Sequence record: SRR22947727_1910
Direction: 5' to 3' (one strand)
DNA: 35,158 bases
Part shown: positions 1 through 35,158 of the stretch, in pieces
How positions within the stretch are numbered: position 1 is the first letter of the stretch
Layout: each line of letters opens with the position of its first letter
Translations under genes and position numbers: made by a program
Notes under the pieces: model-generated
Database searches by the model: none
What the model saw: only the letters and a program-made list of their open reading frames with translations
What the model was told of the DNA's origin: nothing

Positions 1-123
1 CTCGACTTTTTACACCAAAACAAACACCGTTAACCAACCCAACCAAGACGCCACGAAATCCTCAAAAGCAGCCTGAGTTCAGAATGCTACGGTGTCTTTT
101 TTAAGTGAGGCAACAGGTCAACT

Positions 124-734
124 TTGGAAGCAAACATGATTGCACCCTCGAATTCGTCGGCGAGCTTCCGCACGATGCGGAGAATTGATTGCCATGTTCA
201 TCTCGTCGGCGACGGATCTTCCGGTAGCGACTGTTTTATCCAGCTGGATACCCTGTTCCGCAGGATTCAAGCCCGCGTAATGCTTCTCGAAGAAGGCGGG
301 GCCTTGATGTCGCATACGTAGAGACGATCAGAAAGAAAATTGTAGAATCTTCCCTCGATGCCGCTGTTCTTCTGGCTCAGGATTTGCCACACGACGATTC
401 CGGCAAACCCTTGCCGGAGAAAGCAGGGTTTTATGCGTCAAATGATTACCTTTTTGAAGTCGTGGTTCAATCTCCCGACGTGTTTATTCCTGCGATTCCC
501 ATTCATCCAGGACGTCCCGACCCGATGGATGAGTTGGAAAAATGCATCGTGCTCGGGGCACGCGTTTTAAAATTGTTGCCCAACTGTCTTAACGTTGATT
601 GTTCCGCCGAAAAATACCGGCCGTTTTGGGAGCGCGTCGCCGAGGCAGGAATTGTATTTCTTTCCCACACCGGTGGTGAACACACCTTGCCTGTGTTGCG
701 AGCTGAGTTCGCCGAAAGGACTCTATCTGATTGA
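124..734 (+). pseudogene. Amidohydrolase (Amidohydro_2-like) pseudogene, frameshifted and 3'-truncated
   Basis: IDCHVH metal motif in ORF 124..321. Similarity continues in another frame from ~300 (GLDVAYVETIRKKIVESSLDAAVLLAQDLPHD...IHPGR...LKLLP...LSHTGGEH) and ends at ~710, well short of a full TIM barrel. Confidence 0.75.
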
Positions 735-790
735 AATGTATTCAAGCACGAACATCGCAAGGTCGATGAATTAATCTTATTGATTCGAAA
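707..790 (-). repeat. Degenerate copy of the mosaic REP/BIME-like element (locus F)
   Basis: Minus strand reads ttttcgaatcAATAAGAttaattcatc...atgttcgtg...atttcaatcaGATAGAGtcctttcggcgaac. The two core-like heptamers start at 781 and 727, 54 bp apart, as in loci B and C. Confidence 0.5.
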
Positions 791-838
791 ATCATCAATA
801 TGCCGCCGATCGAATCTTGATTGAAGGGCTTCTCCAAA

Positions 839-3811
839 TTAGCCCTGAAGCCTTTTCCAGAGTGCGGGAAGCAAAATCAAAACACTGGCTCCTCCGAAGA
901 GAAGGCCTCCTATCATAACGGCTGCGAACGGCGCCCAGAGTGCGTTTCCGCCAAGTGCGAGAGGCAGTAGGCCAAGGATCGCACAGGCAGATGAAAGCGC
1001 GATCGGGCCGAAACGAGATTGAGCGACAGCGGCGATTTCAGCTCCCGTTTTAGCCTGTTCAGTTCGCAAACGATCGATCAAAACGATGGCGTTATTTACG
1101 ACGATTCCGATCAAGGCAATAAGGCCAAGCAGTTGCATCGTCCCTGAGCCGGAAATCAGGAACATGATGAGAGAAGCTCCCAATAAAGCAGGAATCAGTC
1201 CCAACAAAATGATACCTACACTCCGAATGGTGCGAGTCTGAATCAGCAACAGCAGAAAAATGCCGATCGCCACATAAGCAGCATGTCGCAGAATTTGTTC
1301 ACGCGTTTTCTGTGACTGGGCAAAATCGCCGATGGGTTCCACCGTAAGCGTATCCGTTTCTCTTTTCTGAAAGCGCGTGAGTAGCCGTTGTTCTTCGGTG
1401 ATTGAATTTGAAGTCGTTTGAAATTCGAGATACCCAACATTGGCGCCGTTCCATCGAGAAATGATTGTTGGTGTATCAACCTTTTTGACGGAGGCAACAT
1501 CTTGAAGTGGAATCGGAGAGCCTCCTGACTGGCGATGAACATAGGCTTCCTCTAAACGGTCTTCAGCGTCGGGGTCGTTGCTGGCAACTTTCAGGAGAAT
1601 GGGAAGCCGATTTGCAGTCCCGATTTCGTCTGATAAAAGTGTAACGGGAATGCCTCCCGTTGCGGCAAGCGCGCCGAGAGCAATCTCGGAAGTGGTGATT
1701 TTTTGTTCGGCGGCGCTTTCCAAATCCGGAATCACGGAGATGGCTGAAATCCTTGCAGCTTCATTCACCAAGGCAAAGTCGGCGTCTTTTGCTTTCGCGA
1801 AACCAAGAAAGGAGCTGGATGGTGCGTGCAAGCGGAACGCTACCGGAAATGGATTTGTTGGGGTGGCTGCCAAAGGAGATACCTGTAAAGAGGCGCCTTT
1901 TGGAAGGAGTTTTGCTAGCTTCGTTTCCAATGCAACAATGTGGGGAAATTCCTCAGCAGAAGGGAAGGCCATCGAAAGCGTTGCCTGATTTGCCGACGGA
2001 ATTTGAGGAGTTGTACCCCGGAATACGGTTGGCTGAGGAACATTTAAAAATGTCGCAATAGGATGTGAAAATTCAGATGCGAGCTCTTTTCTAATTTTTT
2101 CGGAACTGGTTCGGGTATCTTCCGGGCTGCTTCCAGCGCCGAGCTTAATATTGATGTCGAGGTGTCTTGTCGGAATCGTCGCCATTGGGGTTTCCGTAGC
2201 CTTCCAAAACGCGGCGCAGGTGATTGCTGAAAAAAGCACAAAGATGACGATGAGTTGTTTTGCTGTTAGTGCTAACGGCGCGCCTTTTCCGAACAGCTTT
2301 TCCGAGAGAAAATTGAGGAAGCGACCTCCTTTGCTGAAATGAGGAGCAAGGGATGGCGTGATCGTAAAGCCAATGATTTGTGAAACGAACAGCAGGGTGC
2401 CAATCACAATAAAGAGACTGGACACATAGCCGGCTGTTTCTCCCTTTAGCAGCCATGCCGGGAGAAATCCGAGGGCTGTTGTCGCCGCAGCTACGATCAA
2501 CGGTGTCGCCAAATCATGCCAACAGCACTGTTGAGGGGTCAATGCTTGAACTGGCTTCTGCAAACGAAGCAAACCAACATGGTGAGTGATGACGATGTGA
2601 TTATCGATCAGCAATCCGATTCCGACAGCCAGCGCCGCGAGGGTTACGATGTTCAGTTCGATTCCAAAAAGGTGAAGTAGAAAGATAGTCCCGAGCAGCG
2701 TCGTAGCGACGGCAATGGCTACGGAAAATCCTGCACGGAGGCCGAGGCCAATGGTCACGCAAATGAGAACGGCCAGAATGCTGAATAAAATGGTCCAGCT
2801 CGAAGCTTGGATGAGATCTGATGTGGTTTCTCCCCGGTAGAAGAATAGCGAAGTGGCGGCATTGGTTTCGGATTCTATTATTTTGCTGATGCTGTTCGAA
2901 AGCGTTTCCCACGTTGCTGATTCTGCCTTGGTGAACGTGATGCCCAGTGCGCGTTGATCGTTTAAAAAGACTTCGCCGAATGCGGGATCTAGCGGTTCGA
3001 CACTGATTTTGCAAACGTCGCTCAGCGGAGTGAGTGAACCATCTCGCGGATCGCGAACGGGGAGGTCACGAAGCGATTCGACATCAGAAATCCCCCGACC
3101 AATATCAAGTGCAAGAAACTGATTCTTGCCTGAAATATAACCGCCGGGAAATTGTTGGCTATTCGCCCGAATGAATTCGGCAAGCTCCGGAGGCGTCAAT
3201 CCGGCGTCAGCGAGGGATTCGTCTTCATATCGAATAACAATCGCGCGGAGCTGATCGTGAGAGATTTCTGCAGTGGCTATGGCAGCGGAAGATCTGAATT
3301 TTTCAATCAATCCCTTCGCTGCCCTGCGAACTTTTTCAAAGTCCGGCTTTTTTCCCACGTTTGCTTCAGTTAGTAAAAGAAACCCTGAAGCCACTTGGCC
3401 AGAGTTCGCTTTTAAATTGGGGCCGATTAGAAGAGGGGCTTCCAATTGAAGTGCGGAGCGAAGTTGCGAAAGGCGGTCTCGAATGATTCCCAGCGTTTCC
3501 TCACGATTCGCTTTTTTAGTAAGCTGGAAACTAACTGCAGAAATTCCATCAGTGGTTTTGGAGCTTACATCTCCAATATTTGGAATCGCATTTAAAACCC
3601 GTTCAACGGGTTGAGTCACCATGCGATCGAGCTTGTCCGGATTCACACCGGAAAAATAAGCGACGATCGATTCGGTCGGGACAATGTCCGGCGGATCAAT
3701 ATCCTGAGGAATCCGCGACAGCGAAAGAATGCCGAGGCCACAAATCAAAAGGGCGATGAAAAACGGAAAACGCATGCAAGACGAATCAACTTTATTGAGT
3801 CTGGAAATCAA
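839..3811 (-). CDS. Divergent AcrB/AcrD/AcrF-family RND permease
   Basis: 990 aa with RND topology; motifs VTQPVERVL, GLLIDNHIV (TM4), GIVVNNAIVLID (TM10), RFGPIALSS, GLLPLA. The TTG start overlaps the upstream stop (TTGA); alternative ATG at 3775. Confidence 0.85.
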   Translation of the reverse strand: MISRLNKVDSSCMRFPFFIALLICGLGILSLSRIPQDIDPPDIVPTESIVAYFSGVNPDKLDRMVTQPVERVLNAIPNIGDVSSKTTDGISAVSFQLTKKANREETLGIIRDRLSQLRSALQLEAPLLIGPNLKANSGQVASGFLLLTEANVGKKPDFEKVRRAAKGLIEKFRSSAAIATAEISHDQLRAIVIRYEDESLADAGLTPPELAEFIRANSQQFPGGYISGKNQFLALDIGRGISDVESLRDLPVRDPRDGSLTPLSDVCKISVEPLDPAFGEVFLNDQRALGITFTKAESATWETLSNSISKIIESETNAATSLFFYRGETTSDLIQASSWTILFSILAVLICVTIGLGLRAGFSVAIAVATTLLGTIFLLHLFGIELNIVTLAALAVGIGLLIDNHIVITHHVGLLRLQKPVQALTPQQCCWHDLATPLIVAAATTALGFLPAWLLKGETAGYVSSLFIVIGTLLFVSQIIGFTITPSLAPHFSKGGRFLNFLSEKLFGKGAPLALTAKQLIVIFVLFSAITCAAFWKATETPMATIPTRHLDINIKLGAGSSPEDTRTSSEKIRKELASEFSHPIATFLNVPQPTVFRGTTPQIPSANQATLSMAFPSAEEFPHIVALETKLAKLLPKGASLQVSPLAATPTNPFPVAFRLHAPSSSFLGFAKAKDADFALVNEAARISAISVIPDLESAAEQKITTSEIALGALAATGGIPVTLLSDEIGTANRLPILLKVASNDPDAEDRLEEAYVHRQSGGSPIPLQDVASVKKVDTPTIISRWNGANVGYLEFQTTSNSITEEQRLLTRFQKRETDTLTVEPIGDFAQSQKTREQILRHAAYVAIGIFLLLLIQTRTIRSVGIILLGLIPALLGASLIMFLISGSGTMQLLGLIALIGIVVNNAIVLIDRLRTEQAKTGAEIAAVAQSRFGPIALSSACAILGLLPLALGGNALWAPFAAVMIGGLLFGGASVLILLPALWKRLQG

Positions 3812-6114
3812 TTCGCTGGATCGAGTCCCGGATACATTAGCAACCGGTCATGACAGATAACGATCAGGTCGTTTTTGCCGTCATTGTTAAAATCCGCAAC
3901 CAAAGGTGAATTGGGCTGTTGGGGAGCCCCTTTGGGCTGGGTCTGCCTGAACGGGCTGTTCTGAAATACCTTAAAGTGAATGGCGCTTTTCCATTCGTCA
4001 CCTTTCTTGTGAAGAATTTGGATCACATTTTGATTGCCGTCGATGGCGATGATTTCCGGGGAATCATCGCCGTTCAGGTCACCGCTTCCGAGATGGTGAA
4101 ATCGAATTTTATCCACCTGAGAACGGAAGCTCTGCCCGTTCGCCATACTCCAAGTGTCACCTCCCAGCGGAAGTGCCCAGAAGCGATCGCGGCCAAAAAT
4201 CAGGAGTCTCCGGTCATCCTCAGGACCATCAAGTTGTGCTGCGGTGAGATTGATCAGACCGGTGTCGCGACTGTGGAGATAACGAAAGGCTCCGTCGTCT
4301 TCCTGCTGCAGGATTTGCAGGGCCTTTGCCTCGGGATCGTAGAAAAGGAGCCGCGTCTGATTGCCTGGCAAAATTACCGGACCAGAAATTCGATCATTGC
4401 CCTGACGCGCGTTGCCTTGATCAACCACTTCGAGTTCGCCTTCAGCAGTGATTTGAAATGCACGGACGAATCCTTCTTTTGCTATGAGAATGTCCGGCTT
4501 GCCGTCGCCATTGAAATCGCCAAAGCCCACGTCGGCCGGGGAAAGGTCCACGAGCTGACCGTTCCGAAGCGGAGAGTCTTCAGCGCTAATGGTGAGACCG
4601 CCTTGCCCGTCGCCTAACAAAATATGAGCGGGTTCTTTTGGAACGAGCAAAATGAGATCGCCGTCGCCATCACCATCGATGTCACGTGCGATGATGTGTT
4701 CTGGAACGCGTTTGATCGTGCCGACCTTGACCGAGTCAAGTTGCTCCCACTTATCGCCCGTTCGCTTTGCGATGACCGCTTCGAGCCGCAATCCGTCTTT
4801 CACAGCAATGACAACCTCGTCGAGGCCGTCTCCATCGAGGTCGACTCCGGCAGCAACGAGCGGTTCACCGGATGCCGGAAGCGGCTGAGGAAAGGGGAGT
4901 CGAAGGTTCTCTGTTACGGTGGCAATTCCGGCCATGCCTTCCTGCGTGCTGCATACCAGAAGTGAATCCCGTTTTTCAGGTCCATTTTTTACAGCCGAAA
5001 GCGAAGTTGCGCGAGCCAGTGAAGGGAATTCAGCGGGCCTTTTGAAATTTCCGTTTTTTGCACCAAACCAAACGAGGATTCTGGCACCGTCAGGATCCGC
5101 CATGGCGACATCACCGATGCCGTCTCCGTCGAAATCTCCGGTTGTGGGAATCGCCGCAGATGAACCGGAGCGGGGAACTGGATAGTTTTCGGCCTGCAGA
5201 TCGTTCGATTCGTCGCCGTCTTCGGCTTTCTCTTCAATGGGGCCGGTGTGAATTTCAGAGTAGGTAGGTTTTACGGTCGCCAAATCAGGGGCGCCATTTC
5301 CCTTTGGTAAGATGAGCAATTCGGCAGTCCCAAGTTTTCCTGGAATTGCCATTTCAGCGCCAAACGATCCTTCACCAAGTCCGCTGCGAAAAATCCGCTC
5401 GCGTTCCGCCCCCGGACTTAAATAGGTCGCATCAAGAACGCCGTCGCCGTCAAGGTCTGCAATCTTAAGGCCGCGCGAGCCATTTGCAGAAACGCGATAC
5501 AAATCCGGTTTTGGAATGTTGCGATCTTTTCCACCGGGAAATATGATGAATTCATCTTTTGCGAGAAGGGCAATGTCAGGATGACCGTCTCCATTAATAT
5601 CTGCAATCGCCATCGAATCCGGCGCAGGATTTGCAGTGCTCTGATCGTATGTCCAGCCGCGTTCCCAGTTCCCCTTGCCGTCTCCAAATCGAAGCGAAAA
5701 CGGCTCTCGTTGGCCCGTAAAGGCGATGTCAATATTCCCGTCTCCATCGAAATCGAGCGCAGCGAGTGAAAAGAGGCGATCACCGACTAGAATATTTTCC
5801 GCCAGAAACGGGGCAGTATCGATCACTGGATCCCAGAAATCGTTTTTCATTCGTTCGCGACCTTTTTTGCGGAGTTCTTCAGGCGTGCGCTGATAGAGCA
5901 ACTCAATTCGCGCCTTTTCGTTATTGATCACCACGATGTCCATTCGTCCGTCAGCATCAAGGTCGACGGGAAACGGCGCCCTGATATCCCAACTAAGAAC
6001 CTGAACCAATGGGCCATCTAATCGGACGGGCATCGGCTTTTTCTTCTCAGCTTCCTGTCCGGTCGCAAATTGAACGGAAACGCAAAGCAGTGCGGAAATT
6101 AAAAAACGGAGCAT
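3808..6114 (-). CDS. Secreted FG-GAP/VCBS repeat beta-propeller protein
   Basis: Signal peptide and about ten D[FL]DGDGxxD repeats. Confidence 0.9.
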   Translation of the reverse strand: MLRFLISALLCVSVQFATGQEAEKKKPMPVRLDGPLVQVLSWDIRAPFPVDLDADGRMDIVVINNEKARIELLYQRTPEELRKKGRERMKNDFWDPVIDTAPFLAENILVGDRLFSLAALDFDGDGNIDIAFTGQREPFSLRFGDGKGNWERGWTYDQSTANPAPDSMAIADINGDGHPDIALLAKDEFIIFPGGKDRNIPKPDLYRVSANGSRGLKIADLDGDGVLDATYLSPGAERERIFRSGLGEGSFGAEMAIPGKLGTAELLILPKGNGAPDLATVKPTYSEIHTGPIEEKAEDGDESNDLQAENYPVPRSGSSAAIPTTGDFDGDGIGDVAMADPDGARILVWFGAKNGNFKRPAEFPSLARATSLSAVKNGPEKRDSLLVCSTQEGMAGIATVTENLRLPFPQPLPASGEPLVAAGVDLDGDGLDEVVIAVKDGLRLEAVIAKRTGDKWEQLDSVKVGTIKRVPEHIIARDIDGDGDGDLILLVPKEPAHILLGDGQGGLTISAEDSPLRNGQLVDLSPADVGFGDFNGDGKPDILIAKEGFVRAFQITAEGELEVVDQGNARQGNDRISGPVILPGNQTRLLFYDPEAKALQILQQEDDGAFRYLHSRDTGLINLTAAQLDGPEDDRRLLIFGRDRFWALPLGGDTWSMANGQSFRSQVDKIRFHHLGSGDLNGDDSPEIIAIDGNQNVIQILHKKGDEWKSAIHFKVFQNSPFRQTQPKGAPQQPNSPLVADFNNDGKNDLIVICHDRLLMYPGLDPAN

Positions 6115-6157
6115 GGGGAATTTTGAAAGGCTTTAAAGAATGACGAAAAACACGTTT

Positions 6158-6201
6158 ACGATCAGATAGGGTATGATCGATGAACCAACCCTATTGGGTC
6201 G
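6158..6201. repeat. Palindromic REP-like doublet (locus A)
   Basis: acgatcagATAGGGtatgatc-GAT-gaaccaaCCCTATtgggtcg; overlaps the stop codon of the 6191..8134 gene. Confidence 0.85.
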
Positions 6202-8134
6202 CGTCGGCAGGCTTTTCTGCGATGTAGACGCGGGAAATCCAGGCGTCAGGCGTGTCGTAGCTTTTCTGCGTTACCGAAAAATGAAGGTCGTCGAGTGATG
6301 GCATTCCTTCGATCGCATCGGCTACATCAGCTTCTTTGTCGCTTGATGCTCCAGACTGCGCACGAACCTGAATGCCTTCTTCCGTTCCATAGACTCCCAT
6401 TTTAATGAGCGTCGCCAAATCTTCGTAGCCAAATTCGACCATGTTCTCATCACCCCATTTGCGCCACGATTCGCGAACAGTTTCGTGATCTTCGAGACTG
6501 GAGGTGCCTTTTTTGAGGCTTGCGATGACATGATTCATCCACTCTTTCTCTCCCACAGTAAGAATCAACTTGTCACCAACGATTGCGTAAGCTCCTGATG
6601 AATCCTGCCCGACTGAAACCATCGGTCCGAGAATCCTTGTGAGTGAATCTGCATCAACGATCGATTCCCCCATAAAATCACGTGGTTCGCCAATTTCTCC
6701 GCCACCCATCGGCGAGCTTTGGAGAAATCCCATCAATTCAGACATGGTCGTTTTCATCCCAATCGGATCGTTGGTGTTTAGAATAATCGCATGACTTGGA
6801 ACCTGATCTTTCGCAGGGTTCGGGGTCGCGTAGCCGTAAAATGAGGTTACCCCTGAATCGAGTACTGGAAGCATTTTAGTGCGGACATTCATGCCCTGAC
6901 CTTCGAGAGTTCCCATCTGCATTTGTAGCATCCCACCGAGCATCGGCGATAGCTTCGGGATTTCTGCCAGCAACTCTTCGATACTCTCAGCGGTATCATA
7001 TCCGCTGATCGTAATTCCTTTGAGCCCTGCCGGATCCATTTCGGGAAGCACAATGCCCTGTTCGTAATTCAACATTTTTGCAAGCATTCCGGTTCGCTCG
7101 TTGGTCGCAAGCTCCTGAACAATTTCAATTCCGTCGTCCTGAACCTTCGCCGCCATGGTGAAACGTTTGAAATTTTTCAGTCCAAGAAAATCGATCAGTG
7201 CATCTTTCTGAACAAACATCCCAATCGGCAAGCCGCCCTGGCCCGCAGCGGCATCGGCCGTGGCTTTGTCGTAGAATTCAGAAACTGAAGTTTCCATCGC
7301 AGAGGCGATGTCGTCGAGCGGTGCGAAGACAAACAAATCAGCTTCTTCAAGTTGGTCGCGGGCATCAATGTAGCTTCGACTTCCTGCGAGTGAATCGGGT
7401 TCAGCCCCTTGAGCTCGAATTCGACGCGCCATGTCAGAAGCGATATGATCGGCCATGTCAGCTTTGTTGTCTGACATCGGTGCGACGATGAGCATTGAAT
7501 CGGCGAGAATAAATCCCGTGTTTACCCAGCTTTCCGTTCCATCCTCAGCGACATTCTTGATTTCCATCCGAGTCATCGGATAGCCTTCAAATGTGTCCTG
7601 AAAGGAGCGGGAGTCGTGCATGTCTTCGCTGGAATCGACCATCCGCTTTCCAAGAGCCGCAACGAGCTCGGTCAATTCGGCCTCGGTGAGAGTGGTGTCC
7701 GCAGCCGCGAGAAAAGAGATTCCCTTCATGTTCAACCCAACATTGGCAGCGCCGCCGGGCGTTCCTCCGAGGGGGGGTATGCTGGCATCCATCAGCATCG
7801 AAAAATTTAAGTTTCCTGCCATTGCAAACCGGGCAGGAAAAAGTCGGGCAAGCTCTTCTTTCGTCAGTCCAATTTCCTTCAGCGTCTCTTCAGAAAGCAA
7901 TTCGTCAATCCAGCTGAAGGACTCGCCATAAAGGTGGGTAATTGCGGGGTGTCTCACAATTTTGTTAAATGCGTGATCTTCATCTAATTCGTAGAATTTA
8001 CTCAGATTTTGAACCACAGCCAAAGCGGAAGTGTTATCGGGAAGCAGCGTGCCGATGTCTTGATCGGACTGGGCGCGGGACGAAATTACCGGCACTGCCA
8101 GGGCAATAGCGATTGGAAGAAAGTGGCTTTTCAT
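6191..8134 (-). CDS. Exported hypothetical protein, DUF3352-like
   Basis: ATG 8134 gives a signal peptide (MKSHFLPIAIALAV...SRA) followed by LLPDNTSALAVVQN, typical of DUF3352-like N-termini; 647 aa. Family call is tentative. Confidence 0.6.
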   Translation of the reverse strand: MKSHFLPIAIALAVPVISSRAQSDQDIGTLLPDNTSALAVVQNLSKFYELDEDHAFNKIVRHPAITHLYGESFSWIDELLSEETLKEIGLTKEELARLFPARFAMAGNLNFSMLMDASIPPLGGTPGGAANVGLNMKGISFLAAADTTLTEAELTELVAALGKRMVDSSEDMHDSRSFQDTFEGYPMTRMEIKNVAEDGTESWVNTGFILADSMLIVAPMSDNKADMADHIASDMARRIRAQGAEPDSLAGSRSYIDARDQLEEADLFVFAPLDDIASAMETSVSEFYDKATADAAAGQGGLPIGMFVQKDALIDFLGLKNFKRFTMAAKVQDDGIEIVQELATNERTGMLAKMLNYEQGIVLPEMDPAGLKGITISGYDTAESIEELLAEIPKLSPMLGGMLQMQMGTLEGQGMNVRTKMLPVLDSGVTSFYGYATPNPAKDQVPSHAIILNTNDPIGMKTTMSELMGFLQSSPMGGGEIGEPRDFMGESIVDADSLTRILGPMVSVGQDSSGAYAIVGDKLILTVGEKEWMNHVIASLKKGTSSLEDHETVRESWRKWGDENMVEFGYEDLATLIKMGVYGTEEGIQVRAQSGASSDKEADVADAIEGMPSLDDLHFSVTQKSYDTPDAWISRVYIAEKPADATQ

Positions 8135-8192
8135 AGTTCTAGGAAAATGGGTGAATATATGAGAAATGGAGGTGTGAAATATAGGGGTACGC

Positions 8193-9170
8193 TTATTCAG
8201 AATCTTCTGTGGCTTCAGTATCTGGCTCAGTTGGTTCTTCGAATTCACGTGCTCCCGGGGCTGTCGGGGGGCGATTGTAAATAAAGCCGCCGTTTTGGCT
8301 GGAAGGATCAAATGCGAAGCCGTCGCGATGGTTAAGGAAAAATTTCACCAATGAACTCGGTATCGCGAATCCGAGGCCATCAGAATTCGCTCCCTTTCGG
8401 GAATTCACGCCGATCACTTCCCCTTTGAGATTGAAGAGTGGGCCGCCGGAATTTCCGGGATTGATCGGGGCATCATGTTGGATAAAAACGCCAGACTCGC
8501 CCAATTCCCGCTCAGTTGTACTGACGGTTCCCGAGCTAACCGTGCGATCGAGTCCTTGAGGTGAGCCCATCGCAAAAATATCGTCTCCGGCCGAAACTGA
8601 GAGTGAATCACCCATCGGCACGGATTTAAAACGCTGTGGTTTCTCGCCTTCTTTAGGCTCAGGGACCTCAATTTTGAGCAGCGCCAAATCATCGCGGCGA
8701 TTCACTGCAAGAATTTTGATTTTCTTATGCACCTCACGCTCCAAGCCACTTTCCGTTTTCTTGAAAACTGTGATCTGAACCTTCGTCGTGCCATCGATTA
8801 CATGAGCGTTGGTAATGACGTATCCTCGGGGATCGATAACGAAACCTGATCCAAGCCCTCCTGGATTTTTCACTAAGACCGATGCTTCAGCCACCTTTTC
8901 TGAAGCAATTTTTATGTTTTCAAAGGGCTCGCCCGAGCGGTTCGTCCGGAACAGCGCCTGTGAAGCCTTCGTGATCCGCGCAACTTCGTCCTTGGTAAAA
9001 ACAGTCGGTTCGTCCTTACCTAAATTAACAATGAACTGGTCGTCCTTCTCTAAAATATAAGGAGCGGAGATCTCCGTACCGTTTTTCAGAACCAGTGTGT
9101 CAGCCTGAAGTGGGTTTGTGGCCGTAATGAGGCTAGCCGTGGCAACAATAAGAAAATTTGGGGGGCGCAT
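8193..9170 (-). CDS. Trypsin-like S1C serine protease without PDZ domain
   Basis: GSGFVI, TNAHV (His), DDLALL (Asp), INPGNSGGPL (Ser); signal peptide. Confidence 0.92.
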   Translation of the reverse strand: MRPPNFLIVATASLITATNPLQADTLVLKNGTEISAPYILEKDDQFIVNLGKDEPTVFTKDEVARITKASQALFRTNRSGEPFENIKIASEKVAEASVLVKNPGGLGSGFVIDPRGYVITNAHVIDGTTKVQITVFKKTESGLEREVHKKIKILAVNRRDDLALLKIEVPEPKEGEKPQRFKSVPMGDSLSVSAGDDIFAMGSPQGLDRTVSSGTVSTTERELGESGVFIQHDAPINPGNSGGPLFNLKGEVIGVNSRKGANSDGLGFAIPSSLVKFFLNHRDGFAFDPSSQNGGFIYNRPPTAPGAREFEEPTEPDTEATEDSE

Positions 9171-9260
9171 TTGGTAGTGTTTCGTGCTTGGTCAGGCACA
9201 CGAGAGTGGGAAAAGCGTCACTCCCATTTCGATTCGCCTAAAATTATAATAGTGGGGTGA

Positions 9261-9692
9261 TTACCAGTTACCAACGTCGTCTTCATTCCCCGCTATCATG
9301 TCAGGTCCCATCGAGAAAACATCTTGTCCTGATGAGTTGCGCGAACCGGGGTTTTTATACTGATAAGGTTGGCCCCATGAATCGATGAGTGCTTCAGGCC
9401 CTGTGCTTTGAGTCCACCGCTTTGGTTTTGGCGGCGCCGTAGGGGGCTCAACCAGTGCTTTCAATCCTTGTTCGGTGGTAGGGAAGAATCCTGCTTTCGC
9501 TTTGTAGCGTACTAAATTGGTTTCCAGGCTCCGAACATCCGCCCGCGCTTTGTCGACATCAGCGTCTGACAAAACATTTTTCATCGCGAACGCGCCGAGT
9601 CCCACGAGAAGCGAAATGATCGCCAAAACCAGCACCATTTCCATCAGGGTGAATCCACCGCTTGCCCTTCTGTTCGTCGTCACCATTTTCAT
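9261..9692 (-). CDS. gspG: Type II secretion major pseudopilin GspG
   Basis: G|FTLME prepilin cleavage site, FPTTEQGLKALV, DSWGQPYQYKNPG, SMGPD...DDVGNW. Confidence 0.93.
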   Translation of the reverse strand: MKMVTTNRRASGGFTLMEMVLVLAIISLLVGLGAFAMKNVLSDADVDKARADVRSLETNLVRYKAKAGFFPTTEQGLKALVEPPTAPPKPKRWTQSTGPEALIDSWGQPYQYKNPGSRNSSGQDVFSMGPDMIAGNEDDVGNW

Positions 9693-9854
9693 GAGAGGAT
9701 CATAGGGGGAAACTATTCATTAGGCAATCGTGGGAATGCAATCGAGTCGAAAATCGAAAGACACATCAAGAGCCAAAAAAATCGAGGGCCCTTCCACCGC
9801 AACTGCGGCTGAATTTCGCTCGCTAGGAGAGCCGCTATTTTGCAGGATCGAAGG

Positions 9855-11261
9855 ATGAAAGTTGTCATTTTCGCCCTCACTTTTCTCGCTGCCGCCTCTC
9901 ATGCTGTTGAGCCGTATCCGTGGAAAGCCGCAGTCGCATCAGAGAAAATTACGCCAACGGAAGAAGTCTGGATGGCGGGCTACGCGGGCAGAAAGGGCCC
10001 CATGGAATCAGTGAAGCGGGACATCTTCGCAAAGGCGCTGGCCATTGAAGATGCGGAGGCAAATCGCTTTGTTTTTATCACCCTCGATCTCATTGGCGTG
10101 CCGAAAGAATTTCGCATCGATGTTGAGAAACTGGCTGAGGAAAAATATCAACTCGCTCCCGGGGCGGTGCTTATCAACGCTTCGCACACGCATTCCGGGC
10201 CGATGTTGCGGACTTATCGACCTCCTGGATCAGACAAATTATTGCCCTCCTACAGTTCAATCCCCGAGGCAGATCACGAAATGCGAGTCCAGCAGGTCAT
10301 CGATTATCGGAAAATGCTGCTCGAAAAAATCGATAAGCTCTTCGAAAAAACGCTCTCAAACCTGCAGCCAACTTCGATCACTTGGTCGAAAGCTCGCGCC
10401 GGCTTTGCGATGAATCGGCGGACGCCGGTTGGTTCGGCCGGATGGAAAAACTCTCCCAATCCAAATGCGCCCGTGGATCACGATGTTCCCGTTTTACAGG
10501 TGAAAAGTGCTGACGGAAAAGAACTGAAAGCCCTTCTCTTTGGCTATGCTTGTCACGCGACAACCCTCGGCACGATGGAAATTCACGGGGATTGGCCGGG
10601 CTACGCACAGCATTTTTTGGAGGAAGATCATCCCGGGGCAATTGCAATGTTTATGAATGGAGCTTCCGCCGATCAAAATCCGTATCCTCGCCGCCTGCCC
10701 GTTTTTGTAGAACGTCACGGGCGAGCCGCGGCCATGGCCGTCGAGGCCGCTTTGCAAACACCGCAAATTCCCGTTTCGGGGCCGATTCGATCCGCGATTT
10801 CATGGCCGGAAATTAGTTATCAAACGGCACCGACCCGGACTGAGCTCGAAAAACGAGTCGCTGAGAAATCCGGTTATGAAAAGCGCTACGCCGAGTTTTT
10901 GTTGGCCGTGTTGGACTCCGGAAACGAATTTCCCAAGTCCTATCCAGTCCCCACCCAGGTCGTCCGATTTGGCGATTCACTGACTTTTGCCGCCATCGGT
11001 GGCGAAGTGGTTGTTGACTACGCGCTCCGATTAAAAAAGGAACTCGCGGAAAAATCCAACGGCGCGCCGGTGTGGTTTTTAGGCTATTCGAACGATGTCA
11101 TGACTTATATTCCAAGCCGCCGCATTCTCGATGAGGGCGGCTACGAAGGCGGTGGAGCCATGATTTACGTCCGTTCAACCATACATCCTGCGCCATGGGA
11201 ACCTGCGATCGAAGACAAACTAATCGGCGAGATTCACCGGTTGTTTGATTCGCTAGAGTGA
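9855..11261 (+). CDS. Neutral/alkaline ceramidase-like hydrolase (exported)
   Basis: MAGY, NASHTHSGP, NRR, CHATTL, GYSND..YIP, GGYE motifs; signal peptide from ATG 9855. Confidence 0.82.
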   Translation: MKVVIFALTFLAAASHAVEPYPWKAAVASEKITPTEEVWMAGYAGRKGPMESVKRDIFAKALAIEDAEANRFVFITLDLIGVPKEFRIDVEKLAEEKYQLAPGAVLINASHTHSGPMLRTYRPPGSDKLLPSYSSIPEADHEMRVQQVIDYRKMLLEKIDKLFEKTLSNLQPTSITWSKARAGFAMNRRTPVGSAGWKNSPNPNAPVDHDVPVLQVKSADGKELKALLFGYACHATTLGTMEIHGDWPGYAQHFLEEDHPGAIAMFMNGASADQNPYPRRLPVFVERHGRAAAMAVEAALQTPQIPVSGPIRSAISWPEISYQTAPTRTELEKRVAEKSGYEKRYAEFLLAVLDSGNEFPKSYPVPTQVVRFGDSLTFAAIGGEVVVDYALRLKKELAEKSNGAPVWFLGYSNDVMTYIPSRRILDEGGYEGGGAMIYVRSTIHPAPWEPAIEDKLIGEIHRLFDSLE

Positions 11262-11268
11262 TTAAAAA

Positions 11269-12399
11269 TCAAACAGTTAGCCGCCGATCACGCGCTTTGA
11301 TTTCCCAACGCTCGCCGGTTGCTGCGCCGTCGCGAACAATCACGACTTCCTGATGCAACGCGACGGTTGGGCAAATATGACGGGGGATTCCATACAAAAC
11401 GTCCCCGATTGTTAAGCTGGAGGCCACCTCAGTCTTGATAACCAGATGTTCCTCGCTTTGACCTAGAAACTCAGCGTCCGGCAACGATGGGAAACGCACC
11501 CGCATGTCGAGTGACATCTCTGCAGCCACAGCTTTGTGGCCTAAATCAACACAGATCAAATTTTCGTCGGGAGTTCCCGGTTTACTGATCACTCGGGTCA
11601 AAAGCGCCGCTGCCCAGACAAATCCCAATTCAGGAAAGGCATCTTCGTAACCCGTGTCCCACAAAGTCGGTGTTCCTGCCGAACACTCGTAGGAAAAAGG
11701 CATTTCAGCCGCTTTTTCAGCATGCAATGCCATGGTCGGAGAGCCCCCCGTCACTAGTGCTTTGGTTTCTATTCCCGCTTCTTTCAATTCGTCGATGAAA
11801 GCAAAAATAGGATCAAATGATTCCGCAAAACGCCTTATGCGAACTTCCAGTTCAGCATCGTGGATGTGCCCATCGTAGGCGTGAACCCCTGCAAACTCGA
11901 TTCCTTCCGTGGCGACAATTTGTTTTACCAACTCAATCGCCTCAGGGCCGGGCAGGATTCCTGTCCGGTTCATCCCCGGATTGATATCGATGCAGAGCGG
12001 CAACGATTTGCCTACGGTCGAAAACTCAGCGGCAATGGCTTTCGCTGCTTCATCGCTGTCACAGACGGCAGAAAATTTCACGGAGGGGAACAGTTCCGTT
12101 AGCTTCAAAAGTCTGGCAATGTTAGGGCCGATCGGCGGATAGGCCATCATCACATCGGGTGAGTCTGCTTCGGCGCACATTTCCATTTCTGCGATCGTGG
12201 CGCATTTCGTTTTCGTAATCCCATGGGCGAGCTGCATTTTCACGATCTCGCCGAGTTTGTGAGTTTTGATATGAGGCCGCAACCGTTCGGGTTTGCCGCC
12301 CACAATGTCGACCATGTGGGCGATGTTCTGTTCGACCTGTTCAGGGAAAATCAAAAGGGCTGGGGACGGAATGGTTTCAGGATTATTCGGGTATTGCAT
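11269..12399 (-). CDS. D-TA/DSD1 family PLP-dependent enzyme (fold type III)
   Basis: LRPHIKTHK (PLP lysine), HAYDGH, GGSPT, SEEH, PRHICPTV. Confidence 0.9.
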   Translation of the reverse strand: MQYPNNPETIPSPALLIFPEQVEQNIAHMVDIVGGKPERLRPHIKTHKLGEIVKMQLAHGITKTKCATIAEMEMCAEADSPDVMMAYPPIGPNIARLLKLTELFPSVKFSAVCDSDEAAKAIAAEFSTVGKSLPLCIDINPGMNRTGILPGPEAIELVKQIVATEGIEFAGVHAYDGHIHDAELEVRIRRFAESFDPIFAFIDELKEAGIETKALVTGGSPTMALHAEKAAEMPFSYECSAGTPTLWDTGYEDAFPELGFVWAAALLTRVISKPGTPDENLICVDLGHKAVAAEMSLDMRVRFPSLPDAEFLGQSEEHLVIKTEVASSLTIGDVLYGIPRHICPTVALHQEVVIVRDGAATGERWEIKARDRRLTV

Positions 12400-12670
12400 G
12401 ATCGGCTATGGTGAAGGTGGCAAAGGTGATGAGGGCGAAAATGATCAGACCAAATTTGACCATAAAGACATCAACGTTTGTTGGAGTTTTGAGGCGTCGG
12501 ATTAAAAAAATGGCGATGGTAAAGGTGTGGACGAAACCGCTGATAAACAAAACGAAAAACGACAACTGATCGAGAGGCAGCAGCCACGCGAGGAGGAAAA
12601 AGACGACGGCTGCGGTGATGAATGCCGTTCGCCATAGTTTTTTCCATTCGGCTGGTTCTTCGTTTTTCAC
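12383..12670 (-). CDS. Small hypothetical membrane protein (about 3 TM)
   Basis: 95 aa with three hydrophobic segments; fills the gap between ridA and the D-TA gene. Confidence 0.55.
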   Translation of the reverse strand: MKNEEPAEWKKLWRTAFITAAVVFFLLAWLLPLDQLSFFVLFISGFVHTFTIAIFLIRRLKTPTNVDVFMVKFGLIIFALITFATFTIADHAIPE

Positions 12671-12765
12671 GATCCATTAGGGTTGGTTCGATGAATCATA
12701 GGATGCGTTCGTGGGAGCATTTCGAAGCAATAGGGTCTGTTCGATGAACAAACCCTATTGCTTCG
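12664..12765 (+). repeat. Mosaic REP/BIME-like element (locus B): two tandem halves plus a near-perfect palindrome
   Basis: Core heptamers at 12676, 12697 and 12729 (spacing 21, 32). 12723-12765 is cgaagcaatagggtctgttc-GAT-gaacaaaccctattgcttcg, 20-bp arms with one mismatch. Confidence 0.9.
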
Positions 12766-12774
12766 GAAAATCGG

Positions 12775-13242
12775 TTAGCCGATCAGTTCGACGATGACTT
12801 CGATTTCGACTGGAATATTTCCTGGCAGGGTGTTTGTTCCAATGGCACTGCGCGCTCCGATTCCAATTTCTGCACCGAAGACTTCACCAAAAAGTTCGCT
12901 GTAACCATTCACAACTTGTGGCTGATCATAAAAATCATCCGTCGAGCTGACAAACGCGAGTGACTTCACAATTTGCTTCACGCGATTCAAATTTCCCAAT
13001 TGGGCACGCATGCTCGCGAGCAGGGTGAGTCCGACTTGGCGCGCGGCTGCTTGACCTTCTTCGACCGTCATATCGTGACCGAGTCGTCCTGTCATGTAGG
13101 TTTTGCCATCGTCCGTCATCGGGCCGTGACCGGAAAAATAAGCAGTCGTCCCATTGATAATTACTGGTTTGTAAACGCCGCCGAGTGGAGGGGCAGGGGG
13201 CAGAGTGAGGCTCATTTCGACTATTTTTTCTTCAGGAGTCAT
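12775..13242 (-). CDS. RidA/YjgF family protein
   Basis: YKPV, SGHGP, QPQVVNGYSELF, GARSAIG, LP..IPVEIE; ATG 13242. Confidence 0.92.
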   Translation of the reverse strand: MTPEEKIVEMSLTLPPAPPLGGVYKPVIINGTTAYFSGHGPMTDDGKTYMTGRLGHDMTVEEGQAAARQVGLTLLASMRAQLGNLNRVKQIVKSLAFVSSTDDFYDQPQVVNGYSELFGEVFGAEIGIGARSAIGTNTLPGNIPVEIEVIVELIG

Positions 13243-13344
13243 ACGAAATTGAACCACGTTTGGAGAGCGACTTCAAGGATTCAGCTGCCGAAATGAAGGT
13301 GAGAATGATCCTTGAACCTGCGGCCACTTTGGGGAAGGTGCGAC

Positions 13345-13674
13345 ATGTACATCTTTCGTCTCACGCTTTTTATCTTCACCGTGCTGATGCTGAGTTCGTG
13401 TGGAAGCAAGCCGAACGAATCGGCTCAAACAGTTGCAAAAACGTCTTCAGGAAAACCGTATGCCTACGAGAAGTGCATCGTGATTGAACAGCCGCTGACC
13501 CTTGGTGGCGGGCCATTCACGCGGAACTACGATGGTCGAGAGGTTAAATTTTGCTGCCGACCTTGTATCAAAACATTTGAGGCGAATCCAGTAATTTGGC
13601 TCGCAAAACTGGATCGCTGGGATACCGGCGGTGCGCCAACGTCAAGTTCCGCTGCCCAAAGTCGCAGTCAGTAA
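13345..13674 (+). CDS. Lipoprotein with YHS/TRASH-like Cys metal-binding domain
   Basis: Lipobox LSSC; CIV...YDGREVKFCCRPC. Overlaps the 3' end of the convergent punA by 33 nt. Confidence 0.75.
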   Translation: MYIFRLTLFIFTVLMLSSCGSKPNESAQTVAKTSSGKPYAYEKCIVIEQPLTLGGGPFTRNYDGREVKFCCRPCIKTFEANPVIWLAKLDRWDTGGAPTSSSAAQSRSQ

Positions 13675-14424
13675 ATCGACAAGTTGGCCCGCAGCGGTTG
13701 CTCCCATTTCAATGACTTCGGAGTGATCTAAAAGATCATCCGTCATACCAGCGCCATAATTGGTGAGGCAGGAAAATCCGGCAACTTCAATGTCAAGAGC
13801 GCGGGCTTGAATTGCTTCGGGAACAGTCGACATCCCAACGGCATCAGCACCGAGCGTCCTGACCATCCGGATTTCGGCCGGAGTCTCATATTGTGGACCG
13901 GGCATCCAGGCATAAACCCCTGTGGCCAAATCGATCTCGAGTTCGGCTGCTTTTTCGCGAAACTGCTTACGCATCGATTTCGAATACACCTCGGTTTGAT
14001 CGATGAAATTGGCCCCGCCAAAAAGCGGAGACTGTCCGGTGAAATTCAGGTGGTCGGTGATTTGCATCCATTGACCCGGCGAAAAATTCTCGTTCACGAT
14101 TCCCGCCGCGTTGGTCAAAATCAGCTGCCGAATTCCCATTTCATGCATCACCCGAATGCCTGTCGAAATCTCTTTTACCGTCCAGCCTTCATACAAGTGG
14201 ACGCGGCCCTGTGCTATGACGAGGCGCTTTCCGTTTAACTCGCCAAAGATGAATTTTCCCTCGTGTCCAGGAACTTTGCTGACGGGAAGCCCCGCGATTT
14301 CAGAATACGGAATGGTTTCAATCGGCATGATGCGATCCGCGAAACTGCCCAACCCTGAACCGAGAACGAGTCCAATTTCGGGATTGAAATCACGGACGGA
14401 TTGGGGGATTTGAAATTCGGACAT
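13642..14424 (-). CDS. punA: Purine-nucleoside phosphorylase (trimeric type)
   Basis: LGSGLG, GRVHLYEG, LTNAAG, GPQYETPAE, VGMSTVPE, TN. Confidence 0.93.
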   Translation of the reverse strand: MSEFQIPQSVRDFNPEIGLVLGSGLGSFADRIMPIETIPYSEIAGLPVSKVPGHEGKFIFGELNGKRLVIAQGRVHLYEGWTVKEISTGIRVMHEMGIRQLILTNAAGIVNENFSPGQWMQITDHLNFTGQSPLFGGANFIDQTEVYSKSMRKQFREKAAELEIDLATGVYAWMPGPQYETPAEIRMVRTLGADAVGMSTVPEAIQARALDIEVAGFSCLTNYGAGMTDDLLDHSEVIEMGATAAGQLVDLLTATLGSGT

Positions 14425-14448
14425 AGATTTGGGATCGTAACACAGAAC

Positions 14449-17085
14449 TCACTTCGCCGAAATAACCAGCCAACACAATGCAGTGTTTGTGTTGCTTCCG
14501 GATTTCCCGATCACCATCGTGAGCAGGCCATCCTTCACTTCAACAGTCGCCGTCGCTTCGTGAAATTCTCCTGCAGTTGTCGAAATATTATCGACCAGCA
14601 TTTCACCTTCGACCGTGACGTTTTGGCCCGCTTGTTCGTGGCCGGAATCACCAATGCAAACCGTGACTGAGTAGCTGCCATTTTCGATAGCGGTTTCCCA
14701 CGTATCCTTGGTTCTGGTGAACAGAAAGGCGTCTCGCTCAGGTTCGGGCAGAGCGTTTCGTGATCGTGCGTTTTTCGAAATGTCGCGGGTCCAACCGTGT
14801 CCGGTTTTTTCAGAGAAAACGTGGCCGACATCACGCGTGAAGCCCTTTGCTGCGGGAGTTTTTGAACTAGCGAAATCGAAGCGAATTTCTCCGGTGGGAT
14901 CGAAATTATTTGGCATGCCATCCGTTTGAGGCGTTGGGGGAGGTCTCTCAATTTTCCAAACAATTGGTTCATTCGGTGTAAAGAGCAGAGCGTCATCGAA
15001 ATCAGGAATGCCGTCACCATCCGCGTCGGTTGGGGACTTCCTTACCGTCTCCTTAACGGTGAACTCGCCCCAAATCATTTCAGCTGAAAGCGAATTCGAA
15101 AACTTAATCGGAGAGCCAACTAGCCCTTCGTCATCACTGTTTCCGATCCACCTCTTTCCAAATTCATGCAGGTAAAGTTTATCAAGCGGTTTGAAATCAA
15201 CCTCTCTTGGAATTGGTTTCAGAATTCCGCTGGAACCTATTCGATTTGCCGCGACGAATCCCGAACCTCCGGGTTTGAGATCTCGAAACGGGAAAAGGAG
15301 CAGTGGAACTCCCGCCATTTTTTCACTGCAAAGGCCATCTCGAACCGCTTCCAAAAGCCCGCGATCATACGGAATCTCACGCGGATTCACGCCCTCTGCC
15401 AAGCTCACTGCCGCCATGGCACCGCTTGCCTGACCGATGTGAATCCGCTGATCATGTAGCCGAATCGCCGCATTCACGATGCTGCTGTATCCCACGTTAC
15501 CCTGTGATCCGATAAGCCCATCCAACTCAATTGGAACAAGGCTTCGTGCCGGAAAAACGCAGCGATCACTGATGTGTTTGGTGTGACGCCCCGGTGTCTC
15601 GCAATCGATCCAGGGACCGTTTTCACCCTCGCTTTTGAGATAGGTTCGGCCGGTGCGGTGAAAGTCGTAGTGGAATTGCCACGCGAACAAACCATCGGGA
15701 TACATCACGTGCGAAAAGCGCTCCTTCGCAGCGGTTTTTGTTTCGCCGTCGCGATTTCGTCCGTCCTGCTCGCGCATCATATACACGGCTTTTAAGCGTA
15801 GTGATTCGCGAATGTAAGGCTTTGGTGGAAGGTGATCGGTGGTTCCAAATTCTCGACTGAGACGAAAGTTGCGAAATGAATTCGTTTTATCCTCGGCCTG
15901 TTCGTGAACAAAATTCTGCAAATGATAGAGCACTCCGCGAGAGTGATTTTTCGCATCCTGAAAAATGATCTCACGTTGTTCACGAGTCATTTCGACGATG
16001 TTTTTTGTCGATGCACCGAGTTCAGTCTCTTCCAGTGCATCGGCGACTCGCTTCGGTAGGCGGGTGAGGGGATAATCCTGTCCGTTCATGTAATTCAGTA
16101 GGATGCTGGTCTTACCATCTTTGCTTGCGAAGCCATCCACAATCCGGCGAACGGTGAAAACGGAGAGCTGTCGGGTGGAAGCCTTTCCGGCATCCGGCCA
16201 ATGAGGAATCGCCCCCAGCCCGGTTTTCTGATCCCATTTCAGATTGAAAAATGCGGTCCGACTGAAGGGAGTGGCTCGCGGATAATTGCGATCGTCAAAA
16301 TTCGGAGGTTCGGGAATTGGCGTAGGCTCTCCGGTCGGAGATTCCTCGACAATGATTGCCCAGGTGATCGGGTTCATTTCATTTGGAACAACTTTCTCCG
16401 AGGCGCTCGGCTCGTTGTAGCGTGATTTTGGGTCCGCCCCGCATTCATACGCCGCGCCAGAAAGCTGAATGATATCTCCCCAATCTGACGCATCGATTGT
16501 CATTGTTGCCTTCACTGACAAGTCGGACTCGATTTTTCCGAGCGGGGCAAAGTCCGTACCGCGCAGCAAATTACCTTCTACCTGAGCTGCAACCGCGTAA
16601 TGATTCCAAAAAACCTGGACCTGCCCCGAATCGACAAATGGCTGGATCATTTCACGAAAAATGGCCTCGGCTTCCGCCGGTCGAAACGTCGAGGGTCCAT
16701 GCCACGGTTTTCCCGGCATCGGTGATCCGTATTGTGTGGTGTTGTGAGCTTCGATGCGATCCATCAACTCTTTGAACAACCCACTTCGATGAAACGAGCG
16801 CTTCATCGGATGCCAATCCACGCCCCAGCCGACTTTTCCCGGTCCTTTATTCTCGTCCACGCAAGCAAGCGCCTGTTCCGTGTATTGCCCGCCATACCAT
16901 TCGCCATCGTGAACAATTGTGATGGATTTCACCCCCATCCGCGCTGCTTGAATCGCCGCGGCCCAACCCGATTCCGTGGCGCCGACGATTAGCAGATCGG
17001 TTTCGATTCTCTGAATTTCGGCCTGACCGATTCGGGGAAAACCGGATAAAAAGAGGAGAAGTAGGACAAGCAATTTTGATTTCAA
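14449..17085 (-). CDS. Exported FAD-dependent oxidoreductase (PF12831-like) with C-terminal beta-sandwich domain
   Basis: DLLIVGATESGWAAAIQAAR, TIDASDWGD, PYIRESLRL, GQASG; DADGDGIPD Ca-loop; C-terminal NGSYSVTVCIGD carbohydrate-binding-like module. Confidence 0.82.
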   Translation of the reverse strand: MKSKLLVLLLLFLSGFPRIGQAEIQRIETDLLIVGATESGWAAAIQAARMGVKSITIVHDGEWYGGQYTEQALACVDENKGPGKVGWGVDWHPMKRSFHRSGLFKELMDRIEAHNTTQYGSPMPGKPWHGPSTFRPAEAEAIFREMIQPFVDSGQVQVFWNHYAVAAQVEGNLLRGTDFAPLGKIESDLSVKATMTIDASDWGDIIQLSGAAYECGADPKSRYNEPSASEKVVPNEMNPITWAIIVEESPTGEPTPIPEPPNFDDRNYPRATPFSRTAFFNLKWDQKTGLGAIPHWPDAGKASTRQLSVFTVRRIVDGFASKDGKTSILLNYMNGQDYPLTRLPKRVADALEETELGASTKNIVEMTREQREIIFQDAKNHSRGVLYHLQNFVHEQAEDKTNSFRNFRLSREFGTTDHLPPKPYIRESLRLKAVYMMREQDGRNRDGETKTAAKERFSHVMYPDGLFAWQFHYDFHRTGRTYLKSEGENGPWIDCETPGRHTKHISDRCVFPARSLVPIELDGLIGSQGNVGYSSIVNAAIRLHDQRIHIGQASGAMAAVSLAEGVNPREIPYDRGLLEAVRDGLCSEKMAGVPLLLFPFRDLKPGGSGFVAANRIGSSGILKPIPREVDFKPLDKLYLHEFGKRWIGNSDDEGLVGSPIKFSNSLSAEMIWGEFTVKETVRKSPTDADGDGIPDFDDALLFTPNEPIVWKIERPPPTPQTDGMPNNFDPTGEIRFDFASSKTPAAKGFTRDVGHVFSEKTGHGWTRDISKNARSRNALPEPERDAFLFTRTKDTWETAIENGSYSVTVCIGDSGHEQAGQNVTVEGEMLVDNISTTAGEFHEATATVEVKDGLLTMVIGKSGSNTNTALCWLVISAK

Positions 17086-17157
17086 AACATTGCAAACTAA
17101 TCAGAACGGCTCGGCTGCGTCAATTCCGCGACCTCGTAAAGTATGGTGGGTGGCCGC

Positions 17158-18573
17158 TCAATACTGCTTCCGCATGTGGCTTGGGAGAATGTGCAATTCG
17201 TCGCGATACTTTGCTACCGTTCGCCGAGCAATTTTCAGCCCCTTTTCTTCGAGCTTTTTCACCAACGCCGCATCGCTGAGCGGTTTTTTGTGATCTTCTT
17301 CGGCGACGATTTCGGCCAGTGCTTTTTTAACGCTGGTATTGCTCATCGTTTCACCGCTCTCGGTTTCGTATCCGGTGGTGAAAAAATATTTCATCTCAAA
17401 AACACCCCAAGGAGTTTTCATGTACTTTCCTGAAACCGCCCGGCTGACCGTGGTTTCATGGACCTCAACGATTTCAGCAATCTGAGCCATGTTCATCGGA
17501 TGCAACTTGGACGCGCCATGCTCGAAGAAATCGACTTGTCGTTTTACGATCTGATTAGCGATGTTTTCGATCGTCTGCTGGCGCTGGTGAATACTGCGAA
17601 TGAGAAATTTTCCTGCGCGAATTTTTTCGCGAATGTACTCCCGCACTTCACCTTTTCCGCCGCTACCGCTCTGGGCCATTAGATCTTTATAGGAGTTGCT
17701 GATCCGCAGTCGGGGAATTTGCTCATTCACCATTTGGACTTTCCACTCGTCTCCGACTTGTTCGACGATAACGTCCGGCGTTACATAAGCATTGGTGCCG
17801 GTGGTGTAATCACTGCCAGGCTTTGGGTCCAATCGGGCGATTGCTTCAGCCGCTGCCGAAATCTGATCGACCGCTACTCCCGTTTTTTTTGCAATTTGGG
17901 GAAAGCGATGTTTCGCGAGATCATCGAGATACTTGTCAATGATACGATATTCCAGACTGTGATGCTTTCCGTTTTGGTCGAGTTGTATCAAAAGACACTC
18001 CCGAAGATCGCTTGCTCCAACCCCTTTTGGTTCAAAGGTTTGAATCAAAAGTTGAGCGCGCTCCAAATCGTCGAAAGGAATCGCCATATCCATCGCAAAA
18101 TCTTCCAGATCGAGTTGTAAAAATCCGTTGTCGTCGATATTTCCGATCAGAAGCTCGACTAGTTTTCGCTGATCGGTTTCGACGTCGGCAACACTAAGTT
18201 GTTCAAGCAGATGCTCTTGGAGAGTCTGCGTTTCTACCAGCGAATCCATCATGAACTGATGTCGTTCATCTGCATCCGAACGTTGATTGGACGCGCGCGA
18301 TTCCTTCAAATAATCGCGCCACTCCTGATCCATCTGCGACAGCTCAGCGAATTCTTTATCAAAGTCCTCGTCGTGATTTTCTTGAGCCGTTTCTTCCAGC
18401 GAAATTTCCTCCGTCTCGTCATCCAATACCGGATTGATATCAAGTTCACGCTGAACCATGTGCCGCAATTCCAAAGTGGGAGATTGCAGCAATTCGAGCG
18501 ATTGCTGCATTTGCGGAGCAATCGTTTGTTGTTGTTGCAGCGACTGAGACTGCGAAAATCGTTGGTCGGCCAT
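17158..18573 (-). CDS. rpoN: RNA polymerase sigma-54 factor
   Basis: Gln-rich region I, HETTVSRA helix-turn-helix, RpoN box ARRTVAKYR. Confidence 0.98.
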   Translation of the reverse strand: MADQRFSQSQSLQQQQTIAPQMQQSLELLQSPTLELRHMVQRELDINPVLDDETEEISLEETAQENHDEDFDKEFAELSQMDQEWRDYLKESRASNQRSDADERHQFMMDSLVETQTLQEHLLEQLSVADVETDQRKLVELLIGNIDDNGFLQLDLEDFAMDMAIPFDDLERAQLLIQTFEPKGVGASDLRECLLIQLDQNGKHHSLEYRIIDKYLDDLAKHRFPQIAKKTGVAVDQISAAAEAIARLDPKPGSDYTTGTNAYVTPDVIVEQVGDEWKVQMVNEQIPRLRISNSYKDLMAQSGSGGKGEVREYIREKIRAGKFLIRSIHQRQQTIENIANQIVKRQVDFFEHGASKLHPMNMAQIAEIVEVHETTVSRAVSGKYMKTPWGVFEMKYFFTTGYETESGETMSNTSVKKALAEIVAEEDHKKPLSDAALVKKLEEKGLKIARRTVAKYRDELHILPSHMRKQY

Positions 18574-18609
18574 TCGGGGATTTCAGAGGGTTGAATAGAC
18601 TCTGATCTT

Positions 18610-18626
18610 AACAACAATCGCGCCAA
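18610..18626 (-). promoter_or_regulatory. Sigma54-like -24/-12 site upstream of rpoN
   Basis: Minus strand TTGGCGCGATTGTTGTT versus consensus YTGGCACGRNNNTTGCW (GG-N10-GT). Confidence 0.5.
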
Positions 18627-18655
18627 ATGCGTACAAAAAAAAGCAACCGGACTTT

Positions 18656-19864
18656 CTATTTGATCACGAAAACCCCGTCCTCATTAGGGGCTGCGACAAG
18701 GGCGATGTCTTCGTTATTTTCATCTACCACCACCCAAAAGTGTCCTTCGTAGGTTCCTTGAGTAGTCGAGCGATTCGGATCGATATGACCGTGAGCGCGG
18801 CGTTTTCCTTCAAATGTGACCCAAAATAGCCGCATTGTTTCAGAAGTTTGATTTTGAAATTTCAGCTGAACTCCCTCGCCGCCAGGAGGTGACGCGAAGC
18901 TGTGATTGTTCAAATTTTTCAAATTGAGAGACGCTACAGATTTTAAGCCTTCTCCTTTTTCCAGCGCAGCGTAGGCCGCGACGAGCTCCGTGGGCCACGC
19001 AAACGTAGGTGCTGTTTTTGGATCGTAGCCAACCAAATGCGGAGCACCCTTTTCCCGTTCGGGTGGTCGTTGGTAGCGCCATACTCCATCGCCAAAAACT
19101 TCCTCGCAAAGCGCGGCAAGGCCCTTGTCGTGGGCTTTCAATTCTTCGCGGGTATTCACGTGATTGTGATCGTGATCGTCTTCACGATTGGTATCGAACC
19201 ACGACTGAACTCCTTCGGCCCAGTATTCTGCCGGATTTGTTCCCGCGTATTTTCCTTTCCAAAGTCCCTTCAAAACCGCGCGTTGAAAGTTGTTTTCCAA
19301 TCGTTTCTGAAAAGTCGGATCCGTCTTTTTTAAGCCCTGCTGATGAATGCTGTGGGCAAATTCATGGATGAAAATATTCTCTTTGGCATAAGGATCGCCG
19401 ACATAGCCAAGCAGATTTTCTTCACCGCAGCTCACGGCGGGTCGCTCGGGTGTTGAGCCGAGTCCACGAGCGCGTTTGTCCCAATAATTTTTCGGAGTCA
19501 AACTGAAATGCTCAGGAATAGCAGTGGTGAACTCGTCCGGCGCCATGATGGAAAATCGAATTTTCGCATCCGTTAGGGCTTCCAACAAATCTGGCCGATC
19601 TCCGACCATTTGAAGGATCAAAAATTCGGCTTCTTTCAGGGCAAAATCCGAGACCTTATCGGACGCCACAACGGGGAATCCATTCACGCTTAAGTATTTT
19701 TTGTAAAACGAGGTATCAAGCTCAAGCCGCTCGATTTCTGCCTGCGGTGGAGCCGTTACATCACCGGCATTCGCAAGACCTGTCACCACGAAGCAACAGG
19801 GTATGAATAGCGAACGAACAGGGTACGTTCGTAAGAGCTTTTCGATCCAATAGGGTTGGTTCAT
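18656..19864 (-). CDS. Zinc metallopeptidase-like protein (HEFAH...EYWAE) with C-terminal VHL-beta-like domain
   Basis: HExxH plus downstream Glu (gluzincin-like); C-terminal FQNQTSETMRLFWVTFEG...TYEGHFWVV. Start uncertain because the N-terminus lies in a repeat array. Confidence 0.75.
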   Translation of the reverse strand: MNQPYWIEKLLRTYPVRSLFIPCCFVVTGLANAGDVTAPPQAEIERLELDTSFYKKYLSVNGFPVVASDKVSDFALKEAEFLILQMVGDRPDLLEALTDAKIRFSIMAPDEFTTAIPEHFSLTPKNYWDKRARGLGSTPERPAVSCGEENLLGYVGDPYAKENIFIHEFAHSIHQQGLKKTDPTFQKRLENNFQRAVLKGLWKGKYAGTNPAEYWAEGVQSWFDTNREDDHDHNHVNTREELKAHDKGLAALCEEVFGDGVWRYQRPPEREKGAPHLVGYDPKTAPTFAWPTELVAAYAALEKGEGLKSVASLNLKNLNNHSFASPPGGEGVQLKFQNQTSETMRLFWVTFEGKRRAHGHIDPNRSTTQGTYEGHFWVVVDENNEDIALVAAPNEDGVFVIK

Positions 19865-19892
19865 CAAATCAATAGGGTATGTTCGGTAGAGC
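19787..19892 (+). repeat. Tandem array of four repeat halves (locus C), two 54-bp-period units
   Basis: AAYAGGG cores at 19795, 19817, 19849 and 19871 (spacing 22, 32, 22); both units end in AGAGC. Confidence 0.85.
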
Positions 19893-20024
19893 CTGCGGCA
19901 GAGTTCGATTTTGGTAAAATGAAATCGCTGATGGATAAATGGGAAGGGAAACTTTCTATTTTAGGCTAAGAAACCCGAGTGACCGGACGTGAATCTGATT
20001 GCTGAGATTTCAAACCGAAATTTT

Positions 20025-20710
20025 ATGACGAACCTTTTTTCTCTATTTTCTGTGTGTGCCTGCTTGTCGCGGGGAATTTTGCTCTGGCACAAGACAAGGA
20101 TGACAAGGCATTGGTAGCGAAACCTGTGGAAAAATATGGCAAAGAAAAACTCGGGGAAAAGGAGAGTTCTGAGAAAAAGAAGTCGGATAAAAAAACTGAG
20201 GAATCAGATAAGGAGCGCGCCGAAAAAAGCGGCAGCGAAGGGGACGGAAAGAAAAAGGAGGGAATGGACCGTCTGAGCGAACTGTTCACAAAAGCCTGGG
20301 AACCGGGAGTGAAACTTCCCAGCGAGGAATATTCCGAGTTTCTGAAACTGCTCCCGCTGATGCTTCCGGGGAAATATTTTCTCGGCGACGATCTGGAATG
20401 GCGGCTACTTTTTCGGGATGCTGAAGATTCCGGCAACGATATGGTGACGGTAAATTTGTCGAAAAAAGGGTCGGATCCGTATGCCAGAGATATGTTTTTC
20501 CAGCTCAATTACAAAACGAATTTCAAAGAAGGCACCGGTAACAAGGATTTCGAAGGTTATCACCCGATGGCCCTTCCCGGGGTTCATCAAATGGTGCTGA
20601 TTGGCCATCTCGAAATCCGTGCGGTGGCCGCCGCTGACTTTTACAAGAGTCAGGGAAGAATTGAAGACGTGCTGAAAGCATTTCCACTCAAGAAAATTGA
20701 GAAGCTCTGA
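20025..20710 (+). CDS. Exported hypothetical protein with K/E-rich N-terminal linker; apparent frameshift in T6
   Basis: ORF 20054..20710 starts inside a signal peptide. One more T in 20035-20040 links ATG 20025 (MTNLFFSIFCVCLLVAGNFALAQ). Confidence 0.6.
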
Positions 20711-20969
20711 TTTTTTAAGAAAGAAACGCCACCACCGATTGTCAAAAAATCATGCAGGTCGAAATTTTCACGCTTTGCGATGCCGCTACCGTCTGTAGTG
20801 GGAAATTGAATATTCCAGGAACTTTTGACCGGCTCTCTTTTGCGAAATTCCCCAACGAATCCGGGGCTTTCGCCATCGCGACCAAAGTGCGTTGCTAGCC
20901 GGAAGAAATCGGACGCGGAATGAACGTGAATGCTGCAAAGATGCAGGTAAAAGCGATCCGCGATTTCAT
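20711..20969 (-). pseudogene. Possible remnant of an exported or outer-membrane protein gene
   Basis: ATG 20969 reads a signal-like MKSRIAFTCIFAAFTF then stops; another frame contains FLTIGGGVSF, resembling a beta-barrel terminal strand. Confidence 0.25.
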
Positions 20970-21081
20970 GCTGAAATCCTATCGGGAAATGGAGTAGAGG
21001 GCAAGCGCCCTCGGAAAAACCAGCGGTTGCCGTCATCGTGATCTTCCCTTACCATCCGCACCCAATTTTAAGCGAAATACG

Positions 21082-22443
21082 ATGCCAACGGTTTACCTCA
21101 GAACATACGGATGCCAGATGAACGAACGCGACTCGGAACAGGTCGCGCAGATGTTCGTCGAGCGCGGTTTTACGATGACGCCCAAGGCAGATGGCGCAGA
21201 TGTGATTCTAATGAACACCTGCTCGGTTCGGGATCAGGCGGAGCAAAAAGCCCTTGGAAATATGGGCCAAATGGGAAAGCTTCAGCGCAAGCGTCCCAAT
21301 ATCGTTTATGGCCTGATGGGTTGCATGGCGCAGAGCCGTGGTGAGGATTTGTTGAAGCAGGTGCCGCACCTCGATTTGGTGGCGGGAACGCAGAAATATC
21401 ACCGTGTGGTTGATAACGTGGTCGAAATCATGCGGAAAAAGGAGGAGTCTATCATGGACGATCTCCGCGTGCCGATTGTTGATATTGAGGAAGAAGAGGA
21501 ATCCCAAAACACAATCCGCGACCATGTCGACAAGGATTATGGGGTGAAGGAATTCGTCAGCATCATGCAGGGCTGCAACATGAAATGCACTTTCTGCATT
21601 GTGCCTTACACGCGCGGAGCGGAGCGCAGTCGCCCGATTTCTGAAATCATTGATGAGTGCAAGCGGCTCGCGGACAATGGCGTTCGTGAGGTGACGCTTC
21701 TCGGACAAACCGTGAATCTTTTCGGTCGTCACGAGTTTGATACAATCGGCGACAAAGGTCCATTCGTGCAACTTTTGGAGCAAATTTCCGAAATCGATGG
21801 AATTAAGCGAATTCGTTTCACATCGCCGCATCCGATTGGTTACAAGCAGGATTTGATCAACGCATTCATCGAATTGCCCAAGCTGGCGAGTCACGTTCAT
21901 TTTCCACTGCAGAGTGGTTCAGACCGAATTTTAAAGCGGATGCACCGGCCCTACAAGGCGGAGAAATTCATCGAAATCTGCGAAAAGATGAAGGCGGCCC
22001 GCCCTGGAATTGCAATTTCGACTGACATCATCGTCGGCTTTCCCGGGGAGACCGAAGAAGATTATTTGGAGTCGAAAAAGGTCGTTGAACGCATTCAGTT
22101 TGATCAGGCATTTATTTTCCGCTATTCACCGCGCAAAGATACGCCAGCCGCAGAATTGGACGAGCAGCTTCCCGAGCGTGTCAAAGAAGAGCGGAATCAG
22201 GATTTACTGAAATTGGTCAATTCAATTGTAGCGCGAAAGAACGACGAACACATCGGCAAAACCGTCGAAGTTCTCTGCGAAGGTCCGAGCCGTTACAACG
22301 AGGAAACGCTTTGCGGGCGGACTGGCACCAACCGCATCGTGATTTTCGATGGAGATGCCAAACGCATGGCGGGCCAGCTTTTTGATGTGAAGATCAAAGA
22401 ATCGACTGGGCACACGCTGTATGGCGATCCGGTTTTGAGCTGA
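21082..22443 (+). CDS. miaB: tRNA-i6A37 methylthiotransferase MiaB
   Basis: TYGCQMNERDSE, NTCSVR, radical SAM CNMKCTFC, DIIVGFPGETEE, C-terminal TRAM domain. Confidence 0.97.
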   Translation: MPTVYLRTYGCQMNERDSEQVAQMFVERGFTMTPKADGADVILMNTCSVRDQAEQKALGNMGQMGKLQRKRPNIVYGLMGCMAQSRGEDLLKQVPHLDLVAGTQKYHRVVDNVVEIMRKKEESIMDDLRVPIVDIEEEEESQNTIRDHVDKDYGVKEFVSIMQGCNMKCTFCIVPYTRGAERSRPISEIIDECKRLADNGVREVTLLGQTVNLFGRHEFDTIGDKGPFVQLLEQISEIDGIKRIRFTSPHPIGYKQDLINAFIELPKLASHVHFPLQSGSDRILKRMHRPYKAEKFIEICEKMKAARPGIAISTDIIVGFPGETEEDYLESKKVVERIQFDQAFIFRYSPRKDTPAAELDEQLPERVKEERNQDLLKLVNSIVARKNDEHIGKTVEVLCEGPSRYNEETLCGRTGTNRIVIFDGDAKRMAGQLFDVKIKESTGHTLYGDPVLS

Positions 22444-22634
22444 GCTCCTCATAAAATCGATCGCATCATAAGCTGCTCAATACAAATACATTACGATAAA
22501 CCCCTCCCCTTTTCTTTGCCTTAGCCATCCTTCATTTCAGGGATGGGGCGGATGGAAGGCTGCTGGTTCTCTTAGTGGGGTTTGGAAAAATTCGTTTTTT
22601 TGCAAACTTTGTTTCAAAATAGGGGGTTACTAAG

Positions 22635-22664
22635 TTGGAGTTTATGTATTAGTCAGGGTATAAT
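22635..22664 (+). promoter_or_regulatory. Candidate sigma70 promoter
   Basis: TTGgag (22635)-N18-TATAAT (22659-22664), about 160 nt before ATG 22823. Confidence 0.45.
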
Positions 22665-22822
22665 CCTTACATTCCCACCAAAACATTCCGATGGATTGGG
22701 GTGAAAATCGAATTTCATCCCTCCAGCTGAGGTAGCGTTCTTCAATTTCGCTGCACGAAGCATCGGAATGGGTGATTCGATGGGGATTCAGTCTGATTAG
22801 CACTTCAAATCATTTAAAAATC

Positions 22823-23641
22823 ATGGTCCTGAATAAATCTAAATATAGCTCACTTTGTATGGCGGTCTTAGCTCTGGTCTCCGGCGCGCAGCAGTTGGTG
22901 GTGGCTCAGCAAAATGGGGGCATTGATTTTAATTCGGGAGGCACCAGGGAGGCACTAATTATCCCTCCAAAGAGAGTCTCGGCCGATCAGTTATCCGGAA
23001 AGATGGTGGATTCAAAACAAATGGCATACGAGCTGATATACACTCGAGAGGCCAATGCGCCCAGGCCGGGGGAGCTAGCTCCGGATTTTGAATTGGTTAC
23101 GGCGGACGGGGATCGCACCGTAAAACTTTCAGATCTAATAAAAACCAAGCCAGTCGTTCTCGTTATGTCCAGTTGGGGATGCGACGTATTTCGCGAGTCG
23201 CTGGCGGGGCTTCAGCAATTATATAGCCGGTATTCCGATGACGCTCATTTTGTGATGGTTTACATTCGCGAAGTTCACGCAAAAGGGGGCTTTGCAAGTG
23301 GTCTGGGTCGCGTCCCGGATGCAAAGAATATTGAAGAGCGGAAGTTGCATGCGCAGAGATGTCGCAAACAACTACGACTTCCGTTTTTGTATCTGGTTGA
23401 TGAAATGACCGACCCCGTTGCAACCCGATGGTCGGCATGGCCGGTCAGAGCATTTATTGTCGAAAAAGACAACACCGTCATCTATGCCGGATCTCAGGGC
23501 CCGTGGGGGTATCGGCCGTATCAAGGATTTTTGCACGGAGACGGAGCGCCTATGAAATTTGATATTGAATTTAATTCTCAATCAATTGAGGAATTGCTTG
23601 AAGAGCGTTTTCCGAAAAATGTTTCAGAGCCCCGTAATTAG
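22823..23641 (+). CDS. Exported iodothyronine deiodinase-like (thioredoxin-fold) protein, Cys form
   Basis: APDFEL, KPVVLVMSSWGCDVF, FVMVYIREVH, LVDEM, WSAWPVRAF, IYAGSQGPWGY follow the deiodinase motif order. Confidence 0.8.
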   Translation: MVLNKSKYSSLCMAVLALVSGAQQLVVAQQNGGIDFNSGGTREALIIPPKRVSADQLSGKMVDSKQMAYELIYTREANAPRPGELAPDFELVTADGDRTVKLSDLIKTKPVVLVMSSWGCDVFRESLAGLQQLYSRYSDDAHFVMVYIREVHAKGGFASGLGRVPDAKNIEERKLHAQRCRKQLRLPFLYLVDEMTDPVATRWSAWPVRAFIVEKDNTVIYAGSQGPWGYRPYQGFLHGDGAPMKFDIEFNSQSIEELLEERFPKNVSEPRN

Positions 23642-23750
23642 TTGCAGAGATAGGGGTAATTCAAAATTGGGTCAGTTCAGCCATGGCCCAAAACCATTAA
23701 GATGGCGTTGATTTTGAGAGCTGAAATTTCGCGTAACTCGTTCAAATAAA

Positions 23751-24468
23751 ATGAATAGCTAGCAGCCTAAATACATTTTTTTGGGGAATGATGATTCCGG
23801 TGATTGCCATCTCATCCAGTAGCAATGCTCAGGAATCCGAGGAAAAACCGGCGAGCTCGAGTGGATTACCATTGCAACCGGTACTTTCAAAACGGGTCAC
23901 GGTAGATCAGTTTAGTGGGAAAAAGATACCGTCGAATCGGGAAGGGCTTGCAGTTATCGAAGCGCGAGAGGCCAATGCTCCGCGTCCTGGTGAACCCGCG
24001 CCGGATTTCAGTCTCCTGACCGCAGATGGCGATCGGCGAGTCAGATTACACGATTTGATCAAGACTAAGCCGGTTGTTTTGGTGTATGCCAGTTGGGGGT
24101 GTGATGTTTTCCGGGAATCACTTGCTGGACTTCAGGAGCTCCACACTCGTTATTCGAAAGACGCTCATTTTGTGTTGGTCTATGTTCGTGAGGCTCATTC
24201 ACGTGATGGTGACGAGAACCGAGCACTCGCGAGAGAGGTCGATGAAATCGAAGATCCGGTGGCGACTCAATGGTCAGGGTAGCCGGTCAGGGCATTTGTG
24301 GTGGACACGAATACCCAAGTAATTTATGCGGGAGGCCAGGGGTCATTTGCCTACCGGCCTTATCGAGGATTTACTCAAGGGAATGGAGAGCTTTATGGAT
24401 TGGATGGGTTATTCAATCAGCAGTCTTTGGAGGAGTTCCTTGAACTTCGCTTTCCTAAGCAAAAATAG
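23751..24468 (+). pseudogene. Decayed paralogue of the deiodinase-like gene
   Basis: In-frame TAG at 24280-24282 where the paralogue has Trp; homology continues to TAG 24466-24468; about 26 aa missing after REAH; the probable original ATG 23751 is followed by a TAG and a frameshift. Confidence 0.85.
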
Positions 24469-24586
24469 GGCAAACTGAGAAGTTGATTTACTTTAAGGTT
24501 TTTGACGAGTGAGGCATTCCGTTTGAGGGGGATCCGCCCTTGAATTGATCGCCTTTTGCCCCACTGTTTCCTCCTTACCCCTGCAC

Positions 24587-25189
24587 ATGGACGCCTTTTA
24601 CGAACTGTTATATCGCCCCGGACTCGACCTCAAACTGGTAGGGATCGTCATCGGCGCCTGGCTGATTTTATCTCATGGGTATGCGCTCATGAATTTTGAA
24701 AAACTGAAGCCAGTTCTCGAAAAATTCCCCCGGAATTACAATGTCGGCGTGCCGTTGCTGGTGATTGCCTTCATTTGGACCTTTATGGTATGGAGCTCAA
24801 TGGACCTCGGAGAATTCTGGAAAATGGAGAAAGCGGTTCAGGTCATTCTCGTTGTCGGATGTTTCGCGATGGCGTTCTATGTTAAAGACTTCATTTCCGT
24901 TCGCGCAGTGGGATTCCTCATGATTTTGGCCGCTGCTCCGATGCTGATTTCCGCTTTTCAACAGCCGCCGATTACTCGTTTGCTTCTGGTGTTCATCGCT
25001 TACGTAATGATCGTGAAGGGCATGTTTTGGGTCGGTAAACCCTATCTTATGCGCGATCAGATCGCCTGGGTTGTGGCAGACAAAAAGCGCTGGCAAATCG
25101 CCTGCGGAGCGGGTTTAGCCTACGGAATAGTTATGCTGATCTGTGCTCTGCTTTTCTGGGGCAAAGCCGTTGCGGCACCAATCACGTAA
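24587..25189 (+). CDS. Hypothetical integral membrane protein (about 6 TM)
   Basis: 200 aa with multiple hydrophobic helices; ATG 24587. Confidence 0.75.
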   Translation: MDAFYELLYRPGLDLKLVGIVIGAWLILSHGYALMNFEKLKPVLEKFPRNYNVGVPLLVIAFIWTFMVWSSMDLGEFWKMEKAVQVILVVGCFAMAFYVKDFISVRAVGFLMILAAAPMLISAFQQPPITRLLLVFIAYVMIVKGMFWVGKPYLMRDQIAWVVADKKRWQIACGAGLAYGIVMLICALLFWGKAVAAPIT

Positions 25190-25193
25190 TTCG

Positions 25194-25217
25194 GAGGCGC
25201 TAAAATTTGCGCCTTTA
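25194..25217 (+). terminator. Possible terminator hairpin between convergent genes
   Basis: aggcgc-taaaattt-gcgcct followed by a short T run, just after stop 25189. Confidence 0.35.
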
Positions 25218-25228
25218 GTGCTAATCAC

Positions 25229-25278
25229 TTTTCACGATCCAACAGGGTCCGTTTATCGAACTTACCCTATTCGATCGT
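25229..25278. repeat. Palindromic REP-like doublet (locus D)
   Basis: ttttcacgatccAACAGGGtccgttt-ATC-gaacttaCCCTATTcgatcgt between convergent genes. Confidence 0.85.
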
Positions 25279-25287
25279 TAAAAGTCT

Positions 25288-27081
25288 TTACCGAAAAATA
25301 GTTGGCGCAAGCCATAATCCCCAATCGACTGCGTTTCCGTCGCCGCCATCTTCGGTGATCAGTTTGAGCTCCTTCACGCCGTTCAGATCAATCTCGAATC
25401 GGTGTGTCACGCCCGGTTCCGTTTTCGGAGAACGGTAGATTTCCTTCCCGTCAGCGTTGATCACAAAGACAACGCTGCCTCCCCGCTGATTTGGAAGCCC
25501 ACACTTTCCTGTCAGGTGTTTCCAATTTGATCCGTCTGGAAATTTATAAACGTGACGAGCGTCGGCGTGAGCGTAAATTCCGGTTTCGAACAACTCGCCG
25601 CCAGAAATAATGACCGGCTCACCAGAGCGCGGTAAATGATCGTAGGCCGGATTTTGCCAACCGACGGTGGCTTCTTCTGGCGTTATTTGTGAAAGAGGAA
25701 ATGACGTTAGGTCGGCTGAAATCGATGCAATCGCGGTGGTTTTCCGATTTTGATTCATCCCGCGGAGAATGTTTGTTGCAATAATTTTTGCCTGTCCATT
25801 TTCCGGAAGTGCTTCGGCGATTTTCTTGGCTCCGACAAAATTTCGAGCTTTCAAATTTGAAACAAATTCATCCAACTCCGCTGACGATTTCATCAGCGAG
25901 ATATCGAGTTTGGTATTCTTCATCCGGTAACTGGAACGCCACGTTGAAGTCGCTCCATTGGCCAAAAGAGCAACCACTCGAATATCTGAAACTGCTTTGC
26001 CGCGCTGAAGTGGCCAGCAGTCGAGCGTGAAACTCCCATCACTATCCGGCACCGCGCAGACTGTCCGCGAATCGTAATCACCGCCGCCTTCTGGATCGAG
26101 ATAGGCAACCACGGCATAGACTGGAATTTGGCTTTCGACCGTGCCGGAAAAAGAAAAATGATCGTCAGTTTCGGCAACTGCAACGTTCGAGAACTCAGCT
26201 TTCGCGGGAAGGTTCATTCCTTTCACTGAACCCGAAAATTGAGGGTGTGAAGCGAGACGGAGCGCGTGAGCCAAGGTGATAAACGAGCCTTTCCCTTCAC
26301 CTCGAAGTTCATTGAAATACGTTCGGTTTCCCGATCCCATCAATGCCGTTCCATGGGCTTCTTTTTCATCAGAACGTTCGCGGCAGTGAGGCAATCCCAG
26401 ACCATGGCCGAGCTCGTGCGCGATTCCGCCAATAAAGATCGAGTTGTGTCTTCCCAGCGAAATTTTGCCGTATTCGCCATCGGTGATGATGGGCTCTTTT
26501 AACGCGAGATTGGGCGTGTCGAGCTCAGGAGAGTCAAGTTGCCATGCGAGGCCTTGCTGGTTATTCCCACGGGCGTAATAAGGGCTTTTGTGTTTGAATG
26601 TGTTTTTCTCGGGATCCCAATCGGACAGGTTTGTGAAAATCAGGACCGTTTCGCGATCAGGATTTAGGCCCGCTTTTTTTAACACCGGCCAGCAATCTTT
26701 GCGGACTCGCTCACCTTCCGGCTTTTTATAATCAGCGAAGTCGGCCGAACCAACGGCATGATAAATTTTGAGAAGTTTGTCGTCATCATAATTCAGCTGG
26801 ATGGAACGACGCCCAAATCCGTTTCGCTCAAGTTCGTCAGCATAGAACTTTTGAATGTGCTTCATGATTCGCGTGAGCCGTTCGCGATGATCTGGAGCGA
26901 ATGGGCGATCGAGCGGTCTCCAACAAATCACGTGCAACGAACGATTCCCCGGTTCCTGATTATCGGCATGATAGGCGTCGAGGATTTTTCGCGCGGCAGC
27001 TGCGTTGGAGGCTTCATCTTGTGAAAATCCAAGGGGAGGAATGATGAAAGCGAGCGCGAATAATGTTAGGTAACGAATCAT
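25288..27081 (-). CDS. Secreted metzincin-type metallopeptidase with C-terminal NPCBM/NEW2 domain
   Basis: Signal peptide from ATG 27081; HELGHGLGLPH plus ALMG Met-turn; C-terminal GIYAHA...GSVVFVINADG...DGGDGNAVDW. Confidence 0.88.
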   Translation of the reverse strand: MIRYLTLFALAFIIPPLGFSQDEASNAAAARKILDAYHADNQEPGNRSLHVICWRPLDRPFAPDHRERLTRIMKHIQKFYADELERNGFGRRSIQLNYDDDKLLKIYHAVGSADFADYKKPEGERVRKDCWPVLKKAGLNPDRETVLIFTNLSDWDPEKNTFKHKSPYYARGNNQQGLAWQLDSPELDTPNLALKEPIITDGEYGKISLGRHNSIFIGGIAHELGHGLGLPHCRERSDEKEAHGTALMGSGNRTYFNELRGEGKGSFITLAHALRLASHPQFSGSVKGMNLPAKAEFSNVAVAETDDHFSFSGTVESQIPVYAVVAYLDPEGGGDYDSRTVCAVPDSDGSFTLDCWPLQRGKAVSDIRVVALLANGATSTWRSSYRMKNTKLDISLMKSSAELDEFVSNLKARNFVGAKKIAEALPENGQAKIIATNILRGMNQNRKTTAIASISADLTSFPLSQITPEEATVGWQNPAYDHLPRSGEPVIISGGELFETGIYAHADARHVYKFPDGSNWKHLTGKCGLPNQRGGSVVFVINADGKEIYRSPKTEPGVTHRFEIDLNGVKELKLITEDGGDGNAVDWGLWLAPTIFR

Positions 27082-27159
27082 GGTCGGAATAAAAATGGTC
27101 GCCGAATGGCGGGTCGAATCAAGCGGCGAAGGGGCCATTTGTGTCATGGATAGTTTTAG

Positions 27160-27222
27160 GTGCGAAATTTTTAGCACTTATTTTCTTGACCAAATTCAGG
27201 GGACGTGCGAAAAAATTAGCAT
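27160..27222. promoter_or_regulatory. Twin 18-bp palindromic operators flanking a TTGACC -35 (putative BlaI sites)
   Basis: GTGCGAAATTTTTAGCAC (27160-27177) and GTGCGAAAAAATTAGCAT (27205-27222); TTGACC at 27186. Confidence 0.75.
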
Positions 27223-27613
27223 GGCAACGATAAAGTCCGAAGAGGAGTCGAAATTCAGCCGACGAGAAGGCGAGGTGATGGAGGTTCTTTTTCGAAAGGG
27301 TTCGGCAACTGCGCGCGAAGTGTGGACAGCGCTCGGCGAAACGCGGACGTATTCGACGGTGCGAAAGCTCCTCAGTATTCTCGAAGAAAAAGGCCATGTG
27401 ACTCACAAATCGGAAGGGGCCGCATTTGTCTATTCACCCAAAATTGAAAAGAAGGCCGCAGCTTCGACGGCGATGGGGAAACTGGTCGAAACCTTTTTTC
27501 AGGGCTCGGTCGCGGGTGCTGTTTCAAGTTTACTCGGTGAGAAAGGCCACAAGCTTTCGCCCGAAGAACTTGATCGCATTGGCAAATTAATCGAAGACGC
27601 AAAGGGAAAATAA
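27221..27613 (+). CDS. BlaI/MecI/CopY family repressor
   Basis: SRREGEVMEVL, TYSTVRKLLSILEEKG, FVYSP, TFFQGS, LSPEEL. Confidence 0.95.
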   Translation: MATIKSEEESKFSRREGEVMEVLFRKGSATAREVWTALGETRTYSTVRKLLSILEEKGHVTHKSEGAAFVYSPKIEKKAAASTAMGKLVETFFQGSVAGAVSSLLGEKGHKLSPEELDRIGKLIEDAKGK

Positions 27614-27625
27614 ACCAAACAGCAA

Positions 27626-29956
27626 ATGATGAACGATCTTAATTTACCTGTTTTCCTCGCTGAATTTCTTGCGAAATCAGCCATCGTGGTGGCACTCGGT
27701 TTTACATTTGCTGCGGCTGTTCGAAGCCTCGCACCCGCTTTGAAACACGGCCTGTGGCTTCGCGTTTTTGCCGCAAGTTTGGCGATTCCGCTGCTGCTGT
27801 TGGTGTTTCCCCGTTGGGAAATTTTGCCAAGTCTAACTGAGACCCCAGCGCCCGTCACTGAACCGCTTGCTGCTGTCGATTCACCGATGATCTACACATC
27901 CACCTTCACACCGGAAGGTGGAGTGATCATTCCTACCCCGCCCAATCGATTGGAGTTTTCCTGGCCGTGGATTCTCTTTTCAGTTTGGGGAATCGGCGTT
28001 GTGTTTTGGATCTTTCGTTCGTTCGCGGCCAGCGCATTTTTGCGAAAAATCGAACGGAGCGCTCGTCATCCGGATTCGGGTTTGCTCGAAAAATTCACAG
28101 CGCTGAAACAATCGGTCGGCGCGAAGCAGCCGGTCACGCTGCTGATTTCTCCGCTCGTGAAATCGCCTTTTACGTGGGGGCTCACCAGCCCACGGATCGC
28201 ACTGCCGGAATCGGCGGGGGATTTTCCTGAAGCTGATATCGAAATGATTTTGCTTCACGAGCTCGAACACGTCCGCCGCCGCGATGCGCTTGCGGTGCTG
28301 ATTTCGCGGATGTTTTTCGCAATGAACTGGGTCAATCCTCCTGCCTGGCTTGCGATTCGTGAAACAACGAGTCTTCGCGAAGAAGCCTGCGATCGTCGTG
28401 TCCTGAGTTCAGGTCACGCTTCCGAGAGCTATGCCGAGATGCTTTTTCGACAGGCAAAGACCGCCTCCAATCCCTATTTACAAACCTGTGCCACCGCCGT
28501 GGCCGAAACCGGAACCATAGAAAAACGTATCCAAATGATCCTGAATAACCATCTCCAACCCATTCGCGAAAAATCATCCCTCGTGTCCCGGCTTTGCGGG
28601 ATCGCGATTTTGTTCGCTATTTTTGTGATCGGAATCTCCGGGTGTTCTGACAGCGAATCGAAAGTCTTCGATGCCAAAACGATCTCAGATCTGCCTGGCC
28701 AGGACAGCGAAGCGATTGTCATAATCGAGCAGAAGCTCAAAGAGATAATCGTTCCTTCCGTGAAGTTTTCAGATACGCTACTAAAGGACGCATTGGCGTT
28801 TCTCCAGCAGCGTTCCGTCGAACTGGATGTCAACGAACCCGATCCTGCAAAGAAAGGATTCAACATTATTTCAAATGTTGGGAGTATTGAAGACGCCCGT
28901 ATCACATTACACCTCACAAACGTCCCGATCGGCGAAGCTCTCCGTTACACGGCCTCATTGGCGCAATTGAAATACAAAGTTGAGCCAAACGCCGTAGTGG
29001 TCATTCCACTTTCAACCAAAACTTCCGAGCTTTACACGAATAGCTATCAGGTTCCACCAACATTTCATAAGAGTGGGAATTCAAACTCGGAAACGGCCAT
29101 TGAAATTCTCGAAGAAGCCGGAATTACTTTTCCACCAGGCGGAAGTGCGATCTATAACGCGAAAAATTCTCAACTTATCGTTCGGAATACGAGTGATCAA
29201 ATGGAGCTTGTTGAGGCTTTTCTTGATTCCCTCACGCCCCAGATCCCCGAAACTGCAGTCAGTCCTGAGATCGAAGCTTATCTCAAGAAGATCGAATCCA
29301 TCACCCTACCGTCTGTGGAATTCGTCGATACGCCGATCATGGATGCGGTCGCGTTTCTTCAATCGCGTTCAGTCGAGTTGGACACTCTGGAAACGGATCC
29401 TGCAAAAAAGGGCATTAACATCGTTGTTGCCGCAGGCAAAATTCGCGACACCAGGTTGAATCTCAGATTAGTCAATGTCCCCCTCAGTGAAGCACTGCGC
29501 TACACCGCCGAGTTGGCTGGTGGCGGATTCAAGGTCGACGAATCGGCCGTAGTCATCGGCTACGAAAAGTCGACCCCTCGCCCCCCAAAAGAAGATTCAG
29601 ATGCAAATGCGAAGATTGCGGCAAATGAAAAGAAATTGGCCTTGATCATCATCCCGAAGATCGACTTTCACGGCACGCCGTTTACCGACGCCTTGCAATT
29701 TCTTCAGCAGCGTTCCGTCGAACTCGACACCGAATCCGATCCATCGAAAAAAGGAATCAATGTTGTTTTGAACGGTTCTGCGGATGCCTTGATTACACTC
29801 AAACTCGCCAACGTGCCGCTGTCCGAAGCTCTGAAATACACCTGCCAACTCGCGAGAATGGAATACAAAGTCGAGTCTCACAAGATTCTGATCAGCCCCG
29901 AAAAAAAGTCGAGAGCGAAATCGGAAGAGACGGTCGCAGATCCCTTTGCCCAATAA
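27626..29956 (+). CDS. BlaR1-like M56 metallopeptidase fused to repeated secretin N-terminal-like domains
   Basis: SPFTWG..P.I.LP, HELEH, WVNP, REEACD, KRIQMI; three copies of I..P.V.F.DT...DA..FLQ.RSVELD...DP.KKG.N...L.L.NVP..EAL.Y. Confidence 0.85.
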   Translation: MMNDLNLPVFLAEFLAKSAIVVALGFTFAAAVRSLAPALKHGLWLRVFAASLAIPLLLLVFPRWEILPSLTETPAPVTEPLAAVDSPMIYTSTFTPEGGVIIPTPPNRLEFSWPWILFSVWGIGVVFWIFRSFAASAFLRKIERSARHPDSGLLEKFTALKQSVGAKQPVTLLISPLVKSPFTWGLTSPRIALPESAGDFPEADIEMILLHELEHVRRRDALAVLISRMFFAMNWVNPPAWLAIRETTSLREEACDRRVLSSGHASESYAEMLFRQAKTASNPYLQTCATAVAETGTIEKRIQMILNNHLQPIREKSSLVSRLCGIAILFAIFVIGISGCSDSESKVFDAKTISDLPGQDSEAIVIIEQKLKEIIVPSVKFSDTLLKDALAFLQQRSVELDVNEPDPAKKGFNIISNVGSIEDARITLHLTNVPIGEALRYTASLAQLKYKVEPNAVVVIPLSTKTSELYTNSYQVPPTFHKSGNSNSETAIEILEEAGITFPPGGSAIYNAKNSQLIVRNTSDQMELVEAFLDSLTPQIPETAVSPEIEAYLKKIESITLPSVEFVDTPIMDAVAFLQSRSVELDTLETDPAKKGINIVVAAGKIRDTRLNLRLVNVPLSEALRYTAELAGGGFKVDESAVVIGYEKSTPRPPKEDSDANAKIAANEKKLALIIIPKIDFHGTPFTDALQFLQQRSVELDTESDPSKKGINVVLNGSADALITLKLANVPLSEALKYTCQLARMEYKVESHKILISPEKKSRAKSEETVADPFAQ

Positions 29957-29966
29957 ATTCCAGCGG

Positions 29967-30012
29967 CACGGATCGACAGGGCTGATTCGATGAACAGACC
30001 CTGTTGTTTCGT
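29967..30012. repeat. Palindromic REP-like doublet (locus E)
   Basis: cacggatcGACAGGGctgattc-GAT-gaacagaCCCTGTTgtttcgt. Confidence 0.8.
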
Positions 30013-30100
30013 TAAAATGCGTTTTATCGGATCAGGCAAAATCTGTGCATTCCACATTCGCGGTATTGCTTCGCTTGCGAAAATTCGGCACGCTTTGTTA

Positions 30101-30937
30101 ATGAAAAAACTGATTCCCATTTTTGTGGCTTTGGCCGTTGCATTGACTTCCGCGCAGGGCGGTGAGTGGAAAACGCTCTTTGATGGAAAATCTCTCGATG
30201 GCTGGAAAGGGCTTGATTTCTGGAGTGTGAAAGACGGAACGATTTTTGGTGAAACGACGGAAGCGAAGCCGACCAAGGGAAACACGTTTCTGATTCTTCA
30301 GGACGAAGTGGTGACTGATTTTGAGTTCACTTGCCAGGTGAAATTCGGCGGGAATAATTCGGGCGTGATGTATCGGTCGAACACTGTCGATGAAGCGAAT
30401 TTTGTGATGGCTGGTTATCAGGCTGACCTTCACCCAAAAGCTGAGTATTTTGGAATGCTTTACGGCGAGAAATTTGGCAAACGCGGGATCGTTGCTCAGC
30501 GTGGTCAGCGAGTCGTCACGAAGGCAGATGGATCGAAAGCAGTTGTCAACGCGATTGGTGATGACGCAAAACTGGTCGATACGGAGTGGAATGAATTGCG
30601 TGTCGTGGCCGTTGGAGATCGCATTCTACATTTTGTGAACGGCCAGATCACAATGGACCTCACCGAGAATCACCCGGACGCGATTGCCAAAGGCCAGATT
30701 GGTCTTCAGCTCCATGCTGGCCCTGCGATGTGGGTGAATTTTAAGGATCTGAAGCTACGTCACCTCGAAGGCGACGAAGCAAAGGCAGTGCTTGCTGAAG
30801 GAGTTGCTATTTCTGACAAGTCCGCGAAACCAGCACCAAAACCGATCCCCGCAAAAGGTAAGGGGAAGGGCAAAGGAAAAGCAGGGAAGAAAGCGGCTGC
30901 AGCGCCGGCTCAAAAAAAAACGACACAGCGTGGCTGA
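30101..30937 (+). CDS. DUF1080 (3-keto-disaccharide hydrolase-like) domain; probably the 5' part of a frameshifted fusion
   Basis: Signal peptide, LFDGKSLDGW, NSGVMYR, GYQAD, WNE, GQIGLQLH, FKDL; K/G/A-rich linker ending at an A9 run. Confidence 0.88.
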   Translation: MKKLIPIFVALAVALTSAQGGEWKTLFDGKSLDGWKGLDFWSVKDGTIFGETTEAKPTKGNTFLILQDEVVTDFEFTCQVKFGGNNSGVMYRSNTVDEANFVMAGYQADLHPKAEYFGMLYGEKFGKRGIVAQRGQRVVTKADGSKAVVNAIGDDAKLVDTEWNELRVVAVGDRILHFVNGQITMDLTENHPDAIAKGQIGLQLHAGPAMWVNFKDLKLRHLEGDEAKAVLAEGVAISDKSAKPAPKPIPAKGKGKGKGKAGKKAAAAPAQKKTTQRG

Positions 30938-33915
30938 AGTCGGGTGAGAAGCCACAGTGGATTTGGAATGAAAGAAATGCCGGGAAGAAACTTTGGCTGC
31001 GTCATGAGTTTGAGATTCCCGCTGACGTAAAGTCGGCGACGATTTACGCGACTTGCGACAACGGTGCGACGTTGTTCCTGAACGGCGAGAAAATCGGCGA
31101 ATGCCCCGATTGGTATTTTCCGATTCATCGCAGCGGATTGGAAAAGTTGCTTAAAAAGGGTACCAATACGATTGCCGCTTCAGCAACCAACGAGGGTGAC
31201 GTTGCTGCATTCATCCTTCGATTGGATATCGAAACCACTGACGGTAAGAAACTGACCGTCACGTCGAAGGCCGCCGGTTGGAAAGGCACAAATACAAAGC
31301 CTGCTGATGGTTGGGAAAAAGCGGGATTCGATAGTCCCGCGTGGAGTGAAAAACTGAAATCGTTTGGCGAAATCGGCATCGGTCCGTGGGGAATTCCAAA
31401 TGGCACGAAAGGTAGCGGGGGAGGTCGTACGCCACAGAAAAAAAGTCCGATCGAATCGGAAGACATCACGGTTGCAGAGGGCTTCAAGGTCGAGTTGCTC
31501 TATACCGTTCCCCGAGACGAACAGGGCTCGTGGGTATCGCTAACGAAAGATCCGAAGGGCCGATTTTATTCCTGCGATCAGGGAAAACAGGGGCTTTTTC
31601 GCATTACTGTTAGTGGTGCCGAAACTGAGGTTGAAAAAATTGAACTTGATGGTTTAAGCGGTGCGCAAGGTTTGGAATGGGCATTCGGTGGATTGTATTT
31701 CAACAAAAATGGCGGCGTTCTCTACAAGCTGACGGATTCCGATGGTGACGACAAATTGGACAAAATCGAAGAGCTGCCGAATGGAACGGGGGGCGGCGAG
31801 CATGGCAATCACGCGGTCACGCTCACGCCGGATGGCAAGGGGCTTTTTCTTGATGGGGGAAACCACGCACCAATACCGCCGGAAGAATCGATTACGCGGA
31901 AACGAGTGCAGTCGTGGGATGAGGATTTGCTGCTTCCCCGCCAATGGGATGCACGCGGTCATGCGCGCGGGAAGCTTGCGCCGGGCGGCTGGGTTTCGCG
32001 TTTTGACCCCGAAGCAAAAACGCACGATATCATTTCGACCGGTTATCGAAATCAGTATGACGTCGCCCTAAATTCTATGGGTGATTTGTTTACCTATGAC
32101 GCAGACATGGAGTGGGATCTCGGCATGCCGTGGTACCGCCCGACGCGGATCAATTTCGTGGTGAGCGGTTCCGATTACGGCTGGCGCTCAGGTTCAGGAA
32201 AATGGCCAAGCTACTACGAAGACTCGCTGCCGCCCGTTGTTGAGATCGGCCCCGGCTGCCCGACCGGAGTTGTCACGGGAGTCAGGACAAAATTCCCGAC
32301 GAAATATCAGGAAGCGATCTACGCGCTCGATTGGACCTTTGGCACGATTTACGTGATTCATCTCGAAGCAGACGGCGCTGGTTACAAAGGAAAAGCTGAG
32401 CCGTGGGTTTATGGATCGCCGCTTCCGGTTACCGATGCGGAAATCGGGGATGATGGGAATTTCTATTTTCTGATCGGTGGACGGAATACGCAGTCGGCGT
32501 TCTATCGGGTGAGTTATGTGGGAGACACTAAAACCGCATCAATCAAAGTGACATCTGCTAGTGACGCAGTGAATACGAGAAACGCGTTGGAAGTATTCCA
32601 CGGTGTCGAAGATACCAAAGCCGTCGAAGAAGCTTGGCCATATCTCTCAAGTGAAGACCGTTTTCTCCGCCACGCCGCCCGTGTCGCGATCGAATCACAA
32701 CCAGTCGATCAATGGGCTGAGCAAGTTGTAACAGAATCAGATCCACAGGCCAAAATCACTGCAGCCGTTGCGCTCGCGAGGATGGGTGACTCCGAAAAAC
32801 ACCGAGCTGGGCTGACGGCTGCCTTGGTTTCTCTTGATTCGGATAAACTAACGGCTCCACAGCTTCTCGGACTGCTTCGTGCTTACGCTCTGGATTTCAT
32901 CCGGCTCGGAAAGCCAACTCGCACGGAAACTGCGCAAATCATCTCGGAGCTTGATCCGCTTTTACCTTCGGAAAATAATGATGTGAACACCGAGTTGATT
33001 CGTGTTCTCACCTATCTCGAAGCACCGAGCGTGGTTCCGAAAACGATGAAGCTCATTACGGAGCGAGGCGAAACCGAAGTTCCTGATTGGACCGAGCTAG
33101 CAAGCCGAAACCCAAGTTACGGTGGCACCATTTTGAAGGTGCTCGAAAATCATCCGCCGTCTCGCGAGATCAATTATGCCTTCATGCTGCGTAATACCCG
33201 CAGGGGCTGGACAACGGAAACGCGCCGTCAGTATTTCGAGTTTTTGAACGAAGCCGCGAAGTTTTCGGGTGGCGCGAGTTATCCCGGTTTCCTTGCCAAC
33301 ATCCGCACTGAAGCCCTCGGAAATTGCAGCGATGCCGACCGAGCCGCGGTTGCAGAAATCACCGGCGAAGATTTCAATCCCAAGCCTGATTTTGAAATCA
33401 AACAGCCCGTCGGCCCCGGTCGGGTATGGACTCTCGCGGAAGCAAACGCCGAAATTGGGAATCGCGGAAAAGGCCGCAGTTTCGAAAGAGGACGGAATTT
33501 GTTTCACGCCACCGCTTGTGCGGCCTGCCATCGTTTCGACGGACTCGGCGGAGCGATTGGACCAGATCTCACGAGTGTGAAAAACAAGTTCGATCGGAAA
33601 TATCTCATCGAATCTATTATCGATCCGAGCAAAACTATTTCCGACCAATACGGCTCTTCAATGGTGACGCTGAAGAACGGCAAGGCCCATACCGGCCTCG
33701 CGGTTGAGAACGGCGAGGACTTCGCGATTTACCCACCTGACGCGACTGCCGAGCCGATCAAAGTCAAAACCGCTGAGGTGGCCAAAGTCGATCAAGTCCC
33801 GGTTTCGCAAATGCCACCGGGCCTGATCAATACGCTGAATCCCGAAGAACTTGCAGATCTCGTCGCCTACCTCATGAGCGGTGGCGATGCGAATAACAAG
33901 GCTTTCAAGGAGTGA
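30919..33915 (+). CDS. PVC-type haem-c membrane-bound dehydrogenase-like protein (beta-sandwich, propeller, HEAT, CxxCH); 3' part of the fusion
   Basis: Frame is open from the A9 run (QWIW...ATCDNG..LFLNG); GFKVELLY, EHGNH, GYRNQYD, DMEWD, CAACH, GPDLT, SQMP. Confidence 0.85.
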   Translation, partial: NDTAWLKSGEKPQWIWNERNAGKKLWLRHEFEIPADVKSATIYATCDNGATLFLNGEKIGECPDWYFPIHRSGLEKLLKKGTNTIAASATNEGDVAAFILRLDIETTDGKKLTVTSKAAGWKGTNTKPADGWEKAGFDSPAWSEKLKSFGEIGIGPWGIPNGTKGSGGGRTPQKKSPIESEDITVAEGFKVELLYTVPRDEQGSWVSLTKDPKGRFYSCDQGKQGLFRITVSGAETEVEKIELDGLSGAQGLEWAFGGLYFNKNGGVLYKLTDSDGDDKLDKIEELPNGTGGGEHGNHAVTLTPDGKGLFLDGGNHAPIPPEESITRKRVQSWDEDLLLPRQWDARGHARGKLAPGGWVSRFDPEAKTHDIISTGYRNQYDVALNSMGDLFTYDADMEWDLGMPWYRPTRINFVVSGSDYGWRSGSGKWPSYYEDSLPPVVEIGPGCPTGVVTGVRTKFPTKYQEAIYALDWTFGTIYVIHLEADGAGYKGKAEPWVYGSPLPVTDAEIGDDGNFYFLIGGRNTQSAFYRVSYVGDTKTASIKVTSASDAVNTRNALEVFHGVEDTKAVEEAWPYLSSEDRFLRHAARVAIESQPVDQWAEQVVTESDPQAKITAAVALARMGDSEKHRAGLTAALVSLDSDKLTAPQLLGLLRAYALDFIRLGKPTRTETAQIISELDPLLPSENNDVNTELIRVLTYLEAPSVVPKTMKLITERGETEVPDWTELASRNPSYGGTILKVLENHPPSREINYAFMLRNTRRGWTTETRRQYFEFLNEAAKFSGGASYPGFLANIRTEALGNCSDADRAAVAEITGEDFNPKPDFEIKQPVGPGRVWTLAEANAEIGNRGKGRSFERGRNLFHATACAACHRFDGLGGAIGPDLTSVKNKFDRKYLIESIIDPSKTISDQYGSSMVTLKNGKAHTGLAVENGEDFAIYPPDATAEPIKVKTAEVAKVDQVPVSQMPPGLINTLNPEELADLVAYLMSGGDANNKAFKE

Positions 33916-35062
33916 TTCCAAACTCCGACAGCTCAATCGTCTGAAATATCATGTCGGCCCGCGAGGATTCGTAGAGAATTCCGAGCGTGTCATCATCCAC
34001 CATTACGAGGGAGCTGTAGGCTCCGCCTTTTTCATCGAGCAGGATTTTTTTATCGTCCGGCCAAGTTTTTCCATCGTCAAAACTGACCCGCACGGTCATT
34101 TTTGCGCGCTTTGTTTTACTGTTCGGATTCGAGAAGAATAAAACCCGCTTGCCGTCTTTCAGCGTGTGACTGATCAGGCTAGCCATGCAGACCGGTTCGG
34201 GTAACGCGCCGTGATCCGACGCATGGACCGTCCAATTCTTTCCAAAATCGGAGGTAATACGAACCGCTCGACCATTCGTTTCCGATTTGTCTGAACGATT
34301 TCGATTGTCCCGAATGTTAAGCATCAGCGAACCATCGCTCAGTTCGGCGACGGCACACTCCGAGGTGTTTCGCGTCGCCGCAGTCGAAAGCGTCCACGTT
34401 TTTCCGTGATCTTTACTCCACATTAAATTCGAAAACGGCTCCCCTTTCTCGTCCCGCCCCTGTGTCGGCATCACCAGGGTGCCGTCTTTCAGCGCAATGC
34501 CATTCCCCGGAGCAGGGGCAAAAAGATACCACTTCGGATCTTTCAAACGCTTCGTCCAATTCTCCGTTTTCGACCACGTCTTCCCCTCATCATTTGATCG
34601 CACCATCATGAACTGTGTCGATTTTTCAATCTCGTGTCCCGGTCCCGATCCATTCCCGCGCCATTGATGCGTATCCGGCTTTCCATGCGTCCACAAGGCC
34701 GAAACGATGATCTCTCCTGTCGCTGGATCGACCAAAATATTTGGATCCGAGCATCCGTTTAAATCCTGGCCAAGCCCGCCGAATTCACCCATGTCCATGA
34801 TTGCGCAGGGCGCTACCCACGTCTTTCCGCCGTCTGTAGAGCGCGAAAGCCCAATGTCCATGTGCCCCTGCAAATCACGTCTGCTGGTGTAACGCATATC
34901 ATAAGTCGCCAGTAAAGTTCCGTCATTGGTTCGAGCAATCGCCGGAATCCGAAAGGTGTGGCAATCGGCATCGCCTTGTTTGTGAATAACGACGAACGGG
35001 CGCTCTTCAGCGAAGGCTGAACCAAAAAGAGAAATAAAAATCGAGAAGAACAAGAATTTCAT
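33905..35062 (-). CDS. Exo-alpha-sialidase (GH33)
   Basis: FRIP motif, Asp boxes (STDGGKTW, SNDEGKTW, SKDHGKTW, SFDDGKTW), AYSSL, ILYE; signal peptide. Confidence 0.93.
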   Translation of the reverse strand: MKFLFFSIFISLFGSAFAEERPFVVIHKQGDADCHTFRIPAIARTNDGTLLATYDMRYTSRRDLQGHMDIGLSRSTDGGKTWVAPCAIMDMGEFGGLGQDLNGCSDPNILVDPATGEIIVSALWTHGKPDTHQWRGNGSGPGHEIEKSTQFMMVRSNDEGKTWSKTENWTKRLKDPKWYLFAPAPGNGIALKDGTLVMPTQGRDEKGEPFSNLMWSKDHGKTWTLSTAATRNTSECAVAELSDGSLMLNIRDNRNRSDKSETNGRAVRITSDFGKNWTVHASDHGALPEPVCMASLISHTLKDGKRVLFFSNPNSKTKRAKMTVRVSFDDGKTWPDDKKILLDEKGGAYSSLVMVDDDTLGILYESSRADMIFQTIELSEFGITP

Positions 35063-35105
35063 GGAAAGACAAAATGAGCCATCTCATTGATTTTATCCAG
35101 ATCCA

Positions 35106-35125
35106 TTTTCACGAACCAACAGGGC
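35106..35125 (+). repeat. Single half-copy of the dispersed repeat (locus G)
   Basis: ttttcacgaaccAACAGGGc matches ttttcacgatccaacagggt of locus D at 18 of 20 positions. Confidence 0.6.
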
Positions 35126-35158
35126 GAGAAGCTGGCTCGCCAGCGGTCTGAGGATTCT

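What the first reader, a model, noticed from the sequence alone, without database searches (positions are those of the whole stretch)
707..35125. Dispersed mosaic palindromic repeat family (REP/BIME-like) at seven loci
Seen: a ~22-nt half-unit (CACGAWSSAAYAGGGTHHGTTC) at ~707-790, 6158-6201, 12664-12765, 19787-19892, 25229-25278, 29967-30012 and 35106-35125. It forms inverted doublets with a 3-nt GAT/ATC centre, and tandem halves with fixed spacing. Copies lie between tandem, convergent and divergent genes, which argues against a simple operator. Known: gammaproteobacterial REPs/BIMEs are organised this way and are associated with RAYT (TnpA-REP, HUH) nucleases. Inference: an abundant REP-like family in a PVC bacterium that I do not recognise; the mobilising enzyme is not in this window.
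Basis: partly seen in the sequence, partly recalled or inferred. Interest (0 to 1): 0.85.

Follow-up and report, generated by a model that had tools for sequence, protein, structure and literature searches.

The report
Evenly spaced 22-bp mosaic repeats
A marine Verrucomicrobiales genome carries about a thousand evenly spaced, mostly intergenic repeat sites built from one 22-base module; they behave like long-conserved protein-recognition signals rather than like hairpin relics of a transposon.

Summary
The module ACGAnnnAAYAGGGTnnGTTCG occurs about 2,185 times at 1,025 loci in the 5.97-Mb draft genome, against 10 hits in a reversed-genome control.

The RAYT and hairpin mechanism is not supported.
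- The only Y1 transposase gene is broken and is flanked by a different repeat.
- Neither the doublet arms nor the module halves covary.
- Real doublets fold no better than doublets with swapped arms.

New facts:
- Module centres lie exactly 22 bp (81%) or 32 bp (16%) apart, in any orientation.
- Loci are far more evenly spaced than chance (CV 0.57 against 0.87-0.95), and this repeats in two other genomes.
- About 15 of 16 occupied intergenic sites are shared with a congener whose proteins are only about 75% identical.
- Three genera carry dialects with complementary changes in the two arms.
- About 90 loci lie in frame inside real genes, including dnaE, cysS and der. In 5 of 5 checked they replace a variable linker with 0 to +3 residues.

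Best reading (0.35): cooperative duplex-DNA protein-binding sites that organise the chromosome. Main rival (0.25): a DNA-uptake-signal-like system. No binding protein was identified.

The parts
713..792 (-). Decayed array: two degenerate units (713-738 at 12.7 bits, 767-792 at 20.1 bits), 54 nt apart start to start (= 22 + 32)
   Evidence: matrix scan of the window; sequence
3782..3807 (-). Marginal single unit (11.1 bits) at the junction of ORFs 839-3811 and 3808-6114; doubtful member
6154..6206 (.). Head-to-head doublet (+ unit 6154-6179 at 26.4 bits, - unit 6181-6206 at 24.5 bits). The TAG of its CAATAGGGT is the stop codon of ORF 6191-8311 (-). The doublet is present at the orthologous site in G001 and G002.
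12665..12770 (.). Four-unit locus: + unit 12665-12690 (31.8 bits), a decayed + unit about 12687-12709 with a 1-nt loss, + unit 12718-12743 (31.0 bits), - unit 12745-12770 (31.8 bits). It includes a 32-type linker and ends about 6 nt from the stop codon of ORF 12775-13257 (-). G001 has units at the orthologous site in a different arrangement.
   Evidence: (D4)
19784..19885 (+). Four direct units (19784, 19806, 19838 and 19860; 18.2-35.2 bits) at spacings of 22, 32 and 22. They have no hairpin potential (z -0.13 and -1.6). G001 has three units at the orthologous site.
25230..25282 (.). Head-to-head doublet (31.5 and 31.4 bits) between the convergent ORFs 24545-25189 (+) and 25288-27177 (-). It was not found at the corresponding place in G001 or G002, where synteny differs.
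29964..30016 (.). Head-to-head doublet (weak + arm at 13.9 bits, - arm at 31.1 bits) starting about 10 nt after the stop codon of ORF 27626-29956 (+). It is present at the orthologous site in G001 (doublet) and G002 (one unit).
35107..35132 (+). Truncated single unit: TTTCACGAACCAACAGGG, then unrelated sequence (7.6 bits). It lies upstream of ORF 33905-35062 (-).

Best explanation
Each 21-bp quasi-palindromic module (CGAnnnAAYAGGGTnnGTTCG, ancestrally CGAACCAAC-AGG-GTTGGTTCG) is a recognition site read on double-stranded DNA by a sequence-specific protein, probably a dimer. Modules sit exactly two or three helical turns apart (22 or 32 bp centre to centre) in either orientation. Neighbouring bound proteins would therefore lie on one face of the helix and bind cooperatively.

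About a thousand such loci, one every 5 kb or so, are kept in place by selection. They sit mostly in the free DNA just after stop codons, and inside long genes where a linker tolerates them. They would act as regularly spaced anchors or barriers of the chromosome: bridging points, topological-domain limits or insulators between transcription units.

Shown here: the anatomy, the lattice, the even spacing, the vertical conservation, the absence of any hairpin constraint, the dialects and the in-place origin of coding copies. Inferred: the protein, the cooperativity and the chromosomal role.
For: 1. Position-specific conservation without structure.
- In 256 doublets found through their flanks alone (0 in the reversed control), core positions that were not required are 78-98% conserved. 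Positions -4 to -2 and +7 to +8 are near free.
- The two arms of 593 doublets are complementary exactly as often as independence predicts, and less often at the nn positions: 0.23 and 0.20 against 0.31.
- The same holds for the two halves of one module over 2,185 units.
- Real doublets fold no better than doublets with arms swapped between loci: mean -18.3 against -18.5 to -18.8 kcal/mol, Mann-Whitney P = 0.29.
- 483 of 1,025 loci have no head-to-head pair at all. The direct array in the window does not fold (z -0.13 and -1.6).

2. At consensus level the two arms change together between genera. The symmetric positions -4 and +10 read A..T in g1, T..A in g27 and C..G in g2, while AACAGGGT and the spacing stay the same. 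This fits a dimer whose half-site preference changed.

3. Lattice. Centre-to-centre distance is 22 in 936 and 32 in 184 of 1,160 neighbour pairs, whatever the orientation.

4. Even spacing.
- G000: 859 intervals, CV 0.57 against 0.95 (uniform) and 0.87 (random intergenic; lowest of 200 runs 0.78). 7% are under 1.5 kb against 20-25%. The largest gap is 23 kb.
- Repeated in G001 (CV 0.47) and G031 (CV 0.55), with 0 of 2,000 simulations as low in either.

5. Vertical retention.
- Of 112 syntenic gene pairs between G000 and G001, units lie in both at 13, in one only at 3, and in neither at 96.
- On inspection, 2 of the 3 one-sided cases are shared.
- Orthologous units keep the core (0.88 identity) while variable positions have largely diverged: 0.58 against 0.43 for random pairs, P about 0.0006.
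- The surrounding intergenic DNA barely aligns.
- 800 of 1,025 loci hold two or more units. The paired state is kept in both species, as expected if pairs are needed.

6. No transcription logic. Loci split into tandem 480, divergent 165 and convergent 159, as all intergenic regions do (2,666, 733 and 728). Orientation bias is weak.
Against: - No binding protein was identified. No gene family is flanked by units in a telling way, and a ComEA-like paralogue gave no clean phyletic match.
- The family is patchy. It is abundant in 2 of 30 sampled genera, sparse in one, and at control level in the rest. A 400-kb sample of a non-carrier genus shows no analogous repeat. Copy number varies about 7-fold within genus g27. 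That is odd for a basic chromosomal function.
- Most doublets can still form a stable hairpin (median -18.5 kcal/mol; z about -9.5 to -9.9 on the two strands of one window copy). They also hug stop codons as REPs do (median 13 nt). An RNA role for the doublet class is therefore not excluded.
- The 32-bp linker is semi-conserved in sequence, as in a recombinational mosaic.
- Every feature listed above except the retained pairs and the lattice fits the uptake-signal rival equally well.
- The gene calls are my own crude ORF calls on a 229-contig draft.
Confidence: 0.35

Rival explanations
1. A DNA-uptake-signal-like system. The module is the preferred substrate of a DNA-uptake or self-recognition receptor. 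Copies accumulate and are renewed in place through biased uptake plus homologous recombination (molecular drive or selection), as with DUS in Neisseria and USS in Pasteurellaceae.
For: The family shares the published hallmarks of DUS and USS.
- Spacing is regular and has been linked to conversion-tract size; copies are highly conserved within permissive, fast-evolving DNA; close inverted pairs lie behind genes (PMC2397512, abstract and passages).
- Coding copies sit at poorly conserved residues in preferred reading frames (PMC2817400, abstract).

What is seen here:
- Even spacing and orthologous retention.
- Inverted pairs 0-15 nt behind stop codons.
- About 90 in-frame coding loci, roughly half of the long ones read as T-N-Q-Q-G-x-F-D-E-P-T-L-L-D-R.
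- In 5 of 5 host genes checked, the element replaces a variable linker with 0 to +3 residues instead of adding about 15.
- Genus dialects, and a shift at orthologous units from C to T in G000: 8 of 12, none the reverse.
- No identical copies, so no sign of copy-and-paste bursts.
- ComEC, DprA and three secreted ComEA-like proteins are encoded.
Against: - Known uptake signals are 9-12-bp asymmetric cores used singly, with 35-65% of copies in genes (PMC2817400 outline table). This is a 21-bp quasi-palindrome. At least 85% of its loci are intergenic, and 78% of loci hold two or more units on a strict lattice.
- One DUS is enough for uptake (PMC2397512), so drive alone should let second units decay. 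Both units are kept across species.
- The competence genes found are present in 10-11 of 14 control genomes and do not discriminate.
- As far as I recall, competence has not been shown in Verrucomicrobia.
Confidence: 0.25
2. An old selfish REP/BIME-like family. An ancestral mobiliser, now lost or unrecognised, spread the doublets, perhaps with target immunity that kept copies apart. The loci have since been immobile and change only through local slippage and inversion.
For: - The layout is BIME-like: units, linkers and head-to-head dimers.
- Heterodimer preference: the same nn dinucleotide occurs in both arms 43 times against 98.8 expected. Di Nocera et al. report the same for many REP families (PMC3733652 passages).
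- Taxonomic distribution is patchy and copy number variable.
- Unit number and orientation differ between orthologous loci, for example +--- against +-, and ++ against --.
- REP families without any transposase are described (the CGTC type). Intragenic REPs in replication and repair genes, and REP-supplied TAG stops, are also described (PMC3733652). Both are seen here: dnaE twice, a DUF3686 ATPase, and 26 genes that stop at the unit's TAG.
- At the same sites as in-frame copies, G031 Hsp70 carries +16 residues and G001 WaaA a long extra stretch. These look like true insertions.
Against: - Neutral relics should decay evenly. Instead the core is 78-98% conserved and other positions are free, and this holds across species whose proteins are only about 75% identical.
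- No compensatory change keeps any hairpin.
- In 5 of 5 G000 coding copies there is no gain of about 15 residues.
- The absence of large gaps is not explained by immunity alone: the maximum is 23 kb, against my own estimate of about 35 kb for a random process, which comes from no call.
- No RAYT link and no gene family flanked by units.
Confidence: 0.2
3. An RNA-level element. Transcribed doublets form 3' hairpins that stabilise upstream mRNA, stop transcription, or stall ribosomes at nearby stop codons, as shown for some E. coli REPs (recalled, not read here).
For: - Doublets lie 0-15 nt after stop codons in 189 of 480 tandem contexts, and the nearer stop codon is a median of 6 nt away in convergent contexts.
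- Hairpins can be strong (-31.8 and -33.5 kcal/mol, z about -9.5 to -9.9; median -18.5).
- Contigs from two RNA libraries contain repeat copies with other flanks (table 7). This is weak, because DNA carry-over is not excluded.
Against: - 165 loci lie between divergent genes, exactly the share expected by chance.
- 47% of loci have no inverted pair, and direct arrays do not fold.
- There is no arm covariation and no folding advantage of the true partners.
- No T-run follows the hairpin, and none of the 26 terminator-like sites in 20 kb coincides with an element.
- Orientation is nearly free.
- There is no Rfam match.
Confidence: 0.08

Closest known systems
REP / BIME elements with RAYT (TnpA-REP), including REPINs
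   Same: High copy number, largely extragenic, 20-40-nt units. Head-to-head dimers prevail. The mosaic has fixed linkers, lies close to stop codons and is lineage-specific.
   Different: No GTAG tag. No compensatory stem conservation. No RAYT gene flanked by units. No identical master copies. Direct-orientation arrays are common. Spacing is even. Loci are vertically stable.
CGTC-tagged REPs (Di Nocera et al. 2013, PMC3733652; abstract and passages read)
   Same: Similar size class (8-9-bp arms, 4-5-nt centre). Head-to-head dimers predominate. No associated transposase. Intragenic copies occur, some in replication and repair genes.
   Different: The defining terminal CGTC and the CCA tail are absent. 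The unit ends are (A)CGA and TCG(T). The stems of that family are described as real stem-loops, whereas pairing here is not maintained. I did not see the paper's figures or supplements.
DNA uptake sequences (DUS of Neisseriaceae, USS of Pasteurellaceae)
   Same: Over-represented on both strands and regularly spaced. Conserved at orthologous sites inside permissive DNA. Inverted pairs lie behind genes. Coding copies arise by substitution at poorly conserved residues in preferred frames. Dialects differ between related taxa (literature).
   Different: The unit is 21-22 bp and quasi-palindromic, not a 9-12-bp core. Multi-unit loci sit on a 22/32-bp lattice. At least 85% of loci are intergenic. 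Density is about 1 locus per 5.8 kb (1,025 loci in 5.97 Mb), against about 1 per 1.1-1.2 kb as I recall for DUS and USS. Uptake bias is untested.
Rickettsia palindromic elements (RPE), in-frame repeat insertions in proteins
   Same: Repeat-encoded peptides lie in frame inside functional, conserved proteins: an Hsp70 paralogue, DnaE, CysRS, Der/EngA, GlpD and WaaA.
   Different: RPEs add residues (recalled; PMC3733652 speaks of inserts encoding 20-30 amino acids). In 5 of 5 G000 cases the element replaces an existing variable segment with 0 to +3 residues.

Membership tests
REP/REPIN mobilised by RAYT | The unit is an imperfect palindrome whose stem is kept by compensatory change | tested here: not met
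   Complementarity equals the independence expectation between arms (593 doublets) and within units (2,185 units). Swapped-arm chimeras fold as well as real doublets (P = 0.29).
REP/REPIN mobilised by RAYT | Conserved GTAG tetranucleotide at one end of the unit | tested here: not met
   The unit profile has ACGA and GTTCG ends. The only TAG lies in AATAGGGT, is preceded by A, and is present in 904 of 2,185 units.
REP/REPIN mobilised by RAYT | A Y1/HUH transposase gene (PF01797) flanked by the repeats in the same genome | tested here: not met
   G000 has one match, with an internal TAA stop and other inverted repeats as flanks. G002 has only 25.7 bits. G001 has six matches, none directly flanked by units. 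The genome is 95.6% complete, so an unassembled copy cannot be excluded.
REP/REPIN mobilised by RAYT | Many extragenic copies, with head-to-head dimers prevalent | tested here: met
   1,025 loci; 605 head-to-head neighbour pairs (593 at the exact 28-nt offset) in 542 loci; at least 85% of loci lie outside called ORFs.
BIME (bacterial interspersed mosaic element) | Mosaic of units in alternating orientation joined by a few fixed linker motifs | tested here: inconclusive
   Junction lengths are fixed (22 or 32 bp centre to centre in 1,120 of 1,160 pairs) and the long linker is semi-conserved. However, 437 of the neighbour pairs are direct rather than alternating.
CGTC-type REP superfamily | Terminal CGTC tag not involved in pairing, plus a short CCA-like tail | tested here: not met
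   The unit profile shows no such ends. GTC or GAC occurs only as a centre variant, in 113 of 593 doublets.
DNA uptake signal sequences (DUS/USS) | Strong over-representation on both strands with more even spacing than chance | tested here: met
   2,185 units against 10 in the control. CV 0.57 against 0.87-0.95. Repeated in G001 and G031.
DNA uptake signal sequences (DUS/USS) | Copies conserved at orthologous positions; coding copies made by substitution at permissive residues | tested here: met
   13 (15 after inspection) of 16 occupied syntenic sites are shared. 5 of 5 coding copies show 0 to +3 residues against outgroup genera.
DNA uptake signal sequences (DUS/USS) | Short asymmetric core acting as a single unit, with a large share of copies inside genes | tested here: not met
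   The unit is a 21-bp quasi-palindrome. 78% of loci hold two or more units on a lattice. Only 158 of 1,025 loci lie inside called ORFs.
DNA uptake signal sequences (DUS/USS) | Competent cells preferentially take up DNA that carries the motif | not testable with these tools
   The organism is known only as metagenome-assembled genomes. ComEC, DprA and ComEA-like genes are present but do not discriminate.
Rickettsia-type palindromic elements in proteins (RPE) | In-frame insertion that adds repeat-encoded residues to the host protein | tested here: not met
   The Hsp70 paralogue, CysRS, Der, WaaA and GlpD of G000 show 0 to +3 residues at the element. G031 Hsp70 (+16) and G001 WaaA (long extra stretch) do show added length at the same sites.

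The most novel reading that the evidence does not exclude
These modules are the first DNA-uptake or self-recognition signal found outside the Proteobacteria: a 21-bp, dimer-read signal in marine Verrucomicrobiales. It would accumulate in place by biased uptake and recombination. It is spaced every 5-10 kb, has genus-specific dialects, and is strong enough to rewrite linkers of essential proteins such as DnaE, CysRS and Der.
Probability: 0.25. Interest if true: 0.9.

Novelty: new variant of a known kind. Interest (0 to 1): 0.75.

Why it matters
Dispersed short repeats in bacteria are usually filed either as selfish hairpin elements (REP/RAYT, MITEs) or as uptake signals, which are known from two proteobacterial families. 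This family combines a REP/BIME-like layout with the evolutionary behaviour of a selected or driven recognition signal:
- even spacing;
- a strict helical-turn lattice;
- position-specific conservation with no structural covariation;
- arm dialects that change symmetrically between genera;
- vertical retention across deep species splits;
- in-place rewriting of protein linkers.

It therefore gives a concrete case in an uncultured marine PVC lineage for two open questions. What maintains REP-like families that lack a transposase? Do regularly spaced protein-binding signals, for chromosome organisation or for DNA uptake, exist beyond the known model groups? The sequence logic also makes clear, cheap predictions for a pull-down or DAP-seq experiment.

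Tried and rejected
- RAYT link: rejected.
- REPtron-like genes flanked on both sides by loci: 48 genes, with no recurring small family.
- Promoter or operator: rejected, because loci lie between convergent genes at the chance rate.
- Intrinsic terminator: there is no T-run (TTTT lies 5' and AAAA 3' on both strands), and no overlap with the 26 terminator-like sites in 5500-25499.
- Rfam at gathering threshold: 0 matches in the window.
- IHF-type consensus and the Verrucomicrobia LexA box: compared from memory only. The spacing is off by one base in each case. The LexA paper is not held, and searches gave only a citation. Neither was pursued.
- ComEA-like paralogue as a receptor candidate: a full-length match exists only in g1 and not in g27, and the domain is present in non-carriers. 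Uninformative.
- Sequencing runs: all runs are contigs. RNA-library contigs are short and none bridges a window locus. DNA contigs break at the repeats. One 10.7-kb contig of a roughly 99%-identical strain spans 12112-20912 with no indel. No conclusion on expression or on population dynamics.
- Largest inter-locus gaps: GC content is normal. Their gene content was not examined.
- A non-carrier genus (G032, 400 kb): no analogous hyper-abundant 10-mer.
Not done.
- The search of earlier findings: nothing held for this genome or this sequence.
- Literature: searches with 'Verrucomicrobia' plus 'repetitive extragenic palindromic' (6 papers) and 'Verrucomicrobia' plus 'intergenic' plus 'palindromic repeat' (16 papers) listed no description of this family. 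These searches are narrow and prove little.
- Two slips of mine: a pattern with 14 instead of 15 N (corrected) and a regex with 14 instead of 13 free bases (corrected).
Full report
**Observation**

None of 100 dinucleotide-preserving shuffles gave a match. Reading the seven named places and scanning the window with a genome-trained matrix gives five strong loci:
- 6154-6206;
- 12665-12770;
- 19784-19885;
- 25230-25282;
- 29964-30016.

There is also a decayed array at 713-792 and one truncated unit at 35107-35132. The 3-nt centre, the tandem units and the mixed gene contexts are as described.

**Genome-wide count**

The window lies in a 5.97-Mb draft of 229 contigs with 51% GC. CAATAGGGT occurs 523 times and CAACAGGGT 586 times. 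A profile around all 1,919 AYAGGGT sites gives this consensus: tTTtACGAaccAAYAGGGTnnGTTCG-a/t-c/t-GAACnnACCCTRTTggtTCGtaaaa.

An iterated 26-column matrix finds 2,185 units at 12 bits, against 10 in the reversed (not complemented) genome. At 16 bits the figures are 2,038 and 2. The units form 1,025 loci: 225 with one unit, 583 with two, 75 with three, 141 with four and 1 with five.

**Anatomy**

Offsets between neighbouring units are almost invariant:
- head-to-head: 28 nt in 593 of 605;
- direct: 22 nt (328) or 32 nt (89) of 437;
- tail-to-tail: 26 nt (93) or 16 nt (15) of 118.

Take the unit as the 21-bp quasi-palindrome CGAnnnAAYAGGGTnnGTTCG, centred on the first G of GGG. All of these offsets then reduce to a centre-to-centre distance of 22 bp (936 of 1,160 pairs) or 32 bp (184), in any orientation. 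Only 40 pairs differ. The extra 10-11 nt of the long junction are semi-conserved (TTCGaaA.GgC.TTTCGA).

With Y = C the unit reads CGAACCAAC-AGG-GTTGGTTCG, which is 9-bp arms around an asymmetric but conserved AGG.

Doublets are asymmetric:
- The centre is ATC (166), GAT (149), GAC (66) or GTC (47), with others rarer.
- The two arms carry the same nn dinucleotide only 43 times, against 98.8 expected.

**No structural constraint**

- Between the arms of 593 doublets, Watson-Crick pairing at each variable position equals the product of the column frequencies. Examples are Y/R at 0.47 against 0.49, and nnn at 0.55, 0.48 and 0.52 against 0.47, 0.46 and 0.52. At nn it is lower, 0.23 and 0.20 against 0.31.
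- Within the unit, the eight possible pairs likewise show no covariation. Mutual information is at most 0.021, and only neighbouring bases depend on each other.
- Real doublets fold at a mean of -18.3 kcal/mol. Chimeras with arms swapped between loci fold at -18.5 to -18.8 (P = 0.29).
- Window copies range from -33.5 kcal/mol (z about -9.5) to -17.2 (z -1.5). The direct array does not fold.
- Doublets found through their flanks alone (256, against 0 in the control) still show 78-98% conservation at the core, which was not required for detection. Positions -4 to -2 and +7 to +8 are close to free. The uneven conservation is therefore not an artefact of how copies were found.

**Context**

I made crude gene calls of my own: 4,356 ORFs covering 87% of the genome. 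With them:
- 158 loci lie at least 30 nt inside an ORF. Many of these are near over-extended starts.
- The rest lie between tandem (480), divergent (165) or convergent (159) genes, and 63 lie at contig edges.
- This is the same split as for all intergenic regions (2,666, 733 and 728).
- Orientation relative to transcription is only mildly biased, for example -- 58 against ++ 39.
- Loci hug stop codons. The median is 13 nt after the upstream stop in tandem contexts, and 189 of 480 lie within 0-15 nt.
- 64 genes end inside a unit, 26 of them at the TAG of AATAGGGT.
- There is no T-run behind the doublets, and none of the 26 terminator-like sites in 5500-25499 coincides with one.
- Rfam gives nothing.

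**Transposase test**

- PF01797 (Y1_Tnp) finds one place in this genome. It has an internal TAA stop and is flanked by a different long inverted repeat.
- The congener G002 has the most units but only a 25.7-bit fragment.
- G001 has six Y1 genes. The matrix finds units near two of them.
- In L011 the gene is directly flanked by the other repeat family. The two doublets nearby belong to a duplicated gene start.
- No gene family is recurrently flanked by loci.
- No two of the 593 doublets are identical. Nearest neighbours differ at 3-6 of 45 positions.

**Distribution**

Record titles of the nearest MiaB loci place the organism in uncultured Verrucomicrobiales. None of those 80 loci (327 kb) holds a unit above 15.5 bits.

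The strict pattern occurs 677, 281 and 738 times in the three genomes of the genus. It does not occur in 27 of the 28 other genomes sampled from the family and order; the 28th, G008, has 2.

With two mismatches allowed, over 61 genomes of the family:
- A second genus, g27, is also a carrier: 1,014, 779, 335 and 154 hits, against controls of 2-4.
- Genus g2 shows a small excess: 25-41 hits, against controls of 1-16.
- The other genera are at control level.

The doublet AAYAGGGT-N15-ACCCTRTT confirms this. G064 has 479, G031 159, G068 40, G044 10 and G059 1, with controls of 0-1.

The dialects differ in the arms but not in the core or the lattice:
- g1: CGA(A/T)..GTTCG.
- g27: CGAT..GATCG, mostly as direct 22-bp arrays.
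- g2: (C/T)GAC..GGTC or GGTG (listed matches).

The symmetric positions -4 and +10 thus read A..T, T..A and C..G. A 400-kb sample of a non-carrier genus shows no analogous repeat.

**Vertical inheritance**

Congeners are only 71-77% identical in coding DNA. Even so:
- Window loci at 6154, 12665, 19784 and 29964 have units at the orthologous place in G001, and two of them also in G002.
- The locus at 25230 does not.
- G001 and G002 share a doublet upstream of miaB that G000 lacks.

For a systematic test I compared 400 kb of G001 with G000. This gave 112 syntenic neighbouring gene pairs. Units lie in both genomes at 13, in G000 only at 2, in G001 only at 1, and in neither at 96. Independence predicts about 2 shared (15 x 14 / 112, computed by hand).

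Inspection shows that one one-sided case is a cut-off artefact and one is a decayed relic. So 15 of 16 occupied sites are ancestral.

The 12 unit pairs with the same architecture are 0.88 identical at core positions. At free positions they are 0.58 identical, against 0.43 for random pairs (P about 0.0006). The flanking intergenic DNA hardly aligns. Unit number and orientation sometimes differ between the species, for example +--- against +-, and ++ against --. In 8 of the 12 pairs G000 has AAT where G001 has AAC, and never the reverse.

**Even spacing**

- The 859 intervals within contigs have a mean of 5.2 kb, a median of 4.8 kb and a CV of 0.57.
- Uniform placement gives 0.95. Random choice of intergenic regions gives 0.87, with a minimum of 0.78 in 200 runs.
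- Only 7% of intervals are under 1.5 kb, against 20-25% expected. The largest gap is 23 kb.
- G001 (50 loci, CV 0.47) and G031 (38 loci, CV 0.55) show the same, with 0 of 2,000 simulations as low in either. G000 and G001 share loci by descent and are not independent.
- Large gaps have normal GC content.

**Copies inside genes**

Ninety loci lie at least 200 nt from the start and at least 100 nt from the end of a called ORF. Fifty of these span 43 nt or more. By my hand count of the list, at least 26 of the 50 are read in one frame as T-N/I-Q-Q-G-x-F-D-E-P-T-L-L-D-R.

Fifteen host ORFs were scanned against Pfam. They include an Hsp70 paralogue, two DnaE-type polymerases, Der/EngA, CysRS, GlpD, WaaA and a DUF3686 AAA ATPase.

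The rate per 100 kb rises with gene length from 0.9 to 4.6, on small numbers.

Alignment with orthologues from other genera shows that the element occupies a variable linker without the 15-residue gain an insertion would give:

| Host protein | Length change at the element |
|---|---|
| Hsp70 paralogue | 0 |
| CysRS | +2 in G000, 0 in G001 |
| Der/EngA | +3 |
| WaaA | no longer than the outgroups |
| GlpD | +1; the element overlies a conserved PC.T..L.L motif |

Alignments to solved structures place the CysRS and Der copies in gapped linker regions.

Against this, G031 Hsp70 has +16 residues and G001 WaaA a long extra stretch at the same sites.

**Interpretation**

The layout is REP/BIME-like. 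The behaviour is that of a recognition signal read on duplex DNA:
- Conservation is position-specific and the positions vary independently.
- Arm changes between genera are symmetric, yet single copies show no covariation. That is what a dimer imposes and a hairpin does not.
- The lattice spans two or three helical turns.
- Loci are retained across deep splits.
- Spacing is even.
- Coding copies arise in place.

I favour cooperative binding sites with a chromosome-organising or barrier role (0.35). The reason is that pairs and arrays are retained across species and the lattice is strict.

The uptake-signal reading (0.25) matches the published behaviour of DUS and USS point by point (PMC2397512 abstract and passages; PMC2817400 abstract). 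The uptake core genes are present. But the unit is long, palindromic, multimeric and almost entirely intergenic.

An old selfish family that lost its mobiliser (0.20) explains the mosaic, the patchiness and the two insertion-like cases. It does not explain the selective pattern of conservation.

A purely RNA role (0.08) fails for divergent contexts and for direct arrays.

Di Nocera et al. (PMC3733652, abstract and passages) describe transposase-less CGTC REPs, intragenic REPs in replication and repair genes, heterodimer preference and REP-supplied TAG stops. Those traits are therefore not new in themselves.

**Limits**

- The genome is a draft and the gene calls are my own.
- Only 400-kb samples of three other genomes were analysed.
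- No protein was identified.
- No raw reads were available.
- The core against accessory test was not completed.

Noticed in passing
L001 about 1340-1500 and 1940-2060 (G000:C171); L011 about 1360-1440 and 1880-1960 (G001:C31): A second, unrelated long inverted-repeat family directly flanks Y1/IS200-like transposase genes (broken in G000, intact in G001). The arrangement resembles the TIR-flanked tyrosine transposases described in PMC3733652.
   Followed up: partly
whole genome G000: The palindromic 8-mer TTTCGAAA is 9.5-fold over-represented (787 against 83 expected). 765 of the 787 copies lie outside the repeat loci. Unexplained.
   Followed up: partly
whole genome G000 against G001, G002 and G031: The Y of AAYAGGGT is T in 45% of G000 units but C in 85-91% of G001 and G031 sites. 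At 8 of 12 orthologous units G000 has T where G001 has C, and never the reverse. This is a lineage-wide parallel C-to-T shift, and it creates a TAG in one frame.
   Followed up: partly
window 28787-29763: Three direct repeats of about 40 nt, 555 and 345 nt apart, lie inside the BlaR1/M56-like ORF 27626-29956 (D3 and D7). They are probably internal protein repeats.
   Followed up: no
window 22772-23641 and 23788-24282: Two adjacent ORFs both match iodothyronine-deiodinase-like and AhpC/TSA families. The second is shorter (164 aa) and matches only part of the profile.
   Followed up: no
L280, L281, L282 (G000:C178, C97, C226): There are three small secreted ComEA-like helix-hairpin-helix proteins. 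The L282 one has full-length relatives only within the genus.
   Followed up: partly
L204 (G031 Hsp70 paralogue) and L305 (G001 WaaA): At the same linker sites where G000 carries in-frame repeat copies without added length, these relatives carry extra residues (+16, and a long stretch) that include repeat-like peptides.
   Followed up: partly
window 1-62 and 28825-35158: Only window places 63-28824 map to contig C11 of the held assembly. The rest lies off that contig, so the window spans more than one contig of the held draft.
   Followed up: no

What the first reader, a model, noticed from the sequence alone, without database searches (positions are those of the whole stretch)
27626..29956. 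BlaR1-type sensor whose exported part is built from secretin N-terminal domains
Seen: an M56 protease (HELEH, 28256-70), then three homologous ~95-aa domains (~28724-29008, 29279-29560, 29624-29899; DNA repeat cagcagcgttccgtcgaact in copies 1 and 3). After copy 1 comes a LYTNSYQVPP...GITFPPGGSAIY...QLIVRNT..QMELVE domain. From recall these resemble the N0/STN-like and N3-like periplasmic domains of verrucomicrobial pilus/T2SS secretins (Amuc_1098-like), with no secretin barrel. Known: BlaR1 senses beta-lactams through a penicillin-binding domain and triggers BlaI cleavage; STN domains relay signals in FecA-type systems. Inference: a signalling system that monitors secretin/pilus assembly or cargo, or acts as a secretin decoy.
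Basis: partly seen in the sequence, partly recalled or inferred. Interest (0 to 1): 0.75.

Follow-up and report, generated by a model that had tools for sequence, protein, structure and literature searches.

The report
BlaR-type sensor built from secretin domains
A verrucomicrobial repressor/membrane-protease gene pair of the BlaI/BlaR type carries, instead of a penicillin-binding sensor, four periplasmic domains copied from the inner end of a pilus secretin, so it probably senses a protein contact in the cell envelope rather than an antibiotic.

Summary
ORF 27626-29956 (776 aa) is an intact M56 (BlaR1-type) zinc protease: HELEH 211-215, E252, four predicted TM helices. Its periplasmic tail is R1-N-R2-R3. 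R is a ~95-aa secretin N0/STN-like domain present three times (54-55% identical). N is a secretin N1-type beta-alpha-beta-beta-alpha domain. The NCBIfam Amuc_1098 secretin model hits every piece (whole protein 5e-94). The R1-N unit is 60-66% identical to the same unit of Amuc_1098-family secretins. An AlphaFold model (pLDDT 91.5) matches solved secretin N0-N1 structures. There is no barrel or TPR in the window, so it is not a broken secretin.

A BlaI repressor gene lies directly upstream here and in 12 of 12 independent related loci. Each locus has two conserved dyad operators (GTGCGAA-N4-TTCGCAY) around the promoter, and no further site was found in about 283 kb scanned. I read this as an autoregulated proteolytic switch.

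The R module is widespread (3711 cluster representatives). It also forms the outer part of Ser/Thr kinases and occurs in vWA, HEAT, giant and small proteins. A specific link to secretin or pilus assembly is therefore not shown: neighbouring genes give no support and the complex prediction gave no verdict. I rate it a new variant of the non-canonical BlaIR systems, of moderate interest.

The parts
27160..27177 (+). Operator dyad 1 (GTGCGAAATTTTTAGCAC), just upstream of the -35 box
   Evidence: Conserved dyad GTGCGAA-N4-TTCGCAY found at the same place in L001-L005 and L007-L014. BlaI binding is inferred, not shown.
27186..27191 (+). TTGACC, -35-like hexamer between the two dyads
   Evidence: TTGACC (TTGCC in L012) sits between the dyads in every upstream region printed. 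Its promoter function is inferred.
27205..27222 (+). Operator dyad 2 (GTGCGAAAAAATTAGCAT). Its last two bases are the first two of the blaI start codon
   Evidence: Spacing to dyad 1 is 45 bp here and 44-45 bp in the related loci. The overlap with the ATG leaves no room for a leader, so a leaderless mRNA is inferred.
27221..27613 (+). blaI-like repressor gene (130 aa)
   Evidence: Pfam Penicillinase_R 2.6e-26. Winged-helix part aligns to B. licheniformis BlaI 1p6r (3.3e-7). 67-89% identical copies lie directly upstream of the M56 gene in 12 of 12 independent loci.
27626..29956 (+). blaR-like gene: M56 protease with secretin-domain sensor (776 aa, P0001)
27644..27805 (+). TM helices 1 and 2 (aa 7-31, 37-60)
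   Evidence: AlphaFold model helices. Fold match to S. aureus BlaR1 8exs/8exp/8exr.
27806..27961 (+). Periplasmic loop 1 (aa 61-112), Pro-rich, poorly conserved, low model confidence
   Evidence: pLDDT 44-67. 33% mean identity among 6 orthologues.
27962..28567 (+). TM3 and cytoplasmic gluzincin domain (aa 113-314): HELEH 28256-28270, E252 at 28379-28381, D256
   Evidence: H211, E212, D220, E252 and D256 are invariant, and H215 is at least 90% conserved, in 72 M56-R proteins. HEXXH and the E..D motif align with S. aureus BlaR1. 8exr_A rmsd 2.6 over 176 columns.
28568..28636 (+). TM helix 4 (aa 315-337), which puts the rest of the protein in the periplasm
   Evidence: Same topology as BlaR1.
28724..29008 (+). 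R1: N0/STN-like domain (aa 367-461), preceded by a linker helix (aa 360-373)
   Evidence: NF042912 positions 253-355, 1e-24. Model pLDDT 91.5, beta-alpha-beta-beta-alpha-beta-beta. Foldseek hits secretin N0-N1; 4ar0 PilQ N0 rmsd 2.0 over 85 columns.
29009..29278 (+). N: secretin N1-type domain (core aa 469-536, beta-alpha-beta-beta-alpha)
   Evidence: NF042912 positions 408-461, 2.8e-15. Pfam Secretin_N only 0.016. Secondary structure. The R1-N unit is 60-66% identical to the R-N unit of 56 secretins.
29279..29563 (+). R2: N0/STN-like domain (aa 552-646), the best conserved part of the whole protein
   Evidence: NF042912 3.4e-23. 77% mean identity among 6 orthologues against 67% for the protease part.
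29624..29899 (+). R3: N0/STN-like domain (aa 667-758)
   Evidence: NF042912 5.6e-23; TIGR02515 PilQ and HofQ models also touch it. PDB sequence hit 4ar0 PilQ N0, E 0.041.

Best explanation
This is a two-gene, self-repressed proteolytic switch of the BlaI/BlaR (M56) type. Its sensor is a string of four secretin-type periplasmic domains (N0-like, N1-like, N0-like, N0-like) in place of a penicillin-binding domain.

Proposed mechanism:
1. A BlaI dimer sits on two dyad operators that flank the -35 box and cover the start site, which keeps the blaI-blaR operon almost off.
2. The M56 protein sits in the inner membrane with four TM helices, with its zinc protease in the cytoplasm.
3. Its roughly 430-residue beads-on-a-string arm reaches across the periplasm.
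4. The arm makes or loses a protein-protein contact of the kind N0/STN domains make elsewhere. Examples are secretin N0 with the inner-membrane platform, and the sigma-regulator STN subdomain with the signalling domain of a TonB-dependent transducer.
5. The change passes through TM4 to the protease, BlaI is cut, and the operon plus any other operator-bearing genes elsewhere in the genome are switched on.

Shown here: the gene pair, an intact catalytic motif, the predicted topology, the fold and homology of the sensor domains, conservation of the pair and of the operators, and purifying selection on the sensor.

Inferred: BlaI binding to the dyads, cleavage of BlaI, that the signal is a protein contact, and the identity of the partner.
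For: - M56 domain is above the Pfam cutoff, with HELEH.
- H211, E212, D220, E252 and D256 are invariant in 72 M56-R proteins.
- The catalytic motifs align to S. aureus BlaR1.
- The full-length model (pLDDT 87) has four TM helices, and BlaR1 cryo-EM structures are its top fold matches.
- BlaI (Penicillinase_R, 2.6e-26) ends 12 nt upstream of the M56 gene. It is present directly upstream in 12 of 12 independent Verrucomicrobiales loci that include upstream DNA.
- Two dyads, 44-45 bp apart, occur in every one of those loci. None occurs elsewhere in the 35-kb window or in about 248 kb of L001-L014.
- Sensor homology: NF042912 5e-94; 60-66% identity of R1-N to secretin R-N; model pLDDT 91.5; 32 PDB matches at E<=0.001, and every one of those listed is a secretin periplasmic domain.
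- The sensor is under constraint: R2 is 77% identical among 6 orthologues against 67% for the protease part.
- The family is real. 32 of the 120 listed hits to the sensor region carry PF05569. 59 of the best 150 representatives for the R profile are M56 proteins. Their domain orders vary: R-R-R 16, R-R 16, R-N-R-R 7 and others, out of 72.
- The same module is the outer part of three Ser/Thr kinases (P0142, P0169, P0244), which fits a sensing role.
- Precedents: STN subdomains in the sensor parts of the PupR and FoxR sigma regulators bind the signalling domain of an outer-membrane transducer (abstracts of PMC7186176 and PMC11637429). Non-canonical BlaR sensors are common (passages of PMC13492132).
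Against: - No biochemical evidence of any kind exists, and no partner has been identified.
- Apart from blaI, the neighbouring genes are not conserved and give no hint of a regulon or partner.
- The operator was found only at the operon itself in the DNA I could scan, so the output of the switch is unknown.
- The BlaI cleavage site could not be aligned, because the only PDB sequence match covers the DNA-binding domain alone.
- Pfam STN, FecR_C and Secretin_N hits are all below their gathering scores. The domain assignment therefore rests on NCBIfam, the secretin alignment and the predicted fold.
- The R module also occurs in many non-signalling contexts: vWA, HEAT, giant proteins and small R-R proteins. 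It could be a spacer or scaffold and not a ligand-binding sensor.
Confidence: 0.6

Rival explanations
1. Secretin/pilus monitor or decoy. The arm copies the inner end of the genome's Amuc_1098-type type IV pilus secretin. It either binds what that end binds (a PilP/GspC-type platform domain) or docks onto the secretin's own N-domain ring. BlaI cleavage would then report whether the secretin is assembled or engaged.
For: - The R1-N unit is 60-66% identical to secretin R-N, including the linker between the two domains.
- M56 and secretin units share a well-supported 80-row clade (support 95) within the wider module family.
- Six M56-R relatives even carry a partial PF00263 secretin segment between TM4 and the repeats, above the Pfam cutoff in 4 of 6. 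An Atlas cluster of 57 members shows M56 in 100% and Secretin in 67%.
- From established knowledge, not a call: N0 of solved secretins binds the inner-membrane platform. 3oss (GspC-GspD) and 4av2 (PilQ) appear among the fold matches.
Against: - No pilus or secretin gene lies near the pair in the window or in 12 related loci.
- The window's M56 unit sits in its own 6-row M56 clade (support 97), beside the secretins and not inside them. The high identity may simply reflect slowly evolving secretins with short branches.
- Most M56-R relatives have no N domain at all: R-R-R and R-R account for 32 of 72.
- The module is also used by kinases, vWA and other proteins.
Confidence: 0.17
2. Cell-surface-signalling analogue. 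The N0/STN-like domains bind the STN-type signalling domain, or another periplasmic part, of an outer-membrane transporter or another R-module protein. This would work as FecR/PupR/FoxR do, with M56/BlaI replacing the anti-sigma/ECF sigma pair.
For: - FecR_C and STN are the only Pfam families that touch the repeats, weakly.
- A FecR-like anti-sigma factor, 4m0h, is among the fold matches (E 0.011, prob 1.0).
- The PupR and FoxR STN subdomains bind transducer signalling domains (abstracts).
- Per passages of PMC13492132, common M56 architectures include TonB_C, Plug and CarbopepD_reg_2. These are all periplasmic parts of TonB-dependent transport, so borrowing outer-membrane-machine domains is a recurrent theme among M56 sensors.
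- Many small R-R proteins exist that could be partners.
Against: - The sequence affinity is far stronger to secretins (NF042912 5e-94) than to STN or FecR_C, which are sub-threshold.
- No TonB-dependent receptor lies next to the pair in the loci inspected.
- No partner has been identified.
Confidence: 0.13
3. Not a sensor. The R/N string is a passive periplasm-spanning spacer or scaffold, and the M56 protease serves mainly as a membrane anchor or acts on other substrates. BlaI autoregulation would then be constitutive.
For: - The module occurs in many proteins with no signalling domain, including vWA, HEAT, giant TPR proteins and small R-R proteins.
- M56-TonB fusions in Bacteroides are uncharacterised, and the paper's authors could only suggest signalling (passages of 10.1101/2023.07.07.548152).
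Against: - BlaI linkage is strict, 12 of 12 loci, with conserved dual operators.
- Catalytic residues are invariant in 72 proteins.
- R2 is more conserved than the protease part.
- The same module sits on receptor-type Ser/Thr kinases.
Confidence: 0.08
4. Artefact: a broken secretin gene fused to an M56 gene by rearrangement or misassembly.
For: None found.
Against: - No barrel or TPR homology exists anywhere in the window in six frames.
- The ORF ends at a stop, and an unrelated gene follows 34 nt later.
- An identical protein lies in a public record, and identical DNA lies on another contig, L001.
- Orthologues of 778-788 aa have the same domain order.
- 72 M56-R proteins are known from the searches.
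Confidence: 0.01

Closest known systems
BlaI/BlaR1 and MecI/MecR1 of Staphylococcus and Bacillus (beta-lactam sensing)
   Same: Repressor gene followed by an M56 membrane protease gene. Four-TM topology, with HEXXH plus a downstream Glu in the cytoplasm. The sensor follows TM4 outside the membrane. Two dyad operators lie at the operon's own promoter.
   Different: There is no penicillin-binding/transpeptidase sensor. NCBIfam blaR1_generic scores 93.1 bits against a cutoff of 400. The operator half-site is TGCGAA, not the staphylococcal type (the latter is recalled, not tested). No beta-lactamase or PBP gene is nearby.
Non-canonical BlaIR systems (CenIR of C. difficile; M56 proteins with TonB_C, Plug, M23 and other tails)
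   Same: An M56 protease and a BlaI partner with a non-beta-lactam sensor. The published survey found 254 architectures, with transpeptidase sensors in only about 6% (passages of PMC13492132).
   Different: A secretin N0/N1 sensor is not among the nine common architectures named there, and the word STN does not occur in that paper's main text. I did not read its supplementary tables. Here the sensor is folded and repeated, not short and disordered as in CenR.
Amuc_1098-family type IV pilus secretins of Verrucomicrobiota
   Same: The R-N unit (N0-like plus N1-like domain with its linker) is homologous, at 60-66% identity.
   Different: There are no TPR domains and no secretin barrel. The score of 315.9 bits is far below the family cutoff of 750. 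The secretin R domain carries a Gly-rich insert that the M56 copies lack. The M56 protein is anchored in the inner membrane, not the outer membrane.
FecR/PupR/FoxR sigma regulators of cell-surface signalling
   Same: An inner-membrane signalling protein whose periplasmic part contains an STN-fold domain and works by protein contact and regulated proteolysis (abstracts). 4m0h is among the fold matches.
   Different: The cytoplasmic part is a protease acting on a repressor, not an anti-sigma domain. There are three N0-like domains plus an N1-like one, not one STN subdomain behind a juxta-membrane subdomain. The sequence affinity is to secretins.

Membership tests
Peptidase M56 / BlaR1-type signal transducers (broad family) | Pfam PF05569 above its gathering score | tested here: met
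   116.9 bits against a cutoff of 31, aa 18-305.
Peptidase M56 / BlaR1-type signal transducers (broad family) | Zinc site: HEXXH plus a downstream Glu | tested here: met
   H211-E-L-E-H215 and E252/D256. These align to the BlaR1 motifs and are invariant or nearly so in 72 relatives.
Peptidase M56 / BlaR1-type signal transducers (broad family) | Four TM helices with the protease in the cytoplasm and the C-terminal domain outside | tested here: met
   Predicted only. AlphaFold helices at aa 7-31, 37-60, 113-145 and 315-337. Top fold matches are 8exs, 8ext, 8exp, 8exq and 8exr.
Peptidase M56 / BlaR1-type signal transducers (broad family) | Adjacent BlaI-family repressor gene | tested here: met
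   Penicillinase_R 2.6e-26. Present in 12 of 12 independent related loci.
Peptidase M56 / BlaR1-type signal transducers (broad family) | Signal-dependent cleavage of the repressor | not testable with these tools
   Needs a cleavage assay.
BlaR1/MecR1 proper (beta-lactam sensors) | C-terminal penicillin-binding (transpeptidase-type) sensor domain | tested here: not met
   No such Pfam or NCBIfam hit. blaR1_generic scores 93.1 against a cutoff of 400, and sensor_BlaR1 and sensor_MecR1 score far below 1200. All these matches lie within aa 116-344.
Amuc_1098-family secretin (NF042912) | Full-length score of at least 750 bits | tested here: not met
   315.9 bits, from four partial stretches.
Amuc_1098-family secretin (NF042912) | C-terminal secretin barrel (PF00263) and N-terminal TPR region | tested here: not met
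   No PF00263 or TPR hit in the protein. No barrel or TPR homology in six frames of the window.
Amuc_1098-family secretin (NF042912) | Homologous N0-like plus N1-like periplasmic unit | tested here: met
Secretin N0 / STN fold | beta-alpha-beta-beta-alpha-beta-beta fold matching solved N0 domains | tested here: met
   Predicted model pLDDT 91.5. Matches include 4av2, 6w6m, 6rwk, 4ec5, 3gr5 and 3ezj, and 4ar0 at rmsd 2.0 over 85 columns.
Secretin N0 / STN fold | Pfam STN (PF07660) above its gathering score | tested here: not met
   22.8 bits against a cutoff of 28.4 for the whole protein. On single repeats it scores 15.9 or nothing. Several relatives do pass.
FecR-type sigma regulators | Cytoplasmic anti-sigma domain, with an ECF sigma gene adjacent | tested here: not met
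   The N-terminal part is M56. No ECF sigma factor was found among the window ORFs scanned; the only sigma factor is a sigma-54 at 17158-18573.

The most novel reading that the evidence does not exclude
In Verrucomicrobiota the R (N0-like) module is a common docking domain. It ties a set of inner-membrane signalling proteins (M56 proteases and Ser/Thr kinases) and other envelope proteins to the periplasmic end of the type IV pilus secretin or to its platform partner. On this reading, the M56-R-N protein is a secretin mimic that reports the assembly or engagement state of the pilus machine to a BlaI repressor. That would be a new envelope checkpoint built from spare parts of the machine it watches.
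Probability: 0.15. Interest if true: 0.75.

Novelty: new variant of a known kind. Interest (0 to 1): 0.5.

Why it matters
BlaIR systems are textbook antibiotic sensors, yet a 2026 survey found that most M56 proteins lack a penicillin-binding domain and their signals are unknown (passages of PMC13492132). This family offers a folded, recognisable sensor whose relatives in solved machines bind defined protein partners. That makes the question "what does a non-canonical BlaR sense?" testable by pull-downs and two-hybrid assays.

It also shows that secretin N-domains are used in Verrucomicrobiota as a general periplasmic module on proteases, kinases and other proteins. This may point to a network of envelope contacts centred on the Amuc_1098-type pilus secretin, a protein of current interest in Akkermansia (search listing). 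The conserved dual operator gives a ready handle for finding the regulon in complete genomes.

Tried and rejected
- **Complex prediction**. I sent the periplasmic arm (aa 360-776) against the R-N region of a Verrucomicrobiales secretin (P0044, aa 262-516). The verdict was "no answer" (score 0.00, mark 0.34; controls not run; the tool did not use my alignments). This is evidence neither for nor against binding. The secretin was a stand-in from another genome.
- **Related loci, first attempt**. I repeated the search with a 10-sequence alignment.
- **Regulon from neighbours.** Flanking genes in 12 related loci are heterogeneous: RtcB, GNAT, ABC-2, esterase, Sua5, sulfatase, FGE-sulfatase and others. 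The only recurrence is a PF06439 (3-keto-disaccharide hydrolase family) protein next to the pair in the window, L002, L011, L013 and L014. I did not test this against its background frequency.
- **Operator scan for further targets.** No site was found beyond the operon promoter in the window or in L001-L014.
- **Recent copy from the secretin.** A FastTree tree of 158 R-N units puts the window's unit in an M56-only clade, not inside the secretins. These are quick-method supports only. I dropped two thirds of the secretin rows and the duplicate P0002 before building the tree.
- **BlaI cleavage site.** It could not be aligned, because the only PDB match covers the DNA-binding domain alone.
- **PDB by sequence for the arm.** Only 4ar0 appeared, at E 0.041.
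- **Terminator scan after the M56 gene.** No convincing terminator was found, and hit counts were no higher than in shuffles. The extent of the operon stays open.
- **Literature.** No paper in the library holds both "BlaR1" and "STN domain". "M56"+"BlaR1"+"secretin" gave only the Bacteroides TonB preprint. "BlaR1"+Verrucomicrobia/Planctomycetes gave nothing relevant in the 15 titles listed. The "Peptidase_M56/PF05569" search matched 8 papers, of which 5 were listed.
Full report
**1. The observation**

The window holds an ORF at 27626-29956 (+) of 776 aa.
- Pfam places Peptidase_M56 on aa 18-305 (E 1.3e-33, 116.9 bits, cutoff 31).
- HELEH is aa 211-215, which is nt 28256-28270.
- The quoted 20-nt string is exact at 28805 and 29705, and 0 of 100 shuffles gave two matches.
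- A 41-nt and a 32-nt repeat family cover all three copies.

**2. What the exported part is**

Pfam alone is weak here. STN scores 22.8 bits (cutoff 28.4), FecR_C 20.3 bits and Secretin_N has E 0.016.

The NCBIfam model of the Amuc_1098 family type IV pilus outer-membrane protein (NF042912) is much stronger.
- It hits the whole protein at 5e-94 (315.9 bits, cutoff 750).
- Each repeat hits profile positions about 253-355 (1e-24, 3.4e-23, 5.6e-23).
- The piece between repeats 1 and 2 hits positions 408-461 (2.8e-15).

A search with aa 345-776 gave 470 hits, of which 120 are listed.
- 32 carry PF05569 (M56), one of them identical to the query and named "M56 family metallopeptidase" in NCBI.
- 81 are TPR-plus-barrel secretins of 789-913 aa, many named Amuc_1098 family.
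- 7 are other proteins (classification).

Local HMMs for the repeat (R) and the middle domain (N) give two architectures.
- The window protein is M56[1-345]-R[367-461]-N[462-551]-R[552-646]-R[667-758].
- The secretins are TPR, then one R split by a Gly-rich insert, then one N, then the barrel.

The unit aa 360-551 aligned to 56 secretins is 60-66% identical to them. An AlphaFold model of that unit has pLDDT 91.5. Its first domain is beta-alpha-beta-beta-alpha-beta-beta and its second is beta-alpha-beta-beta-alpha.

Foldseek against the PDB gives 32 matches at E<=0.001. The listed ones are all secretin periplasmic domains: PilQ 4av2 and 6w6m, MxiD 6rwk, XcpQ 4ec5/5mp2/5ngi, EscC 3gr5, InvG and GspD 3ezj. 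Global TM-scores are low (0.25-0.35), as expected for two domains with a free hinge. The N0 domain 4ar0 fits at rmsd 2.0 over 85 columns. A FecR-like anti-sigma factor, 4m0h, appears at E 0.011.

So R is an N0/STN-type domain and N is an N1-type ring-building domain.

A six-frame search of the window finds no barrel and no TPR region. Orthologues of 778-788 aa end at the same place. A broken secretin fusion is therefore excluded.

**3. The protease half and the partner gene**

- The full-length model (72-sequence alignment, pLDDT 87) has helices at aa 7-31, 37-60, 113-145 and 315-337, and a low-confidence Pro-rich loop at aa 61-112.
- Its best PDB matches are the S. aureus BlaR1 cryo-EM structures. 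8exr_A fits at rmsd 2.6 over 176 columns.
- By sequence, 8exs and 8exp align with HEXXH and with the E..D motif.
- H211, E212, D220, E252 and D256 are invariant in 72 M56-R proteins.
- The gene directly upstream (27221-27613) is a Penicillinase_R repressor (2.6e-26). Its DNA-binding domain aligns to B. licheniformis BlaI.

**4. Related loci**

One scan of species-representative genomes returned 36 loci.
- L001 is the same sequence as the window, cut at a contig end.
- L002-L014 are Verrucomicrobiales/Verrucomicrobiia M56-R genes.
- The rest are M56 genes of other phyla without the R module.

A BlaI gene (67-89% identical) lies directly upstream in L002-L005 and L007-L014. That is 12 of 12 independent loci that include upstream DNA. 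L006 is a 1365-nt contig with no upstream sequence.

The upstream regions show a conserved layout. A dyad GTGCGAA-N4-TTCGCAY comes first, then TTGACC, then a second dyad 44-45 bp after the first. In most loci the last bases of the second dyad overlap the ATG of blaI.

A weight matrix built from 18 of these sites finds exactly these two positions per locus. It finds nothing else in the window (35 kb) or in L001-L014 (about 248 kb), down to 5 bits below the weakest training site. This is the classic dual-operator, self-repressed layout of bla/mec operons. Binding itself is inferred.

Other neighbours are not conserved. No secretin or pilus machinery gene is adjacent. The window's only such gene is a lone GspG-type pseudopilin at 9261-9692.

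**5. How widespread the module is**

A profile of the three repeats searched against 1.84 billion cluster representatives finds 3711 at E<=0.001, 1409 at E<=1e-10 and 237 at E<=1e-30. The best 150 rank high because they hold several repeats. Of these, 59 are M56 proteins and 91 are not.

Pfam on 35 of the 91 shows:
- three Ser/Thr kinases with R repeats as their C-terminal part (P0142, P0169, P0244);
- a vWA protein (P0093), a HEAT-repeat protein, and LptD_N and Reg_prop fusions;
- giant proteins of 1.4-3.1 thousand residues, some of them with TPR;
- small R-R proteins of about 230-350 aa.

Among 72 full-length M56-R proteins the domain order varies: R-R-R 16, R-R 16, R-N-R-R 7 (the window's type), R-R-R-N 6, R-R-N-R 5, R-N-R 5, R-N-R-N 5 and rarer forms.

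Six M56-R relatives carry a partial PF00263 segment (mostly profile positions about 2-120 of 169; 47-145 in P0140) between TM4 and the repeats. Four of the six are above the Pfam cutoff. An Atlas cluster of 57 members shows the same combination.

I built a quick tree of 158 R-N units, using one in three secretins and dropping P0002.
- The window's unit falls in a 6-row M56 clade (support 97).
- 27 secretin units with three other rows form a 30-row group (support 91) with short branches.
- Both lie within an 80-row clade (support 95) that also holds 19 other rows.

The M56 sensor is therefore an old sister of the secretin unit, not a recent copy.

**6. Constraint on the sensor**

Among six orthologues, mean pairwise identity by region is:

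| Region | Identity |
|---|---|
| R2 | 77% |
| Protease part | 67% |
| R3 | 65% |
| R1 | 64% |
| N | 59% |
| Outer loop (aa 63-112) | 33% |
| Post-TM4 linker (aa 341-359) | 32% |

The arm is at least as constrained as the enzyme.

**7. Mechanism**

The best-supported reading is a self-repressed BlaI/M56 proteolytic switch whose input is a contact made by N0/N1-type domains in the periplasm.

N0/STN domains are protein-binding domains wherever they have been studied. Secretin N0 binds the inner-membrane platform; this is established knowledge, and 3oss and 4av2 are among my fold matches. The STN subdomain of the PupR and FoxR sigma regulators binds the signalling domain of an outer-membrane transducer (abstracts of PMC7186176 and PMC11637429).

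Use of the same module on Ser/Thr kinases fits a sensing role. Which partner is sensed remains open. The secretin-monitor idea, a cell-surface-signalling analogue and a passive-scaffold role are kept as rivals. A complex prediction with a stand-in secretin gave no verdict and counts for nothing either way.

**8. Comparison with what is known, and novelty**

A 2026 paper on CenIR reports about 15,000 M56 proteins in 254 architectures. Transpeptidase sensors make up only about 6%. The common tails include TonB_C, M23, Plug, CarbopepD_reg_2, DUF4825 and Amidase_3. I read passages of that paper, not its supplements. The word STN does not occur in its main text.

I found no paper describing an M56 protein with a secretin-domain sensor. 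The protein itself is already in public records as "M56 family metallopeptidase", and some relatives carry a precomputed STN hit.

I therefore class it as a new variant of a known kind: a non-canonical BlaIR system with a well-defined, previously undescribed sensor type. It belongs to a sizeable verrucomicrobial family.

**9. Limits**

- Everything about function is inferred from sequence, predicted structure and conservation.
- The rest of this genome, and hence its secretin and the regulon, was not available.
- The tree used a quick method.
- Taxon range rests on record titles of 14 loci and on Atlas labels.

Noticed in passing
window 29990-33915 (break between about 30817 and 30919): The PF06439 (3-keto-disaccharide hydrolase family) ORF at 29990-30937 and the cytochrome c ORF at 31072-33915 correspond to one continuous 1268-aa gene in L002. 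L002 aa 1-239 match window 30101-30817 in frame 2 (89% identity). L002 aa 270-1268 match window 30919-33909 in frame 1 (83% identity). The frame change falls in a Lys/Gly/Ala-rich linker. It could be a true split, a frameshift or an assembly error.
   Followed up: partly
window 27205-27223; the same place in L002-L014: The second operator dyad ends inside the blaI start codon (…GCATG) in the window and in 11 of the 12 independent loci; L011 has a GTG start 3 nt further on. This leaves no room for a Shine-Dalgarno sequence and suggests a leaderless blaI-blaR transcript.
   Followed up: partly
proteins P0140, P0145, P0207, P0224, P0235, P0239 (relatives, not in the window): These M56-R proteins carry a partial Secretin (PF00263) segment between TM4 and the R repeats (mostly profile positions about 2-120 of 169; 47-145 in P0140). 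P0143, P0222 and P0254 have the same segment N-terminal to R repeats without a recognised M56 part. An Atlas cluster of 57 members shows M56 in 100% and Secretin in 67%.
   Followed up: partly
proteins P0142, P0169, P0244 (relatives, not in the window): These are Ser/Thr protein kinases whose C-terminal part is two or three R (N0-like) repeats. A second class of membrane signalling protein thus uses the same module.
   Followed up: partly
window 29990-30937; L002 13041-16847; L011 8786-9589; L013 2290-3141; L014 8721-9512: A PF06439 (3-keto-disaccharide hydrolase / DUF1080-type) protein lies next to the blaI-M56 pair in the window and in 4 of the 12 independent loci. It is sometimes divergent from the operator region. 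I did not test this against the high background of this family in such genomes.
   Followed up: no
window 9261-9692 (-): A lone GspG-type pseudopilin gene (T2SSG 8.2e-24, N_methyl) lies beside a trypsin-like peptidase and an FG-GAP repeat protein. No other secretion or pilus machinery gene is in the window.
   Followed up: no
window 22772-23641 and 23788-24282 (+): Two adjacent ORFs both match the iodothyronine deiodinase / AhpC-TSA thioredoxin-fold families. The second is short (164 aa) and covers only profile positions 72-150.
   Followed up: no
L005, L007, L008, L009: The R-R-R type M56 genes of these four genomes share a conserved neighbourhood with one another. It has a divergent esterase-family gene upstream and ORFs of about 150, 479 and 1024-1077 aa downstream on the other strand. 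This differs from the window's neighbourhood.
   Followed up: partly
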